64,000 nucleotides of DNA. It comes from Chiloscyllium plagiosum. Its lineage: Eukaryota. The position numbers and the translations under genes are program-made. The stretch is from contig NC_057718.1 in NCBI RefSeq assembly GCF_004010195.1, positions 65,422,287 through 65,486,286 on the forward strand, read 5' to 3'. Under the pieces are notes generated by a model. The model did not search any database. It was not told the DNA's origin and worked only from the letters and a program-made list of their open reading frames with translations. Positions 1-64,000 of the stretch are shown here, piece after piece; the first letter of the stretch is position 1, and each line of letters opens with the position of its first letter.

Positions 1-33
1 TCCTGAAGAAGGGCTTATGCCCGAAACGTCGAT
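1..33 (+). ncRNA. Minimal type I hammerhead ribozyme motif (family A)
   Basis: CTGAAGA 3-9, extra A, stem II GGGC-TTAT-GCCC, GAAA 23-26, palindromic ACGT, predicted cleavage after GTC (C30). Confidence 0.75.
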
Positions 34-78
34 TCTCCTGTTCCCTGGATGCTGCCTTTTCCAGCAACACATTTTCAC
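1..78 (+). mobile_element. Penelope-like family A 3' end fragment containing a hammerhead motif
   Basis: Same sequence as the 3' ends of the GIY-YIG-bearing copies at 14.4, 18.8 and 20.7 kb; has an internal deletion and stops at the tail boundary (acattttca). Confidence 0.8.
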
Positions 79-80
79 CA

Positions 81-389
81 CCTTCAGCATATTGTCTAGC
101 TATCGCCATTGTTAACAGCTAACCCGAGAATGCAACTTTAAAAAAAAGGGTTTTGTGATTTACACATGAAAGAAGTGAAATTATCACTGTATTCTAACAG
201 ATGAAAGGCTTAACAGACAATCAATTTTTCAATGTATAATTTCAGTTACATCACACTGCAAATTTTTGCTATAAATTCTGTGTTACGATCGAGCCCTCCA
301 CTATCACCTGATGAAGGAGCGTCGCTCCGAAAGCTAGTGTGCTTCCAATTAAACCTGTTGGACTATAATCTGGTGTTGTGTGATTTTTA
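81..389 (+). mobile_element. Penelope-like family B 3' UTR fragment without tail
   Basis: Reverse complement of about 4497-4802; ends at gatttttaa, the same point as the short arm at 4497. Confidence 0.8.
305..339 (+). ncRNA. Minimal type I hammerhead ribozyme motif (family B)
   Basis: Stem I CAC/GTG, CTGATGA 308-314, extra A, stem II GGAGC-GTC-GCTCC, GAAA 329-332, palindromic AGCT, predicted cleavage after CTA (A336). Confidence 0.78.
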
Positions 390-391
390 AC

Positions 392-1250
392 AATGTAATA
401 TCTCTACACAGTCATGCTCCCATTCAATGTCACCACTCTCCCCCCAATCGCTAATCGTCTAATATAGGATTCTTTTGTATTCTTGACTTGATCCTCAATA
501 TCTTTATTTATCTAATGTTCTCTAATCCTACCAGTCATACCTTTCACTCTAATTGGAACATAATGACTCTGAATTCTCATTATCACACTTTTGAAAGCTT
601 CCCACTTATCAGATGTCCCTTTCCCTGCAAAGGATCTACTCCAATTAATTTTGAGTTTTTTTGTCTCATACCATTAAACTTGCCTTACTTCAATTAAAAA
701 CTTTAAATTTTTAATGGAAGTTTTATCTTTTTCCATGAATATTTTAGAACAAACAAAATTGTGATCACTGGACCCAAAATGTTCACTTTCGACCACTTCA
801 GTCACTTGCCCTGCCTTATTATGCAACAGTGGGTTAAGTTTTGCTCCTTCACTTACATATTGATAAAGAAAATTTTCTTGAACACATTTAACAAATTCTT
901 CACTGTGCAAACATATAATGCTATGGTAGTTGTCAATGTTTGGAAACTTAAACTCCACTATTATTACAGCCTTATTCTTCTCACATATATCTGAGATCTC
1001 TCTCCATACTATTTTCCTCAATTTCTCTCTGACTACTGAGGGCCCTATAGTACAGTCCCATCAAGGTGATCTTTCCTTTTTTATTTGTAATTTCAACCTA
1101 TACATTTTCACTGGGATGATTTCTCAGAAATGTCTTCTCTAGTTACAGCAGGAACGTTCTCCTTAATTAAAAACACCACTCTCACTCTTGTTCTCCCCCT
1201 TTTTCTATCCTTCCTATACCATCGCAAAAACAGAACATTAAGCTACCAAT
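392..1250 (-). mobile_element. Decayed CR1 LINE ORF2 endonuclease region
   Basis: ORF 674-1021 (FKFPNID, EEFVKCVQENFLYQYV, EHFGSSDHN) resembles the CR1 APE domain of the 34 kb copy. Confidence 0.85.
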
Positions 1251-1542
1251 CGTATGACAATGTGGAAGTGTAGATCCATGATTCTTTACTTGAAGTAACC
1301 GAAATTACTGTGGCAGTTTGTTGTTCTCCTGTACTGCACCATTAGAAGCATTATCTGAGCTTTTTATGTGATTCCAGACATTTTGATTTCCAATCTCAGT
1401 TTCAGTCCAAGTTTTCTTTGAACCTGGAAGGGTCAATTTCCCTTTCCTGTTTCTTTTCTCTATTTTGGGTATTTCTCAAATTTTTATTCAAGGATTCTGC
1501 TACAATTGCTTTGTTGACCTGCTTTTGCTAACTCTTGACCTG

Positions 1543-1703
1543 TATCCTGAGATCCCTTTTCTATCCAACTTAGTTGCTTAATTTATAATTTATATGTAAA
1601 TGTTCAAATCGGGCTAGTTCTTCATATACTAGCTCGATATGAAAATTGACTTACACATCAAAAATTAAGCAACTAAGTTGGATAGAAAAGGGATCTCAGG
1701 ATA
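1543..1703. repeat. Perfect 42-bp inverted repeat around an imperfectly palindromic 77-bp spacer
   Basis: 1543-1584 is the exact reverse complement of 1662-1703; inner hairpin atcgggctagt/actagctcgat. Confidence 0.95.
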
Positions 1704-2533
1704 GAGAAATTGAGCAACTTACACTTGCCCAAAACTTTCTATGGGTTCAAAATTGGCAATTTACTGTTATTTAAACATCTACTGTAGGACTGTATAGATA
1801 AAAACTAGATAGCAACTGTGGAACTTCTTAACCAATTAGATTGAAGAATCATTAATGACATGAACAGATTGGAACCATGAAGTGTAAATTAGAAAAGTGC
1901 AATCACTCTCAAATTAGATTTAGCAACTTAATAATGAAATTGGATTGAGAGAAAAAGTTTCAAAGACAAAGAAGAAGTTATAAAACGATACTCACTAATA
2001 ATAATTACGTGCTGAACATAAAGAATCCCACATTGTAAAACTTAATTTTTAGTTCCAAAGAGAAAACTAAGACTTTGATACATGGTTAGAAAGGTACTTT
2101 GCCTGGTATTGCGATGCAACTATTTATGATGTGTTTAGTCTGCACCTACAATTTCAGAACAGGAATTTGACATTGGTCAATTGTGGACCCAATCGAGATA
2201 TTTGGACACCATATTTCAGATTTTGTTGTTTTACCATGTTTACACTTCCTGAAAGATATGCACATAATGAACTCCAAGTGCTGTATTGTCATGTTTGTGT
2301 TCAAAGTAACATTAAATTCATTGTGTTATATTTTTTGTTTCATTTGTCAATTTTTGTCTCTTTTCTTCCATTTCTGAAGGTACAAGGTATTCATTCTGGA
2401 ATCCAGTCATGGAATTCCCTCCTAAAACTTCTCTGCTGTTCCATCTCTCTTTCTGGTCCTTAAAAGCTATCACTTTGACTTAGTTTTTTGGCATCTATCC
2501 CAATATCTTTCTTTGTGACCTGGTGTCAAATCT

Positions 2534-2852
2534 TTAGATTAGATTAGATTACATTACAGTGTGGAAACAGGCCCTTCGGCCCAACAAGTCCACACCGACC
2601 CGCCGAAGCGCAACCCACCCACACCCCTATATTTACCCCTATACCTAACACTACGGGCAATTTAGCATGGCCAATTCACCTGACCTGCACATCTTTGGGC
2701 TGTGGGAGGAAACCAGAGCACCCGGAGGAAACCCACGCAGACACGGGGAGAATGTGCAAACTCCACACAGTCAGTGACCTGATGCGGGAATTGAACCCGG
2801 GTCTCTGGTGCTGTGAGGCAGCAGTGCTAACCACTGTGCCACTGTGCTGCCC
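2534..2852 (-). mobile_element. HE1-like tRNA-derived SINE
   Basis: Minus-strand box A (TGGCACAGTGG) and box B (GGTTCAATTCC), V-SINE-like core, (AATCT)n tail. Confidence 0.92.
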
Positions 2853-4546
2853 CCAAACAAGTATATCTTGTTTGATATACTCCTATATGAAGCACCGTGG
2901 GATGTTTTACAATGACAAAATGTTACATAATGGAAATTGTGTGTTTACCCACCAGCAACCTTCCCGCACATCGGTCAAGTAATTATTTTTCATATACAGT
3001 GTGAACCTAAACAACAAGTGTTGATAGGTTTTTTTTGCCTTAAGTGAACAACAGTTGCATCTGAGTTGGTCTTTGTACATTACTTAACCGAAGCATTTTC
3101 TGGCCTGGGTAACAAACAAAAACAGCACAGCTGTCTGTTATTTGCCTCGTTGCCTCAAGCACTTGAACCCTTTTACTCTTAACATATGCATACACACACA
3201 TATACAGAGACTTACAATGTAGAACGGGATTTAAATCTATGGTCAGTAAGTGAACATACTGCTGTGTGTATCATATCAGAAGATTCCATTTGAAGTCTTG
3301 ATTTGAATCTACCAATCCCTTGATCCATGAAAGCGATTTTGTAGGTGGAGTATGGGTCATAGAATTCATTGCTTTTTTTTTCTGCTGAACTGCCAACCCC
3401 TGATCTTGTAATTGCTTAACATGTGGAAGACAAATCCTTGGGTTCATTAATGGCCACTTAAAGATCATAATTTTTCAGCAAGCGAAAGGAGAATGCTGAT
3501 GACAGAGAGAGACCTTCCTTGCTTGGACCTCAGGTGGGAAAGTGGGTGTGCATCCCATTTGGCCCTCTTTTCTGATAGAAGGCTGCCCTAACGTCTCTCC
3601 GCACCTCCATATCCTGCCCCCAGACATCTCTCCTAGGCTTGTTGCTGGCCTGTGGATCTCAGGTCTCTATGTTCCTAAGCTCTCCAGCCAAGCCTCCTGT
3701 CATTGTCCTAGCAATGGCATCCAGAATGGCACTGATCACAGCTGAGAATTATCAGCCAATCAGATTTGCTGGCAGCTATCAAACAGGGCTTCCTGCACAG
3801 ATGAAGTCTTGTTTTTTTTCTCAAGCCAATTTTATAGAATCCCCACAATTGATGCCCCTTAGAGCAAGTCTCATAGATTGTTGCCTGTGGTCTATTCTGC
3901 ACTGCTTGATTTCAATCAAAACTGTAGCCAGGTCATTAGGACCATAGAAGACCCTTAAGCTTTCTCTATCTCGGAAATCTATTGCAGCAGAAATGGACCT
4001 CCAGTTTCATTTACCTATCTCAGTTCCGTGTCACTTGATACCCTTACTGATTACAAAAAAAAACTGTCAATTTTAATATTAAAACTCCAAACATTCACAA
4101 GTTTTTTTGGGGAAAGAATTACAGAATTTCTCCAGCTTTTGTGAAAAGGAGGTATCTCTGATGTCCATCCTAAATGACCTAGCTCTAATTTTGTGATCAT
4201 GTGCCCTTGTTCACAATTTCCAAAGAAAGAAAACTGATTCACTGGGATGATTGGTTTGGGTTGGAGGCAGTCCTGGTAAATCCAGTATTTGGAAAGTGTC
4301 AAAGGTTCCTGTATTAGATTTTCAAAAAGGTGGGCTAAGGATATGGGAGTATGTCATGAGATGAAACCTGCTACCCACACAGCTTCAACTAGTTGCTTGT
4401 TGAGCTAGTTGCATAGATGGTTAGATGTTCTGGGAACAAACTATTCACAACTTTCAAATGGCCAACACAGGGAACACAGAGTGTCTAGAACATTATTAAA
4501 AATCACACAATACCAGGTTATAGTCCAACAGGTTTAATTGGAAGCA

Positions 4547-4581
4547 CACTAGCTTTCGGAGCGACGCTCCTTCATCAGGTG
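4547..4581 (-). ncRNA. Hammerhead motif (family B), left arm
   Basis: Reverse complement of the motif at 305-339. Confidence 0.75.
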
Positions 4582-4974
4582 ATAGTGGAGGGCTCGATCG
4601 TAACACAGAATTTATAGCAAAAATTTGCAGTGTGATGTAACTGAAATACATTGGAAAATTGATTGTCTGTTAAGCCTTTCATCTGTTAGAATACAGTGAT
4701 AGTTTCACTTCTTTCATGTGTAAATCACAAAACCTTTTTTTAAAAGTTGCATTCTCGGGTTAGCTGTTAACAATGGCGATAGCTAGACAATATGTTGAAG
4801 GTGTTAGCCCCCTGTGTTCTCTGTCCTGATGTTTAGATTGATTCTAATCTAAAAGGTGAGATAATAGTTTTACATAAATTCATGCAGTTTTTGAGCTCAG
4901 AATTCTAAATGAATGTATGCAGTTTTTGAGCAAATTGCAATGTAACTCTGCAAGTACAAATTCACCCCACAAAA

Positions 4975-5205
4975 TATATGTGTGCATGTGGGTCATTGTC
5001 TATCTGCGTGTGTGTGTGTCTGTCTGGGGTGGGAGTTGTGAGTGTGAAAAAGTGTGTGTGTGTAGTGAGTGCAGAGTGTCTTAAGTCTGTGAGGGGGTGC
5101 ATGTGTGAGTGTGGGAGTGTGTGTGTCTATAAAGGTGTGTGTGTGTCTCTGTGTGCGCGTCTGTGTGTACCTGTGTCCGTGTGTATGTGAGAGTGTGTGT
5201 ATGTA
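4975..5205. repeat. Degenerate (GT)n tract in the family B 3' UTR
   Basis: GT-rich low-complexity sequence between the ORF stop and the ribozyme. Confidence 0.9.
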
Positions 5206-5489
5206 GTGCATTGGTGATCACCTGTAATGTGACATGAACCCAAGGTCCCGGTTGAGGCCCTCCCTAAGGGTACCGAACTTAGCTATCAGCTTCTGCTCGG
5301 CCACTTTCCTCTGCTGCCTGTCCCGAAGTCCACCTTGGAGGATTGTCATCCGAAGGTCCGAGGCTGAATGTCCTGGACCACTGAAGTGTTCCCCAATAGT
5401 GGTCCACGACATTCAGCCTCGGACCTTCGGGTGACCATCCTCCAAGGTGGACTTCGGGACAGGCAGCAGAGGAAAGTGGCCGAGCAGAG

Positions 5490-5987
5490 NNNNNNNNNNN
5501 NNNNNNNNNNNNNNNNNNNNNNNNNNNNNNNNNNNNNNNNNNNNNNNNNNNNNNNNNNNNNNNNNNNNNNNNNNNNNNNNNNNNNNNNNNNNNNNNNNNN
5601 NNNNNNNNNNNNNNNNNNNNNNNNNNNNNNNNNNNNNNNNNNNNNNNNNNNNNNNNNNNNNNNNNNNNNNNNNNNNNNNNNNNNNNNNNNNNNNNNNNNN
5701 NNNNNNNNNNNNNNNNNNNNNNNNNNNNNNNNNNNNNNNNNNNNNNNNNNNNNNNNNNNNNNNNNNNNNNNNNNNNNNNNNNNNNNNNNNNNNNNNNNNN
5801 NNNNNNNNNNNNNNNNNNNNNNNNNNNNNNNNNNNNNNNNNNNNNNNNNNNNNNNNNNNNNNNNNNNNNNNNNNNNNNNNNNNNNNNNNNNNNNNNNNNN
5901 NNNNNNNNNNNNNNNNNNNNNNNNNNNNNNNNNNNNNNNNNNNNNNNNNNNNNNNNNNNNNNNNNNNNNNNNNNNNNNNNNNNNNNN
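5490..5987. other. Assembly gap
   Basis: Run of N. Confidence 1.
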
Positions 5988-6027
5988 TTTGCTATAAATT
6001 CTGTGTTATGATCGAGCCCTCCACTAC

Positions 6028-6062
6028 CACCTGATGAAGGAGCGTCGCTCCGAAAGCTAGTG
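6028..6062 (+). ncRNA. Hammerhead motif (family B), right arm
   Basis: CAC-CTGATGA-A-GGAGC-GTC-GCTCC-GAAAGCTA-GTG. Confidence 0.75.
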
Positions 6063-6705
6063 TGCTTCCAATTAAACCTGTTGGACTATAACCTGGTGTT
6101 GTGTGATTTCTAACTTTGTACACCCCAGTCCAACACCGGCATGTCCAAATCATGTCTAGAACATGTTTCAGTCCAGCTGCTAGAAATGCAACAAGGAGTC
6201 ATTAATGCTCATGATTACTGTGTGAAAATGTGATACAATAGGATGTGAAATTCACAAAGTTATGTAGGGCACAGTCATCACTGCAGATCCTGAGAGGCTT
6301 GATTTTGTAAGGAGACAGTGTTAGACTCTTCAAAGGAATGGGTGGCTGCTAACCTCTGAAGCTTTCTCTAGCTATATCTGCTTGGTCAATTTGGTTTAGC
6401 TCTCCCTTCAGGGAGAAGCTAACCATCCTGTCAGCCACACGCTCGATCAGAGTATCAAGAAATACATCAGCAAAATGTGTCCTTCTTTGAGGATTGCTGT
6501 CCTAAATCCCCCTCCCCCCCAGCTCTATGTTTGCTTAGTCCATCCATTTGCAAAGGCAACAGCAAGCCCAGTCATGAGTGCCATTCAAATAACCCATTTT
6601 TTTTCCTAGTTCCCATCTCGTGCTCATGCCTGACTCCCTCATTTGGGCACCAAACCCGCCTTCAGGTCAATTTGTAACTGCAGTTTTGAAAACTGTGCAC
6701 ACTGA

Positions 6706-9106
6706 CATAGAGTCATAGAGACATAGAGATGTACAGCACAGAAACAAATCCTTTAGTCCAACTTGTCCATGCCAACCAGCTATCCCAACCTAATCTAGTC
6801 CCATTTGCCAGCACTTGGCCCATATCCCTCTAAATCCTTTCTATTCATGTACCCATCCAGATGCCTTTTAGATATTGTAATTGTGCCAGCCTCCACTACT
6901 TCCTGTGCAGCTCATTCCAAACACGCACCACCCTCTGCATGAAAACGTTGCCCCGTAGGTCCCTTTTAAATTTTTCCCCTCTCACCTTAAACCTATGTCC
7001 TCTAGTTCTGGACTCCCACGCCCCAGGGAAAAGACCTTGTTTATTTTCCCTATCCATGCCCCTCATGATTTTATAAACCTCTATAAGGTCACTATTCAGC
7101 CTCCAATGCTCCAGGGAAAATAGTCCCAACCTATTCAGCCTCTTCCTATAGCTCAAATCCTACAATCCTGGCAATATGCTTGTAAATCTTTTCTGAACCC
7201 TTTCAAGTTTCACAACATCTTTCCAATAGGAAAGAGACCAGAAGGTGTACACAACATTCCAAAAGTGGCCTAACCAATGTACTGTACAGCTACAACATGA
7301 CTTCCCAACTCCTGTACTCAATTCTCTGACCAATAAAGGAAAGCATACCAAACACCTTCTTTACTATCCTATCCACTTGCAATTCCACTTTCAAACAACT
7401 ATGATCTTGCGCTCCAAGGTCTCTTTGTTCAGCAACATTCCCTAGGACCTTACCATTAAGTGTGTAAGTCCTGCTAAGATTTGGTTTTCTAAAATGCAGC
7501 ACCTCGCATTTATCTAAATTGCACTCCATCTGCCACTCCGCAGCTCATTGGCTCATCTGATCAAGTTCCAGCAATAAAGTTTCATCTGATCAAGATCCCA
7601 TTGTACGCTGAGGTAACCTACTTCACTGTCTACTACACCTCCAATTTTGATGTTACCTCCAAACTTACTAACTAGACCTCCTATGTTCACATCCCAATCA
7701 TTTATATAAATGAAGAAAAGTAGTGGACCCAGCACCGATCCTTATGGCACAGCAGTGGTCACAGACCTCCAGTTTGGAAAGCAACCCTCCAGCACCACCC
7801 TGTCTTCTACCTTCAAGCCAGTTCTATATCAAAATGGCTAGTTCTCCCTGTATTCCAAGAGATCTAACTTTGTCGAACGCCTTACTGAAGTCCATATAGA
7901 TCACATCCATCGCTTTGGCCTCATCAATTCTCTTTGTTACTTCTTCATAAAACTCAATCAAGTTTGTGAGACATGATTTCTCATGCACAAAGTCATGCTG
8001 ACTATCCCTTGTCGGTCCTTGCCTTTCCAAATACATGTACATCCTGTCCCTCAGGATTCCCTCCAACAACCTGCTCACCACCAATGTCAGACTCACCAGT
8101 CTATAGTTCCCTGGCTTTTCCTTACCACCTTTCTTAAATATTGGCACTATATTTGCCGACCTCCAGTCTTCTGGCACCTCACCTGTGACTATCGATGATA
8201 CAAATATCTCAGCAAGAGGCCCAACAATTACTTCCCCAGCTTCCCACAGAATTCTAGAGTACACCTGATCAGGTCCTGGGGATTTATCCACTTTTATGCG
8301 TTTCAAGACATCTAGCACATCCTCCTCTGTAATATTGACATTTTTCAAGATGTAACCATCCATTTCTCCACATACTATATCTTCCACGTCCTTATCTACA
8401 GTAAACACTGATGCAAAATACTTGTTTAGTATCTTCTACGGTTCCACACAAAGGCCGCCTTGCTGATCTTTGAGGGTCCCTGTTCTATCCTTAGTTACCC
8501 TTTTGTTCTTAATATATTTTGTAAAATCCCTTTGTATTCTCTTTAACCCTATTTGCCAAAGCTATCTCATGTCCCCTTTTTATCCTCCTGATTTCCCTTT
8601 TAAGTATACTACTACTGCCTTTACACTGTAAGGATTCACTTAATCTATCTTGTCTGTACCTGACATATGTTTCCTTCCTTTTCTTAACCAAAATCTCAAT
8701 TTCTCTAGTCATCCAGCATTCCCTACACCTACCAGCCTTTCCTTTTGCCCTAACAGCAAGATACTATCTCTGGACTCTCATTATCTCATTTTTGTAGGTT
8801 TCCCATTTTCCAGCCATCCCTTTACTTGCAAATATCTGCGCCCAATCAGCTTTTGAAAGTTCTTGCCTAATACCATCAAAATTGGCCTTCCTCCAAGTTA
8901 GAACTTCAACTTTTCGATCTCGTCTATCCTTTTCCATTGATATTTTAAAACTAATAGAATTATGGTCTCTGGCCCCAAAGTGCTCCCCCACTGACACCTC
9001 AGTCACCTGTTCTGCCTTACCTCCCAAGAGTAGGTCAAGATTTGCACCTTCTCTATTAGATACATCCACATATTGAATCAGAAAATTTTATTGTACACAT
9101 TTAAAT
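6706..9106 (-). mobile_element. CR1/HER1 LINE, 5'-truncated ORF2 with frameshifts
   Basis: Peptides KSPGPDQVY, GNYRLVSLT, KSCLTNLIEF, YMDFSKAFDK, VVKLERVQKRFT; (CTCTATGA)-type 3' repeat at 6706. Confidence 0.95.
7566..7581 (+). mobile_element. 16-19 nt Penelope-like family A micro-insertion inside CR1
   Basis: ttccagcaataaagtt(tca) matches the right arm of the 28.3 kb element; flanked by duplicated tcatctgatcaag at 7553-7565 and 7582-7594. Confidence 0.75.
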
Positions 9107-9159
9107 TCCAGGTTGGAAGCCCAACCATGAATGAGCATTCACCCCATTGTATCGACCCT

Positions 9160-10215
9160 GGATTTGATTTGATTTATTGTAGTCACATGTACCTAAGTAC
9201 AGTGAAAAGCCTTGTTTTGGGAGCAGTCCAGGCAGATCAAATCAAACGAGGACATACAGATCGTAGAGTGCTTACACAGAGCAAGACATTCAACTACACA
9301 GGAGGTGCGCAAATTAAGATCAACATTAGCAGGATCAATATTATTTGAGGTTAGAGAGTGCATTCAGCAGTCAAATAATGGCAGGGAAGAAGCTGTTCTT
9401 GAGCCTCTTTGTGCATGTGTTCAAACTTCTGTATCTTCTGCTTGATGGAAGAGGTTGTTGGAGAGCATTACTGGGATGGGAGGGGTCTTTGATGACATTG
9501 CCGCGAAAAGGTTGCCAATGAAACATGTAAATGGAGTCCATTGATGGGAGGTTGACTTTCATGATGGTCTAGGCTATGCCCACAATCTTCTGTAGTTTCT
9601 TCCGATCCTGGACAGAGCACCTGGATAGTATGCTTTCTATGATGCATTTGTAAAAGTTGGTGAGCATCCTTTTGGACATGCTGAATTTCCTAAGCTGCTT
9701 GAGGAAGCAGTGGCATTGTTGTGTCTTCTTGACCATCGCACCTGCATGGAAAGTCCAGGACAGGTTTCAGTTATCATCCTAGGAATTTGATGCTCTCGAC
9801 CCTCTCCACCTCAGTTCTGCTGATGTAGATAGGGGTATGTCGTCCTCCTTTCTTCCTGAAGTCAATGATCAGTTCTTTTATTTTGCCAACATTGACAAAG
9901 AGGTTGTTATTATTGCACCAAAACACCAAGCCCTCTTTCTCTTTTCTGTATTCTGACTTATCATTGTTTGATATCCGTCCGACCACAGTGGTGTCACAGC
10001 AAACTTGTAGATGGTGTTCATTTGGAATTTGACTACACTGTTGTGGGTGCACAGTGAGTACAGTAGAGAGCTGAGAATTCATCCTTAGAGTGGTCTAGTA
10101 TTGTGGGTTATCATGAAGGAGGTGCTGTTGTCTATCTTCACTGTTTGTGGTGTATGGGTCAGGAAGCTGAGGATCCAATTGCAGAGGGCTGACCAGAGGC
10201 CTAGGTCTCAGAGTT
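9160..10215 (-). mobile_element. Rex1/Babar-type LINE 3' part
   Basis: DTTVVGRISNND.SEYR, ELIIDFRKK, KDPSHP, LPSSRRYRSL..KRLKNSFFP motifs; tail caataaatcaaatcaaatc. Confidence 0.85.
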
Positions 10216-10659
10216 CGGTTGAATCCTTTCAACATTTTAATTGCCTCAATCAGATCGTGCCTCAATTATCTATAATCAAAGGAATGCATGGAAAGTTTCT
10301 GACACCTACCCTCAATATTTAAGTCTTCATATCTTCCCCAAGACCAATATGTTCTTCCGGACATGTGATACCTGAGACTAAGCACAATCCTCCAAGGCTT
10401 ATGGAAGTGAGAGTTAGTTTTGTTTCTCTTCATCACTATATAGATACTCTGACTGGAGAGCCTGTGGGAAGCGTGGGGTATGGCTATGAAATCCTTTTAC
10501 AGTTTGACTCACACAGGCAGAGTATGCAGTTGGACAAGAAACTGAATGCTTGAACACTGATGCCTGTGGAATTAGATGTCAACAGGAATAAAAACCTTTG
10601 GGAGAAGAGGGAAGAAAATTATAAATTAAATCTGGCACCTTCAAGGTTTGAATGACACA

Positions 10660-10915
10660 ATGACATGTGAGCTAGTGCATTCAGTTGCAACAATCTTCAG
10701 CCAGAAGTGCTGAGTGGATGATCCATCTTTCCCTTTATTACAAATACCAGTCTTCAGCCAACTTGAATCCATGTGGTACCAAAAAACAGTTGAAGGCTCT
10801 GGATATTGCAAAGGCCAAGGACCCTGAAAACAGACTGGTAATATACTGAAGCCTTTAACTCAAGAGCATGCCTTTCCCCTAGCCAAACTGTTCCAGAGCA
10901 GCTACAACACTCGCA
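10660..10915 (+). mobile_element. Old non-LTR (CR1/L2-group) ORF2 fragment
   Basis: Degenerate coding for AKAKGP...PLAKLFQ.SYNT, typical of the pre-RT region. Confidence 0.55.
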
Positions 10916-11513
10916 TTCTTTAATTCATGATCTTATCGAACTGAAAATGTAGGAATCCATGGAATTTTCCATTCTTGCACATCTTTCAACATCTTTGCAC
11001 TTAGCATGTACTCCTAGTTGATGCTTCATTTCACAAAAACAACTTGTACTTCCTTGGATTAGCTTTGATTCCCATTTCTATTAGCCTTTCCATCTTCTTC
11101 TGACCTTCAAAGTTTCTTTCATCAATATTTGCAACTATTATGTGCACTTTGTTGGCTTGATCCAAATGATCAATGTTCTCAAAAACAAATGTCTTCGACA
11201 TTGGGGTATTCATTTCCAATGTTTTCCTAATCTGACCAATCTTTACTGGCCCTCACCTTTTCTTAGACAATTTGTCAATACAGTGATAAGTATTTTTTGT
11301 CACATACAGGATTGTATTTTATATAAACCTGGAAATTCTGCACTATATCCTGCATAATCATCTTAACAAAACAAAATTCTGATCTCAAATTATGCCTCAA
11401 AAACTTGTGGCACTAAGGAGTTAGAATCCTTCTTTACTTGTTCAACTCAATTGAAATAGATGTTAAGGCTAATTGTAATATTCCTCCTGTTACTTTGCTG
11501 GAGATCAGCTCAT

Positions 11514-11865
11514 GAATAAATCAACAGAAAACCAGTAGGTTTGACAGCAATTGTGGAGAAGAAACCAGTTACTGTTTAAGTTCTGGTATGACTGAAGGTG
11601 CTGGAAAGGTGATGGGTTTTATGCTGTTGAAACAGTGTGTGGTGATAAAATTGGAACAGATGGTAAAGGTACACAGAGTAGAAAGCAAAGGACATGCTAA
11701 GCAGAGAAGCATAAAACCCATTACTTTTCCACCTTGCCTTCACTTCCAAAAATGTGTTATATTGGATTCAAAGCATCCTCTCTCCACAGCTGCTTCCAAA
11801 TCTGGTGGGTTTCTCCAACACTTTTAGTATTCATTTCAGATCTCAATCATCTGCAATACGTTCCC
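11514..11865. mobile_element. Very decayed Penelope-like family D palindromic remnant
   Basis: ctctctccacagctgc...tttctccaaca...catctgca resembles 47080-47160; an inverted counterpart lies to the left. Confidence 0.45.
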
Positions 11866-12049
11866 TTTATATTAAAGTACAGATCACATTTGTCCCAACC
11901 AGGTTTCTTCAACACTGCACCACAAAACCATTAATAGAGCATAAATCACCTTCCGCTTCTGGGGCTGGTACACCCAACTCCAGTCCAAAAAATTCCACAT
12001 ATCCTTCAAGGTGAAACATTTAACAACAATCTACCCACCCCAGTAATGA

Positions 12050-12770
12050 AAATCCAAGTTCCAGTATCCTGTCAACTCAATTAGGAATCTTACATATTTC
12101 AATAAAATCACCCTCATTACTCTAAATACCAAAGAGTATGGGCCTAACTTATTTAACCTTTCATCCCAGAAAGTGATCTAGTGAACATTCATATTCTGCC
12201 ACCAACATGCTCTTTGTGTCCTCAAACCTTGTAATTCCATTCGACTTTTCATACTTAGAAAACTTGGATACATTACTTAGTTTAAGCCATTGATATAGAT
12301 TTAGGTGCCAATACTGACCTTGTAGTGCTCCACTAGGTTGGTAATTTGAAAATGCTACAGTTAGCCCTAGTTCCTATTTACTGTCCATTACGCTGTCTTC
12401 CATCCATGCTAATCCATTATTCCCAATATTATTTTGCTTTATACCTTATCAAATGTCATTTTTAAGAATCCAAATAAACTATATTTACATCCTCGAAAAA
12501 CTTTAAGGCATTTTTGCCAAACAAAACTCCCTTTCACAAAACCCAGATTGATTTTCTGATCAGACTATGATTTTCTAAGTGCATTGTTTAGACAGTCGAA
12601 TAATTGTTTTCAACATTTTTCAAAGAGTGATATCAGTCAATTGACCTGTAATTCTTTCTTTTCTCTTTTCCTTCTTTTTTGAGTTCAGCTTGCTAACTTT
12701 CCATCTGTTCTAGAATCAAGATGATTTTGTAAGATTATCAGAAAATCTGCAATTTGTAGCCAGCTGGTTA
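12050..12770 (-). mobile_element. Highly decayed CR1 fragments
   Basis: Patchy similarity to CR1 RT segments elsewhere in the window. Confidence 0.5.
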
Positions 12771-12782
12771 CTGTTTATGATA

Positions 12783-12953
12783 AGAAAGTAAGGACTGAAG
12801 ATGCTGGTGATCAGAGTCAAGGGTGTGGTGCTGGAAAAGCATAGCAGGTCTGGCAGCATCAAGGAGCAGGAGAACTGACGTTTCAGGCATAAACCTTTCG
12901 ACTAGAAGGGCTGATGCCCGAAACACAATTCTCCTGCTCCTCGGAAGCTGCCT
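12783..12953. mobile_element. Degenerate family A palindromic mini-element
   Basis: Tail-bearing arm (-) then short arm (+), joined inside the hammerhead region. Confidence 0.75.
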
Positions 12954-13858
12954 ACTCTTTACTGTAGTAACTAATTGTATTCCACTGTGAAGACACAAAA
13001 TAATTGTTCAACATCAATTTCTCATGGTAATTTTTCCTCTTTCTGCCTCCTCCCATTCCACTTCATTGAACTCAATCAGCATGTACATTGTTCCTCAAAT
13101 ATTTAATTACCCTAGTTAAATGCATCATTGGTATTTGCCTCAAATACTTGTGGTAGCAAGTTCCATATTCTTATTACTCTGGGAAAAGAGATTTCTCTTA
13201 AGTTCCATCCTGAATTTATTAATAATTGTGACAGGATATATGGAATATATCCTGAAGAGATTTAAAGGCAGTATATTCTCAGGCTCTTGGGGCAGCAGGA
13301 ACTGAAGATACCAGAGTTCAATTTCAGAGCAACCAAGTTTGAACCAATATGCTGGCTACATAAAATCATCAGTACAGTCAAAGATTAAGCTGGTGACTTG
13401 TCTGCCCAGTATCCTTTAAACTAAGCAAACAATTGAGTAAATCTGTTTTACTATTTAATTGTTTACTTGTTAATTTGAAAAAAAATTAATCACTCTTGCA
13501 TCCAGATTGCTCCCTTTAAGGTCACAAAATCTGTTATGACTTTTACAATAAAATGAAATAAACTTTCTGCTATGTCAGGTGAGCTGGTATTTTGCAAACA
13601 TAGTTTATCATCATCATCACCTTCACTTTCCTAATGTGCAAATAGAAAAATACTGCTCTGTACCAAGCAATTAATCAAAAGAATTAAATAGAATGCAGTT
13701 TCCATCTCTATAAAACTGTAATTCTCCCTTAAACTTAATGATATACATAATGTATTAGGAAGTTTGGAAAACTGTACACGGGGGTTTAGAAATTCTAAAA
13801 TCCTCTGAGACTTCAGAATGTACTAATTAACTGGCAGTAAAATTCTCAAAAGGTTATT

Positions 13859-13880
13859 TCTTCCAGCAACACATTTTCAG
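13859..13880 (+). mobile_element. About 22 nt family A micro-insertion
   Basis: ttccagcaacacattttcag flanked by caaaaggtt(a/t)tt at 13847-13858 and 13881-13892. Confidence 0.65.
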
Positions 13881-14018
13881 CAAAAGGTTTTTATAGCCCA
13901 TTATACTTACTTGAAGACAATCTGCAGAGCTTTTTTTTCTCCTTTGTTCTGGTCAATCTATGTTCTTTAATCATCATCAAAATACATTTAGTAGTCAGTA
14001 TCATGGTTGTTGTGAAAC

Positions 14019-14521
14019 TATGAGAAGTTTGGTGGGTGCGGCTGTCCCAGAGATGTTCTCTGAAACACCCACCAACCCAACTGCCCTGTGGTTGAACACT
14101 TCAACACCCCCTCCCACTCCATCAAGGACATGCAGGTCCTGAGCCTCCTCCAGCACCAAACCGTTACCACTGAACACCTGGAGGAGGAACGCCTTGGGAC
14201 CCTGCAACCACACGGGATAAACGTGGATTTCAACAGTTTCCTCATTCCCCCTCCCCTCACATTATCCCAGTCCCAAGGCTGCAACTCGTCACCACCCTCC
14301 AGACCTTCTATCACTCCCCCTCTGATCTATCACCTTCTCCCTCACCTTTATCCACCTATCACTTTTCAGCTACCCGCCCCACCCACTCCCTCCCATTTAT
14401 CGCTCAGCCCCGGCCCACAAGCCTCATTCCTCATGAAGGATTTATGCCTGAAGCGTCGATTCTCCTGCTCCTCGGATGCTGCCTGACCTGCTGTGCTTTC
14501 CCAGCAAAACACTCTCAATTC
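14019..14521 (+). mobile_element. Penelope-like family A 3' fragment with short 5' inversion
   Basis: VEHFNTPSHSIKDMQVL...GTLQPHGINVDF endonuclease C-terminus, degenerate hammerhead, TSD ttgttgtgaaac at 14007-14018 and 14522-14533. Confidence 0.85.
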
Positions 14522-15423
14522 TTGTTGTGAAACGCTGTTCTGCTTCATCCAGTATATACCCAGATGGTTATACTCGAGAAGAACTTCAACTATAAAAGGG
14601 CTCTATGGCATCCTGAAGTTGTGAAATGTGTTAATAACTGCAAGTTATTAAAGTTGACATAGTATCCTTTATCTTTCAAAAAAATACAGTTTTCATAAAA
14701 CTTGAAAGAAAAACACAACAAGAACAATTGACTTGAATATTACAGAATTTACTACAAAATTCTACTTGTCCCAATATAGTATGTTCCATTCCATATGATT
14801 GTCAGAGTCTTAACATTTACGAAATACACGCCAGTGTATAGCCTGAGGGAAAAACATTTCGAACATTTCATAAAATGTGCTTCCATTTCATTTTTCAAAG
14901 AAAAGCTGGAGAGTTTCTTTTTCCTAATCCTGCCACTGTAAGTGAAGACACAAAAAGTAGATTGTAGCTACTTATGTTGGTCTTAATCTTACTTTTTTGA
15001 CTAAGTGTCAGTGGCATTGAAGTTATAGGAAACGTTTTCACTCTGAGACTGAGTGAGATTTCTCGCTGTATCTTACCAAATGTGCCTCATTAACTACCTA
15101 GCCTATCTTTAGGACAGCCCTCATGTTTAATTCTATCCCAACCTTACCGTGTGCTGTTCCAGAAAGAAGTCACCACTCATTGGACATCTGCAAACAACTA
15201 GCATCCCTGGCACCCATGCCATCTTTGAAAGGCCACTGTGCACCCTGACAGAATTACCAATGTGGTTTTGCCCTTCAATGTAATGGCACAGCGGTCACAG
15301 GTCTGTGCTGCTCCTTGCACATAGCCAGCAGTGCTGATACTCATACTTCATTTGCTCACCCTCGCTGTCTTTTAATCATTATGCCATATACTTTCTTGTC
15401 TGTAGCAACATCCTGTCTATATG

Positions 15424-15525
15424 TGGTTGGTTGCTCAGTTGGCTGGATAGCTGGTTTGTGATGCAGAGTGATGCCAACAACACAGGTTCAATTCCTGCAC
15501 CGGCTGAAGTTATCATGAAAGACTG
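15424..15525 (+). mobile_element. Short tRNA-derived SINE head
   Basis: Box A-like tgctcagttgg and box B ggttcaattcc. Confidence 0.55.
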
Positions 15526-16132
15526 AATGAAAGTGCTGTATGTTTGCCACACAGGCAGGTGCCACATGCTGTAGGTGTTAGATTGTCTCAGTGTACCATA
15601 CAGTGAGACATTTTTCCATCCCACCTTCTAGACAGATCCCTGCTGTCAAACATGACAAGTTGCCTTGTCTGTGTTGTTACAAAACAGGGATTGCAATCCA
15701 GGCCACATCAGACTCGTTAACACTGGATTTGCAACACAGTTAAATTAAACCATTCAATAGCACTCAAAATTGCTCCTGACCAGACATAACAAATGATACA
15801 CCAAATTTCTGTTTCAGTTACAAATTAACAATTTGTTATTAGCAATGTAACTTCAGCAAAACACAGATAAGCAATCTACTTAATATCTATGATCTGAGCT
15901 CAATCTTCTTGAACGAGAACAGCCACACACACCAACAGTCTGACAGATGCAGAGTTAAGGGATAAACTAAAAAAAAAACAAAGAATTGTAATTTGTCTAT
16001 TTAGCAGTTTCATGATTGATATCGGGCCTTCAGAAATCCTTGATTAATAGAGTTGTTTACAGGCAAGTGAACTAAATGTCCGAAGTCAATGCAAATATAT
16101 CCAGCAGCCCTCCATGTTTATTACAGAGGAAC

Positions 16133-16460
16133 TTAGGAATTAGGAATGGGGGAATAAGCAATTCAGTCCTTCAAGCCTGCTCTGCCATTTGACATGATCA
16201 TAGCTGATTTTATCCTGGTATCAACTCCATTTTCCTACCTACACCCCACAGCCCCTTAACATCCTTTTCAGCAGAAACGTATCTATTTCTTTCTTGAATC
16301 TGTTGATTGATTCTGCCTCGACTGCACTAGCTCCTCTCACTCAATAACTATGACTTCTTGTTCAAGACTACCTCACAAAAGGAAACAGTTGTTCAATGTC
16401 TACCGTATCAATCCCTTTTAACATTTTATATACATTTAATTCACCCACTTCTTACTGAAA
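16133..16460 (-). mobile_element. Decayed CR1 3' end
   Basis: Reverse-strand similarity to the 3' end of the old CR1 at about 42.8 kb. Confidence 0.55.
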
Positions 16461-16663
16461 GGTATTTTCTTTTCAGAACCACTAACAAGTCAACAACTGC
16501 AGAGAAGACTAATGACAGTGAGACAGCAAAACAGCAGCACCATCATCCAGAAGCTGTTTCCAAAACACACTCACAGCTTGAAAGCTCTATCAGAACTTGT
16601 TGACTTTTTTCCTCTCATTACCCACATTTTCTACTTGACTGGCTAGCTGGACTGACCAATTCA

Positions 16664-16977
16664 TTAGATTAGATTAGATTACAGTGTGGTAACAGGCCCT
16701 TCGGCCCAACAAGTCCACACCGACCCGCCGAAGCGAAACCCACCCATACCCCTACATTTACCCCTTACCTAACACTACGGGCAATTTAGTATGGCCAATT
16801 CACCTAACCTGCACATCTTTGTGACTGTGGGAGGAAACCGGAGCACCCGGAGGAAACCCACGCAGACACGGGGAGAACGTGCAAACTCCACACAGTCAGT
16901 CGCCTGAGTCGGGAATTGAACCCGGGTCTCTGGTGCTGCGAGGCAGCAGTGCTAACCACTGTGCCACCGTGCCGCCC
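16664..16977 (-). mobile_element. HE1-like SINE (young)
   Basis: Near-identical to 51581-51895; A/B boxes, retained CpGs, (AATCT)n tail. Confidence 0.95.
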
Positions 16978-17859
16978 AAAATTCAACATCCAACCAATTG
17001 AGAGTCCTGAGTCTAAAACATTTTGGTCCTGTAGAAAAATTAAAGAAAAACAGGAGGGCACTGCTTGTCACTGGCCACTTGGTGTTTCCTTTCTTCCTGG
17101 TGGTGGAAATTGAATAAGGATTTGCACAGCTGTTGTCTTTCACTGTGTCTCACACCTGCGCACACACACAACATGGGTGCTGGGGGAAAAAAGAAAAAAG
17201 AAAAAAAAGAGAAAAAAAAAGAGAGGGAAAAAAGTTACCAGGAAGGAGATTTTAGAATCTCCTCAGTTCAGGGAACTGACTCTGTGCTGGCTTGTGCTAC
17301 AGTCAGTGTGCTCCTTCTGGTGCTGAGGAGGAGAAGAGTTTCTTTCTCTTTTAAAAAACAAAACAAAAATCTTGGTCCTGAAATGTTGTAGTGTTCTTAG
17401 GACAATAATTAACCTGCAATTATCTTCCCAGGCCAGTTCCCATAAGCAAACATTGATTTGTATGCTCTGTCTTCCTTTGCAAAACAAGGTGGTGCTCAAA
17501 GTTCAATTTTCAACTTCACCTCCCAGTTCCAAGCCAAAAAGGAGCAAAATAAAGAAAAAAAGTGATGGTCTCAATACTGTGTTTGTGCTACATAGCACCT
17601 TAACACATGGTATTTTGACTCTGTCTGAAACAGCAACACACTAACAAAAATGGTAAGACAAGGTGTTGCAGGTTTGTAGGTAGTCACTAAGTGAGCCAAG
17701 GAGCAGCTCTGAATCGTAGTCAGGTCCAATCTGTGAGCTGGGTGCCTTTCCCTGTCTGCAAAATATTCATGCAGCAGCCTTTCAGTGCTAGTTACTGATG
17801 CACCCTGCAATGCAATTCTGTGCTTCCTAAGCACCTTGCAGAAACGGCTATCAGAAGGA

Positions 17860-18099
17860 GGCATCATTTTAAGATATTTGGAGGAAGGTTTAGGGGAGAT
17901 GTCAGATGTTGGTACTTTACACAGAGTGAGAGATGTGTGGAATGCATTGCCAGTGGTGGGATATTTAGGCAACTCTTAGATAGGCACATGGATGATAGTA
18001 AATTGAAGGGTTTGTAGGTTAGATAGATCTTAGAGTAAGATAAAAGGTCGGCACAACATCAAGGGCCAAAGGGCCTGTACTGTGCTGTGCTGTTCTATG
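17860..18099 (+). mobile_element. CR1 3' end
   Basis: RV..VWNALP motif; ends ctgtgctgttctatgt. Confidence 0.8.
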
Positions 18100-18139
18100 T
18101 AATCACGCAATTTTCCTACCCTCTGACTTGCTCTTATTG

Positions 18140-18851
18140 CTGGACAGAACACCCCTGGTCCTCACCTTCCACCCCACCAACCTCCACTTACATCACATCA
18201 TCCTCCACCATTTCCATTACCTACAAACGGACTACACCACCACAGATATATAATTCCCTCCCCACCCCTATCCGCTTGTTCCCTCCTTGACTACCTGGTC
18301 AGGTCCACGACCTCCCCCACCCCCCCAACCAACTCACCTTCCTGTCCCGGCACCTTCCCTTTCCATTGCAGGAATCACAAAACCTGCACCCACACCTCCC
18401 TCCTCACCACCATCCAGGGCCACAAAGGAGCCTTCCACATCCAAAGTTTCACCTGCACTTCCACACATTTCATTTACTGTATCAGTTGCTCCTGATGCAG
18501 TCTCCTCTACATTGGGGAGAGTGGACGCCTACTCATAGAACTATTCAGAGTAAATCTCCGAACACCCGCACCAACCAACCCCACTGTCCTGTGGCTGAAC
18601 ATTTCAACTCCGAGGACATGCAGGTCCTTGGCCACCTCTATCGCCGCTCCCTTACCACCCGACACCTGGAGGAAGAATGCCTCATTTTCTGCCTTGGGAG
18701 CCTTCAACCCCAGGGCATCAATGTGGATTTCACCAGTTTCCTCATTTCCCCTCCCCCCACCTTCCTGATGAAGGGCTTTTGCCCGAAACATCGATTTTCC
18801 TGCTCCTTGGATGCTGCCTGTCCTGCTGTGCTTTTCTAGCGCCACTCTGAT
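18140..18851 (+). mobile_element. Penelope-like (Neptune-type) family A fragment with GIY-YIG domain
   Basis: Encodes TCTSTHFIYCISCS*CSLLYIGESGR (IY...YIG) preceded by a Cys/His cluster; hammerhead at about 18763-18793; TSD cttgctcttattg at 18127-18139 and 18852-18864. Confidence 0.9.
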
Positions 18852-19270
18852 CTTGCTCTTATTGTTAGTTCAGTTCAGTTTCTAGGTAATATTTTGGGAC
18901 TTTACTTTAAAATTGGCTCATTTAAGTGGATTTTTTTTATTGATGACAAGAAAAAAAAAGCCATGACAGCTGTGCCAATTCCCAATTGTCTAAATCCCTA
19001 TTTTACACTGTATATATGAAAGGAAGGGAATACACAATGTACTGAAGATCTCGTAGTGTCTAAAGTACAAAATATGCACAGGTGAATTTTAAAAAAAATT
19101 TGAATTCCATTCAAACCCATTTCCAACCTCTGGAAATATTCAGGAAGATGACACCTAAACCACTGAAGGAGGTGGGTGGAACATTTCAATATTATAATGA
19201 GGCTGGATGTCTCATATCTAACCTGTCTTCCAGAGTTGAACTGATCAGCCATGTACCAAACAATGGACTT

Positions 19271-19520
19271 ATGAGCTGAAAATGTGTTGCTGGAAAAGTG
19301 CAGCAGGTCAGGCAGCATCCAAGGAACAGGAGAATCGATGTTTCGGGCATAAGCCCTTCTTCAGGAATGAGGCTGGAAGCCTCAGGGGTGGATCCTGAAG
19401 AAGGGATTATGCCCGAAACGTGGATTCTCCTGTTCCTTGGATGCTGCCTGACCTGCTGCACTTTTCCAGCAACACATTTTCAGCTCTGATCTCCAGCATC
19501 TGCAGTCCTCACTTTCCCCT
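19271..19520. mobile_element. Family A palindromic mini-element with two head-to-head hammerhead motifs
   Basis: Arms about 19274-19374 (-) and 19393-19520 (+); TSD caatggactt at 19261-19270 and 19521-19530. Confidence 0.9.
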
Positions 19521-19529
19521 CAATGGACT

Positions 19530-20263
19530 TGTAAGGCACGCTGGGAAATTGAGGCAGACCTTGGCCAAAGTTACTGTGCTCAAAGACTCTGAAATAAACA
19601 AGGTGCAGAACCCAGACAAGCTGCAGCTACACTCGACAGTATACAATTGACCCAGGAGCTGCAGACAATACAATATACACTTGAATTTGAATTGAATGGA
19701 ATTGACCTGAATGCCATCCCCAGGGTAATTGAAAACATGGATTTGTTTAATGGACAAAAAAGCGCCTCACACCCTTATTTGGAAAGGGCTACCTGACCTA
19801 CGTGTCCCCAACAGCTCCAGGAATGGATGCCCAAGGGCCACCCTGGCATCAACATGTCGATGCCTGATTGGGTCCGATCGATCAGGATGTTTGAATCCTG
19901 ATTGATCTTTTGGTGGATATTGAAGACCTCCCAAAAGGATGCAAAGACTTCCAAGTATAAGATTCACCACAACACCACCCTCAGCAGCGGTAACCTGAGA
20001 CCAACCAATGAGAAGAGAAGACACCCCTGGTGCCACCAGGACAATTATCGGCTTGCGGATCAAGGTCAAGATCTAGTGTGGTGGTATATGATCATCCAGG
20101 ATTAAATTAAAGCACAAGATATTTGATTAGATTTATAGTGTAGATTGTTAAGTTGTATAGTATTTTTATTCTAATATCAATTGCATTAATAATAAGTGAT
20201 AATATTTATTTGTTTAAGAGTTGACTTGCAGTTTCTTTGCTAATTATTAGAGTTAAACTTACA
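19530..20263 (+). mobile_element. Possible solo LTR
   Basis: TGTAAG...CTTACA termini and an AT-rich U5-like end; no TSD found. Confidence 0.4.
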
Positions 20264-20298
20264 GTGTGACAGGCACAGTAAGGTTTCTACAAACATGG

Positions 20299-20817
20299 AC
20301 ACACGTACCAAACAACCCCACTACCCCATGGCTGACTACTTCAATGCCCCACTTCAATTCCCACTCGCCAAGGACATGCAAGTCCTGGGTTTCTGCTACC
20401 ACCAAATCTTTGCTACCCGACACTTGGAGGAAGAATGCCTCATCTTCCGCCTTGGGACCCTCCAACCACATGGTATCATTGATTTCACCAGTTTCCCCAT
20501 CTCCCCTTCCCCAACCTTGTTGCAGATCCAACCCTCCAACTTGGCACCACCCTCTTGAACTTCTTCCACTTGCCCATCTTCCTTCCCAACTATCCGCTCC
20601 ATCTTATCACCGTATCACCCCCTACCTGCACTACCTATTGCCTTCCAAGCAACCTTTCCACCCAGCTCTACTCCTCTCCCATTTATCTCTCAGCCCCCTT
20701 GGGCCCTCCACTCCCCACCATTCCTGATGAAGGGTCTATGCCTGAAACATAGATGCTCCTGCTTCTCAGATGCTGCCTGACCTGCTGTATTTTTCCAGCG
20801 CCACACTTTTTGATTCT
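20299..20817 (+). mobile_element. Penelope-like family A 3' fragment
   Basis: KDMQVLG...RHLEEECLIFRLGTLQPHGI; degenerate hammerhead at about 20724; TSD gtttctaca(a/g)acatgg at 20283-20298 and 20818-20833. Confidence 0.85.
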
Positions 20818-20867
20818 GTTTCTACAGACATGGCAGCTAAAGATATGCAAGGCAAGCTTTTGTGGAA

Positions 20868-20988
20868 ATATTAAGTGGAAATATGGAGGATAGTGGGTTA
20901 GTATAGGTTAGGTGGGCTTGGATCGGCGCAACATCGAGGGCCAAAGGGCCTGTACTGCGCTGTATTCTTCTATGTTCTATGTTCTATG
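20868..20988 (+). mobile_element. CR1 extreme 3' end
   Basis: (TTCTATG)n terminal repeat. Confidence 0.8.
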
Positions 20989-21194
20989 CCTCTGTAACAC
21001 TGTTTCTGGACAATTCGCACCTCTGTCCTGTCCTGCTCACTTTAAAAACACTAGATCTAAAGACACTCCCATTTCCCTGCAAAGGATAGGGGATCATCCC
21101 ATTTAAAGGATTGGACAACCCTCCAGTTAATTATTAATAAGCCCACCCCAACGTAAGGTCCAATCCTTAACAGCTCTCTATCATGGAATCACTA

Positions 21195-21527
21195 GAATCG
21201 TGGAAGCCCTACAGTGTGAAGCAGGCCATTCAGTCCATACTGACCCTCTGAAGACCATCCCACACCAGACCCACCACTACCGTATCCCTATAATCCTGCA
21301 TTTCCCATAACTAATCCATGTAGCCAGCTGATCCCTCGACACTATGTGCAACTTAGTATGGCCAATCCGCCTTTGGATTGTGGGAGAAAATTGGAGCACC
21401 CAAAGGAAACTCACACAGACACAAAGAACATGAAAACCCCACACAGACAGTCATCCAAGGATGGAATTGAACCCGGGTCCATGGCGCTGTGAGACAGCAG
21501 TGCTAACCCACTGAGCCACCATGTCAC
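21195..21527 (-). mobile_element. Older HE1-related SINE
   Basis: Box B ggttcaattcc on the minus strand and a degenerate V-SINE core. Confidence 0.75.
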
Positions 21528-22518
21528 CGAAACCCAGCTCAAAGCATACTTCTTATTCTCCAGGCATGTTGCCTGGAGTATTCCCAGCTTGGCAGGGAGC
21601 AGCTTGTCCAAAAGGCTGTGTTTAATGTGGAGAACTAGCTGGAGAATAATATCTGCACATCATCAAGGAGTCAAAACTCCTCATACTGCAACATAGCCTG
21701 GAATTCTTTTGGAAAATTCCTCATGCCATGCTCACTAGACACGGACCAGGACCAGGGATAACAGTTCATGCTGCAAAAAATACAGATGTGCAGAGGACCC
21801 ATCAGGAACCTGGGCATTCAGTTAAATATTTTAGTGATGGCATATGACTCTGACTTTATCCCCGCTTGACTTTGGGAGTCCTGGTAAATGAGGGATGCTT
21901 CATAGAGTAGGGAAATGTCCTTATAACACAGCTTCCGGGGTAACTGGAATATACCTTGCTTTCAGTTTTGCTGGTCAATACTGACCACCTATCCCATAGT
22001 AGACAACTCTTTCCAAGATACAAACACTGCTCCAGGATAGGCCCGACCCCAAGATTTAGACCCACTCCAGGATCACAGCCACACCCCAGACTTCCTCTCA
22101 TATCAAACACTCATCAGCACACCCCAACAACAGGTTTTGCCACCCTCCATTCCACACCTACAGAAAAGGCCATTCAACTTGATTCCCAATTAGAGTGGAC
22201 CTTGCACCCCGAAGATCAGCCACCCAGTCAAGATCCAAGCCAACCTCGAGATTAACAAACACGTACAGTACTTGTGTCATTACCCAACTTCTCAGTTGCA
22301 GACTTTTAACCTGCTCCTGTCCTGAATTTTGCAGTTAACTGTCCTAGCACTATTAATCAGGCTGCTGTCGGGACAGCAAAGATGTTGAAGATGGATAACA
22401 TCCACTGTGGTGTCAAATAGTCACAGAAAGTGGGTAAAATCAGACTTCCACAACTATTTCACTCAGTCAGAAAATCACAAAGTGAAGACGTAAGCTCTTG
22501 GTAGAACTATCACACATA

Positions 22519-24003
22519 AATCCAAAGGGTTTTTACGAATATATTAAGGACAAAAGGGTAACGAGGGAGAAAATAGGGCCCCTCAAAGATCAGCAAGGTG
22601 GCCTTTGTGTGGACCCATAGAAAATAGGGGAGATACTAAATAAATATTTTGCATCAGTATTTACTGTGGAAAAGGATATGGAAGATATAGACTGTAGGGA
22701 ACTAGATGGTGACATCTTGCAAAATGTCCAGATTACAGAGGAGGAAGTGCTGGAGTCTTGAAACAGTTAAAGGTGGATAAATCCCCAGGACCTGATCAGG
22801 TGTACCCGAGAACTCTGTGGGAAGCTAGAGAAGTGATTGCTGGGCCTATTGCTGAGATATTTGTATCATCGATAGTCACAGGTAAGGTGCCGGATGACTG
22901 GAGGTTGGCAAACGTGGTGCCACTGTTTAAGAAGGCCGGTAAACACAAGCCAGGGAACTATAGACCGGTGAGCCTGACCTCGGTGGTGGGCAAGTTGTTG
23001 GAGGGAATCCTGAGGGACAGGATGTACGTATATTTGGAAAGGTAAGGACTGATTCGGGATAATCAACATGGCTTTGTGCGTGGGAAATCATGTCTCACAA
23101 ACTTGATTGAGTTTTTTGAAGTAACAAAGAGGATTGATGAGGGCAGAGCAGTAGATGTGATCTATATGGACTTCAGTAAGGCATTCGACAAGGTTCCCTA
23201 TGGGAGACTGATTAGCAAGATTAGATCGCATGGAATACAGGGAGAACTAGCCATTTGGATACAGAACTGGCTCAAAGGTAGAAGACAGAGGGTGGTGGTG
23301 GAGGGTTGTTTTTCAGACTGGAGGCCTGTGACCAGTGATTAGCACAAGGATCGGTGCTGTGTCCTCTACTTTTTGTCATTTACATAAATGATTTGGATGN
23401 NNNNNNNNNNNNNNNNNNNNNNNNNNNNNNNNNNNNNNNNNNNNNNNNNNNNNNNNNNNNNNNNNNNNNNNNNNNNNNNNNNNNNNNNNNNNNNNNNNNN
23501 NNNNNNNNNNNNNNNNNNNNNNNNNNNNNNNNNNNNNNNNNNNNNNNNNNNNNNNNNNNNNNNNNNNNNNNNNNNNNNNNNNNNNNNNNNNNNNNNNNNN
23601 NNNNNNNNNNNNNNNNNNNNNNNNNNNNNNNNNNNNNNNNNNNNNNNNNNNNNNNNNNNNNNNNNNNNNNNNNNNNNNNNNNNNNNNNNNNNNNNNNNNN
23701 NNNNNNNNNNNNNNNNNNNNNNNNNNNNNNNNNNNNNNNNNNNNNNNNNNNNNNNNNNNNNNNNNNNNNNNNNNNNNNNNNNNNNNNNNNNNNNNNNNNN
23801 NNNNNNNNNNNNNNNNNNNNNNNNNNNNNNNNNNNNNNNNNNNNNNNNNNNNNNNNNNNNNNNNNNNNNNNNNNNNNNNNNNNNNNNNNNNNNNNNNNNN
23901 NNNNNNNNNNTGGGACTAGATTGGGTTAGGATATCTGGTCAGCATGGATGGGTTGGACCGAAGGGTTTGTTTCCATGCTGTACATCTCTATGACTCTGAC
24001 TCT
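22519..24003 (+). mobile_element. CR1/HER1 LINE ORF2 fragment spanning a gap
   Basis: KSPGPDQVYPR, GNYRPVSLTS, YMDFSKAFDKVP, LFVIYINDLD; ends ctctatgactctgactcta. Confidence 0.95.
23400..23910. other. Assembly gap
   Basis: Run of N. Confidence 1.
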
Positions 24004-24489
24004 AAATCAATGGGTTGGCATCAGAATAGAAATTAAAGTTTAAGAAATCTGAAATCTGACCCCAGAATGTTTCCACCCCACTCACTGTCATATTTAATGC
24101 CAGAAAAATAACCTCAATGTTCAAGGTTTGGTCTCCCCAGGATCCCGATGACAATCCCAGCTTCAGGCAACACCTGCCCAGGTCTTTGATCATTGTCTCA
24201 TGCCTGAGTTTTGCGTTCAGGGTTCAAACCCATTAGGCTGAGGATGGGTCTTATCCTGGGATTGGCTCACACCACACAATTTGGTATCAGAATTCTTCTC
24301 AGAAGTGATATCCTTTCCAGGGATCTGATCCTACCAAGTGCTGGACTGGACCTACTGACTTCTGTAACTGCTCCAAAGTCCTTCCTCGCTGGTTCAAAGC
24401 CAGGCCTGTCAATCAAGCCTGAACTCTGGATGGGGCAAATGGTCAAGTACGCAAAACACATGCTGTGGAGTTAAAACACCACAGCCTGC

Positions 24490-24870
24490 AGAGTCATAGA
24501 GTTTTGAAATCCCCTACCAAGAAAAAGACCTTTGCTAGTCATCATATCTATGCCCCTTGTGATTTTATAAACCTTTGTAAGATCATCCCTCAACCTTCTA
24601 TGCTCCAATAAAAATAGGCCCAGCCTCTCCCACAACTCAAACCCTCCACTCCTGATAATATTCTTGTAAAGCTATTTTGTAAACTCTCCAATTTAATAAT
24701 ATCCTTCCTATAGCAGGCAACCAGAACTATATACAGTACTCCATAAATGGCCACACTAACAACTTTTCTGATGTAACATCCCAACTCCAAACTCAATGGT
24801 CTGAGTAACCCTGTCTATCTGTGACCCAACTTTCAACAAATTATGTACTTGAATCCCTAGGTCTCTATCT
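24490..24870 (-). mobile_element. Decayed CR1/HER1 3' fragment
   Basis: YRKDIIKLE..Q..FTRIL peptide. Confidence 0.75.
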
Positions 24871-26117
24871 GGGCTTCATTATTCCCTGGCTGAAACCCCA
24901 ATACTATCCCCTCTGCCTGGCTAACATCATCCTATTTATATGTAGTTCTTTGCTCCTCTTGAATTTTTCCCTTCCAGCTTGCTGTTTCCTGGGTTTGCTG
25001 ACTCCCAAGATGCTACAGCAGCCTATCAATACCTTGCTCATCAAATGCAAGCTTCAGCTTCATAATTGAGCCTGTTCTCACATATTTACACTTTGCAGCA
25101 GATGATGATATTTCTTTTCTTGGTAATACTGAAACCAATTGTTGGAAACAAACACTGCCTGGCCCCTGGGCAGAGATCTGTTAAGTTAGCATTCTCTGGA
25201 TATTGACCATCATACCAGCTTGGCCTGCAAGTCTTATTTGTTATGATCCACATGAAGAAACTGTAAAACAAACCAAAATTCACCAAATCACTCCCAGAAG
25301 AGAAACGGCCATGATTTGTAACTTTAACAGAAGTAATAATCAATAAAAAGAATAATATCTTACAAGGCCACAAACAGACATCACATTTTGTACAGTTCCA
25401 CAATATTATTCTCTATTCACCCAGAGTAACTCCGGTAGTACTACCTAACAACATCCTTGGCCTTTTAGTTTCACAGTTTTGATTATCAGCAGCAAGTCAC
25501 ACTTCTATGAGCCTTTCTCCTTGGCTCATGACAGTCCCAAAGATAACTTGCCAAACCTCCTTAACCAAACAAATTAAACCATTGTTTGGCCATTTCTGGA
25601 AAACATCTAACTCAAAGACATTCACACAGTTTTCCAGGGTTTTAGACTTATTTAGCTAACAATGCCTCCAAGAGATTCTGTCTCTTTTTCTGTCAAACAG
25701 AACAACTGAGCTCTTCATGAGATTCCTGACTTGCTTCTTCTCACAAGACTTCTGTGTTCCTCCTTCTATCTCAGCTTTTTCCTTCTTGCCTGTATCTGTG
25801 TGCTGATCATCTTCACCCCCCAACTCTATTACTTCTTTAGTTCTCTTCTATGACTGCAGTTCTGCTGTGTGCTTGCCAATCACATAGCTTCATTCTTAAC
25901 TTCCTACTTGTTGGTACTGCTTCCAGGTTAAGGGTCACCAGGTCACATGACAGGTACTTCATATTAACAAAGAGGCACAGTTAATCCATTTACTCAAAGT
26001 CCTGAAAATTCTTTAAAATAATTATACTTTTCAGTCATTCTAAAGAAATTACAAATATTCTTTACAGTTCTACTTAGATTTATGATCTATTACCATACTC
26101 ACTGTCCTCTTTGCTAC

Positions 26118-26274
26118 TAAGTCCAAAGTCACACAACACCAGTTTATAGTCCAACAGGTTTATTTGAAATCACAAGCCTTCAGAACACAACCCCTTCATC
26201 AGGTGAAGCCACTGGAGTTGTGACTTCTGATTTTGTCCACCCTAGTTCAATACCGGCACCTGTGCATCATGGCA
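26118..26274. mobile_element. Family B-related palindromic mini-element
   Basis: Minus arm with degenerate hammerhead plus a short tail-bearing plus arm; TSD tcctctttgctac at 26105-26117 and 26275-26287. Confidence 0.8.
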
Positions 26275-26299
26275 TCCTCTTTGCTACCGTAAGGAATAT

Positions 26300-26490
26300 G
26301 TGATTTTTAAATTCATTCATGTCACTGCTAAGCCAACATTTATTTCTTGTCCCTGACTCCCCTTGTGAAGGTGGTGGTGAGCTTTGATCTTGAACTTCTG
26401 CAATCCATTAAGATAAAGTATATTCACTGTGCTGTTACAAAGGGAGTTCCAGGGTTTTGGCTCAGCAACAGTGAAGGAATAGTGATGTTG
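26300..26490 (-). mobile_element. Old shark LINE/SINE 3' end
   Basis: Reverse-strand similarity to about 45870-45975. Confidence 0.5.
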
Positions 26491-28034
26491 TTGTGTTTTT
26501 AAAGAAACTTAAAATAGTTCACCACACTGATATCCAAAGCATTTGTGCTGTGGGCAAAATGAAAAAAAGATCTCAACACACAAAAAATTCAATGTCACAG
26601 TTCATTGAAGAACACCCAGCATGACTGGAACAGTTTCAATAAATTTGCCCACACATATTACTCACTCTGATCCTACTTACAGTTCCAGCTTGCAATATCT
26701 AAGACATTGCACAGTCGGTCTATTTATATGTTACACTTTCGGACTGGTGTATCACTGTTATCATTGGAACTCTGCTCCTAACATTGCAACAAGGTCCTAC
26801 ATTCATTCACACAAACGCAAAGAGGACTTCCACCAAACAATGCTTAGCTTTATGGAAGCTGCACTGCTTCTGCTAGCAAATGTCATTCTGGTTTATACCC
26901 TGAGCTTTACTGATGCGATGGAAATTGTGAATCATATCCTAACATGTAAGTTAGCTGATTTATCTATAAAAGCCTGAAATTAGCCTGGGAGATTTAAAAT
27001 GCCAGTGTTCACCAGGAGTTGGTTGCTTTTAGAACTCATTTGGTAATCTTATAATACTGACAACTGGAAAAGTGCAGTTTGCATTTCTTAAATGCTATAT
27101 TTATATGAACTAATAATTTTAATACTATCATTTGGTGAAACTGTACAAATGAATAGGTTAAGCCAACCAACACCCTTAACCAGCCTGAAATTGCCAAGAA
27201 TCAGAGAGCCAATCTGAATTTTAGCCTGTGTTACAAAGGAGGTGGTTAGAACAACCACCCAAAGTTAGCAACATCTTTCTTTACACAAGCATGTCAGATC
27301 CTGATAATATCATTGCAAATCAGCTACAATTTTAACAGATCAACCCAAGTAAAAATACACATGACCCTTCCACAAGCTGAAAGCAGGAAGTTGGAGGCTT
27401 GGATTTTTTTTCCTTCCCTTTTGGGATTCAGAGGAGCAGGAACAGCTCCAAATGAAGCTTGTGTGTTAAAACAGACGAAACCTAATTGCTGGAGCAAAGA
27501 TGAGTTTCCAATTTACCCCCAATTTACAGTCTCAAACTCAATTAGAGTTAAATCAATGCAATTTTGGTAGTATCAGTCAATAACCTGACAAATCTGCATG
27601 CATTGAATCAAACTGATTTCCCCACTAAACTCTGTTGTCAGTTATTGAATTTTTCTAATAAACTAAACTATAGTAACTCATTCCTTTCACAAAAGATAAA
27701 GTTTATACAATGCATGCCCTGTTGAATTTAAATTGGTTCCAGAATCATAAGGCAATATCCATTTCAGGATACTTGTGTGGCATGTTTGGAATGTTCCATG
27801 ACATAAAATGATAAGAGCTTTGAGAGATGATGCTGCTGCTGCTGTGCAACTATTCTTTGTAATTTACATCTTTCTCTTTACTAATTACAGAGATAGTAAA
27901 GGCTGAGATTCAAGAAATGCAGCTGTGTTGAGTTGGGCCAGGGTGGATCTAATGTTGCATAATGTATAATTGTGCAAATGAGGTGGTATCCCATGCATCT
28001 CATTGTCAATAGTTACATCATTATCATTGATTTA

Positions 28035-28808
28035 GCTGTATAGCATGGAAATAGACCCTTCAGTCCAACTTGTCCATGCTGACCAGATAGCCTAAATTAA
28101 TTTAGTCCCATTTGCCAGCATTTGCCCCATATCCCTCTTTACTCTTCCTATTCATATACCCATCTAGATGCCTTTTAAATGTTATAATTGTATCAGCCTC
28201 CACCACTTCCTCTGGCAGCTCATTCCAACCACATACCACCCTCTACCTGAAAAAACTGTCCTTTTAAAATCTTGCGGAGAAAGTGAGGTCTGCAGATGCT
28301 GGAGATCAAAGTTGAAACTTTATTGCTGGAACAGCACAGCAGGTCAGGCAGCATCCAGGGAACAGGAGATTCGACGTTTCGGGCACAGGCCGAAGGGCCT
28401 GAAGAAGGGCCTGTGCCCGAAACGTCGAATCTCCTGTTCCCTGGATGCTGCCTGACCTGCTGTGCTGTTCCAGCAATAAAGTTTCAACTTTTAAAATCTT
28501 GCCCCTCTCACTTTAAACCTATGCCCCTAGTTTTGGACTCTGCTACCCTGGGGAAAACACCTTGGCTTTTCATCCCATCTATGCTCCTCATGATTTTATA
28601 AACCTCTATAAGGTCACCCTTCAGCATCCAATGCTCTAGGGAAAACAGTTCTAGCCGATTCAGTCTCTTCATATAGCTCAAACCCTCCAACCCTGGCAAC
28701 ATCCTTGTGAATCTTTTCTGAAACATTTCAACTTTCACAACATCCTTCCTATAGCAGGGAGACCAGAATTGAAAGCAGTATCCCAAAAGTACCCTAACCA
28801 GTGTCCTG
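28035..28808 (-). mobile_element. CR1/HER1 3' fragment interrupted by a Penelope mini-element
   Basis: FWSPCYRKDVVK...GDLIEVYKIM peptide. Confidence 0.9.
28276..28487. mobile_element. Family A palindromic mini-element (young subfamily)
   Basis: Near-perfect arms; intact hammerhead core CTGAAGA-A-GGGC-CTGT-GCCC-GAAACGTC; 15-bp TSD cttttaaaatcttgc at 28261-28275 and 28488-28502. Confidence 0.93.
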
Positions 28809-29259
28809 ATTTGAAGTGCATCTTAAGTATTGTATAATGTTCAGTAGTTGAATAAACCTAAGTTTCAAACCTCTTTATGTTGTGAATGCATAAAGGAGAA
28901 AAATACCAATCAGAAAGTGTTTGTTAACATCAAATATCTGTTTTGAACAGCAGCCAAAAGATGATGGACTTGACACAAAGCATTATCTATCCCATCCTGC
29001 TTTCTGTTGACTTTTCCAGGACATTACACAGTCCTCACAATATTTACATTTTTCTGTAGCAGTCATGGGATAGCCAGCCTAAGTCTGATCTCTAAGAGCA
29101 TAAGTAATATAAACATTGTGCACTGGCTTGATTCTATGCTACTACCAAGCTCCACTTTAAATGCTTGCAAGCAAGAAAAATGGAGCAAAACTAAAGGCTG
29201 AACATTCACCAAAATAAGTTTTTGACTTTCTTTCCTTAGGGGAAAATTTAAACTTACAG

Positions 29260-29680
29260 CAGTGAATTTCCACAGTGTTTAAGGAATAAATCCGAATTTA
29301 GTAATCAGTCAGAGACAATAATCTGGGACAAAATTAATTGACATTTGGAAAAACATTGGTTAATAAATAACAGCTAGCATGGCTTTGTTCAAGACAAACC
29401 TTGTTTGAATAACTTGGCTTCGTTCTTTGATGTAGTAACACAGAGGGTTGAGTGGGTGTTTGATGTTGAGTATCTGAACTTTCAAAGAGGTGGTTGATAA
29501 AGTAGCATATACTAAAAATTAGCAAAATTGAAACATGTGGGTTTAAATGAGCGAATTCAGTAAGGACACAAAGTTGGCTGAAGGACAAAAAGAGCTGTAT
29601 AGTTTCTCAGACTGGATGGAAAAATACAATGGTGTCCAACTTCAACTACTGTTAGGATCTCTGCTTAATTGATATATATA
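29260..29680 (+). mobile_element. Highly decayed CR1 RT fragment
   Basis: Remnants of QHGFV.DK.CL.NL and Y.NF.K.DKV motifs. Confidence 0.55.
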
Positions 29681-30470
29681 ACCACATTGCACCTTTTAAA
29701 ATTATTCTGCCCTGCAGCTCCAGTTTGTGATCTCTTCCTTCCATTCAGGCCTCTCAAAAATGTTTAGTCTCTCTGGGATCCTTCCAGCTCAGAACAGTAT
29801 CTGTGTATGAGGCAAAACTATACCCCCTCTTTACAGTGTTAACTGCATATTCCAGATCTTAAAGGTACCAAAAAGTAGTTTGGGAAACTATGGAGAGAAG
29901 GCAAGTGTGAAAGATATGTGGGTGGGGAAGTAGGGTGGCAGATGAGTGGGTGAAGGGTGTTGAGTAGGAGGTAAGTGGGTGAGGGGTTGGAATGGCAGGC
30001 TGTTACCAATGTGGAAATAGTGAATCAGAGAGTAGTTATGGATCTTGGGTCGGGGGGGGTTGATTGGGGTCAGGTCACAGGGTTTTGGGTTAGGTCAGAT
30101 CAGGAAGGGTGCTGGGAGGGTTGCATTAGGGCCTGTCAGATTAGATTAGGCGTTGTTGGGTCAGCATGGTGTAATTTTGAGTCCGACAAATGAGGTGTCC
30201 AAGTTAGGAGGATGTCAGTTTTAGTCAGGGAGGCGTCAGGTCAGAAGAGTTTCAGGTTTAGGGCAGAGAGGGGAATTTCAGTTCAGGTTTTGGAGGTGTC
30301 AGGTTGGGAGGGGTGTGTGCTTGATTTGTAGAGTTCTGTCAGGTCATCTCTGTTCAGGGAGATTATCAGGTGAGGCTGAAAGTGGAGTCAGTTTTAAAAT
30401 TATGCAGCCACTAGAATAGGCTTTAATTCCACTAACTTTTCCTGAGTAAGTATTGGGTAACCCTACTACA

Positions 30471-31125
30471 GAGTTATAGAGTCATACAGCATGGAAACAG
30501 AATCTTTGGTCCAACCAGTCCATGCTACCCATTATCCCAAATTAAATTCATCCTACCTGTTTGTGTAATTATCTAAATGTTTTTTAAAAGTTATAACTGT
30601 ATCCACATCCACCATTTGCTCTGGAGTTCATTCCACACACAAACCACAGTCACACCTTTTTAAACTCTTTCTCCTCTCACGTTAAAAATGTGCCTTCTAG
30701 TCTTGAAATTCCCCAACCTAGGAAAAAGACACCTGCCATTCACCTTATCTACACCCCTCCTTATTTTACAATCTTCTGTAAGGTCACCTCTCAACTTCCT
30801 ACACTCCAGTGAAAAATGTACCAATCGATCCAGCCTCTCTTTCTAACACAAATCCTCCATTCCTGGCAACATCTTGGTAGATCTCTTCAGAACCCTCTTC
30901 AGCTTAATAATATCCTTCCTTTAATGGGGTGACCAGATTGGACACAGTACTCCATAAGAGGCCTCACCAATATCCTCTGCATCCTCAATATAATGTCACA
31001 TCTCTTTAATACAAAGGACTGAGCAATGAAGGCAAGCATGCTAAATTCCTTTTTAACCACCTTATATATATGTGATGCAAACTTCAAAGACTTATGTTTC
31101 TGAACCCCCAGGTCTCTCTGTTTCA
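30471..31125 (-). mobile_element. CR1/HER1 3' fragment
   Basis: QRDLGVQ.H.SLK...LVRPLMEYCVQ peptide and 3' terminal repeat. Confidence 0.85.
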
Positions 31126-31129
31126 CAAC

Positions 31130-31580
31130 AAGAAAGGATATTTTTAAACTCGAAAGAGTGCGGAAAAGATTTACAAGGATGCTACCTGAATTGGAAGTTA
31201 GAAGGAGAGGCTGGATAGGCTGGGACTTTTTTCCCTGGAGCATTGGAGACTGAGGAGTGACCTTATAGAGGTCTGTAAAATCGTGAGATGCACAGAAAAG
31301 GTAGCTAGCCAACAGCTTTTCTCCATGGTAATGGAGTCTAAAACTAGAGGGCGTAGGATTAAAGTGAGATGGGAGAGATGCAAAAGGGGCCAGATGGGCA
31401 ATCTTTTCACAGAGGGTGGTGACTGTCTGCAACAGGCTGCCAGAGGTTGTGGGGAAGATGAATTTCTATTGAAGAAACATTTGACAGGTACATGGATGGG
31501 AAAGGTTTGGAAGGAAATGGACCAAATGCATGAAAACTGGGCAGCATGGACAAGTTGTCATGCTATAAACCTCTGCGACT
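31130..31580 (+). mobile_element. CR1/HER1 3' fragment, head-to-head with the previous copy
   Basis: RKDIFKLERVRKRFTRML, ESKTRG. Confidence 0.85.
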
Positions 31581-31994
31581 CAAAATAAGTCAGAGTCTTC
31601 CAAAGCCTGTGACTCCATCTCAGAGTTGAAGACATTTCTGGAAAGTTCCGGACACAGACTAATTCCGGGGTGGTAAGTGCACCTCTGAGTGGTCCTGTAG
31701 CACATCTTTCTGAATATGTTGTTGTGATGACAATCGTCCAAATTGTAGAATCGAGCCATTAACTTGGAAATGGAGTATAATTTCAAAGTCTGCAAAGAAG
31801 ACAAAAAAGCAAACGGCATTTAAAAAGTCTGAGTCAACAATATGGATTTTATGAAATACCTTGATGAGATAAGAGAGGTAGAGAGACAGCGAGGATTAGG
31901 ACACTTATCATAGAACAATTGAAGGCACAGCCACCAATGAAATTTGGGGGATCTGGAGGCTTGAATTGTTGCAGCACAGATACCTTGAAGGGTT

Positions 31995-34740
31995 ACAGAG
32001 TCATAGACTCAGAGATGTACAGCGTGGAAACAGACCCTTCGGTGCAACCCATCCATGCTGACCAGATATCCTGACCCAATCTAGGCCCATATCCCTCCAA
32101 ACTCTTCCTATTCATATACCCATCCAAATGTCTCTTAAAAGTTGCAATTGTACCAGCCTCCACCACATCCTCTGGCAGCTCATTCCATACACGCAACACC
32201 CTCTGCGTGAAAACGTTGTCCCTTTGGTCTCTTTTATATCTTTCCCCTCTCACCCTAAACCTATGCCCTCTAGTTCTGGACTCCCGACCCCAGGGAAAAG
32301 ACATTGCCTTTTAATCCTATCCATGCCCCTCATAATTTTGTAAACTTCTATAAGGTCACCCCTCAGCCTCCGATGCTCCAGGGAAAACAGCCCCAGCCTG
32401 TTCAGCCTCTCCCTATAGCTCAAATCCTCCAACCCTGGCAACATCCTTATAAATCTTTTCTGAACCCTTTCAAGTTTCACAACATCTTTCTGATAGGAAG
32501 GAGACCAAAATTGCATGCAATATTCCAACAGTGGCCTAACCAATGTCCTGTACAGCTGCAACATGATCTCCCAACTCCTGTACTCAATATTCTGACCAAT
32601 AAAGGAAAGCATACCAAACACCTTCTTCACTATCCTATCTACATGCGACTCCACTTTCAAGGAGCTATGAACCTGCACTCCAAGGTCTCTTTGTTCAGTA
32701 ATACTCCCTACGACCTTACCATTAAGTGTATAAGTCCTGCTAAGATTTGCTTTCCAAAAATGCAGCACCTCGCATGTATCTGAATTAAACTCCATCTGCC
32801 ACTTCTCAGCCCATTTGCCCATCAGGTCAAGATCCCATTGTAATCTGAGGTAACCCTCTTCGCCATCCACTACACTTCCAATTTTGGTGTCATCTGCAAA
32901 CTTACTAACTGTACCACTATTGCTCACATCCAAATCATTTATGTAAATTACAAAAATTAGAGGACCCAGCACCGATCCTTGTGGCACTCCACTGGTCACA
33001 GGCCTCCAGTCTGAAAAACAACCCTCCACCACCACCCTATGTCTTCTACCTTTGAGCCAGTTCTGTATCCAAATGGCTAGTGCTCCCTGTATTCCGTGAG
33101 ATCTAACCTTGCTAATCAGTCTCACATGGGGAACCTTGTCGAATGCTTTGCTGAAGTCTATATAGAGCACATCTACCGCTCTGCTCTCATCAATCCTCTT
33201 CGTTACTTCCTCAAAAAACTCAATCAAATTTGTGAGACATGATTTCCCACTCACAAAGCCATGTCTATCCCAAATCAGTCCTTGCTTTTCCAAATACATG
33301 TACATCCTGTCCCTCAGGATTCCCTCCAACAACTTGCCCACCAGCGATGTCAGGCTCACTGGTCTATAGATCCCTGGCTTGTCCTTCTCCACCCTTCTTA
33401 AACAGTGGCACCACATTAGACAACCTCCGGTCATCTGGCACCTCACCTGTGACTATCGATGATACAAATATCTCAGCAAGAGGCCCAGCAATCCACCTTT
33501 ACCTATTTCAAGACATCCAGCACTTCCTCCTCTGTAATCTGGACATTTTGCAAGATGTCACCATCTATTTCCCTACAGTCTATATCTTCCATATCCTTTT
33601 CCACAGTAAATACTGATGCAAAATACTCATTTAGTATCTCCCTCATTTTTTGTGGCTCCACACAAAGGCCGCCTTGCTGATCTTTGAGGTGCCCTATTCT
33701 CTCCCTAGTTACCCTTTTGTCCTTAATGTATTTGTAAAAACTCTTTGGATTCTCCTTAATTCTATTTGCCAAAGCTATCTCATGTCCCCTTTTTGCCCTC
33801 CTGATTTCCTTCTTAAGTACACTTTTACTTGCTTTATACTCTTCTAAGGATTCACTCGATCTATCCTGTCTACACCTGATATATGCTTCCTTCTTTTTCT
33901 TAACCAAACCTTCAATTTCTTTAATCACTCAGCATTCCCCATACCTACCAGCATTTCCTTTCACCCTAACAGGAATATACTTTCTTTGGATTCTCGTTAT
34001 CTCACTTCTGAAGACTTCCCATTTCCAAGCCATCCCTTTACCCGAGAACATCTGCCCCCAATCAGCTTTCGAAAGTTCTTGCCTAATACTGTCAAAATTG
34101 GCCTTTCTCCAATTTAGAACTTCAAGTTTTAGATCTGGTCTATCCTTTTCCATCACTATTTTAAATCAAATAGAATTATGGTCACTGGCTCCTAACTGCT
34201 CCCCCACTGACACCTCAGTCACCTGCCCTGCCCTATTTCCCAAGAGTAAGTCAGGTTTTGCATCTCCTCTAGTAGGTACATCTACATACTGAATCAGAAA
34301 ATTGTCTTGTACACATTTCACAAATTCCTCTCCATCCAGACCCTTAACACAATGGCAGTCCCAGTCGATATTTGGAAAGTTAAAATCCCCTACCATAACT
34401 ACCCTATTATTCTTACAGATAGCTGAGATCTCCTTACAAGTTTGTTTCTCAATTTCCCTCTGACTATTAGGGGGTCTACAATAAAATCCCAATAAGGTGA
34501 TCATCCCTTTCTTATTTCTCAGTTCCACCCAAATAACTTCCCTGGATGTATTTCCGGGAATATCCTCCCTCAGCACATCTGTAATGCTATCCCTTATTAA
34601 AAATGCCCCCCCCCCCCTCCCCCCCTTTCTATCCTTCCTGTAGTATTTGTATCCTGGAACATTAAGCTGCCAGTCCTGCCCATCCCTGAGCCATGTTTCT
34701 GTAATTGCTATGATATCCCAGTCCCATGTTCCTAACCATG
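31995..34740 (-). mobile_element. CR1/HER1 LINE with most of ORF2 (APE plus RT); longest open frame 32250-33446
   Basis: GDFNFPNIDW, SDHNSI, RPVSLTS, DFSKAFDKVPH, GVPQGSVLGP, KFADDTK; several frameshifts and stops. Confidence 0.97.
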
Positions 34741-34944
34741 GGTTGTATGGCTGAAGGAAATTGCAAAGACAAGGCGAGACCAGTCAGTGAAAGGATTTGA
34801 AAACAAGGATGAGAACTTTAAAAATAAGTATTGTAACTGGCAACCAAAGTAGAATAGTGGGAAGAGGGATGATGGATGGATAGGACATGATAGGAATTGG
34901 TGTACATGCAACAGAAATTTGTTCTGGGTAGAATTTTGGGATAC

Positions 34945-35905
34945 AAGACACATTGCATTTATCCAAATTATAGTCTGTCTGCCATTACTCAGTCCACTGA
35001 CCCAGTTGATCAAGACCCTTTGTAATCTTAGATAGCCTTTTTCACCGTCCACTGTACCACCAATTTTGGTGTCATCTGCAAACTTACTAACCATGCATCT
35101 CATCCAAATCGCTTATATAAATGATGAACAACAATAGACCCAGTGTCAATCCTTGCGGCACACTGTTGATCACAGGCCTTTTAGTCTAAATACCAACCCT
35201 CTAGTACCATCCTCTGCCTCCTACCATCATGCCAATTTTGTAGCCAATTGGCTAGCTCTCCCTGGATCCCATGTGATCTAACCTTATTAACCAGTCTACC
35301 ATGCAGAACTTTGATGAAGGCCTTGCTAAAGTCCATGGAATCAATGTCTACCATTCTGCCTTCATCTATCTTCTTGGTCCCCTCTTCAAAAAAACTCAAT
35401 CAAGTTTGTGAGACATGATTTCCCATGCACAAAGCCATGCTGACTATCCCGAATCAGTTCTTGCCTTTCCAAATGCACGTATATCCTGTCTCTCAGAATC
35501 CTCACCAACAACTTACCCACCACTGACATTAAGCTCACCTGTTTGTAGTGCCCTGGCTTTTCATTGCAGCCTTTATTAAATAATGGCACAACATTACCCC
35601 CCCTCCAGTCTTCTAATATCTCATCTGTGGCTGTCGATGATACAACTCTCCCTGCTGGGGACTCACAATTTCTTCTCTAGCTTCCAAATATGTCCTGGGA
35701 TAACTGGATCAGGTTCCAGGGATTTATCTATCGTTACGTGTTTTAAGACTTCCATCAATTCTTCTTCTGTAATGTGGACTATTTTCAAGACATCAGTACT
35801 TGCCTCCCACACCTGAGTTCCCTTGTTTCATTTCTTTCCCCATGGTAAATACTGACGTGAAATATTTGTTTAGGATCTTACCGATCTCCTGTGATTCCAC
35901 ACATA
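34945..35905 (-). mobile_element. CR1 RT fragment
   Basis: SQHGFVHGKSCLTNLIEFF, SKFADDTKIGG. Confidence 0.92.
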
Positions 35906-36326
35906 ACAATCTCTGAAGAGTTGTTGAATATGTAGACATCTAACTGTTGCAGTGTCAATAATGAACTGAAAGTCTCTTTGTCTACCATTAAACATTACTG
36001 TTGACATAAATTTCATTTGGGTGAAAAATAACTCACAGCTATTTCAAATCCAATCTTCTCTTCTTGTAATAACAACAATACCAATATTCCAGCCACCCAA
36101 ACAGGCTGGTTAACTGGCTTGTCATAATTTGGTGCTGCTGAAATCAATGCATGAGTTTGTATAGATTTCAATTTGTCAAACAAATTCCAACATTCTTTTC
36201 CCTATTCAAATTTCTTGCTTTTCTTTCAGAAACTTGTCATAGGAGTCACTGCAGTGCTGAAGTTCAGCACTATGAACACAACTTTTTCTTTTTGGATCAT
36301 GGACAAATAAAATGGGAAACAAATCA

Positions 36327-36651
36327 CAGCACGGTGAATCAGTGGTTAGCACTGCTGCCTCACAGCGCCAGGGACCCGGGTTTGATTCCAGTCCCGGGCG
36401 ACTGTCTGTGTGGAGCTTACACATTCTCCCTGTGTCTGTGTGGGTTTCCTCTGAGTGCTCCGGTTTCCTCCCACAGTCCAAAGATGTGCAGGTTAGGTGA
36501 ATTGGCCATGCTAAATTGCTCATAGTGTTAGGTGCGTTAGTCAGGGATATATATGGGGTCTTGGAGTGGGTCTGGGTGGATTGCTTTTTGGAGTGTTGGT
36601 GTAGACTTGTTGGCTGAAGGGCCTGTTTCCATACTGTAGGGAATCTAATCT
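36327..36651 (+). mobile_element. HE1-like SINE
   Basis: A/B boxes, V core, aatctaatct tail. Confidence 0.9.
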
Positions 36652-37753
36652 TAAAACATGGATTGTGATATGTATCTACAATGTTGCCTTTTCAAGCAGA
36701 CAGAATGGGTGTGTGTGTGAGCAGTTTTGCCCAGATTGGTCTTTCAGTTGAACAGTTGTTGTAATCTCAAGGGAGTTCATAGTAATGACAGCTTGATTGG
36801 TTCCTGGACAAGTGCCAGCTTGTATATAGACAGTAGAGACAAACCTTCTAGACTGTAAGGAGAAAGGAATCCAATCTCTTTCTTCCGCTCTTGTGTGGAG
36901 ATGTAACAGAAGCTCTCCCACTGGCTGTTCTCACTCACCATTTCCCAGTAAGCTGCTCTCTCTGCAAATTGTCTATTGAAAGGAAACAGTAAAAACAAAC
37001 ACCTTCAGAGACATTGAAAGAGCAGAGTTTCAACCAATGAAAAAAAGAAAGCATCGTTTTGTAAATAATCTCATCGCATTAGCATGATTTTACACTGATA
37101 AAGTTGAACTGGTGATACAAATGCTGATATTTCTTTAGTTGTATCAGTCAATGGAACCTGCTAAATTTTTTAAACACGTGAAATTTTGTAATAAATTATG
37201 CTCATCCAATCCTCTCAATATTATGCTGTAAGCATAGAATAGGATGTCAGTCCACTTTTGTTACAATATTGACCTTATGATAATCTACACAATTCTTGTG
37301 GTCTATCCAATTTTGACACCACTACAGAAGCTAAGCTCCAGGGACTATGACATGACATAATTAGGAACTTGATTGCTTTGATCACTTTGTTGAACTTTGA
37401 TCACTTTTTGAACTTGTCTGCGTTGTGTCTGTTAGGATGTTGTTCTATGGATAATGCATCCCCTACATTAACATTACATGTAACTAAAAACATGTTACCT
37501 GAACTATTTACAAAAAATTAACTTATCAGTATTTAATCAGTCTCCTCAATAGTTTTCTGGGAAAAGGAATACCATTCCATTTACATTTTTAAGCAGCTCC
37601 ACATTATCGAATCTGATTACTGGAAGGTTGACTTTTGCAATTTTAAGTTATGATTCATTCACTGGTTCTGACAGTGTTATATTACTTTCTATTTCTTTCA
37701 CCCTGGCACATACACTTCTCTCCTAACCACCCTTCTTACTATAGTATTACCAT

Positions 37754-38509
37754 TCAAAGTTTGTGCGAAGATTTGTAGCTCGGGTGCTCGTTGCTGTGGT
37801 TCTGTTCGCCGAGCTGGAAGTTTTTGTTGCAAACGTTTCGTCCCCTGGCTAAGCGACATCATCAGTGCTTGGGAGCCTCCTGCGAAGCGCTTCTTTGATG
37901 TTTCCTCCGGTGTTTATAGTGGTCTGTCCCTGCCACTTCCGGTTGTCAGTTTCAGCTGTCCGCTGTAGTGGTTGGTATATTGGGTCCAGGTCAATGTGTT
38001 TGTTGATGGAGTTTGTGGATGAATGCCATGCCTCTAGGAATTCCCTGGCTGTTCTCTGTCTGGCTTGCCCTATGATAGTAGTGTTGTCCCAGTCGAATTC
38101 ATGTTGCTTGTTGTCTGCGTGTGTGGCTACTAAGGATAGCTGGTCATATCGTTTCGTGGCTAGTTGATGTTCATGTATGCGGATTGTTAGCTGTCTTCCT
38201 GTTTGTCCTATATAGTGTTTAGTGCAGTCCTTGCATGGTATTTTGTACACTACATTCGTCTTGCTCATGTTGGGTAAGGGGTCCTTCGTTCTGGTGAGTT
38301 GTTGTCTGAGCGTGGCTGTTGGTTTGTGTGCCGTTATGAGTCCTAGGGGTCGCAGTAGTCTGGCTGTCAGTTCCGAGATGCTCCTGATGTATGGTCGTGT
38401 GGCTAGTCCTTTTGGTTGTGGTATGTCCTCGTTCCGTGGTCTTTCTCTTAGGCATAAGAGGCTCCCAAGCACTGATGAGTGCCCTATGATTGAACCACAG
38501 AACCACAGC
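37754..38509 (-). mobile_element. Penelope-like (Penelope/Poseidon-type) family C 3' fragment with GIY-YIG domain
   Basis: NVVYKIPCKDCTKHYIGQTGRQLTIRIHEH...REFLEAW..SIN; TSD atagtattaccat at 37741-37753 and 38510-38522; short inverted pieces at 38458-38510. Confidence 0.95.
37829..37868 (-). ncRNA. Hammerhead motif (family C)
   Basis: Minus strand GCA-CTGATGA-T-GTC...GAC-GAAACGTT-TGC, overlapping the ORF stop; stem I GCA/TGC; predicted cleavage after GTT. Confidence 0.75.
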
Positions 38510-39429
38510 ATAGTATTACCATAATATATTTACATGAAACAATTACTAACTTGTCTCCTGTTTAGAGAATTCACATAATCAAATTTTGTTTTTGAATTGA
38601 TAAGATCCTGTGAACCTGGCTTTCAATAGTTCCCCAGAAACAAGGAATACCTTGTCTCTATCAACAACATTTTGAGTTTTCACAGCTACTTGACACATTA
38701 GTTGGAAATATAGCCTCTGAGCTGTGATTTATAATTTTATCTTTAATTCTAATTCTAAATCCTCATACCTCACATCCTTACATCAGTTCAACAGGACTGA
38801 ACTTGTTAGGGGCAAATTTAATGGCTAACAATACAAAGGAACTCTTTTATCCCAATCATTGGGCATTCTTGACAATAAACTCTAATCATGTCATTTCAAT
38901 GCTCCTTAAGATTCTGGTTGAGGAACACGAGACAGAAATTGTTTTATTCTCAAATTAATAATTATTTATTTGAATATTAGGGACATAAAATTAGAATTTT
39001 GATCTGATTGTATTATTTTGGGTTAACTTTATTTTGCAAAAGACTGAACTATTTTTTCCTTCATAAGCTCCTCTGGAAGATAAATTGTATTATTAGCCAG
39101 CATCAGGGACTGCCTTACTCTAAAGTTTATCAATATCTTTACAAGGTTAGAAGAATAATACCTTTCCCATATTCCACCAGAATCAGTGAAACAGAAAATT
39201 ATTTTTTGATTTCTTGATTATGATTTGAGAGTTCAATGAATCTCACTTAAATACATTTTTATTTCCTAAAATTGGGGAATTGTAGCCTCAAAGTGACTCC
39301 TGTAGCACTCTACATTTAACAAATGATTAAATAAGAACAATCTGATGCTAAAAGTAGAAGATTCAAAGAGACAAAGGACATAGATAATTAAAATGTCAAG
39401 ATCCAAAACAGAAAATAATCCAAACCATT

Positions 39430-40400
39430 CAGGGAATTTTATTTTGAAGAGTTGGATGTTATGATTCTGGAATAAAAAAGAACTTTGGTTAGATCACAAC
39501 TGGTGTAATGTAAGATTTTGTGTATCACATCTTAAGAATACCAAGCTTCAGTGAGAAAGGCAGAGGCTGAGGGGAGACTTGATAGAAGTCTATAAAATTA
39601 TGACAGTCATAGATGGGGTTGATGGTTAGAATTTTTCCCAGAGTTGAAATGTCTAACACTAGGAGGCATGCATTTGAGGTGAGAGGGAAAACTTTAAACA
39701 AGATGTGAAGGGCAGTGTTTTATGCAGAGAATGGTAGGTATCTTGAATGCCCTGCAAGGGATGGTTGTGGAGGCAGATACGAAAGGGGCATTTAAGGGAC
39801 TTTTAGATAAGCATATGAATATGCAAGGAATGGAGGGATATGGACCAAGGACAGATGGAAGGGATTAGTTTAATCTGGTGTGATGTTCGGCACAACATCG
39901 TGGGCTGAAGAGCCTATTCCTGTGATATACTGTTCTATGTTCTAAGAAGAGTATAATGGTTATACTCTTATAATGGTTATAAGAGTATAGCACAGACTTA
40001 CTCAAGTAATATCTGGAGTTAAAGGGTTGAATTGTGGTCGTACTCTTGAGAATTCAGAGCAGTTGATCAAAATAGTCTAGATATTAAGGAGCAGAGCTTG
40101 GGAGAAATTATTTCTGCTGGTTGGGATGTTGAGGGCCAGGAATCAGAATGCAAAGTTAAATCCAGAACATCTGGGAGTGACATATGGAAATATTTCTCTT
40201 TCAAATGTTGGAAGAGATTTGGAACTCTCTTTCACAATTGACAATAGATCTCAAATCAATTGTTAATTTTAAAAATGAAATCGATAGATTTTTTGTTTGC
40301 AAGAGATGCTAACTGACTTTGGGCAAAGGCAAGTTTTGGATTTAGTCACAAATCAGTCATTGTCTTGTTGAAAAACAGGTTTGGGTTGATTGATAGATTG
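39430..40400 (+). mobile_element. Nested decayed CR1 3' fragments
   Basis: RLRGDLIEVYKIM coding; ttctatgttct end at about 39943; an older copy continues afterwards. Confidence 0.75.
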
Positions 40401-41199
40401 ACCCTTTTCCTTCATTTCTATGAAACCAGGAATGCTGTCAATAGTTACAGTAGAATCTTGGAGGGTTCAGGAAAGCATGGATAATCTGGCTTAGTGGAAA
40501 GACTTACTACTTCGCAAAAATGAGGTAGAAGAAGAACATACTAAAGGTATTGTCATTTGTCAACCATTTACTAATTAAGGATCCCCTGTTCTAAAGCATC
40601 AGCCCACATGTCTGTCATTTTCAGTGACTCTTACCAGCACCTATTTTCAATGAGAAAACTGTTGTTGAAACCTAAAGTTATGGCTAGAAGATTTTGAAAT
40701 GCCCAGTAGGAACAAGAACAGCTGTTTGTCCTGTTTTCATTGAAATTAAATGAAACAACACATGAAGAACAGAGTTCAGAGATCAGAATGATATGGAGAA
40801 CAAAAGTGACAAGAAAACAGTATATCTTAACAAGATGGGAATATGGGTTGGTTTGTTATCTCATTCAAGTTAGCCATTCTTGCTCTCAAACAAACATGTT
40901 TCATTGAAGGATGACCCAGTCTGCATTTGGTCTTCCTGTTCTGGAAAAGACCACATTGTGAGTGGCAAATACCCTGTGTAATAAATTGGAAGAAGTGCAA
41001 ATTTATCATTGTTACATTAAGAAGAAAGGTGTGAAGCTCTGGTTTTGGGAAAGAAGGAGATTAACAGGCAGGTGGTAGCTCCCCTATGCTCCCTTGTTAA
41101 GGTCTCAGTGGAAGAGGAACAAATGAAAGAGTGTCACAGGGTAGCACAGAGGAAATAGTCCCTTTGGAAGATTTAATTTGGAGGGAAGGGATAAAATGA

Positions 41200-42930
41200 T
41201 AACGAGGGTAACCTTCGAGGGTAATCTTGCAAATGATATCAAGGCACACAACAAGAGCTCCTTTAAAAGTACAGAGCAACCGCCATATCTCTGAAATCGG
41301 CTTCCGCGGTTTTAGTTATCCGTGGTTTGCCATGTCTCGGAAATATTACATGGAACATTCCAGAACAGGAACTCGGGGGCTACTGGGGAGGCAAATTTCT
41401 GATTTAAATGAATGGGTTCGCTACTATCTGCAGTTTTGGGCATCCATGGTAGGTCTTGGAACTTATCCCCCAAGGATATGGGGGGGGACTACTGTATGAA
41501 ATCAAGAAAAAAGAACAGTGTACATTGGCCCATTAGAGAATAACCATGGGAAAAAATTGGGGAACTAGGAAATGCCACAGTGTTGAATAAATTCTTTGCA
41601 TCAGTCTTACAGTAGAAAATAATAATAGAATTCCAAATATATTTTATAATCAAGGGGCAAAAGGAGGAGAGGAAATAAATATGTCTATCACCAGAGATAA
41701 AATGCTAGGGAAATTAATGGTGCTAAAGACCACTAGGTTAGTTAGGTTAATATGTGTTATTGGGAAAATGTTTGTTTCTACTATAAAGGATGTATGTAAG
41801 AAGTACATAATATGAAAAAGCAAAGTCAGCTTAGCTTCATGAAAGGGAAATCATGCCTGACAAATTTAGTAGAAGTCTTTGAAGAGATGACAAGCAGGAT
41901 AGATAAAGGGGAAGCAGTGGGTATATTTGGATTTTCAGAAAGTGTTTGAGAAGGTACCACACATTAGTCTATTTAATAAGATAAGAGCCCAGGGTTTTGG
42001 AGGTAATATATTCACATGGATAGAGGATTGGCTAACTCACAGAAGTTGGAGAGATGGGATGAGGAGAACCTTTTCAGGATGGTAACCTGTAACTAATGGA
42101 GTGCTACAGTGATCAATGCTGGGACCACAATCATTTACAACATATACTAATGACTTGGATTAAGAAAATAAAAATGCTATATCACCAAGTTTTCAATGAC
42201 ACAAAAATATACTGTGGAAGGAAGAATAGAGAAACCTAAATGGAGAAAGGCTGCAGAAAACTATGGAACAGAGGGATTTGGGAGCCCTTGTGCACAAATG
42301 ACAAAAAGCTAGCATCCAAGTTCAGTCGGTGGTGGAGAAGACAAATGGAAGGTTCATCTTTATTCCAAAGGGAATGGAGTGTAAATGTAGGGAGGCTTTT
42401 ATAAAACAGTACAAGGTCTCAATCAGACCACAGCTGAACAATTTGGGCCCTTTATCTAAAGACAGATATATTGGAGGCAGTCCAGAGAAGATTCTCTAGG
42501 CTGATCCTAGTGAACTAGGAGAGACTGTCTTATGAGGAGATGTTGAGTTGGTTGGGCCTGTACTCATTGGAATTTAGTAGAATGAAAGTTGACCATTTGA
42601 AACATTTAAGATTCTTAGGGGACTTGAAGGGAGATGCAGAAAGATTGCTTCTCCTGAGGGGAAAGTTTGGGGTCAGAGTGCATCATCTCAGAATAAGAGA
42701 TTAAACAGAGATGAGGAGGAATTTCTTCTCTCAGAAAGGCGTGAATCTGTGGAATTCTTTACAGCAGAAGCTGGCTTGTTAAGCATATTCAAGGTAGAGA
42801 GTCAGATTTTTAATCATTAAGGGAATCAATTATGGGAAAAAGGCTGGAAAGTGGAATTGTAGGCTATGAGAGCAGCCATGATCGCATTGATTCGTGGAGC
42901 AGTCTCAAGGACTGAATGGCTCCTGAGTCT
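41200..42930 (+). mobile_element. Decayed CR1 ORF2 plus 3' end
   Basis: Remnants of FMKGKSCLTNL, LDFQK.F.KVPH, LGPQSFT.Y.NDLD. Confidence 0.8.
41272..41494. mobile_element. Tc1/mariner Tigger-type MITE (MER44/Tigger7-like)
   Basis: TA at 41270-41271 and 41495-41496; right TIR ggatatggggggggactactg, left TIR degenerate; interrupts the CR1. Confidence 0.75.
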
Positions 42931-44371
42931 TTTCATAAGAAAGATGTGCTTGGTGATGACATTTCCTAGAGATGATCATTTAGATTAAAAAAAGTGTATT
43001 TAGTGATATTAATATTCCTAGGCTGAAAGGAAACAATTCAGTATTCTCCTGCCAATTATGCTGTGAGTAACTGAGGATGATCATGTCTACTTGATTTATT
43101 TGTAACTCCTCCAGTATTTTGCTGGAGAAATCTGTTTTTATGCAGATATGTCCCTGCAACTTAGATTTTTTTGCTGTATTTTGTGGAAACTTGTTTTAAA
43201 TAGACATGGTAAATTATTAGCTGTAATGTGCTCTTTAAACAGACCCTGTTTGCTGAGTAAATAAACTTTGTTTGAATCCTGCCTTATACCATGATCCACC
43301 TCCAAATCACTGGCTGACATGCGGGAGGGAATTTTACCAAACCCATCCCCGTCACCTGAGAGGAAGGGGGCTTTGGTTCAAAATAGCCTCCTTGAGCAGG
43401 CAAGTAGCAAGGGGGCTACAAGCAACTAACATGTTCTCACAGGGCTGATCAGTTATTTAAATGGACTAGTAAGGCTACACGCCTTAAAAACACATTTAGA
43501 TTTCACAACTGTGGGCCAGGTTTCCCAGAGGAAAGGCAACCAACCAAAGGGAGGCAAACTTTCAGCAGGTATTTGATCTTCCAGCATTGCTTGTGGATGA
43601 AGAATCACAGGAGTTCATCCTTTTAGCTTCTCCCCTTACATGCAATCCCCTCTAATCACCTGTGATCTCCCCAAACCAGCAACTCCTTCTAACCAGTGAT
43701 CTCCTTCTTTCTACTTCCTGACAGGCCTTCTTGGCCAACAACCAGTCAACCACTCAACTTAACTAACTTTCAGCAGGGATATGGAAATAACATTCAAATG
43801 GTTTCTTGCCATTAGATGTAACAGGACCTTTGAGTTATTGTATTTCCATATTTCTCTCCTCCACAAACCCCAGCCATTAAGCCATCATCATCTCCTGCTC
43901 CCTGCTTGCTTCCCTTGAATTTCAACACAAGTGCAACTCAATGATTGACACGTCTGCATCAGTGAAAATAAAACAACTCACGGTTTTCTCTAGCTTCTCT
44001 CCTAACTCTGTTCAAGTCCTCTCCAATCTCAACCTGTCCATGATATTCCCACTGAACTACTGTCCGTGCAACTTCCCTTCCAGCCCCCATGTTTACTGAT
44101 ATTACTAATTGCTCTCTCTACAGGTTTTATCTGCCACCTCCACCTCTGTGCACAAAAAAGTAACCTTGATGTGATGCTCTTGCAAACCAACCCTAACCTC
44201 CCTTCCCTCTCTCAAGTCCAAAAACTTATAATTGCTTATCACATCCCTGCCTATCTTTTTCAGAACACCATTTTGAATCCCTTCAATCAGGTTTCTCTCC
44301 TTGTCATAGTACTGAAATTGTTCTTACCTTGTTTCATACTCTAATCCCTTCTTATTTTGATAATAGTGTTC

Positions 44372-44625
44372 AAGTGGAGTGATGCTGACATAGTAGTAAT
44401 GTCAATGGACTTGAAGAAGGGCTTATGCCCGAAACGTCGATTCTCCTGTTCCCTGGATGCTGCCTGACCTGCTGCGCTTTTCCAGCAACACATTTCCAGC
44501 TCTGATCTCCAGCATCTGCAGACCTCACTTTCTCCTCAAAGATAGTAACCCATAGTTCCAGGATAATTTTCTGGGCATGTGAGCTTGAATCCAACCATGG
44601 TAAATGGGTGAAAATTTAATTTGAT
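44372..44625 (+). mobile_element. Old tRNA-derived SINE head, split by a family A insertion
   Basis: Box A-like tgacatagtagt and box B-like cttgaatcc; sequence resumes after 44543. Confidence 0.5.
44411..44537 (+). mobile_element. Family A single-arm mini-element with tail
   Basis: Begins at the hammerhead core (tgaagaagggcttatgcccgaaacgtc), ends ctcactttctcct; no TSD seen. Confidence 0.9.
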
Positions 44626-44864
44626 CACGCAGGCTTTTAAAATGGATGTTTGCACTAAACATTCTGGTCCTTCCACTTAGTAAAATGGTCAGACATTGGA
44701 ATGGTCACCCTTCCCTAGTCAGACTGCCTCCCTCCCTGGTCAGTCTGCATCCCTTTCCCTTGGCCAGACAGAATTCTATACATGCCATCCACCTTGAACT
44801 GTGTCCATTAAACTCCAGTCTCCTTACATCAATCATCCTCATTTGGAACCTGCATTATCCCCAA

Positions 44865-45142
44865 CCATTGATGAGGTGGTCCCAGCAGCGAGAGATATTG
44901 GTTGGCCTCGTGCAGGTGGTATTGACATGATGGCTGAGGGGTGGCAGCGCAGGCATTGTTGATGGTGATGAGTTGGCTCAGGACTGGTGATGGACTCACT
45001 TCAAGCTTTATCTTTTTTTAAAATCCTTATCCTTAAATTATTAAAAATGATGCCATATCATGGTGACAAATGAAAGCTTTTCATTGTATTTTACTGTATT
45101 CTTACGTAAAATACACATTACAATAAAATCAAAACCAAATCC
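44865..45142 (+). mobile_element. Non-autonomous element with a Rex1-like 3' tail
   Basis: Shares segments with 48300-48655; ends gcttttca...acaataaaatcaaaaccaaatcc. Confidence 0.6.
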
Positions 45143-45569
45143 AAAAATTTTTTTTTTCTGGTATAGATGCAAGCTTTCCAAAGGGAAGATGGCAGCAGCC
45201 ACACACTAAATTCCAGAAAAATGATTATTTGTCTGTTGCACACTTCTGTCATGCAGTCATGCTTCTGAAAGCACATATTGTTCATTCATGGAGAACATGA
45301 CTGGGAAGAGGAGCGTAATTTAGATGAGCTGGCCTTTTAGTGAGCATTCATAAGATTCAAAATGGCTTCCTGACACTTGTTGTCTGGACATTTGAGCTGC
45401 CTTTAAATTCTCAAGAACTTAATTATAGGAGTCCTCCTGCAATTGGGGTTCTGATATTTTGGCCTCCTGTGTAATTATATTGCTTGACTCACTTTACTTT
45501 CTATTTCTAGCAGCAGCACAAAATACTGTCCTTTGAAACTACCAGATTATCTAAAAAATGCATCTGATT

Positions 45570-45980
45570 CAATATGGCCCTTTAGGAAGGAAATCTGCCA
45601 TCCTTATACAGTCTGACATGCATTTCCAGACTTCCAGCAACATCATGACTCTTAACTGCTTTCTGAAATGGTTTTGAAAGCCACACAGTTGTAGCAAATT
45701 GCTACAAAAAAAGTCAAGCAAGAATAAAACAGAACTGACCACTTCACAGTGATCTCTAAATTAGATACAACAAAGTGCCTCCAAGTCAAAAATTGTGATT
45801 TGGAAATATATCACTGTTTCTTGATCAATATCCAGGAAATCATCCTTGCAATACTGTGGATTTACTTACAACCACATGGACTGCGGTTGTTTTCTGTCAT
45901 CTTTTCAAGGGCATCTATGAATAGACAATGAATGTTGGTCTTGCCAGTGAAACTTATTTCCAAAGAACAAATAATTTTAG
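45570..45980 (+). mobile_element. Old shark SINE/LINE remnant (DeuSINE/SacSINE-like)
   Basis: ttaggaaggaaatctgcc...gactcttaactgc...ctgaaatgg segment recognised from memory. Confidence 0.45.
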
Positions 45981-46970
45981 AAATAATACATAGGTCAGTT
46001 TGAGCAAAGGGTTAGCTTTAGGTAGTATAAAATGTGTTAATATTCTTCATATATTATTCAGAGGGTCAGATGGTGGGTTAGGGAGATACGGTATGAAATG
46101 CAGACCTAGATACAGTGCTGAAGATGATCAATGACCCCACACAAGTGATCATGGTTAAATCCCATAACCCAGTGATTGCACCACTAGCTTCAATGCTCAA
46201 ATCATCACACTCTCGCCAATCATCTGCCAACAGTCTCAATCTATTGGGACACTTCTAACATTATTGCTTCACCTCAGCTTCTCATATCTCACAATGTTCC
46301 AAGACTCACATCCATATTCCATAACTTGCAAAGATTGCCAGTGAGTCAACCATGACAAGCACATTTAGAAAACGTATCGCATGACACCTACTGATACGCT
46401 TCCCTCTTCTTTGAAGGCACAATTAGAGGTAGCAATAGCTAAGTTGACATCCTGAGCCCAATGGTGGAAATGGTCTGATCATTACTGGAAAATATATTGC
46501 CGTGACCCTTTCCAGCCACAGGGACAAAACCAAAGAAGATGACAGTGTAATTATAATGAATCCCTTTCCAAACTGAAGATGGTAAAAGCATGAATCTTTT
46601 ACTTTTACTGCTCTATGGATCTATGGGAAGGTCACTCAGGAGCTCAATGATGACGAGAAGAACCGAAGATTGTGTGAGAAAGGTCACGCTGGGCCATGGT
46701 GACCAAGCACGATGAATCTCACTCAACAAAACCCTAACTGCAAATGGGACAATTCAGCCCAATATAATTCTGTGACATAACATTAAATAGATACTGCTTG
46801 TTCATTTTCTACTGCTACTAAATGTTTTTCCATTTAAAATATAAAATACTCTTTTTTTTTTCAGTGAATAACTGGGAATTCAAATTTCTTTTTAGAAGTT
46901 ACTGATCTCTATAGAGACTTGCATAATCATAACAACAGTAGATAAAATCAACCTGCTCCAAAGATTAAGT

Positions 46971-47172
46971 ACCAAAACAGAAATTGCTGGAAAAAGCATA
47001 GTAGATCTGGTAGCATCTGTGGAGAGAAAGTAGAGTTAATGTGTCAGGTCCAGTGACCAGAAACATTAACACTGTTTTCTCTCCACAAATGCTGCCAAAA
47101 CTGCTGTGTTTTTCTAGCAATTTCTGATTTTGCTCCTGATTTGCAGCATCTGCAATTCTTTGGTTTTTATTT
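46971..47172. mobile_element. Family D palindromic mini-element (older)
   Basis: Inverted arms meet in the hammerhead stem II region; the right arm has an extra tail of about 38 nt; degenerate TSD ccaaagattaagt/cccaagtttaagt. Confidence 0.75.
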
Positions 47173-47381
47173 CCCCAAGTTTAAGTGGTTGATCTGTTCT
47201 AATTGTGTTGGTGTGGACATGTTCCCTTGACGAATGTATGTTCCAGATTGCAAGGTTAAGACAGGGTATTGGCTGGAGCACTGAGATCTAAAATTACAGT
47301 GCTGCTGCCAAATCAACATTGCATGCTGACTAATGTCATGATCTGTCTTTCCGGCAGACTACTGAGGATATTCATTATGTA

Positions 47382-47604
47382 CAAGCAGTCCCTGGGTTGT
47401 GAATAGGTTCTGTTCCTAAGTCCATTAGCAAATCAATTTGTATACAAGTCCAGAACACAATGCAGAACAATATAAAATATTTGATTGTAAGTACAGGAAA
47501 TATTCTTCTGTTAAATCTTTAAAAATATATCCCTGTATGAAATCGCGTTCATACGTATGAGCATTCGTAAGACAGATGTTCATGTTCATGTTCAGGGACT
47601 CCCG
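47382..47604. mobile_element. Tigger-type MITE (second family)
   Basis: TA followed by caagcagtccctgggtt on the left; degenerate ttcagggactcc on the right. Confidence 0.55.
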
Positions 47605-47729
47605 GGACATTAATGCCCTCATCAATCAGACATCTAGTGTGATTCACCCCACAGGTCAATGCATGTTGTTTCGATAAATAGCTTGCGTATTGTGCCTTGA
47701 TATGCTCATGTGACTTCGATCATGAAGGG

Positions 47730-48655
47730 AGGGCCAAGATAATGGCGGATTAGGACTCCTGAGCTTGGTCACTTTTCTATTCATTTCTTTTCTTTTTTTT
47801 CCACTTTTCTTGTATTTCCTTTCCTTCTCCTTTACTTAACTTTTACTTAACTAACTTATTGTTCAGATGGCATCAGCGGTGGCAGGTTATTCTGGCATAG
47901 ACGCGTGGAGGAAGAGTGAGCCAAGTAGGGAGGGGAGTGGGCCCAGCCCAGGGGAGTGGAAGCCCAGTGCAGGAAGAGTGAGCCCAGCACAGGGGAGAGA
48001 ACCCAGTACAGGGCAGAGGAAGCCCAACATGGGTGAGAATGAGCTCAGCACAAGTGGGAGGAAACCCAGCATGAGGGAGAGGAGAGCAGGCCGAGTGTGG
48101 GGCAGAGGAAGCCCAGTGAGTCCTTACTTACTTTTCCAGGGCAAGCACAGGACCCTAGAACAGTAGCTGCTACATCAGCGTTGGTGACATCAGTGAGGAA
48201 GGACGAGCAGTGAAAGATGGTGCCTGAGAATCAGTTACTTCATCGTCAATTGGCTCTGGTGTTGGCAGCAGCGAAGCGGTGGCAGTAGGGCATCATGGCG
48301 ACATTGACGAGGTGGTCCGCAGCTACAGACAAGACTCTGATGTTGTTGGGTTTGGTGAAGGTGGCAGCAGGGCGCTAACAGAGAAGAATCGGCCCAGCAG
48401 CAAAAGATGCTGCCAGAGGTTTGGCAACTCCAAGATTGGATCTGGTATTGATGGCAGCAAGGCAGTGGTGGTTCTGAGCCAGCTCAGAACTCAAACATAG
48501 GTGGACTTCTCTTCAAGCTATATGTTTACTTTTCCTCTTACTCTTAAAGCTATCAAAATGGTGTCATATTGTGGCTACGAATGAATGCTTTTCACTTTTT
48601 TTTGTATTTCGCACTGTAAAATATACATGACAATAAAATCATTAATTCATTCATG
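47730..48655 (+). mobile_element. GC-rich non-autonomous element with internal minisatellite and Rex1-like tail
   Basis: About 20-bp gaggaagcccag-type repeats at 47905-48120; ends gcttttcac...catgacaataaaatcattaattcattc. Confidence 0.6.
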
Positions 48656-48714
48656 TCATGTCATGATAACTAATTAAAGGCTTTTGGGGCAGGAGCTATT
48701 TTACTGACCACATG

Positions 48715-49208
48715 CAACATGGTGTCAAAAGTAAGTGGTGGAATTGAGTGGGTTTTGCCAGTGGTCAGCGGGTTTGGAGTGGAGCGAAGTGATCAGCAGG
48801 CTGGAGGTCCACAGTGGGGTGGCTGGCAATCAGCAGGCTGGGCCCGATGAAGTCAGCTTGTCACAGATGGCGCTCAGTGGCTTGTGAGCCCAGTTGGGGT
48901 CAGCCCAGCATTGGGGACAGCGAGACCACCTGTAGAAAGCTCAGAGCATGGAGTGACTGCAGGTTATGGAAGGACTGTAATGTTTATCTTTTAACTTTAT
49001 TTCTTTGCTTTCCTAATCAATGAATAACTGTAATATTGAACTTTTAACTTTTTTCTTTATTTCTCTATTTTTGTACCTCATCTATTTTAGTATCTAAGAT
49101 TTATAACTAGGTACTTTGTACCTGAGGTGACACTGTGGTTGGCAACACTGTACACGTTTTGCTGTACGCCTGTACTTGAGTACACAAGACAATAAAACCT
49201 AATTCTAA
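48715..49208 (+). mobile_element. Second GC-rich element with a similar tail
   Basis: G-rich body, T-rich segment, ends gtacacaagacaataaaacctaattctaat. Confidence 0.5.
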
Positions 49209-49289
49209 TCTGTAAGAACCAATAGATATAAAAGTGGAGATTGCTTAAACATTAGGTTCTGGAACATAATACAGGATGTCAACAGCTCG

Positions 49290-49837
49290 GTGAGTAATCC
49301 CAGTTTTGGATAACCCAGTACCTTCTTCAGTGAGGATGTTGGGAGATATGAAAGGGAATTGGTAATTTTTTCAGTTTCAAAAGCAGAAATCTGAGAATGT
49401 CTGAACTGAAGAAGAAATGTGAATGAAGACTTAAACCAAATCTCTATTATCACTGATAGAGAAAGAATGCTATGAGCAGGATTGTATCTTACTGATGAAC
49501 AGAAAATAAAGTTATGTGCAATTGTGGAAGCCTTGTATGCCCACTTTGAAACCTTTACTATTGTCGTTTCCAGATGCTCGATGATGAACACTGAAACTTG
49601 GCAAGAAGAAGAATATTGATCAGTGTCTGACTTCACCTAGAGATTGAGCTGAATCTTGTGAATTTCAATAACTGAAGGATGATCTCATGGGAGATATGAT
49701 AGCCTTACATACATGAATCCCCATTAGAGAAGAGAAACTTACACTCAAGAAAGCTATTGACATGTGCAAAAACTCTGAGGTGGTTAATTATCAGCTGAAA
49801 AGTATTGAACGTAGAACTCAAGAGTCTTTGTTCCATT
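49290..49837 (+). mobile_element. Gypsy-type LTR retrotransposon gag remnant (5' part)
   Basis: Degenerate AESCEF..LKDDL..D, EEKLTLKKAIDMCKNSE. Confidence 0.7.
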
Positions 49838-52800
49838 CATAGAACATAGAACACTACAATGCAATACAGGCCCTTCGGCCCTCGATACTGTGCCAACCTG
49901 TGGAACCAATCTGAAGCCCATCTAACCTACACTATTCCATTCTTGTCCATATGCCCACCCAATGACCATTTAAATGCCCTACTACTGTTGCAGGCAGTGT
50001 GTTCCATGCCCCTAATACTCTCTGAGTAAAGAAACTACCCCTAATATTTGTCCTATATCTATCAACCCTCAATTTAAAGCTATGTCCCCTGGTGCCAGCC
50101 GTCACCATCCGAGGAAAAAAGCTCTCATTGTCCAACCTGTCTAACCCTCTGATTATCTTAAATGTCTCAATTAAGTCACCTCTCAACCTTCTTTTCTCTA
50201 AAGAAAACAGCCTCAAGTCCCTCAGCCTTCCCTTCCCTCCATACCAGGCAACTTTCTAATAAATCTCCCCTGAACCCTTTCCAAAGCTTCCATATCCTTC
50301 CTATAATGCAGTGACCAGAACTGTATGCAATACTCCAAATGTAGCAGCATCAAGGTTTTGTACAGCTGTAGCATGATCTCATGGTTCCGAAACTCAATCC
50401 CTCTACCAATAAAAGCTAACACACTGTATGTCTATCAACCAGAGTGGCAACTTTCAAGGATCTATGTACCTGGACACTGAGGTCTCTCTGCTCATCTACA
50501 CTACCAAGAATTATACCACTCGCCCAGTATTCTGCATTCCTGTTACTCCTTCCAAAGTGAATCTTCTCGCATTTTTCCGCATTAAACTCCATTTGCCACC
50601 TCTCAGCCCAGCTCTGCAGCTTATCTATGTCTGTCTGTAACCTACAACATCCTTTGTCATTATCCATAATTCTACTGACCTTAGTGTCATCCATAAATTT
50701 GCTACCCCGCCCTTCTATGCCCTCATTCAGGTCATTTATAAAAATGACAAACAACAGTGGACCCCAAACAGATTCTTGCGGTACCTCACTAGTAACTGAA
50801 CTCCAGGATGAACATTTCCCATCAACCACACCCTTTGTATTCTTTCAGCGAGCCCATTTCTGATCCAAACCGCTGAATCACCCTCAGTCCCATGCCTCCG
50901 CATTTTGTGCAATAGCCTACCATGGGGAACCTTATCAAACACCTTACTAAATGCACATACACCACATCAACCGCTTTACCCTCATCCACCTGTTTGGTCA
51001 CCTTCGCAAAGAGCTCAGTTAGGTTTGTGAGAGGCATGAACTACCCTTCACAAAACCGTGTTGACAATCCCTAATCAACTTAGTCCTTTCTAGATGATTA
51101 TAAATCCTATCTCTTATAACCCTATTCAGCACTTTACCCACAACTGAAGTAAGGCTCACAGGTCTATAATTTCCACGGTTGCCACTACTCCCTTTCTTGA
51201 ACAAGGGAACAAAATTTGCTATCCTCCAATCTTCTGGCACTGTTCCTGTAGACAATGATGACATAAAGATCAAAGCTCACGGCTCGACAATCTCCTCCCT
51301 GACTTCCCAGAGAATCCTAGGATAAATCTCACCCAGCTCAGGGGACTTACCTATTTTTACACTTTCCAAAATTGCTAACACCTCCTCCTTATGCACCTCA
51401 AACCTATCTAGTCTAGTAGCCTGTATCTCAGTATTCTCCACAACCACATTGTCTTTTTCTAGTGTGAATGTTGATGAACAGTATTCATTTAGCACTTCCC
51501 CTATCTCTTCTGACTCCATGCACAACTTCCTACCACTATGCTTGATTGGCCCTAACCTTACTCAAGTCATTCTTTTTTTTTTAGATTAGATTAGATTACA
51601 GTGTGGAAACAGGCCCTTCGGCCCAACAAGTCCACACCGACCCGCCAAAGCGAAACCCACCCATACCCCTACATTTACCCCTTACCTAACACTAGGGGGC
51701 AATTTAGTATGGCCAATTCACCTGACCCTGCACATCTTTGGATGGTGGGAGGAAACCGGAGCACCCGGAGGAAACCCACGCAGACACGGGGAGAATGTGC
51801 AAACTCCACACAGTCAGTCGCCTGAGGCGGGAATTGAACCCGGGACTCTGGCGCTGTGAGGCAGCAGTGCTAACCACTGTGCCACTGTGCCGCCCAGATA
51901 TTCCTGATATACCTATAGAAAGCCTTAGGGTTTTCCTTGATCTTATCTGCCAATGATTTCTCATGTCCCTATCTGGTTCTTATTAGCTCTCTCTTTAGGT
52001 CTTTCCTGGCTAACTTGTAGCTGTCAAGTGCCCTAACTGAGCCATCACATCTCATCCTAACATAAGCATTTTTCTTCCTCTTCCTGCACTAGCTAGTCCT
52101 TGAATAAGCACCATATATCAACGGTGCCCATCCCCTCCAGTTTCCTTCCCCATCCTATGCATCCTAAATCTTGCCTAATCACATCATAATTGCCTTTCTC
52201 TCAGCTATAACTTTTGTCCTGTGGTAGACACCTATCCCTTTCCATCACTAAAGTAAACATAACCGAATTGGGGTCACTATCACCAAAGTGCGCACCTACC
52301 TCCAAATCTAACACCTGGCCGGGCACATTACCCAGTACCAAATCCAATGTGGCCTTGCCCCTTGTTGGCCTATCTACATACTGCATACAAAAACTGACCC
52401 ATCTAAAGTACTTAAACTATAGTGTTTCCAGTCAATATTTGGAAAAGTAAAGTCCCCCATAACAACTACCCTTTCACTCTCACTCATTTCCAGGATCATC
52501 TTTGCTATCTTATCCTCAACATCTCTGGAACTATTTGAAGGCCTATAGAAAACTCCAAACAGGATTACTTCTCCTTTCTTGTTTCTAACCTCTGCCCATA
52601 TTACCTCAGTAGACAAATCCTCAAATGTCCTTTCTGTAACCGTAATACTGTCCTTGACAAACAGTGCCACACCATCCCCTCTTTTACCATTTTCTCTGTT
52701 CTTACTGAACCATCTAAATTCCAGAACCTGCAACAACCATTCCTGTCCCTGCTTGACCCATGTCTCTGAAATGGCCACAACATCGAAATTCCAAGTATCA

Positions 52801-53070
52801 ACCCATGCTGCAAGTTCCCCACCTTATTCCGGATGCTCCTGGCATTGAAGTAGACACACTTCAAACCAACTTCTTACTTGCTGGTGCCTTCTTGTGATCT
52901 GGAAATTTTATTTCTGACTTCACTGCTCTCAATCTCCCATATACTCAAACTACAATTTTGGTTCCCATCCCCCTGCTGAATTAGTTTAAACCCACCTGAA
53001 GAGCATTTGCAAATTTCCCCCCCAGGATATTGGTACGCCTCTGGTTCAGGTGAAGACTATCCTGTTTGTA
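49838..53070 (-). mobile_element. CR1 LINE including the ORF1 C-terminus, full ORF2 span and 3' end
   Basis: ORF1 end LHLNQRRTNILGGKFANA (esterase-type), ORF2 start KCVYFNARSIRNK, AISETW, RPVSLTS, KFMDDTK; (TTCTATG) tail at 49838. Confidence 0.95.
51581..51895 (-). mobile_element. HE1-like SINE inserted in CR1
   Basis: A/B boxes and (AATCT)n tail; CR1 sequence continues on both sides. Confidence 0.95.
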
Positions 53071-53074
53071 GAAA

Positions 53075-53260
53075 GTCTAGGCACTCAAGCATATATTAAT
53101 GATTAAAATGAAGGAAAACTTAAAGAAGTATCTGAAGAAAGATCAAGACCAGAATATGGGATGTAAATGCTATGGGAGACACAAGAAGGAAAAGGAAGCA
53201 TGCTCAGCATAGAGAAAGCAGCACTCTAACTGCAAGAAGCTGAAATACGTATTTACTGGA
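53075..53260 (+). mobile_element. Gypsy gag remnant (3' part, zinc knuckle region)
   Basis: Degenerate CK..GRH...EACSA..KQ.SNCKK. Confidence 0.55.
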
Positions 53261-53269
53261 AAAAAACAA

Positions 53270-53427
53270 GCTGAAAATGTGTTGCTGGAAAAGGGCTTAT
53301 GCCCTGAAGAAGGGCTTATGCCCGAAACGTCGATTCTCCTGTTCCCTGGATGCTGCCTGACCTGCTGCGCTTTTCCAGCAACACATTTTCAGCTCTGATC
53401 TCCAGCATCTGCAGACCTCACTTTCTC
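53270..53427. mobile_element. Family A element with a ~25 nt inverted arm and duplicated stem II
   Basis: Intact hammerhead core at about 53304-53331; TSD ctgg(A7/A8)caa at 53256-53269 and 53428-53442. Confidence 0.9.
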
Positions 53428-53639
53428 CTGGAAAAAAAACAAAACATGTCTGTAAAAATGGTTGCTGATAGGATTTTGGGTAATGATTCTGGTGAAACAC
53501 TTACACCATAGAAGAGACTGGTGTTGCCAAGTTTCAAGGAAAAGAATGGTTTGTGATTGTTAGAATGATGGCTGCAAAAGGAGAATATCCAGTTAATATG
53601 AAGTGCCAGATAGACAGTGCTACATTCGGCTTCATGAAC

Positions 53640-54610
53640 TTTTAAACTGGAGGATGTTATATGGTCCATAATAGGATTCTACTTTCCTTTATCCATGCAA
53701 ATAATTTTGACTGAAGGATCCAGAGTTAAATTTCAAAATCTGCTGATGATACCAAACTTAGGTGTGCTGAAAATTGATTGCAATGGAACATGGATAGGCA
53801 CACAAAATGGAGACACAAGTGGCAAATTGAATTTAATGCAGGGAAGTTAAATTACAACACTTAAAAGATAAGAAGGCTTTAAAGGGATATGGGCCAAACA
53901 CAGGCAAATTGAATGCGATCAGTTTTGGAAACCTGGTCAGTGTGGATGAGTTGGGCAAAAGAGCCTGTTTCTGTGCTATACGCCTCTATGATTCTTGAAT
54001 GCAAAGTGATGCATTTTAGCAGAGGGGATAGTGATCGGCACTATCATTTAAAGGCACAATTCTAGTGAGCATGTAAGATATCTGGAAGTTCTTGTGCATA
54101 GATCTTTAAGGTGGCAGGACATATTGAGAATGTGGTTGAGAAAGAATTTGGTATTTTGGGCTGCGTAAGTGTAGCTTTTGAGTATAAGAACAGAACATTG
54201 AGCTGACCCATTTGAGATGCTGACATTGTTCTCTTTGGAAGATAAGACATTGAAGGGAGACCTAACAAAGGTTTATAAAATTTTGACAGCTTTAGACAAG
54301 GTAGACAAGCCAAACCTGTCCCCATTAGCTGACTGTAAAAGAATGAGAGGACACAGATTTTAGGTTTTAGATACAGGAATATAAGATATAATTTTTTGAG
54401 GCTACAAGTGGTAATGACCTGTAAATTTCTGTTTACGAGGGTGATGGGAGGACAGATTTCAAAAGGAAATTGGATAGATATTTGAGGGAAATGAACTTAG
54501 AGAGCAAAAGGGATGGAATGTGGAAATTGGCCTGATTGGGATTGGATTGATCTGTAAGGCGGGCATAGGTTTTGGGCTGAATGGCCTCCTCATATGCTGT
54601 AATAACTCTC
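53640..54610 (+). mobile_element. Decayed CR1 RT/3' region with a nested HER1 3' end (about 53870-53995)
   Basis: KSADDTKLRC, WQIEFNA remnants. Confidence 0.7.
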
Positions 54611-57600
54611 AAACCTAAGCATTGACTCTAACCCTGAGCAATTAGTCTTATAAATGGTGAAAGAAGTATTGGGTTTTATAGAACATAAACATTAGTACAC
54701 CATGATAAATCTTTACTAAGCCTTAGTAAGATCATTGTCAGGGTAGTGTGTGGGCACCAAACTGTAGGAAAGTTTGGACACAATTGATTGGGTATGACTC
54801 AGGTTTATTTGGTTACTGTCTGACCAATGCAAATACAAAACTGAAAAATAATAGAACATTTGAACTTGTTTCATTCAAACAGAAAGTATTTGAGGAATAC
54901 TTAAAGGAGTGCATTAAATTATGAAAACTAAATACAAATAGGGGAGATGAAAGAGTAAAATGGCAGGTGACAAATCAGCAACCATTTTACAAATCCATCT
55001 CAGTGTTGCTCTCCAGTAAATTCAAAGAACTGGAGAAATATTATTTCACAGTGCATATGAGGCTCTGTTTCAGATAACATTACATTTAAAAATGGATGAG
55101 ATCGATAACTGAAAGAAAAAAGAATATAGGAACGGAGTGGACTCAAAGAATTAACTCTACTGGTCATGTGAAGAATAAACATCATAAGAAACACAAACTG
55201 GTTGAATAAATCTGTTTCTATGCCATAATTCTTGTATAATTCTCAGTTAACATAAGCATGTATGAACTCTCCAGTACAATTATAACATTGCTATCATAGA
55301 ATTACATAAAGTTTACATAAACAGTCAACTTAATCCTACTGGTCTTAACCAATCTCTTCCTGCTTTATTTAACTCGATTGTCCATTCTTTATGTTTTTAT
55401 AGATAACTCTTAAATGCAATATACTATTTGCCTCACCTACTTCTTGTAATAGTAATTTATTCTAATCAATCGGCGTTAAGAAGTTTAGTTACTATCTCAT
55501 ATTTAAGACCATATTTCTTGACTTTCATAAGTGATGGGGCACTTTTGGTAGCATTTGACTCTTTTCAAGTAATCACTGCCGACTCCTTCATCATTGAGAG
55601 CAAATGTTTAATTCCACCTCTGATCAGCATTTGAAGCCTTAGCACGTTCACTCACCACTTATTGCAATTGAGTGAAGAAATGTTTGCATTAAAACACAGC
55701 TGAAGTTTAGAAATATCTGCTTCATGTGTTTGCCCCTTCAATGTTGTTAACACGGATCCTGCACTTTCACCCATCAAACGGACAATCCTGCCAACCATCT
55801 CATCTGGATGTTATCGCAGCCATTTTCCAGTTGCCTTTTGCATCTCACTCAATCCTGACAGTCCATTTCCAGCCAGCCCCCTTGTGCAAATCCACCACAA
55901 TAAACTTTTTCTCCAAATATCCTTTCTGAGGTCCAGTCATTGCACCTTATTGATGTCCACCCTGTTCTGCCTGTGAAGCCAATAGTGTTGGTTCCTGCCA
56001 AAGACTTCTTTTCCCATAGCCCACCTGAAGCTATACCACCTTCCCCCAACATGCCTTGAGTTTCCCCGTCACTGTCCTTCTCACTATCTTCACATCTCCT
56101 TTACCGCAGCCTGACTACTCCCTTACTTTTGGCAGTAACACTGATATCCCTACAGCCGACCCTTGCATCCTCCTCAAATATCAATGCATGGACCCCCAAA
56201 CTGTACTTGCCCCAGAGCTCTGATTGACTTCAAGTAGTTCCAGACACGGCTGACAAGGCCCCTGACTATGTATACAGTTCCTCGATGATAATACACAGTA
56301 CCTCTGACAGCTGGTGCTGGCCTACAGTACTGATTGTTGCGAACTACTCATAACATACTCTGACATATCCCTGAGCAGGGAAACTTATGTGGCTGAACCA
56401 CATATGTGCAGACTATGCCTGTGACTGACTATATTGCGACCTCCTAACCGATATTGGCCCTGCATTGAGTGGACTGTGGACCAGCCTCACCCATTTTCCG
56501 ACATGGCTATTTAGTTGAATGAAGGTGCAATGTGTTTGCTGCACAGGAAGCTGGCACATGCAGACAGTGTTAAATTGATGTCTCAGTGTGCTGTCCAGCA
56601 AGATATTCTGAACCCACCAACCTCAGTACTTAACCCCAGTCAGATCCCCACTGACAAGCAGCCTGACTGTGTCTCTATGCAAAAAAGTACTGATATCGCG
56701 TAACACTTCAGTCACAGGCTAAAGGCTAACAGGCATGGCAAACAAGGCAGGGATGCTGTGAGAAATCAGGTTTGTATTAAAAGAACAAGTAAGTAACCCT
56801 GGGATACAACCTGGTTCAATCTGTGAACTTGGTGCCTGTCCATACATGCAAGGTGTCCAGCAGCAGCTTTTCAATGCAAGTTGTCAGTGCAATTAAGGTC
56901 TGTGGTTCCAAAGTATCCTGTAAAGTGGATGGAGATGCGTCATGAGGATCATAAGGGCTTTGTAAATATTGGATGTAATGTTCTTGGTTTGGGGTGTGCA
57001 CAGCTGGCAGCCATGGATCGTTTCATGACATGCTGTTTGATGCTGAGCAACATGGATGCTTTTCACAACCAGTGGTAAACTGAAATTGCCAGGTACCTGC
57101 TTTGACATTCTTGTTAAGATTTCTTGACATCTAGTTTGTTTGATGCAGGTGGTAAGGTGGGAAACTGAATATTAATGAGGTAAGTTGTGCTGTTAGTGAG
57201 ATATTTAACAGGCTACTATCCCCCAAAAGTCGGCAACTCATTGCTGCCTAGTGTGAAATTCGCCTTACTGCCTGGCAGATACATAAAGTATACAGCGAGT
57301 TGCTCCTGATTTTGAAACAGGCCTTGCTGGGCTTTCTGGGTGATTTTACCACAAGAGTCATGTTGTAGCCAAGGCCATTCAGGCCACTGTAAAATTCGGC
57401 CCATTACATTGTTCACCAAGATACTTGGCATCCACAATCTTTCTTCTTGTTGATTTGTAGATGGTTATTCCACTTAAGAAAATTTCACTGGATCAACCTG
57501 TAGTTTTATTTTGCCTACTAATCATTGTGACCTTTTCTCTGGTTTGCAGATTACAAATCTATATGTGGCAACTGCTGTGAAAAGATTAGGTTCCCAGACC

Positions 57601-58312
57601 CTCCCTTGCAGTCATTGAAATTTGATTAAAAAGAATGAAAGCCTTACTCCAGAAGAGAAATAGGTTTGTGATATCATTGTTCTTGAATATAATATGGAAC
57701 TCACATCCATTGTTTTAAAATAGTAACTAGCATTATCGCCCCTTGATATCTTCATTTGTGGATTTATTTTAAACTTTTAGCATTCCTTCAATTTTCTTGA
57801 TGCTATAACTACATGTGACTAACACACAACCTTTAACATAAATAGCAGCATAGTTATATCAGCCACTCTGTTAAATGAAAATCTTAAATTAATTGCTTCA
57901 AAAAAGATCACTTTGCTCAGAATTTGTTTCAAAGCTTCCGTGTCCTTACCATTGTCACATCACCTGATGCTGTTATAAAGAGCCCTTAACTTAATAAATG
58001 TCCCAAACTATTTCTGTGAAAGAAGGGAGGATCAGTGATGGAGAATGGTGACCAACAACCTGGCCAGAGAGGAGCTGTTGGAAGGGTAGATGAGGATTTG
58101 CAAGAAGGAGAGATTTAAGGTGAGTCTAAAAGAATATGGTGCCAAGACAGTTCCAGGTCATAGCTTTATTTTATGGAAGAAATAAGTAATGACTTGCACT
58201 CATATAGAACGTTTTCACAACCGTGCGGTATCACAAAATACCTCAGGGCCAGGGAGCTATTTGGATGTGTAGCCATTGTCATTCTCTAGGAAATGTTAGG
58301 CTGAGATAAATA

Positions 58313-58482
58313 CATAGAGTCATAGAGATGTACAGCATGGAAACAGATCCTTCGGTCCAACCCGTCCATGCCAACCAGATATCCCAACCCAATCTAGTCC
58401 CATCTGCCAGCACCCGGCCCATATCCCTCCAAACCCTTCCTATTCATATACCCATCCAAATGCCTCTTAAATGTTGCAATTG
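58313..58482 (-). mobile_element. HER1/CR1 3' end (young, short)
   Basis: Near-identical to the 3' ends at 6706 and 31995. Confidence 0.9.
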
Positions 58483-59269
58483 AGACAGTGTAACAGAGCC
58501 AATGGTGAAAGCTGCAACAAATTCAGAAAATGATGCTGAGAGTAACTGTATACCTGTCAAGGATGGGCTCAATCGTGGGTGATGGTGACAAAGGAGGTAT
58601 GTAGTGGAGCAACAATGACTGTGTTGGAATATGGTGCATTCAGATAGAACAACAGGAGGTAATGACAAGGACCACAACATGGATGAGGGTAACTGTGCAA
58701 ACCCTGAGATGTTGGACAGAAACTAAGCACACTCAAGATCAGCTCCAAAACCATGACCACTTTGGTTTGTCTGCACATAACAGCAGAAATCCGTCTTTGC
58801 CAACTGCCCTCAGTACCAAATATATGTGCCTATTCTCAGAGCTGAAAATGCTTGGTAGTTTTGGAGGAGATAAAACTTAAAAGTATAGAATGCTGGTAAA
58901 GGTGTGGATCACAGAAAGTTAACACAGCCTGACATCTGATTTAAGGGCATGATGGCCCTTCTAACACATTATGATGTGTGGACTTTCTTGTCACAAGTTA
59001 TGTTGCACGGTGACCTTCACAGGCAAGAAGCTGGCTAGTCTATTACAAGCACCAAGGTAGTAAATATCAGTGGCCTCCACAGAAATCATCATTGATTGTT
59101 GTGAACCTGTTGTCATCATCAGCATCAAGGGGCCTTCCCTGTGGACATCCATTGTAACTCTGGAAGAAATCTGACAGAATGATTCAGAAATACATTGGGT
59201 CCACACTCAGTGCAGCACACAAAAGCAAGAAGGTTACAATGAATATCTAGAAAATATTTGCTCAACCTC

Positions 59270-59790
59270 AGTTGGCATATTGGTCCAATTCCAAATGTTA
59301 TACTTTAGCAAGAATAGGAAAGCATCAAAGAGAGTGTATAAAAGATTTATCAGATGAGAAACTTTGATAACATGAGTAAATTAAAAAGCTGGAGCTGTTC
59401 TCCTCAGAGAAGATTGAGAGGACATTTGATAGATCTGTTCAATATCACGAGATTTTGGACAGAGTGAAAAAATGGAGAACATGTTCCCATTGCTGATAAA
59501 GTCAAAAAGCAAGGGACACAAATTTAAGATGACTGACAAAAGCAGCAATGACGACAAGAGGCAAAACTCTTTTATGCAGTGAGTGGTTATGATCTGAAAC
59601 ACACTGCCAGAGACGGTGATGAAGTTATATTGAACCATGACTTTCAAAAGAGAACTGGATAATTACCTCAAAAGACAGAAATCTGCAGGTTTGCGGGAGA
59701 TCAGGTGAATTGATCTTGCATAGAGCCAGTATGGTTATAATGGGCCAAATGGCTTCCTTCTGTATTTGATCTATTTGATGATTCTACGAA
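59270..59790 (+). mobile_element. Decayed CR1 3' fragment
   Basis: KLELFSS.RRLRG.LI..F.I remnants. Confidence 0.7.
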
Positions 59791-60365
59791 TGCAATATTC
59801 TGCTTCCAGTGGTAATGTGGTTTGAGTTGGGTCAGGCATTTAATTAGGTGGGTGGTGGCCTACCTGGGTACTGCCTTCATGCCGAAATTAACTACTGGAC
59901 AATAAGACCTGTGGTCAACCTTCCAGTCTACCACCCTGAAGTGGCTAATTAAAGACCTTTTTAAGGACCTCACCCTGCAGTTGGTGGGATAACCCAACTG
60001 CAAGATAGCCCGTCCATGTCTCATAATAAATGCTTTAAGTGTTTGATAGCATTCCTTAATACATGATAAGATATAGACATTTTTCTGTTGTCACATTATA
60101 TGATGCACTAAATGCAGTTAGAATAAACTACAATTGTATAGTTCAGCTTCTATACTTTGGGCAGTTTGTTACCTTGTTCAGGGGCTCCCTTGATTTAAGG
60201 CAATCAGTGTCCAACTGAGGGTTGGACATTGGCAAGGAGGTGCCTGCTATGAGCCACTCTCCTGCCATTATTGCTGGCTTCCTCTATCTCAATTCCTCCA
60301 CTTTCCACGTCCCTGAAGCTGAGAACACTCTGCCAGCTCTCCAATGTACTTAACTATAACCTGAA

Positions 60366-61067
60366 TCATAGAGTCATAGAGATGTCCACCATGGAAACAG
60401 ACCCTTCGGTCTATCTCATCCATGCCGACTTGACATCCTAAATTAATCTAGTCCCACTTGCCAGCACTTGCCCATATCCATCTAAACCTTCCTATAAATA
60501 TACCATCCAGGTGCCTTTTAAATGTTGTAATTGTACCAGACTCCACCAGTTCCTCTGGCAGCTCATTCCATACACACACTGCCCTCTGTGTGAAAAAGTT
60601 GTCCCTTAGGTCCCTTTTAAATCTTTCCCCTCTCACCCTAAACCTAGCCCTCTAGTTCTGGACTTCCCCAATCCTGGGAAAAGGTCTTGTCTATTTACCC
60701 TATCCATGCCCCTCAAGATTTTATAGACCTCTATAAGGTCACCTCTCAGCTTCTGATGCTCCAGAGAAACAACCCCAGCCTATTCAGCCTCCCCCTATAG
60801 CTCAAACCCTCCAACCCTGGCAACATCCTTGTAAATCTTTTCTGAACCTTTTCAAGTTTCACAACATCATAGGAGGGAGAGCATAATTGCACACAATATT
60901 CCAAAAGTGGCCTGTACAAATACCTGTACAGCCACAACATGACCACCCAACTTCTATGCGCAATGCTCTGACCAATAAAGGAAAGCATTCCAAACGCCTT
61001 CTTCACTATCCTATCTACCTGTGACCCAACTTTCAAGGAGCTATGAACCTACATTCCAAGGTCTCTT
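60366..61067 (-). mobile_element. CR1/HER1 3' fragment
   Basis: RPLLEYCVQ, VVKLEKVQKRFTRMLPG, VWNELP. Confidence 0.92.
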
Positions 61068-61159
61068 CTTGATACTCTGTCAGTGCTCCTTCAGCAGAAG
61101 CCACGGCCTTCTCCATGGAACTAATAAGTGAAAGAACTGCTAGCCTCTAATTCACCAGC

Positions 61160-61383
61160 TGAAAATGTGTTGCTGGAAAAGCGCAGCAGGTCAGGCAGCA
61201 TCCAAGGAGCAGGAGAATCGACGTTTCGGGCATGAGCCCTTCTTCAGGAATTTTCTTTCCTGAAGAAGGGCTCATGCCCGAAACTTTGATTCTCCTGCTC
61301 CTTGGATGCTGCCTGACCTGCTGCGCTTTTCCAGCAACACATTTTTAGCTCTTGATCTCCAGCATCTGCAGTCCTCACTTTCT
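61160..61383. mobile_element. Family A palindromic mini-element with two hammerhead motifs
   Basis: Left (-) core intact, right (+) core mutated; 16-bp TSD cctctaattcaccagc at 61144-61159 and 61384-61399. Confidence 0.93.
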
Positions 61384-61716
61384 CCTCTAATTCACCAGCA
61401 TCTCTCACTTGGTAGAACTTTCATTCCCAGGACCTAATTCTGGGTATGGCCAGCTAACTAGCTTCACTAGTGCCTGATTGACCGAGAGTTAACATTTTGT
61501 CATTTTTTGCTGAATTCTGAAATTCTCTGAATCCTCAGGTTTGCTGCTTTGCTGCTTATTCATCCCCTCTTTGAATATAATACTATCCATAGTTTCTTTT
61601 GTAAGCTGTGCTTGCACCACCTTTCCTCTTAATTTTGTGTCAGTCAGGATAATTGCTGCAATTCATGCACTTTTTTTTTAAATACTCTATTGCCTATTGC
61701 CTAGTCACTATCATCC

Positions 61717-61818
61717 AGTTCAGAAGAAGGGTCACTTGACTCAAAACGTTAACTCTGATTTCTCTTCACAGATGCTGCCAAACTTGATGAGCTTTTACAG
61801 CAACTTCTGCTTTTGTTT
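61717..61818 (+). mobile_element. Family D single arm with degenerate hammerhead
   Basis: gtt-cagaaga-a-gggtc-actt-gactc-aaaacgtt-aac: stem I GTT/AAC and stem II kept, core mutated. Confidence 0.7.
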
Positions 61819-61911
61819 GGGGCTTTGCATAGCTTTAGCTCAACTATTAATTCTTGTTCTATTCCTTATAAGTCCTGCCTAAAGTAGATAACCTCATCAA
61901 TGGATGTCCCT

Positions 61912-62214
61912 GGTGCCTCACAGCACCAGGGACTTGGGTTTGATTCCCGCCTTGGGTGACTGTTTGAGTGGAGTTTGCACATTCCCCCCCTGTCTGTGTG
62001 GGTTTCCTCCAGGTGCTCTGGTTTCCTCCCACAGTCCAAAGATGTGCAGGTTAGGTGAATTGGTCATGCTAAATTGCCCATAGTGTTCAGGGATGTGTAG
62101 GTTCGGTGCATTAGTCAGAGGTAAATATAGGGTAGGGCAATGGGTCTGGCTGGGTTACTGTCCAGACTTGTTGGGCCAAATGGTCTGTTTCCATACTGTA
62201 GGGTATCTAATCTA
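61912..62214 (+). mobile_element. HE1-like SINE, 5' end damaged
   Basis: Box B, V core, atctaatct tail. Confidence 0.88.
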
Positions 62215-62369
62215 AAAAAAATCATATGATAGAATTCTTCATTAACATGGAGTGAAGTAGTCACATCCAAAACTTAGGTCCTGGCAGGGCTCAAATTAAT
62301 TGCCAAAGATGGACTGGAGAACTTTACTGAAAGGGCTGACAGTTCCTAGGCAATGGGTAACTTTTAAAC

Positions 62370-63250
62370 AACAATTACAGTGACTATCCTGTCTGACACA
62401 AAAATAAGGTGGTGCAAGCATGGCTTACAAAAGAAACAATGGACAGTATTAGATTCAAGCGGATAAATATAATTGCCAGAAAAAGCAGCGATCCTGAGGA
62501 TTCACAGAATTTCAGAATTCAGCAAAAGAAGACAAAATGTTTCATCAAGATAGGAAAAGTACATGAGAGCAAAATTGCAGGAAACATAGAAATTGCCCAT
62601 AAAAGATTCTATAAATATTGCTAATGACAAATGTAGGTCCCTTACAATCAGAAGGTAGGCAAATAATAGGGAACAAAGAAATAACAGAAGGATTGAACAC
62701 CTACTTTGGTTTTATTTTCAATAAAGATGACACAAATAACTCCCCAGAGTGCTAGGGAATCAAGGGTCTAGTGAGAGGGCAGAACTAAAGGGAATCAATA
62801 TTAGTAAGAAAATTGTGCAAAAGAAATTTGTGGGCGGCATGGTGGCACAGTGGTTAGCACTGTTGCTGCACAGCGCCAGAGACCCGGGTTCAAATCCCGC
62901 CTCAGGTGACTGACTGTGTGGAGTTTGCACGTTCTCCCCGTGTCTGCGTGGGTTTCCTCCGGGTGCTCCGGTTTCCTCCCACAGCACCAAAAATGTGCAG
63001 GTCAGGTGAATTGGCCATGCTAAATTGCCCGTAGTGTTAGGTGCAAGGGTAAATGTAGGGGAATGGGTCTGGGTGGGTTGTGCTTCGGCGGGTCGGTGTG
63101 GACTTGTTGGGCCTGTTTCCACACTGTAAGTAATCTAATAAATTAATGGAATTAAAAGCTGACAAATCACCACAGCCTGATAGTCTACATGCTAGAGTAC
63201 AAAAGGAAGTAGACCTGAAAATATTGGATGTATTGGCAGTCATCATAGTT
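62370..63250 (+). mobile_element. Decayed CR1 ORF2 fragment
   Basis: AWLTKE, KRFYKY, LMELKADKSPQPDSLH. Confidence 0.8.
62832..63139 (+). mobile_element. HE1-like SINE inserted in CR1
   Basis: gggcggcatggtggcacagtgg, ggttcaaatcc, V core. Confidence 0.95.
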
Positions 63251-63582
63251 TAGGAGATAATTCTTTGCCAGAGAATATATGATCCATGGAACAAGTTGAC
63301 ATTTTTTGTTGTAAAACCTAATTTGCTGAATTCCTTCAAGTTTGATCTGGATCTGTCCTTACTAGGGGGAAATTATGACCTCACACAAAATTTAGATCCA
63401 TGAGTAAATTCCTAGTTTTGATCACCTAAATGCGTCCAAAAGGAATTTTCCAAATTTCAAACTCACACTAACTGGCATACTTTATTTTTGATGTTTGCAC
63501 ACCAAGAGATAGTTTTGTGACAATGGGTTGCTTTCCATTTATTAATGTCCCTAACAGCAGTGCTACAGAAAAAAGATAAGGT

Positions 63583-64000
63583 CAAAAGTCCCACAACACT
63601 AGGTTATAGTCCTGGCTATAACAGGTTTATTTGAAATCATAAGCTTTCCTAATGCTGCCCTTTTGTCAGGTGAAGAGAGCATAATGGCACAGAACTTATA
63701 ATCAGAGAGATCAAACATTCATACAACTGGTCTGAGTGGAGTGTCAACAGGCTGAATAATAGGACTCTGCAGAGGACCAAGAGTGTCAGATGGTGTGAGT
63801 AAAATGTCAACAGCTGAATAACAAGTGAAAGGATGCGCATACACATTATCTGCACAGATGAGGAGGAATGCTATGGTCACCTAAAGATGCTGAAAGAGGC
63901 TCTCATAAGAATGGGATATGATGTTCAACCCACTGATTGCCAGTTCCAATGTGCCACAGCAAAAAACCTCAACAACTTCCTCAGAAGACAGACACAGGAT
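63583..64000. mobile_element. Family B-related Penelope element: inverted 3' arm followed by RT thumb coding, running off the window
   Basis: 63583 to about 63835 resembles the family B 3' end on the minus strand; from about 63836 the plus strand reads RIHIICTDEEEC.GHLKMLKEALIRMGYD. Confidence 0.7.

Follow-up and report, generated by a model that had tools for sequence, protein, structure and literature searches.

The window, that is, the whole 64-kb stretch of Chiloscyllium plagiosum DNA analysed here, contains about 22 ends derived from a hammerhead motif: 14 of family A, five of family B (two of them older and degenerate), one of family C, and three of family D. All copies in the 64 kb are solo or inverted, and tandem units that each carry an intact motif, the layout of a non-LTR retrozyme, were not found there. 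Motif positions are quoted as that of C3. The family A copy at 1–33 runs into the window edge, with its upstream sequence lying outside. The features are as follows.

1..77, plus strand: family A end piece, cut by the window edge; core intact with C3 at 3, predicted cut after 30; 2-bp stem I; tail with an internal deletion
79..397, plus strand: family B 5'-truncated copy; motif 305–339 intact, predicted cut after 336, 3-bp stem I
4490..6152, both strands: single family B insertion with two arms; long minus arm (motif 4547–4581), N gap, inverted plus arm (motif 6028–6062) with tail; 12-bp target-site duplication (TSD)
near 5200–5490, minus strand: endonuclease C-terminal remnant of the family B minus arm, within the 4490..6152 insertion
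12766..12953, both strands: old head-to-head pair of family A; neither core whole (truncated or decayed)
14064..14517, plus strand: older family A copy; GIY-YIG C-terminal remnant continuing into a decayed motif at 14430
18127..18848, plus strand: older family A copy with remnants of the Cys linker and of GIY-YIG; tetramer of the motif at 18765 reads ACAT, no longer palindromic
19272..19523, both strands: family A head-to-head pair without an intact motif; 19364(-) has ACAT, 19395(+) has a G17; TSD of ~10 bp
20257..20810, plus strand: older family A copy; endonuclease remnant; decayed motif at 20724
26115..26206, minus strand: older family B-type end; decayed motif
28272..28489, both strands: head-to-head pair of family A, GAAT subfamily; plus arm from -1, without stem I but with an intact core (28399); minus arm from inside stem II; 14-bp TSD
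37754..38509, minus strand: family C (Poseidon-like) 5'-truncated copy; motif 37829–37868, predicted cut after 37832; 13-bp TSD at 38510–38522 and 37741–37753
38460–37849, minus strand: GIY-YIG frame of the family C copy, terminating inside the motif; short inverted pieces at the copy's 5' end
44411..44540, plus strand: family A solo end; starts at U4, no C3
46971..47132, both strands: family D head-to-head pair; decayed cores
53272..53430, both strands: family A end with an intact core (53304); stem I missing where it joins a short inverted piece of tail
61157..61386, both strands: family A head-to-head pair; 61247(-) fully intact, predicted cut after 61220; 61260(+) with ACTT; TSD of ~16 bp; predicted single long hairpin
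61717..61820, plus strand: family D end; two core changes; tail akin to family A
63581..63675, minus strand: older family B-type end; decayed motif

Hammerhead motifs within the window

Motifs were called with a full minimal-hammerhead descriptor, which combines the core, one extra nucleotide, a stem II of at least 3 bp, a palindromic stem III, H17, and a stem I of at least 2 bp. It finds six matches in the window, whereas 300 dinucleotide shuffles average 0.003 (1/300 shuffles had a match). An Rfam scan of the window returned no hammerhead family at E≤1, and the hammerhead call therefore rests on the descriptor and on covariation. Rfam matches to MIR7533, RRE, and others were rejected as inverted repeats with scores far under the gathering cut-offs.

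The core, CUGANGA ... GAAA ... UH in type I order, is present in families A (C3 at 3(+), 28399(+), 53304(+), and 61247(-)), B (308(+), 6031(+), and 4578(-)), and C (37865(-)). All positions that an earlier note on this DNA had given for these three families are confirmed, as is the placement of its predicted cuts after 30, 336, and 6059; it had left unstated that the motif at 4547–4581 lies on the minus strand. That note had also assigned a hammerhead to each of four families in otherwise unrelated sequence. Families A, B, and C carry one by the descriptor core, whereas family D is broken here: its window copy at 61721 lacks the core through two changes (U4, G12), and none of its three ends in the window is intact (0/3). 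Furthermore, families D and A share their downstream tail, and the four cannot all count as unrelated. More than a dozen copies were first counted in the window; of the ~22 ends, the core, the palindrome, and a cleavable H17 persist in 8, and 6 of those 8 also retain stem I.

Stems differ among families A, B, C, and D. Family A has a 4-bp stem II and a stem I of 2 bp in the GATT subfamilies, reaching 4 bp only in the GAAT subfamily. At 28399 and 53304 its core is intact and stem I is gone, because the 5' junction lies at -1. The stem II of family C, previously read as 3 bp, is in fact 6–7 bp with a G.G mismatch.

Genome-wide load and conservation of the fold

The genome holds 202,260 core matches against 168 control matches (129,107, 46,736, and 26,417 against 63, 9, and 96 for the reversed patterns), and a random genome sample gives an agreeing 62 per 1.15 Mb. 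The very large load predicted from the window is borne out. In the same 1.15 Mb, stem II lies in the +1 register in 100 of 221 core matches and in the canonical register in 24 of 221. The stem III tetramer is palindromic in 62 of the 100 +1-register motifs, with the CpG-decay products ACAT or ATGT in 21 more, and H17 is never G in the palindromic motifs (62/62). These counts uphold the extra nucleotide between A9 and stem II and the loop-less 4-nt palindrome described in the earlier note, and its reading that such a stem III cannot close within one molecule also stands.

Motif cores are conserved while subfamily stems covary. Among 26 C-type motifs, 20 of which were hand-picked for diverse stems, 91.9% of stem cells are paired, compared with 27–43% when the alignment is slid; 11 double-sided changes occur against 4.1 in shuffled sets, confined to 2 of 9 pairs. 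The pair G10.1-C11.1 is G-C or G-U in 24 of the 26. Catalytic positions, U16.1, H17, and the palindrome are all retained across A, B, and C although their stems differ. Comparison of core with flank, proposed earlier as a check, favours the core in family A (4/500 vs 41/850 differences) and family C (1/430 vs 23/1376); family B shows no difference (1/110 vs 3/198), and for its variant 1, with two copies only, the test is void.

Host elements

At two family C loci (L144 and L145), a reverse transcriptase domain (RVT_1, E 7.7e-9) is in frame with an endonuclease whose end falls in the motif. Family C also has an ATG where stem II begins, from which a frame runs on through the tail. The family C frame in the window matches Pfam GIY-YIG at E 0.079, which is under the cut-off. 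In families A and B, a CX4CxxC linker precedes GIY-YIG (L299 and L270, respectively), in copies in which no RT was seen. Such a linker (CX2-5CxxC, between RT and EN) marks the Neptune clade and also occurs in Nematis (PMC8557442). Judged by this linker, A and B would be Neptune-type. Family C lacks it, and with its RT and GIY-YIG appears Poseidon-like, in a layout that matches PAc, the Anolis Poseidon element (PMC11167929). These frames, together with the descriptor matches, support the assignment of the motifs to minimal type I hammerheads of Penelope-like elements.

The likeness to PAc (PMC11167929) extends to the ATG at the stem II start, a cut site 27–30 nt beyond, and a pair of 3' ends within an AC-rich stretch, at +74/75 and +111 (+74 and +111 as read for family C). 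Families A and B also have paired 3' ends, ~36–38 nt apart (A: ~+88–92 and +125/126; B: +83–92 and +122–124). They differ from PAc in their Cys linker, and the family A frame begins 162 nt behind C3 (+162), behind the tail rather than within the motif. The region upstream of family A is strongly C/T-rich.

TSDs measure 10–16 bp. Among 40 loci inspected in this assembly with many gaps, none held a complete pLTR-ORF-pLTR unit, and only deleted tandems turned up (L103, L090, and L243); a candidate at L142 was rejected, as it consists of two separate insertions. Non-LTR retrozymes derived from PLEs have been reported from one chondrichthyan, with a mean unit of 363 bp (bioRxiv 10.64898/2026.07.22.740005). 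Outside the window, L103 fits that definition: carrying two intact motifs and a deleted ORF, this 334-nt tandem is flanked by a TSD and was copied whole.

5' ends at the ribozyme's front edge

The 5' ends of copies pile up at the front edge of the motif. They fall within -12..+12 of C3 in 23 of 43 young A copies, 32/49 inverted A arms, 29/57 B copies, and 21/27 inverted B arms (p≤2e-8 in all four sets), and the rate per base is 5–16 times that on either side in young A and all B. This map uses young copies and inverted arms with a stricter anchor and drops copies near stretch edges or N, so ends behind +28 are under-sampled. A first count of 67/150 was set aside because it overcalled old subfamilies without an upstream reference (e.g., window 18765). 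Family C has no pile-up, with 0/45 ends between -85 and +51, many of its loci being ORF-selected. Sample X15 shows a depth step at C3; contig depths are not copy numbers, and because X15 may be the source sample, the step is not independent. A literature search found nothing on a 5'-end pile-up or on shark hammerheads, which subscription papers and supplements may cover.

Cut site and template state

Genome-wide, family A starts show a 2.5-fold excess at the predicted cut site (363 vs 148). However, inverted arms share stem I letters in 19 of 30 fetched loci, and clean joins occur in only 2/30. The family A excess is mostly stem-I microhomology in fold-back junctions, not a cleavage footprint. 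Consequently, the templates of the copies were likely uncut or re-ligated at this site. Family B counts lean slightly up (82 vs 49 raw; ~48 vs 35 after indel-like rows were dropped by eye). A 1.6–2-fold bump in by-eye counts, once taken for a footprint, was traced mostly to microhomology and indels by the genome-wide counts and junction reading. The cut-site patterns left out T-rich upstream letters and are blind to U6 fusions; Rfam gave 0 matches on 16 junction loci, so there is no U6 among those 16.

In one poly(A) single-cell run, of which ~2% was read and which is poorly suited to 5'-OH ends, RNA reads lie over motifs on both strands and span the cut site without ends piling up. At the level of DNA, uncut linear RNA and re-ligated circles look alike as templates.

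Dimer formation in the window

Intact same-strand partners of one family lie 5.7–28 kb apart in the window. The close pairs face each other head-to-head, and an RNA reading through such a pair is predicted to form one long hairpin (-193 kcal/mol for 61157–61390). Such inverted pairs would form long hairpins rather than active dimers, and are likely to be silenced. In the random sample, pairs within 4 kb comprise 5 same-strand and 15 opposite-strand cases, with only 2 tandems under 400 nt. The hammerhead dimer is predicted to lie 5–19 kcal/mol above the best alternative fold. The window copies are poorly placed for dimerisation, and the activity on record is weak even when the motif is dimeric (Cervera & de la Peña 2014, PMC4209133). 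For the single PLE assayed in vitro, cleavage is protein-dependent: the anole motif cuts with protein, with C3-G8 rescue, whereas the ribozyme is dispensable for insertion and uncut RNA is the main substrate (PMC11167929).

Interpretation and alternatives

With a probability of roughly 80%, the motifs fold as minimal type I hammerheads and belong to the end repeats of three or more Penelope-like lineages. On this reading the insertions, mostly truncated, solitary or mirror-image, were likely made from RNA whose ribozyme site was uncut or had been re-joined, and they are likely inert. The earlier view that the dozen-plus window copies are live ribozymes, cleaving as dimers at GUC, CUA, or GUU, seems very improbable. 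Six copies are complete by the descriptor, ~200,000 cores make pairing in trans between transcripts conceivable, and RNA covers the motifs on both strands. Against this, the core is kept in only 8 of ~22 ends, RNA ends do not pile up, and the hairpin-forming close pairs, the scarcity of same-strand neighbours, the unfavourable dimer fold, and the barely active published dimers all count. A motif kept for a non-catalytic role, as a protein-binding site or promoter element that no longer cuts, is also improbable, if less so. In its favour, the commonest A subfamilies have a stem I of just 2 bp, the 30 fetched loci hold no cleavage trace independent of microhomology, and Naiad PLEs thrive without hammerheads (PMC8557442); however, such a role sits poorly with catalytic positions retained across families with different stems, and with protein-assisted cleavage of the anole motif.

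For the source elements, we tentatively propose a composite reading, doubtful as a whole, in which the ~200,000 copies form a fossil map of the PLE transcript, Neptune-type RNA begins at the front edge, the hammerhead acts as a dimer-gated decapping switch in tandem transcripts only, uncut RNA transposes, and stem I serves as a fold-back primer that leaves a false footprint. As part of the main reading, selection on the motif would act in the source elements. In a tandem transcript, two same-strand motifs would swap halves, with stems I and III forming between copies, and this dimer may cut slowly, probably aided by the element's protein. The element RNA most likely starts at the front edge, at slightly better than even odds; since the family A frame lies 162 nt behind C3, a cut would then remove the capped 5' end or free a tandem unit. 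Reverse transcription would begin 85–125 nt behind the motif and cross the cut site. A cDNA stopping at -2..-4 would have an end able to pair with the far arm of stem I and could fold back on it, giving inverted junctions that mimic a cut-site start.

The pile-up could instead mark where reverse transcriptase stops at a bound protein, the ribozyme fold, or the upstream pyrimidine tract, which we consider plausible though short of even odds. The spread of ends over ~24 nt, some inside stem II, and the C/T-rich upstream of family A fit such a stop. However, family B peaks alike despite a different, non-pyrimidine upstream sequence, and the rate falls again within A's pyrimidine tract; a hairpin should halt the enzyme at its 3' foot, where ends are few, and Poseidon-like C has a longer stem II yet no peak. 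It is rather unlikely that reverse transcription is templated by circles, formed by ligation once tandem transcripts have cleaved as dimers (Cervera & de la Peña 2014). Copies do cross the cut site, as expected of a re-ligated circle, short tandems exist (e.g., L103 and L085), and the core is conserved among source lineages. Nonetheless, since a circle offers no terminus at the front edge, this model leaves the stop in about half of A and B copies unexplained, and in vitro the ribozyme is dispensable, with uncut RNA the main substrate.

Relation to known elements and significance

Minimal hammerheads were described in the pLTRs of metazoan Penelope-like elements, including fish Poseidon and Neptune, by Cervera & de la Peña (2014, PMC4209133). 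The extra nucleotide, the loop-less palindrome, and the dimer model are all already there, and the motif itself is not new. The present motifs share its core, the nucleotide between 9 and 10.1, G10.1-C11.1, the palindromic loop-less 15.2-16.2, and a short helix I, and likewise are mostly single truncated motifs, with opposite-strand pairs there 100–700 bp apart. Family A stems (I 2–4 bp, II 4 bp) are shorter than the schistosome consensus, and the accessible part of that paper names no cartilaginous fish and leaves 5' ends unmapped.

The insertions resemble those of EN+ PLEs in their head-to-head arms, one-sided optional tail of 30–40 bp, 10–16-bp TSDs, and microhomology or palindromes at junctions, for which self-priming has already been proposed (PMC3846280, PMC8557442); in the accessible parts of these papers, junction positions are not linked to the ribozyme front edge or stem I. 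As in PAc, both-strand priming fits the inverted arms, and RNA reads do not end at the cut site (PMC11167929).

The 202,260 core matches compare with ~4,000 in coelacanth and ~9,000 in Xenopus (PMC4209133), a ratio that is rough because descriptors differ between surveys. Insertion fossils thus number ~200,000, over 20-fold the 2014 survey counts, enough for a statistical reading of template ends. They suggest that templates were uncut or re-joined and that an RNA end lies at the ribozyme front edge, and they indicate that an apparent cut-site footprint needs correction for stem I microhomology. The question on which they bear is the in vivo role of PLE hammerheads.

Hammerhead motifs in the window

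Six sites in the window satisfy a full descriptor (the core with one additional base, a stem II, a stem III that is palindromic and has no loop, H17 at the predicted cut, and a stem I of 2 bp or more), against a mean of 0.003 in 300 shuffles.

Features of the window (motifs by C3 of the core)
3 (+): family A, full descriptor
61247 (-): family A, full descriptor
308 (+): family B, full descriptor
4578 (-): family B, full descriptor
6031 (+): family B, full descriptor
37865 (-): family C, full descriptor
2538-2852, 16663-16978, 21339-21532, 36329-36656, 51581-51896, 61910-62215, 62827-63139: SINE-like repeat, roughly 315 bp, seven copies
6700-9109, 22519-24012, 28034-35903, 50167-51389, 58301-61067: many LINE fragments
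1524-1718: long inverted repeat, imperfect and with no relation to the Penelope-like element (PLE) families; its MIR7533 match is weak and falls well short of the threshold

The motifs named in the earlier note are present, and an Rfam search did not recognise them as hammerheads. In all, the window holds about 22 motif-derived ends, only eight with core, palindrome and cut triplet intact; at 28399 and 53304 (family A) the core is kept and stem I is gone at the 5' junctions. The note's four families in otherwise unrelated sequence need qualifying, as families A and D have a tail in common; the core of D (61721) carries two changes. The LINE fragments, one of which (32250-33449) matches RVT_1 (E 3.6e-26), are presumably of the CR1/L2-like clade, and a single such fragment contains the family A pair 28272-28489.

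Genomic load and conservation

The very large genomic load that had been proposed is borne out. Exact core-plus-palindrome patterns with A, B or C spacing match the 3.56-Gb genome 129,107, 46,736 and 26,417 times (reversed controls: 63, 9 and 96). The sum, 202,260, is one per 17.6 kb, and a random 1.15-Mb sample is consistent with it (62 matches, 51 of them with a stem I of 2 bp or more). A 2014 survey, whose descriptors differ, gives about 4,000 for coelacanth and about 9,000 for Xenopus (Cervera & de la Peña 2014, PMC4209133).

Covarying stems are supported: across 26 C-type motifs, 20 hand-picked for stem diversity, the core is without variation and 91.9% of stem cells are paired (27-43% when slid), but double-sided changes (11 cells versus 4.1 shuffled) are confined to two of nine pairs. 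Outside CpG sites, the core differs less often than the flank in families A (4/500 versus 41/850) and C (1/430 versus 23/1376), but not in B (1/110 versus 3/198). Because many flank differences are common to several copies, selection on the motif probably acts in source elements rather than in individual copies.

Dimers and host elements

As had been argued, a loop-less stem III cannot close within one strand; in a dimer, stems I and III are each built from the two copies together. With energies that leave out core contacts, four motifs have a dimer fold 5-19 kcal/mol less stable than their best alternative, and in a natural tandem the gap is 14 kcal/mol. Published minimal hammerhead dimers cleave poorly (PMC4209133); the ribozyme of PAc, an anole Poseidon element, is described in PMC11167929 as cleaving only with protein and as not needed for insertion in vitro. 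Close pairs in the window are head-to-head, each predicted to fold as a single long hairpin, and pairs within 4 kb in the random sample are 5 same-strand versus 15 opposite-strand. Outside the window, locus L103 (minus strand) has two intact motifs 334 nt apart and is flanked by a 14-bp target-site duplication (TSD), a putative retrozyme-like natural dimer substrate. L103, L090 and L243 are tandem family A units whose tail continues into the first ORF codons (ATG at +162), followed by a deletion jump to the upstream sequence of the second motif.

No complete element occurs among 40 loci inspected. Families A, B and C each have two 3' ends spaced about 36-38 nt, and head-to-head arms are frequent; 4547-4581 and 6028-6062 (family B) are two arms of a single insertion flanked by a TSD. 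In relatives of A and B the GIY-YIG domain is preceded by a CX4CxxC linker, a mark of Neptune or Nematis (PMC8557442). The window copy of family C, flanked by a 13-bp TSD, has a GIY-YIG-type frame that terminates within the motif (its Pfam match, E 0.079, does not reach the cut-off); in longer relatives, RVT_1 (E 7.7e-9) is in frame with this domain. A frame through the tail begins with an ATG where stem II starts, a layout matching PAc (PMC11167929).

PLE ends of different families often adjoin or enter each other's tails (window 1-397; L003, L043, L146). In the family B pair L265 and L266, the endonuclease end is fused directly to cut-site sequence in both arms, with about 600 nt, motif included, deleted. 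A further motif family absent from the window (L065, L101, L048, L031) has GGGTC/GACTC-type stem II arms, an A/D-like tail and head-to-head pairs.

Where copies begin

Counted from C3 = 0, 5' ends fall within -12..+12 in 23/43 young family A copies, 32/49 inverted A arms, 29/57 family B copies and 21/27 inverted B arms (p<=2e-8 in all four sets). Since junctions vary between copies, these ends are independent events. Family C shows no such peak, with 0/45 ends between -85 and +51 in a set where many copies were ORF-selected. We found no literature on a front-edge pile-up of PLE copies.

These ends may mark the start of the element RNA or a stop of the copying enzyme. On family A, RNA coverage of either strand rises roughly five-fold at C3, as is compatible with passive transcription of abundant stubs. 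The family A frame starts 162 nt behind C3 (three loci); a transcript beginning at the front edge would therefore have the ribozyme within its 5' leader. Most A subfamilies also have a 3' splice site-like pyrimidine tract with terminal TAG or CAG about -25 from C3 (for example window 14400-14430 and 20695-20724); the GAAT subfamily is without this AG. In Drosophila Penelope, helix I is where an intron ends.

Cut-site starts and microhomology

Genome-wide patterns, blind to T-rich upstream letters in both families, give 363 family A starts at the cut site versus 148 three bases downstream; by eye, CAG lies upstream in 72 of the first 100 listed. Among 30 fetched loci, 19 are inverted junctions where the mirrored 5' arm of stem I overlaps its 3' arm, two are clean joins to unrelated DNA, and nine are other inversions, deletions or insertions. 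With the inverted-junction class removed, about 130 cut-site starts stand against 148. The commonest family A cDNA stop is at -4, and a cDNA halted there would anneal across stem I, giving an inverted junction at an apparent cut-site start; several junctions in which a tail of GATT type bears the GAAT of its partner (both A subfamilies) fit this. Family B gives 82 versus 49 raw, or about 48 versus 35 without indel-like rows (by eye). Because the A excess disappears without inverted junctions and B stands at 48 versus 35, templates cut at the ribozyme site would be a small fraction at most. In one poly(A) single-cell run, a weak test, reads span the cut site and their ends do not accumulate there (1,104 reads on C, 1,995 on A).

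Relation to known hammerheads

The window motifs are real, and their kind is already known. Their extra nucleotide, loop-less palindrome, solitary truncated motifs and opposite-strand pairs are shared with the minimal hammerheads of Cervera & de la Peña 2014, who also describe the dimer model (PMC4209133); inverted arms, tails and self-priming of PLEs appear in PMC8557442 and PMC3846280. For cartilaginous-fish hammerheads, we found one species only, in a 2026 preprint (bioRxiv 10.64898/2026.07.22.740005). What is added to this picture is the size of the genomic load, the inference about the templates and the correction of cut-site counts for microhomology.

What the first reader, a model, noticed from the sequence alone, without database searches (positions are those of the whole stretch)
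4482..61399. Asymmetric palindromic insertions with a constant 33-39 nt arm offset across unrelated families: priming at two sites
Seen: TSD-flanked insertions consist of two 3' ends pointing outward. One arm stops at a fixed internal point and the other carries an extra tail: family A about 33 nt (61351-61383), family B 39 nt (6114-6152), family C 38 nt (37754-37791), family D about 38 nt (near 47135-47172). Several single-arm copies (81-389, 7566, 13859) also stop at that internal point. TSDs are mostly 12-16 bp and often share 2-4 nt with the element end. Established: Penelope elements have inverted pseudo-LTRs and a short 3' tail, and as I recall internal initiation has been reported for one Penelope-like RT. 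Inference: both ends of the staggered cut prime reverse transcription on the same RNA, one internally and one at the terminus. The tail may be the protein-binding handle, and the two cDNAs join centrally. A length conserved across sequence-divergent families suggests a ruler mechanism.
Basis: partly seen in the sequence, partly recalled or inferred. Interest (0 to 1): 0.8.

Follow-up and report, generated by a model that had tools for sequence, protein, structure and literature searches.

The report
Penelope retroelement one-tailed inverted insertions
The lopsided mirror-image insertions are real and are the long-described landing scars of Penelope-like jumping genes in a shark-like genome; their 35-39-base overhang likely marks two copying start points inside the element's RNA, as already shown in vitro for a lizard element, so this is ordinary rather than new.

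Summary
Observation largely confirmed. Eight of 8 two-armed, TSD-flanked insertions carry the tail on exactly one arm; 5 of 5 TSD-flanked single arms lack it. Reads pile up at the family A tail end in 4 of 4 runs. Families B and C encode Penelope-like RT/GIY-YIG remnants; A, B and C carry minimal hammerhead motifs. The one-sided 30-40 nt tail, inverted pLTRs and TSDs are in print (PMC3846280, PMC8557442), and PMC11167929 showed both strands primed, with two RT start sites bounding the tail. Corrections: offsets are family-specific (35, 38, 39), D is related to A, and microhomology is near chance. The outer site is likely not the RNA end: family C's tail encodes residues ~24-36 of the next ORF. 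Unpublished as far as searched: a one-site-per-arm rule, and a 7-9 bp arm-tail helix around the inner site (weak support). This scan noted the same architecture before on other pieces of this genome. Already known; interest 0.2.

The parts
4482..6164 (.). Family B two-armed insertion: TSD 4482-4493 and 6153-6164; untailed arm 4496-5397 (-), centre 5397/5398, tailed arm 5398-6152 (+) with assembly gap 5490-5987
6114..6152 (+). Family B tail, 39 nt
5221..5397 (-). C-terminus of family B ORF (76-92% identical to shark proteins; P0041 has RT, Cys linker, GIY-YIG-type motif)
78..390 (+). Family B single arm, untailed, no TSD found; abuts a family A arm (1-77) cut by the window edge
7553..7594 (+). 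Subfamily A' 16-nt single arm ending at inner site, 13-bp TSD
12768..12965 (.). Older family A two-armed insertion, left arm tailed, right arm cut short; 7-bp candidate TSD; not scored
13847..13889 (+). Family A 25-nt single arm ending at inner site, 9-bp TSD
14007..14533 (+). Family A long single arm, untailed, 12-bp TSD, decayed ORF end
18127..18864 (+). Family A long single arm, untailed (ends 0-7 nt past inner site), 13-bp TSD, decayed GIY-YIG-type coding remnant
19261..19530 (.). Family A two-armed insertion, 10-bp TSD; untailed arm 19273-19373 (-), tailed arm 19393-19520 (+), mosaic centre
20283..20833 (+). Family A long single arm, untailed, 16-bp TSD with one mismatch
26105..26287 (.). 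B-like two-armed insertion, 13-bp TSD; untailed arm 26119-26205 (-) is about 70 nt longer at its 5' side than the tailed arm 26213-26274 (+)
28261..28502 (.). Subfamily A' two-armed insertion, 15-bp TSD; tail 28276-28307 (-), arms 100% complementary over 84 nt
37741..38522 (.). Family C insertion, 13-bp TSD; long tailed arm 37754-38454 (-), short mosaic untailed arm 38458-38509 (+)
37852..38448 (-). 199-aa C-terminal ORF remnant with GIY-YIG endonuclease (87-89% identical to RT-bearing shark proteins)
37752..37859 (-). 36-codon start of the next tandem ORF, from the ATG behind the hammerhead core through the tail (37754-37791)
44411..44542 (+). Family A tailed single arm, no TSD, 6 nt beyond the usual tail end; empty site in two related organisms
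46961..47186 (.). Family D (A-related, old) two-armed insertion; 10-bp TSD with one mismatch; tail about 47133-47176
53256..53441 (.). Family A two-armed insertion, 14-bp TSD (A-run length differs); 24-nt untailed arm (-), tailed arm 53304-53427 (+)
61144..61399 (.). Family A two-armed insertion, 16-bp TSD; untailed arm 61157-61250 (-), tailed arm 61257-61383 (+), tail 61351-61383
61729..61815 (+). D-like single arm, untailed, no TSD found
63578..64000 (.). B-like untailed inverted arm (-) followed by a sense arm coding for an RT-thumb remnant, cut by the window end

Best explanation
These are TSD-flanked, 5'-truncated insertions of at least three Penelope-like retroelement families, and the one-sided 35-39 nt tail likely arises because the element's enzyme nicks both target strands and likely primes one cDNA at an inner and the other at an outer start site, both predicted to lie inside the RNA. 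Steps: (1) the GIY-YIG endonuclease cuts the two strands about 9-16 nt apart (TSD shown; enzyme inferred from PMC11167929). (2) Both 3' ends prime on sense RNA downstream of the hammerhead, 40-63 nt (inner) and 78-98 nt (outer) from the predicted ribozyme cut (distances shown; priming inferred). (3) One primer takes each site, so one arm carries the tail (pattern shown, 8 of 8; cause inferred). The inner site is likely the default, since 5 of 5 TSD-flanked single arms end there. (4) Both cDNAs stop early, often at the hammerhead's 5' edge (10 of 16 family A arms), and are joined through short template jumps or end-joining (mosaic centres shown; pathway inferred). Whether one RNA or two sister RNAs serve a protein dimer is open.
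For: PLE identity: family C: GIY-YIG remnant 87-89% identical to shark proteins, some with RT; family B; family A remnants. One event per insertion: shared TSDs; for family C, contigs of two related organisms end at both TSD copies at equal depth, which I read as an empty site (tables 3 and 8; no joint row was listed). Two end clusters in reads: family A loose ends at 44535-44536 in 4 of 4 runs (X1 397+958, X9 471+900, X15 410+825 contigs, X21 149+415 reads) with mixed flanks, and at 44492-44495 (X1 377+210, X9 328+254), which I read as inner-site ends clipped at a variant of the laid copy. Outer site internal; family C's tail ends about 108-110 nt after the ATG, PAc's start is at 111-118 (PMC11167929); the Adineta tail also codes for ORF residues 13-22 (PMC3846280). 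Each arm reached the template on its own: the untailed arm holds 5' sequence that the tailed arm lacks at 26105 (about 70 nt), 28261 (about 9 nt) and 19261 (about 8 nt, mosaic), while the tailed arm holds the tail. PAc cleaves and extends both strands and is predicted to be a dimer.
Against: In vitro PAc showed no difference in start site between top and bottom strands; that fits random strand assignment but does not show one site per arm. Among the loose-end rows shown, outer ends outnumber inner ends (X1 1355 against 587), which 'inner by default' does not predict; only 24 rows of 6326 were shown and inner ends are spread over more positions. A tailed single arm without TSD exists (44411-44542). 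The old pair at 11480-11860 has a full tail on one arm and about 12 nt of tail on the other, with no TSD. n = 8 from one window. For families A and B no full-length element was obtained, so 'internal' rests there on a 6-nt extension (A) and on analogy (B).
Confidence: 0.65

Rival explanations
1. Fold-back or endonuclease resolution: one priming at the outer site; the cDNA snaps back and copies itself, and the second end is set by endonuclease cutting or a block about 35 nt short of the start.
For: Partner arms are nearest neighbours; a 7-bp hairpin sits in the 19373-19393 centre; PMC3846280 proposes self-priming and PMC8557442 ascribes the tail to EN-mediated resolution; the D. virilis tail is needed for EN recognition (as cited in PMC11167929).
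Against: A fold-back copy cannot hold sequence absent from the tailed arm, yet it does in 3 of 8 insertions, unless deleted later. 5 of 5 TSD-flanked single arms end at the inner site without any fold-back. PAc starts RT at both sites in vitro.
Confidence: 0.2
2. One reading: one priming is internal, the other at the RNA's physical 3' end; the tail is a terminal protein handle measured by a fixed ruler.
For: The outer end is sharp in 4 of 4 runs. PMC11167929 reports RNA-seq read ends at both start sites. Processing of the RNA at the outer site in vivo is not excluded.
Against: The tail is coding sequence of the next ORF in family C; template extends past the site in family A (44537-44542; also a joint 44542 to 44412 at depth 74 against about 8 for single copy); PAc is inactive with RNA shorter than +172; poly(A) RNA reads reaching 44536 run on into mixed sequence and no sharp RNA end was listed (the library is ill suited to see one). 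Offsets differ by family.
Confidence: 0.1
3. Two independent insertions, or later recombination or gene conversion, brought a tailed and an untailed copy together.
For: Penelope copies are dense in this genome; conversion could explain shared arm variants; the 11480-11860 pair lacks a TSD.
Against: One TSD encloses both arms in 8 insertions; partner arms are always the same subfamily; independence gives 8 of 8 discordant with P = 0.004.
Confidence: 0.03

Closest known systems
PAc, Poseidon element of Anolis carolinensis (Frangieh et al. 2024, PMC11167929)
   Same: RT plus C-terminal GIY-YIG; ORF start just behind the hammerhead core; both strands cut and extended; two start sites bounding a 30-40 nt tail; outer site about 110 nt into the ORF (family C: 108-110).
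   Different: The text I read does not discuss inverted two-armed insertions, TSDs or one site per arm. Families A and B show no matching frame that I could tie to a full-length ORF.
EN+ PLE insertion unit with inverted pLTR and optional tail (Arkhipova et al. 2013, PMC3846280; Craig et al. 2021, PMC8557442)
   Same: Inverted 5'-truncated copy, tail of 30-40 bp at one end only, tail within the ORF start, TSD around the whole unit.
   Different: TSDs here are 9-16 bp (maximal calls) against 8-10 bp in Adineta; most units here are 150-250 bp stubs; those papers favour self-priming or EN resolution.
Minimal hammerheads of metazoan PLEs (Cervera and De la Pena 2014, PMC4209133)
   Same: CUGANGA core, stem II, GAAA, palindromic 4-mer and no helix III; dual motifs on opposite strands 100-700 bp apart are mentioned there.
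   Different: No activity test here; arms stop at the 5' edge of the motif, not at its predicted cut.
LINE-1 twin priming (recalled, not read here)
   Same: Both target strands prime on element RNA, and the cDNAs join to give an inversion inside one TSD.
   Different: In L1 the second primer starts upstream and the two parts do not overlap; here both arms copy the same stretch and point outward from sites about 35 nt apart.

Membership tests
EN+ Penelope-like elements | C-terminal GIY-YIG endonuclease | tested here: met
   Family C remnant with HYIGQTG motif; Pfam GIY-YIG only E 0.065, below cut-off, but 34 homologues at E <= 1e-10, two carrying PF01541. Family B relatives carry the motif. Family A: motif seen in a broken frame only.
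EN+ Penelope-like elements | RT in the same ORF, upstream of the endonuclease | tested here: met
   Shown through close relatives: P0001 (89% identical, PF00078) for C; P0041 (76-78%) for B; RT-thumb remnant at 63824-64000. No RT core found in the PLE copies of the window; family A search found nothing.
EN+ Penelope-like elements | Telomerase-related RT clade by phylogeny; Poseidon or Neptune subclade | not tested
   No tree built. 'Poseidon-type' (C) and 'Neptune-type' (A, B; Cys linker) are recalled labels.
EN+ Penelope-like elements | Minimal hammerhead motif in the pLTR | tested here: met
   Core, stem II, GAAA and ACGU/AGCU read directly in A, B, C. Rfam gave 0 matches at gathering score.
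EN+ Penelope-like elements | Inverted pLTR with 30-40 bp tail at one end, inside a TSD | tested here: met
   8 of 8 two-armed insertions.
EN+ Penelope-like elements | pLTR and tail overlap the start of the ORF | tested here: met
   Family C only; not shown for A or B.
EN+ Penelope-like elements | Full-length partial-tandem copy; retained introns | not testable with these tools
   No full-length copy in the window and no genome held.
PAc-type two-site internal initiation | RT starts at two sites on RNA that extends beyond both | not testable with these tools
   Needs in vitro TPRT; the genomic end pattern is consistent.
MITE or other DNA transposon | Symmetric terminal inverted repeats abutting a short fixed-length TSD | tested here: not met
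   Ends are offset by 35-39 nt, TSDs vary 9-16 bp, centres vary.

The most novel reading that the evidence does not exclude
An ordered site switch on one RNA: a 7-9 bp helix between arm and tail presents the inner site in its loop; first-strand synthesis from there unzips the helix and hands the second nicked strand to the outer site. Every two-armed Penelope insertion would then be one-tailed by rule, and the offset would be set by each family's RNA fold rather than by a protein ruler. Basis: such a helix encloses the inner site in A, B and C (tail-shuffle P 0.07, 0.03, 0.04; combined 0.004, windows chosen after seeing the stems), ends 17-23 nt before the outer site, and 5 of 5 TSD-flanked single arms are untailed. 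No covariation shown, whole-fold z-scores not significant, one cross-family control also reached 7 bp.
Probability: 0.22. Interest if true: 0.55.

Novelty: already known. Interest (0 to 1): 0.2.

Why it matters
The architecture and the two start sites are published, so the finding adds examples, not a new system. Its use is as test material: PLE integration after priming is still unresolved (PMC11167929 leaves these steps open), and this genome holds very many young stubs. A census could settle whether the two target strands must use different sites and whether twin priming or fold-back builds the inverted arm.

Tried and rejected
No genome held, so no genome-wide census. Family A pattern: 0 matches in viral contigs; 5 in metagenome contigs, all chance 23-26 nt matches. 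PLE alignment: none confirmed of 21 candidates in viral contigs; 6 of 15 in genome contigs, of which 4 were examined and none showed a usable pLTR/tail pair. Rfam: 0 matches. Family A peptide search: 1 candidate, none significant. No RNA holder was listed as such; the raw poly(A) run X21 showed a sense bias (C about 54:7 and 71:17 in the first bins; A 404:211, if the first mate reads opposite to the RNA) and no sharp RNA start or end, which this library would likely not show. Folds of 131-136 nt gave z from -1.75 to 0.85 and of 84-96 nt from -1.61 to 0.46; D did not form the arm-tail helix in its minimum-energy fold. One partner pair (19273/19396) shared no private allele. Candidate tail hits at 49566, 11590 and 19651: 49566 was viewed and shows no arm; the other two lie in sequence viewed and were not followed. 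Rejected: MITE, independent insertions, constant ruler, hammerhead cut as cause of truncation (arms stop about 30 nt upstream of the predicted cut). Literature: 6 searches found no paper stating a one-site-per-arm rule or treating shark PLE tails; subscription papers are not covered, and figures 1G, S1 and S2 of PMC11167929 could not be seen and may already show the helix.
Full report
Setting. The window is repeat-rich animal DNA with two assembly gaps (5490-5987, 23400-23910). Its closest named protein matches come from bamboo sharks at 87-92% identity, so I call it shark-like. No whole genome was held.

Observation. A search for direct repeats around 17 candidate sites and end-by-end alignments of 13 of them gave eight two-armed insertions inside one TSD: 4482/6153 (12 bp), 19261/19521 (10), 26105/26275 (13), 28261/28488 (15), 37741/38510 (13), 46961/47177 (10, one mismatch), 53256/53428 (14, A-run length differs) and 61144/61384 (16). 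In all eight both 3' ends point outward and exactly one carries the tail (P = 0.004 under independent choice at 0.5). Five single arms inside a TSD (7553, 13847, 14007, 18127, 20283) all end within about 7 nt of the inner point. Random 40-nt window pairs shared 12 or more letters in 0.025% of 20,000 trials. Not scored: 12768 (7-bp TSD, one arm cut short), 11480-11860 (no TSD; one arm reaches about 12 nt into the tail), 63578 (off the window), and the TSD-less single arms at 78-390, 61729 and 44411. Offsets between fixed anchors are 35 (A), 39 (B) and 38 (C); D is 38-44 and is a relative of A. So the offset is similar but family-specific. Ten of 12 TSDs are 12-16 bp as maximal calls. Overlap between TSD and element at 13 inner junctions is near chance once extension on either side is allowed (P 0.09, 0.19 and 0.04 for 1, 2 and 3 nt); at outer junctions the continuation of the element is mostly unknown, so I did not score them.

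Reads. I laid four runs on 37600-44800: contigs of the same organism (X1, possibly the source sample), of two related organisms (X9, X15), and raw poly(A) RNA reads (X21, about 2% read). Family A loose ends pile at 44535-44536 in all four, with mixed flanks. A second group at 44492-44495 has long loose parts and I read it as inner-site ends clipped at a variant of the laid copy. Only 24 of 6326 loose-end rows were shown, none for family C, and outer ends outnumber inner ends among them, so this is two visible clusters, not a histogram. Both related organisms join 44410 to 44543: that tailed single arm inserted without a TSD and runs 6 nt past the usual end; the same extension appears in a joint at depth 74. 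For family C, contigs of equal depth end at both TSD copies in both related organisms, which I read as an empty site.

Identity. Family C holds a 199-aa ORF end with a GIY-YIG motif; 34 of 2625 candidates scored E <= 1e-10, led by shark proteins at 87-89%, of which P0001 carries RT. Family B's ORF end matched 15 of 24 candidates, including a 643-aa RT protein with a cysteine linker. Family A shows only broken remnants and its search was blank. A, B and C each carry a minimal hammerhead motif read by eye; Rfam found none, as may be expected for minimal forms (PMC4209133).

Where the outer site lies. In family C an ATG directly behind the hammerhead core opens a frame through the tail. Its 36 residues align to residues 7-37 of P0016, an 824-aa full-length relative (15 of 31 identical, E 5e-5; score 60, shuffle maximum 45 of 2000; the other two frames scored 23 and 39; the next best of 34 proteins scored 38). 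The tail therefore ends about 108-110 nt into the ORF of the next tandem copy. PMC11167929 places PAc's start codon at the same spot, an RT start at +111-118, the tail between two start sites, and a minimum RNA of +172. PMC3846280 likewise has the tail extending the pLTR's ORF part from 12 to 22 residues, at one of the inverted pLTRs. The outer site is thus likely internal, unless the RNA is processed there in vivo.

Mechanism. Shown: one TSD around two outward-pointing arms, two fixed end points, one used per arm, partner arms nearest to each other (5 of 6, one tie), mosaic centres, and 10 of 16 family A arms stopping within about 10 nt of the hammerhead core (the copy at the window's first base left out). 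Inferred: staggered nicks, two primings on sense RNA, joining of two short cDNAs. Fold-back from a single tailed cDNA cannot give an untailed arm with extra 5' sequence, as seen at 26105, 28261 and, weakly, 19261, unless deletion followed. One RNA versus two remains open; PAc is predicted to be a dimer and minimal hammerheads are thought to pair as dimers, so two sister templates are plausible.

A lead. The longest arm-tail helix is 7 bp in A, 9 in B and 7 in C; it encloses the inner site and ends 17-23 nt before the outer site. It appears in the minimum-energy and centroid local folds of A, B and C but not D. Shuffle P values are 0.07, 0.03 and 0.04, combined 0.004, with windows chosen after I had seen the stems; the A' arm also pairs 7 bp with the C tail, fold z-scores are not significant, and no covariation was tested. 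PMC11167929 speaks of an AC-rich stem loop at the start site; I could not see its figures.

What was read. PMC11167929: parts 1-2 of 4 (abstract, whole main text, start of methods), passages, and the text layer of two supplementary PDFs; figures, the spreadsheet and the GenBank file not seen. PMC8557442, PMC3846280, PMC8969392 and bioRxiv 10.64898/2026.07.22.740005: passages only. PMC4209133: part 1 of 4 and passages. L1 twin priming, the SINE name HE1 and the clade labels Poseidon and Neptune for these families are recalled.

Earlier scan notes. A look-up by sequence gave nothing. Look-ups by words and by place showed several AI notes on other pieces of this genome with the same reading, including truncation at the hammerhead's front edge, which I had noted before seeing them. 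They are not independent evidence.

Verdict. The terminus and ruler parts of the interpretation are not supported. Interest 0.2.

Noticed in passing
window 44411-44542: Tailed single-arm family A copy with no TSD, 6 nt past the usual tail end, absent in two related organisms; a joint from 44542 back to 44412 at depth 74 hints at head-to-tail units of about 137 nt elsewhere.
   Followed up: partly
window 12899-61261 (family A arms): 10 of 16 arms stop within about 10 nt of the hammerhead core, about 30 nt upstream of its predicted cut; may mark the RNA's 5' end.
   Followed up: partly
window 1540-1706: AT-rich palindrome with 79-nt arms (87%), no TSD found, no other copy in the window; unexplained.
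   Followed up: partly
window 11480-11860: Two old D-like arms head to head, one with full tail, one with about 12 nt of tail, no TSD; possible exception or two separate insertions.
   Followed up: partly
window 7553-7594: The TSD resembles the first ten letters of the tail, as if the target paired loosely with the template at the inner site.
   Followed up: no
window 61491-62541 and 30742-32491: Inverted pairs of older LINE-like fragments (70-80% identity), not part of the Penelope pattern.
   Followed up: no
window 2538-2857, 16663-16983, 21331-21532, 36327-36656, 51575-51905, 61896-62221, 62822-63139: Seven copies of a roughly 320-nt SINE (HE1-type, name recalled).
   Followed up: no
P0005, P0015, P0037: Predicted bamboo shark host proteins (a kinase, a nucleotidase-domain protein, a phosphatase subunit) whose annotated isoforms include Penelope endonuclease sequence; exonisation or annotation artefact.
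   Followed up: no
L006-L009: Penelope-like RT sequences in contigs filed under bacterial MAGs, likely animal contamination; L006 has a 457-bp inversion and a hammerhead-like motif.
   Followed up: partly
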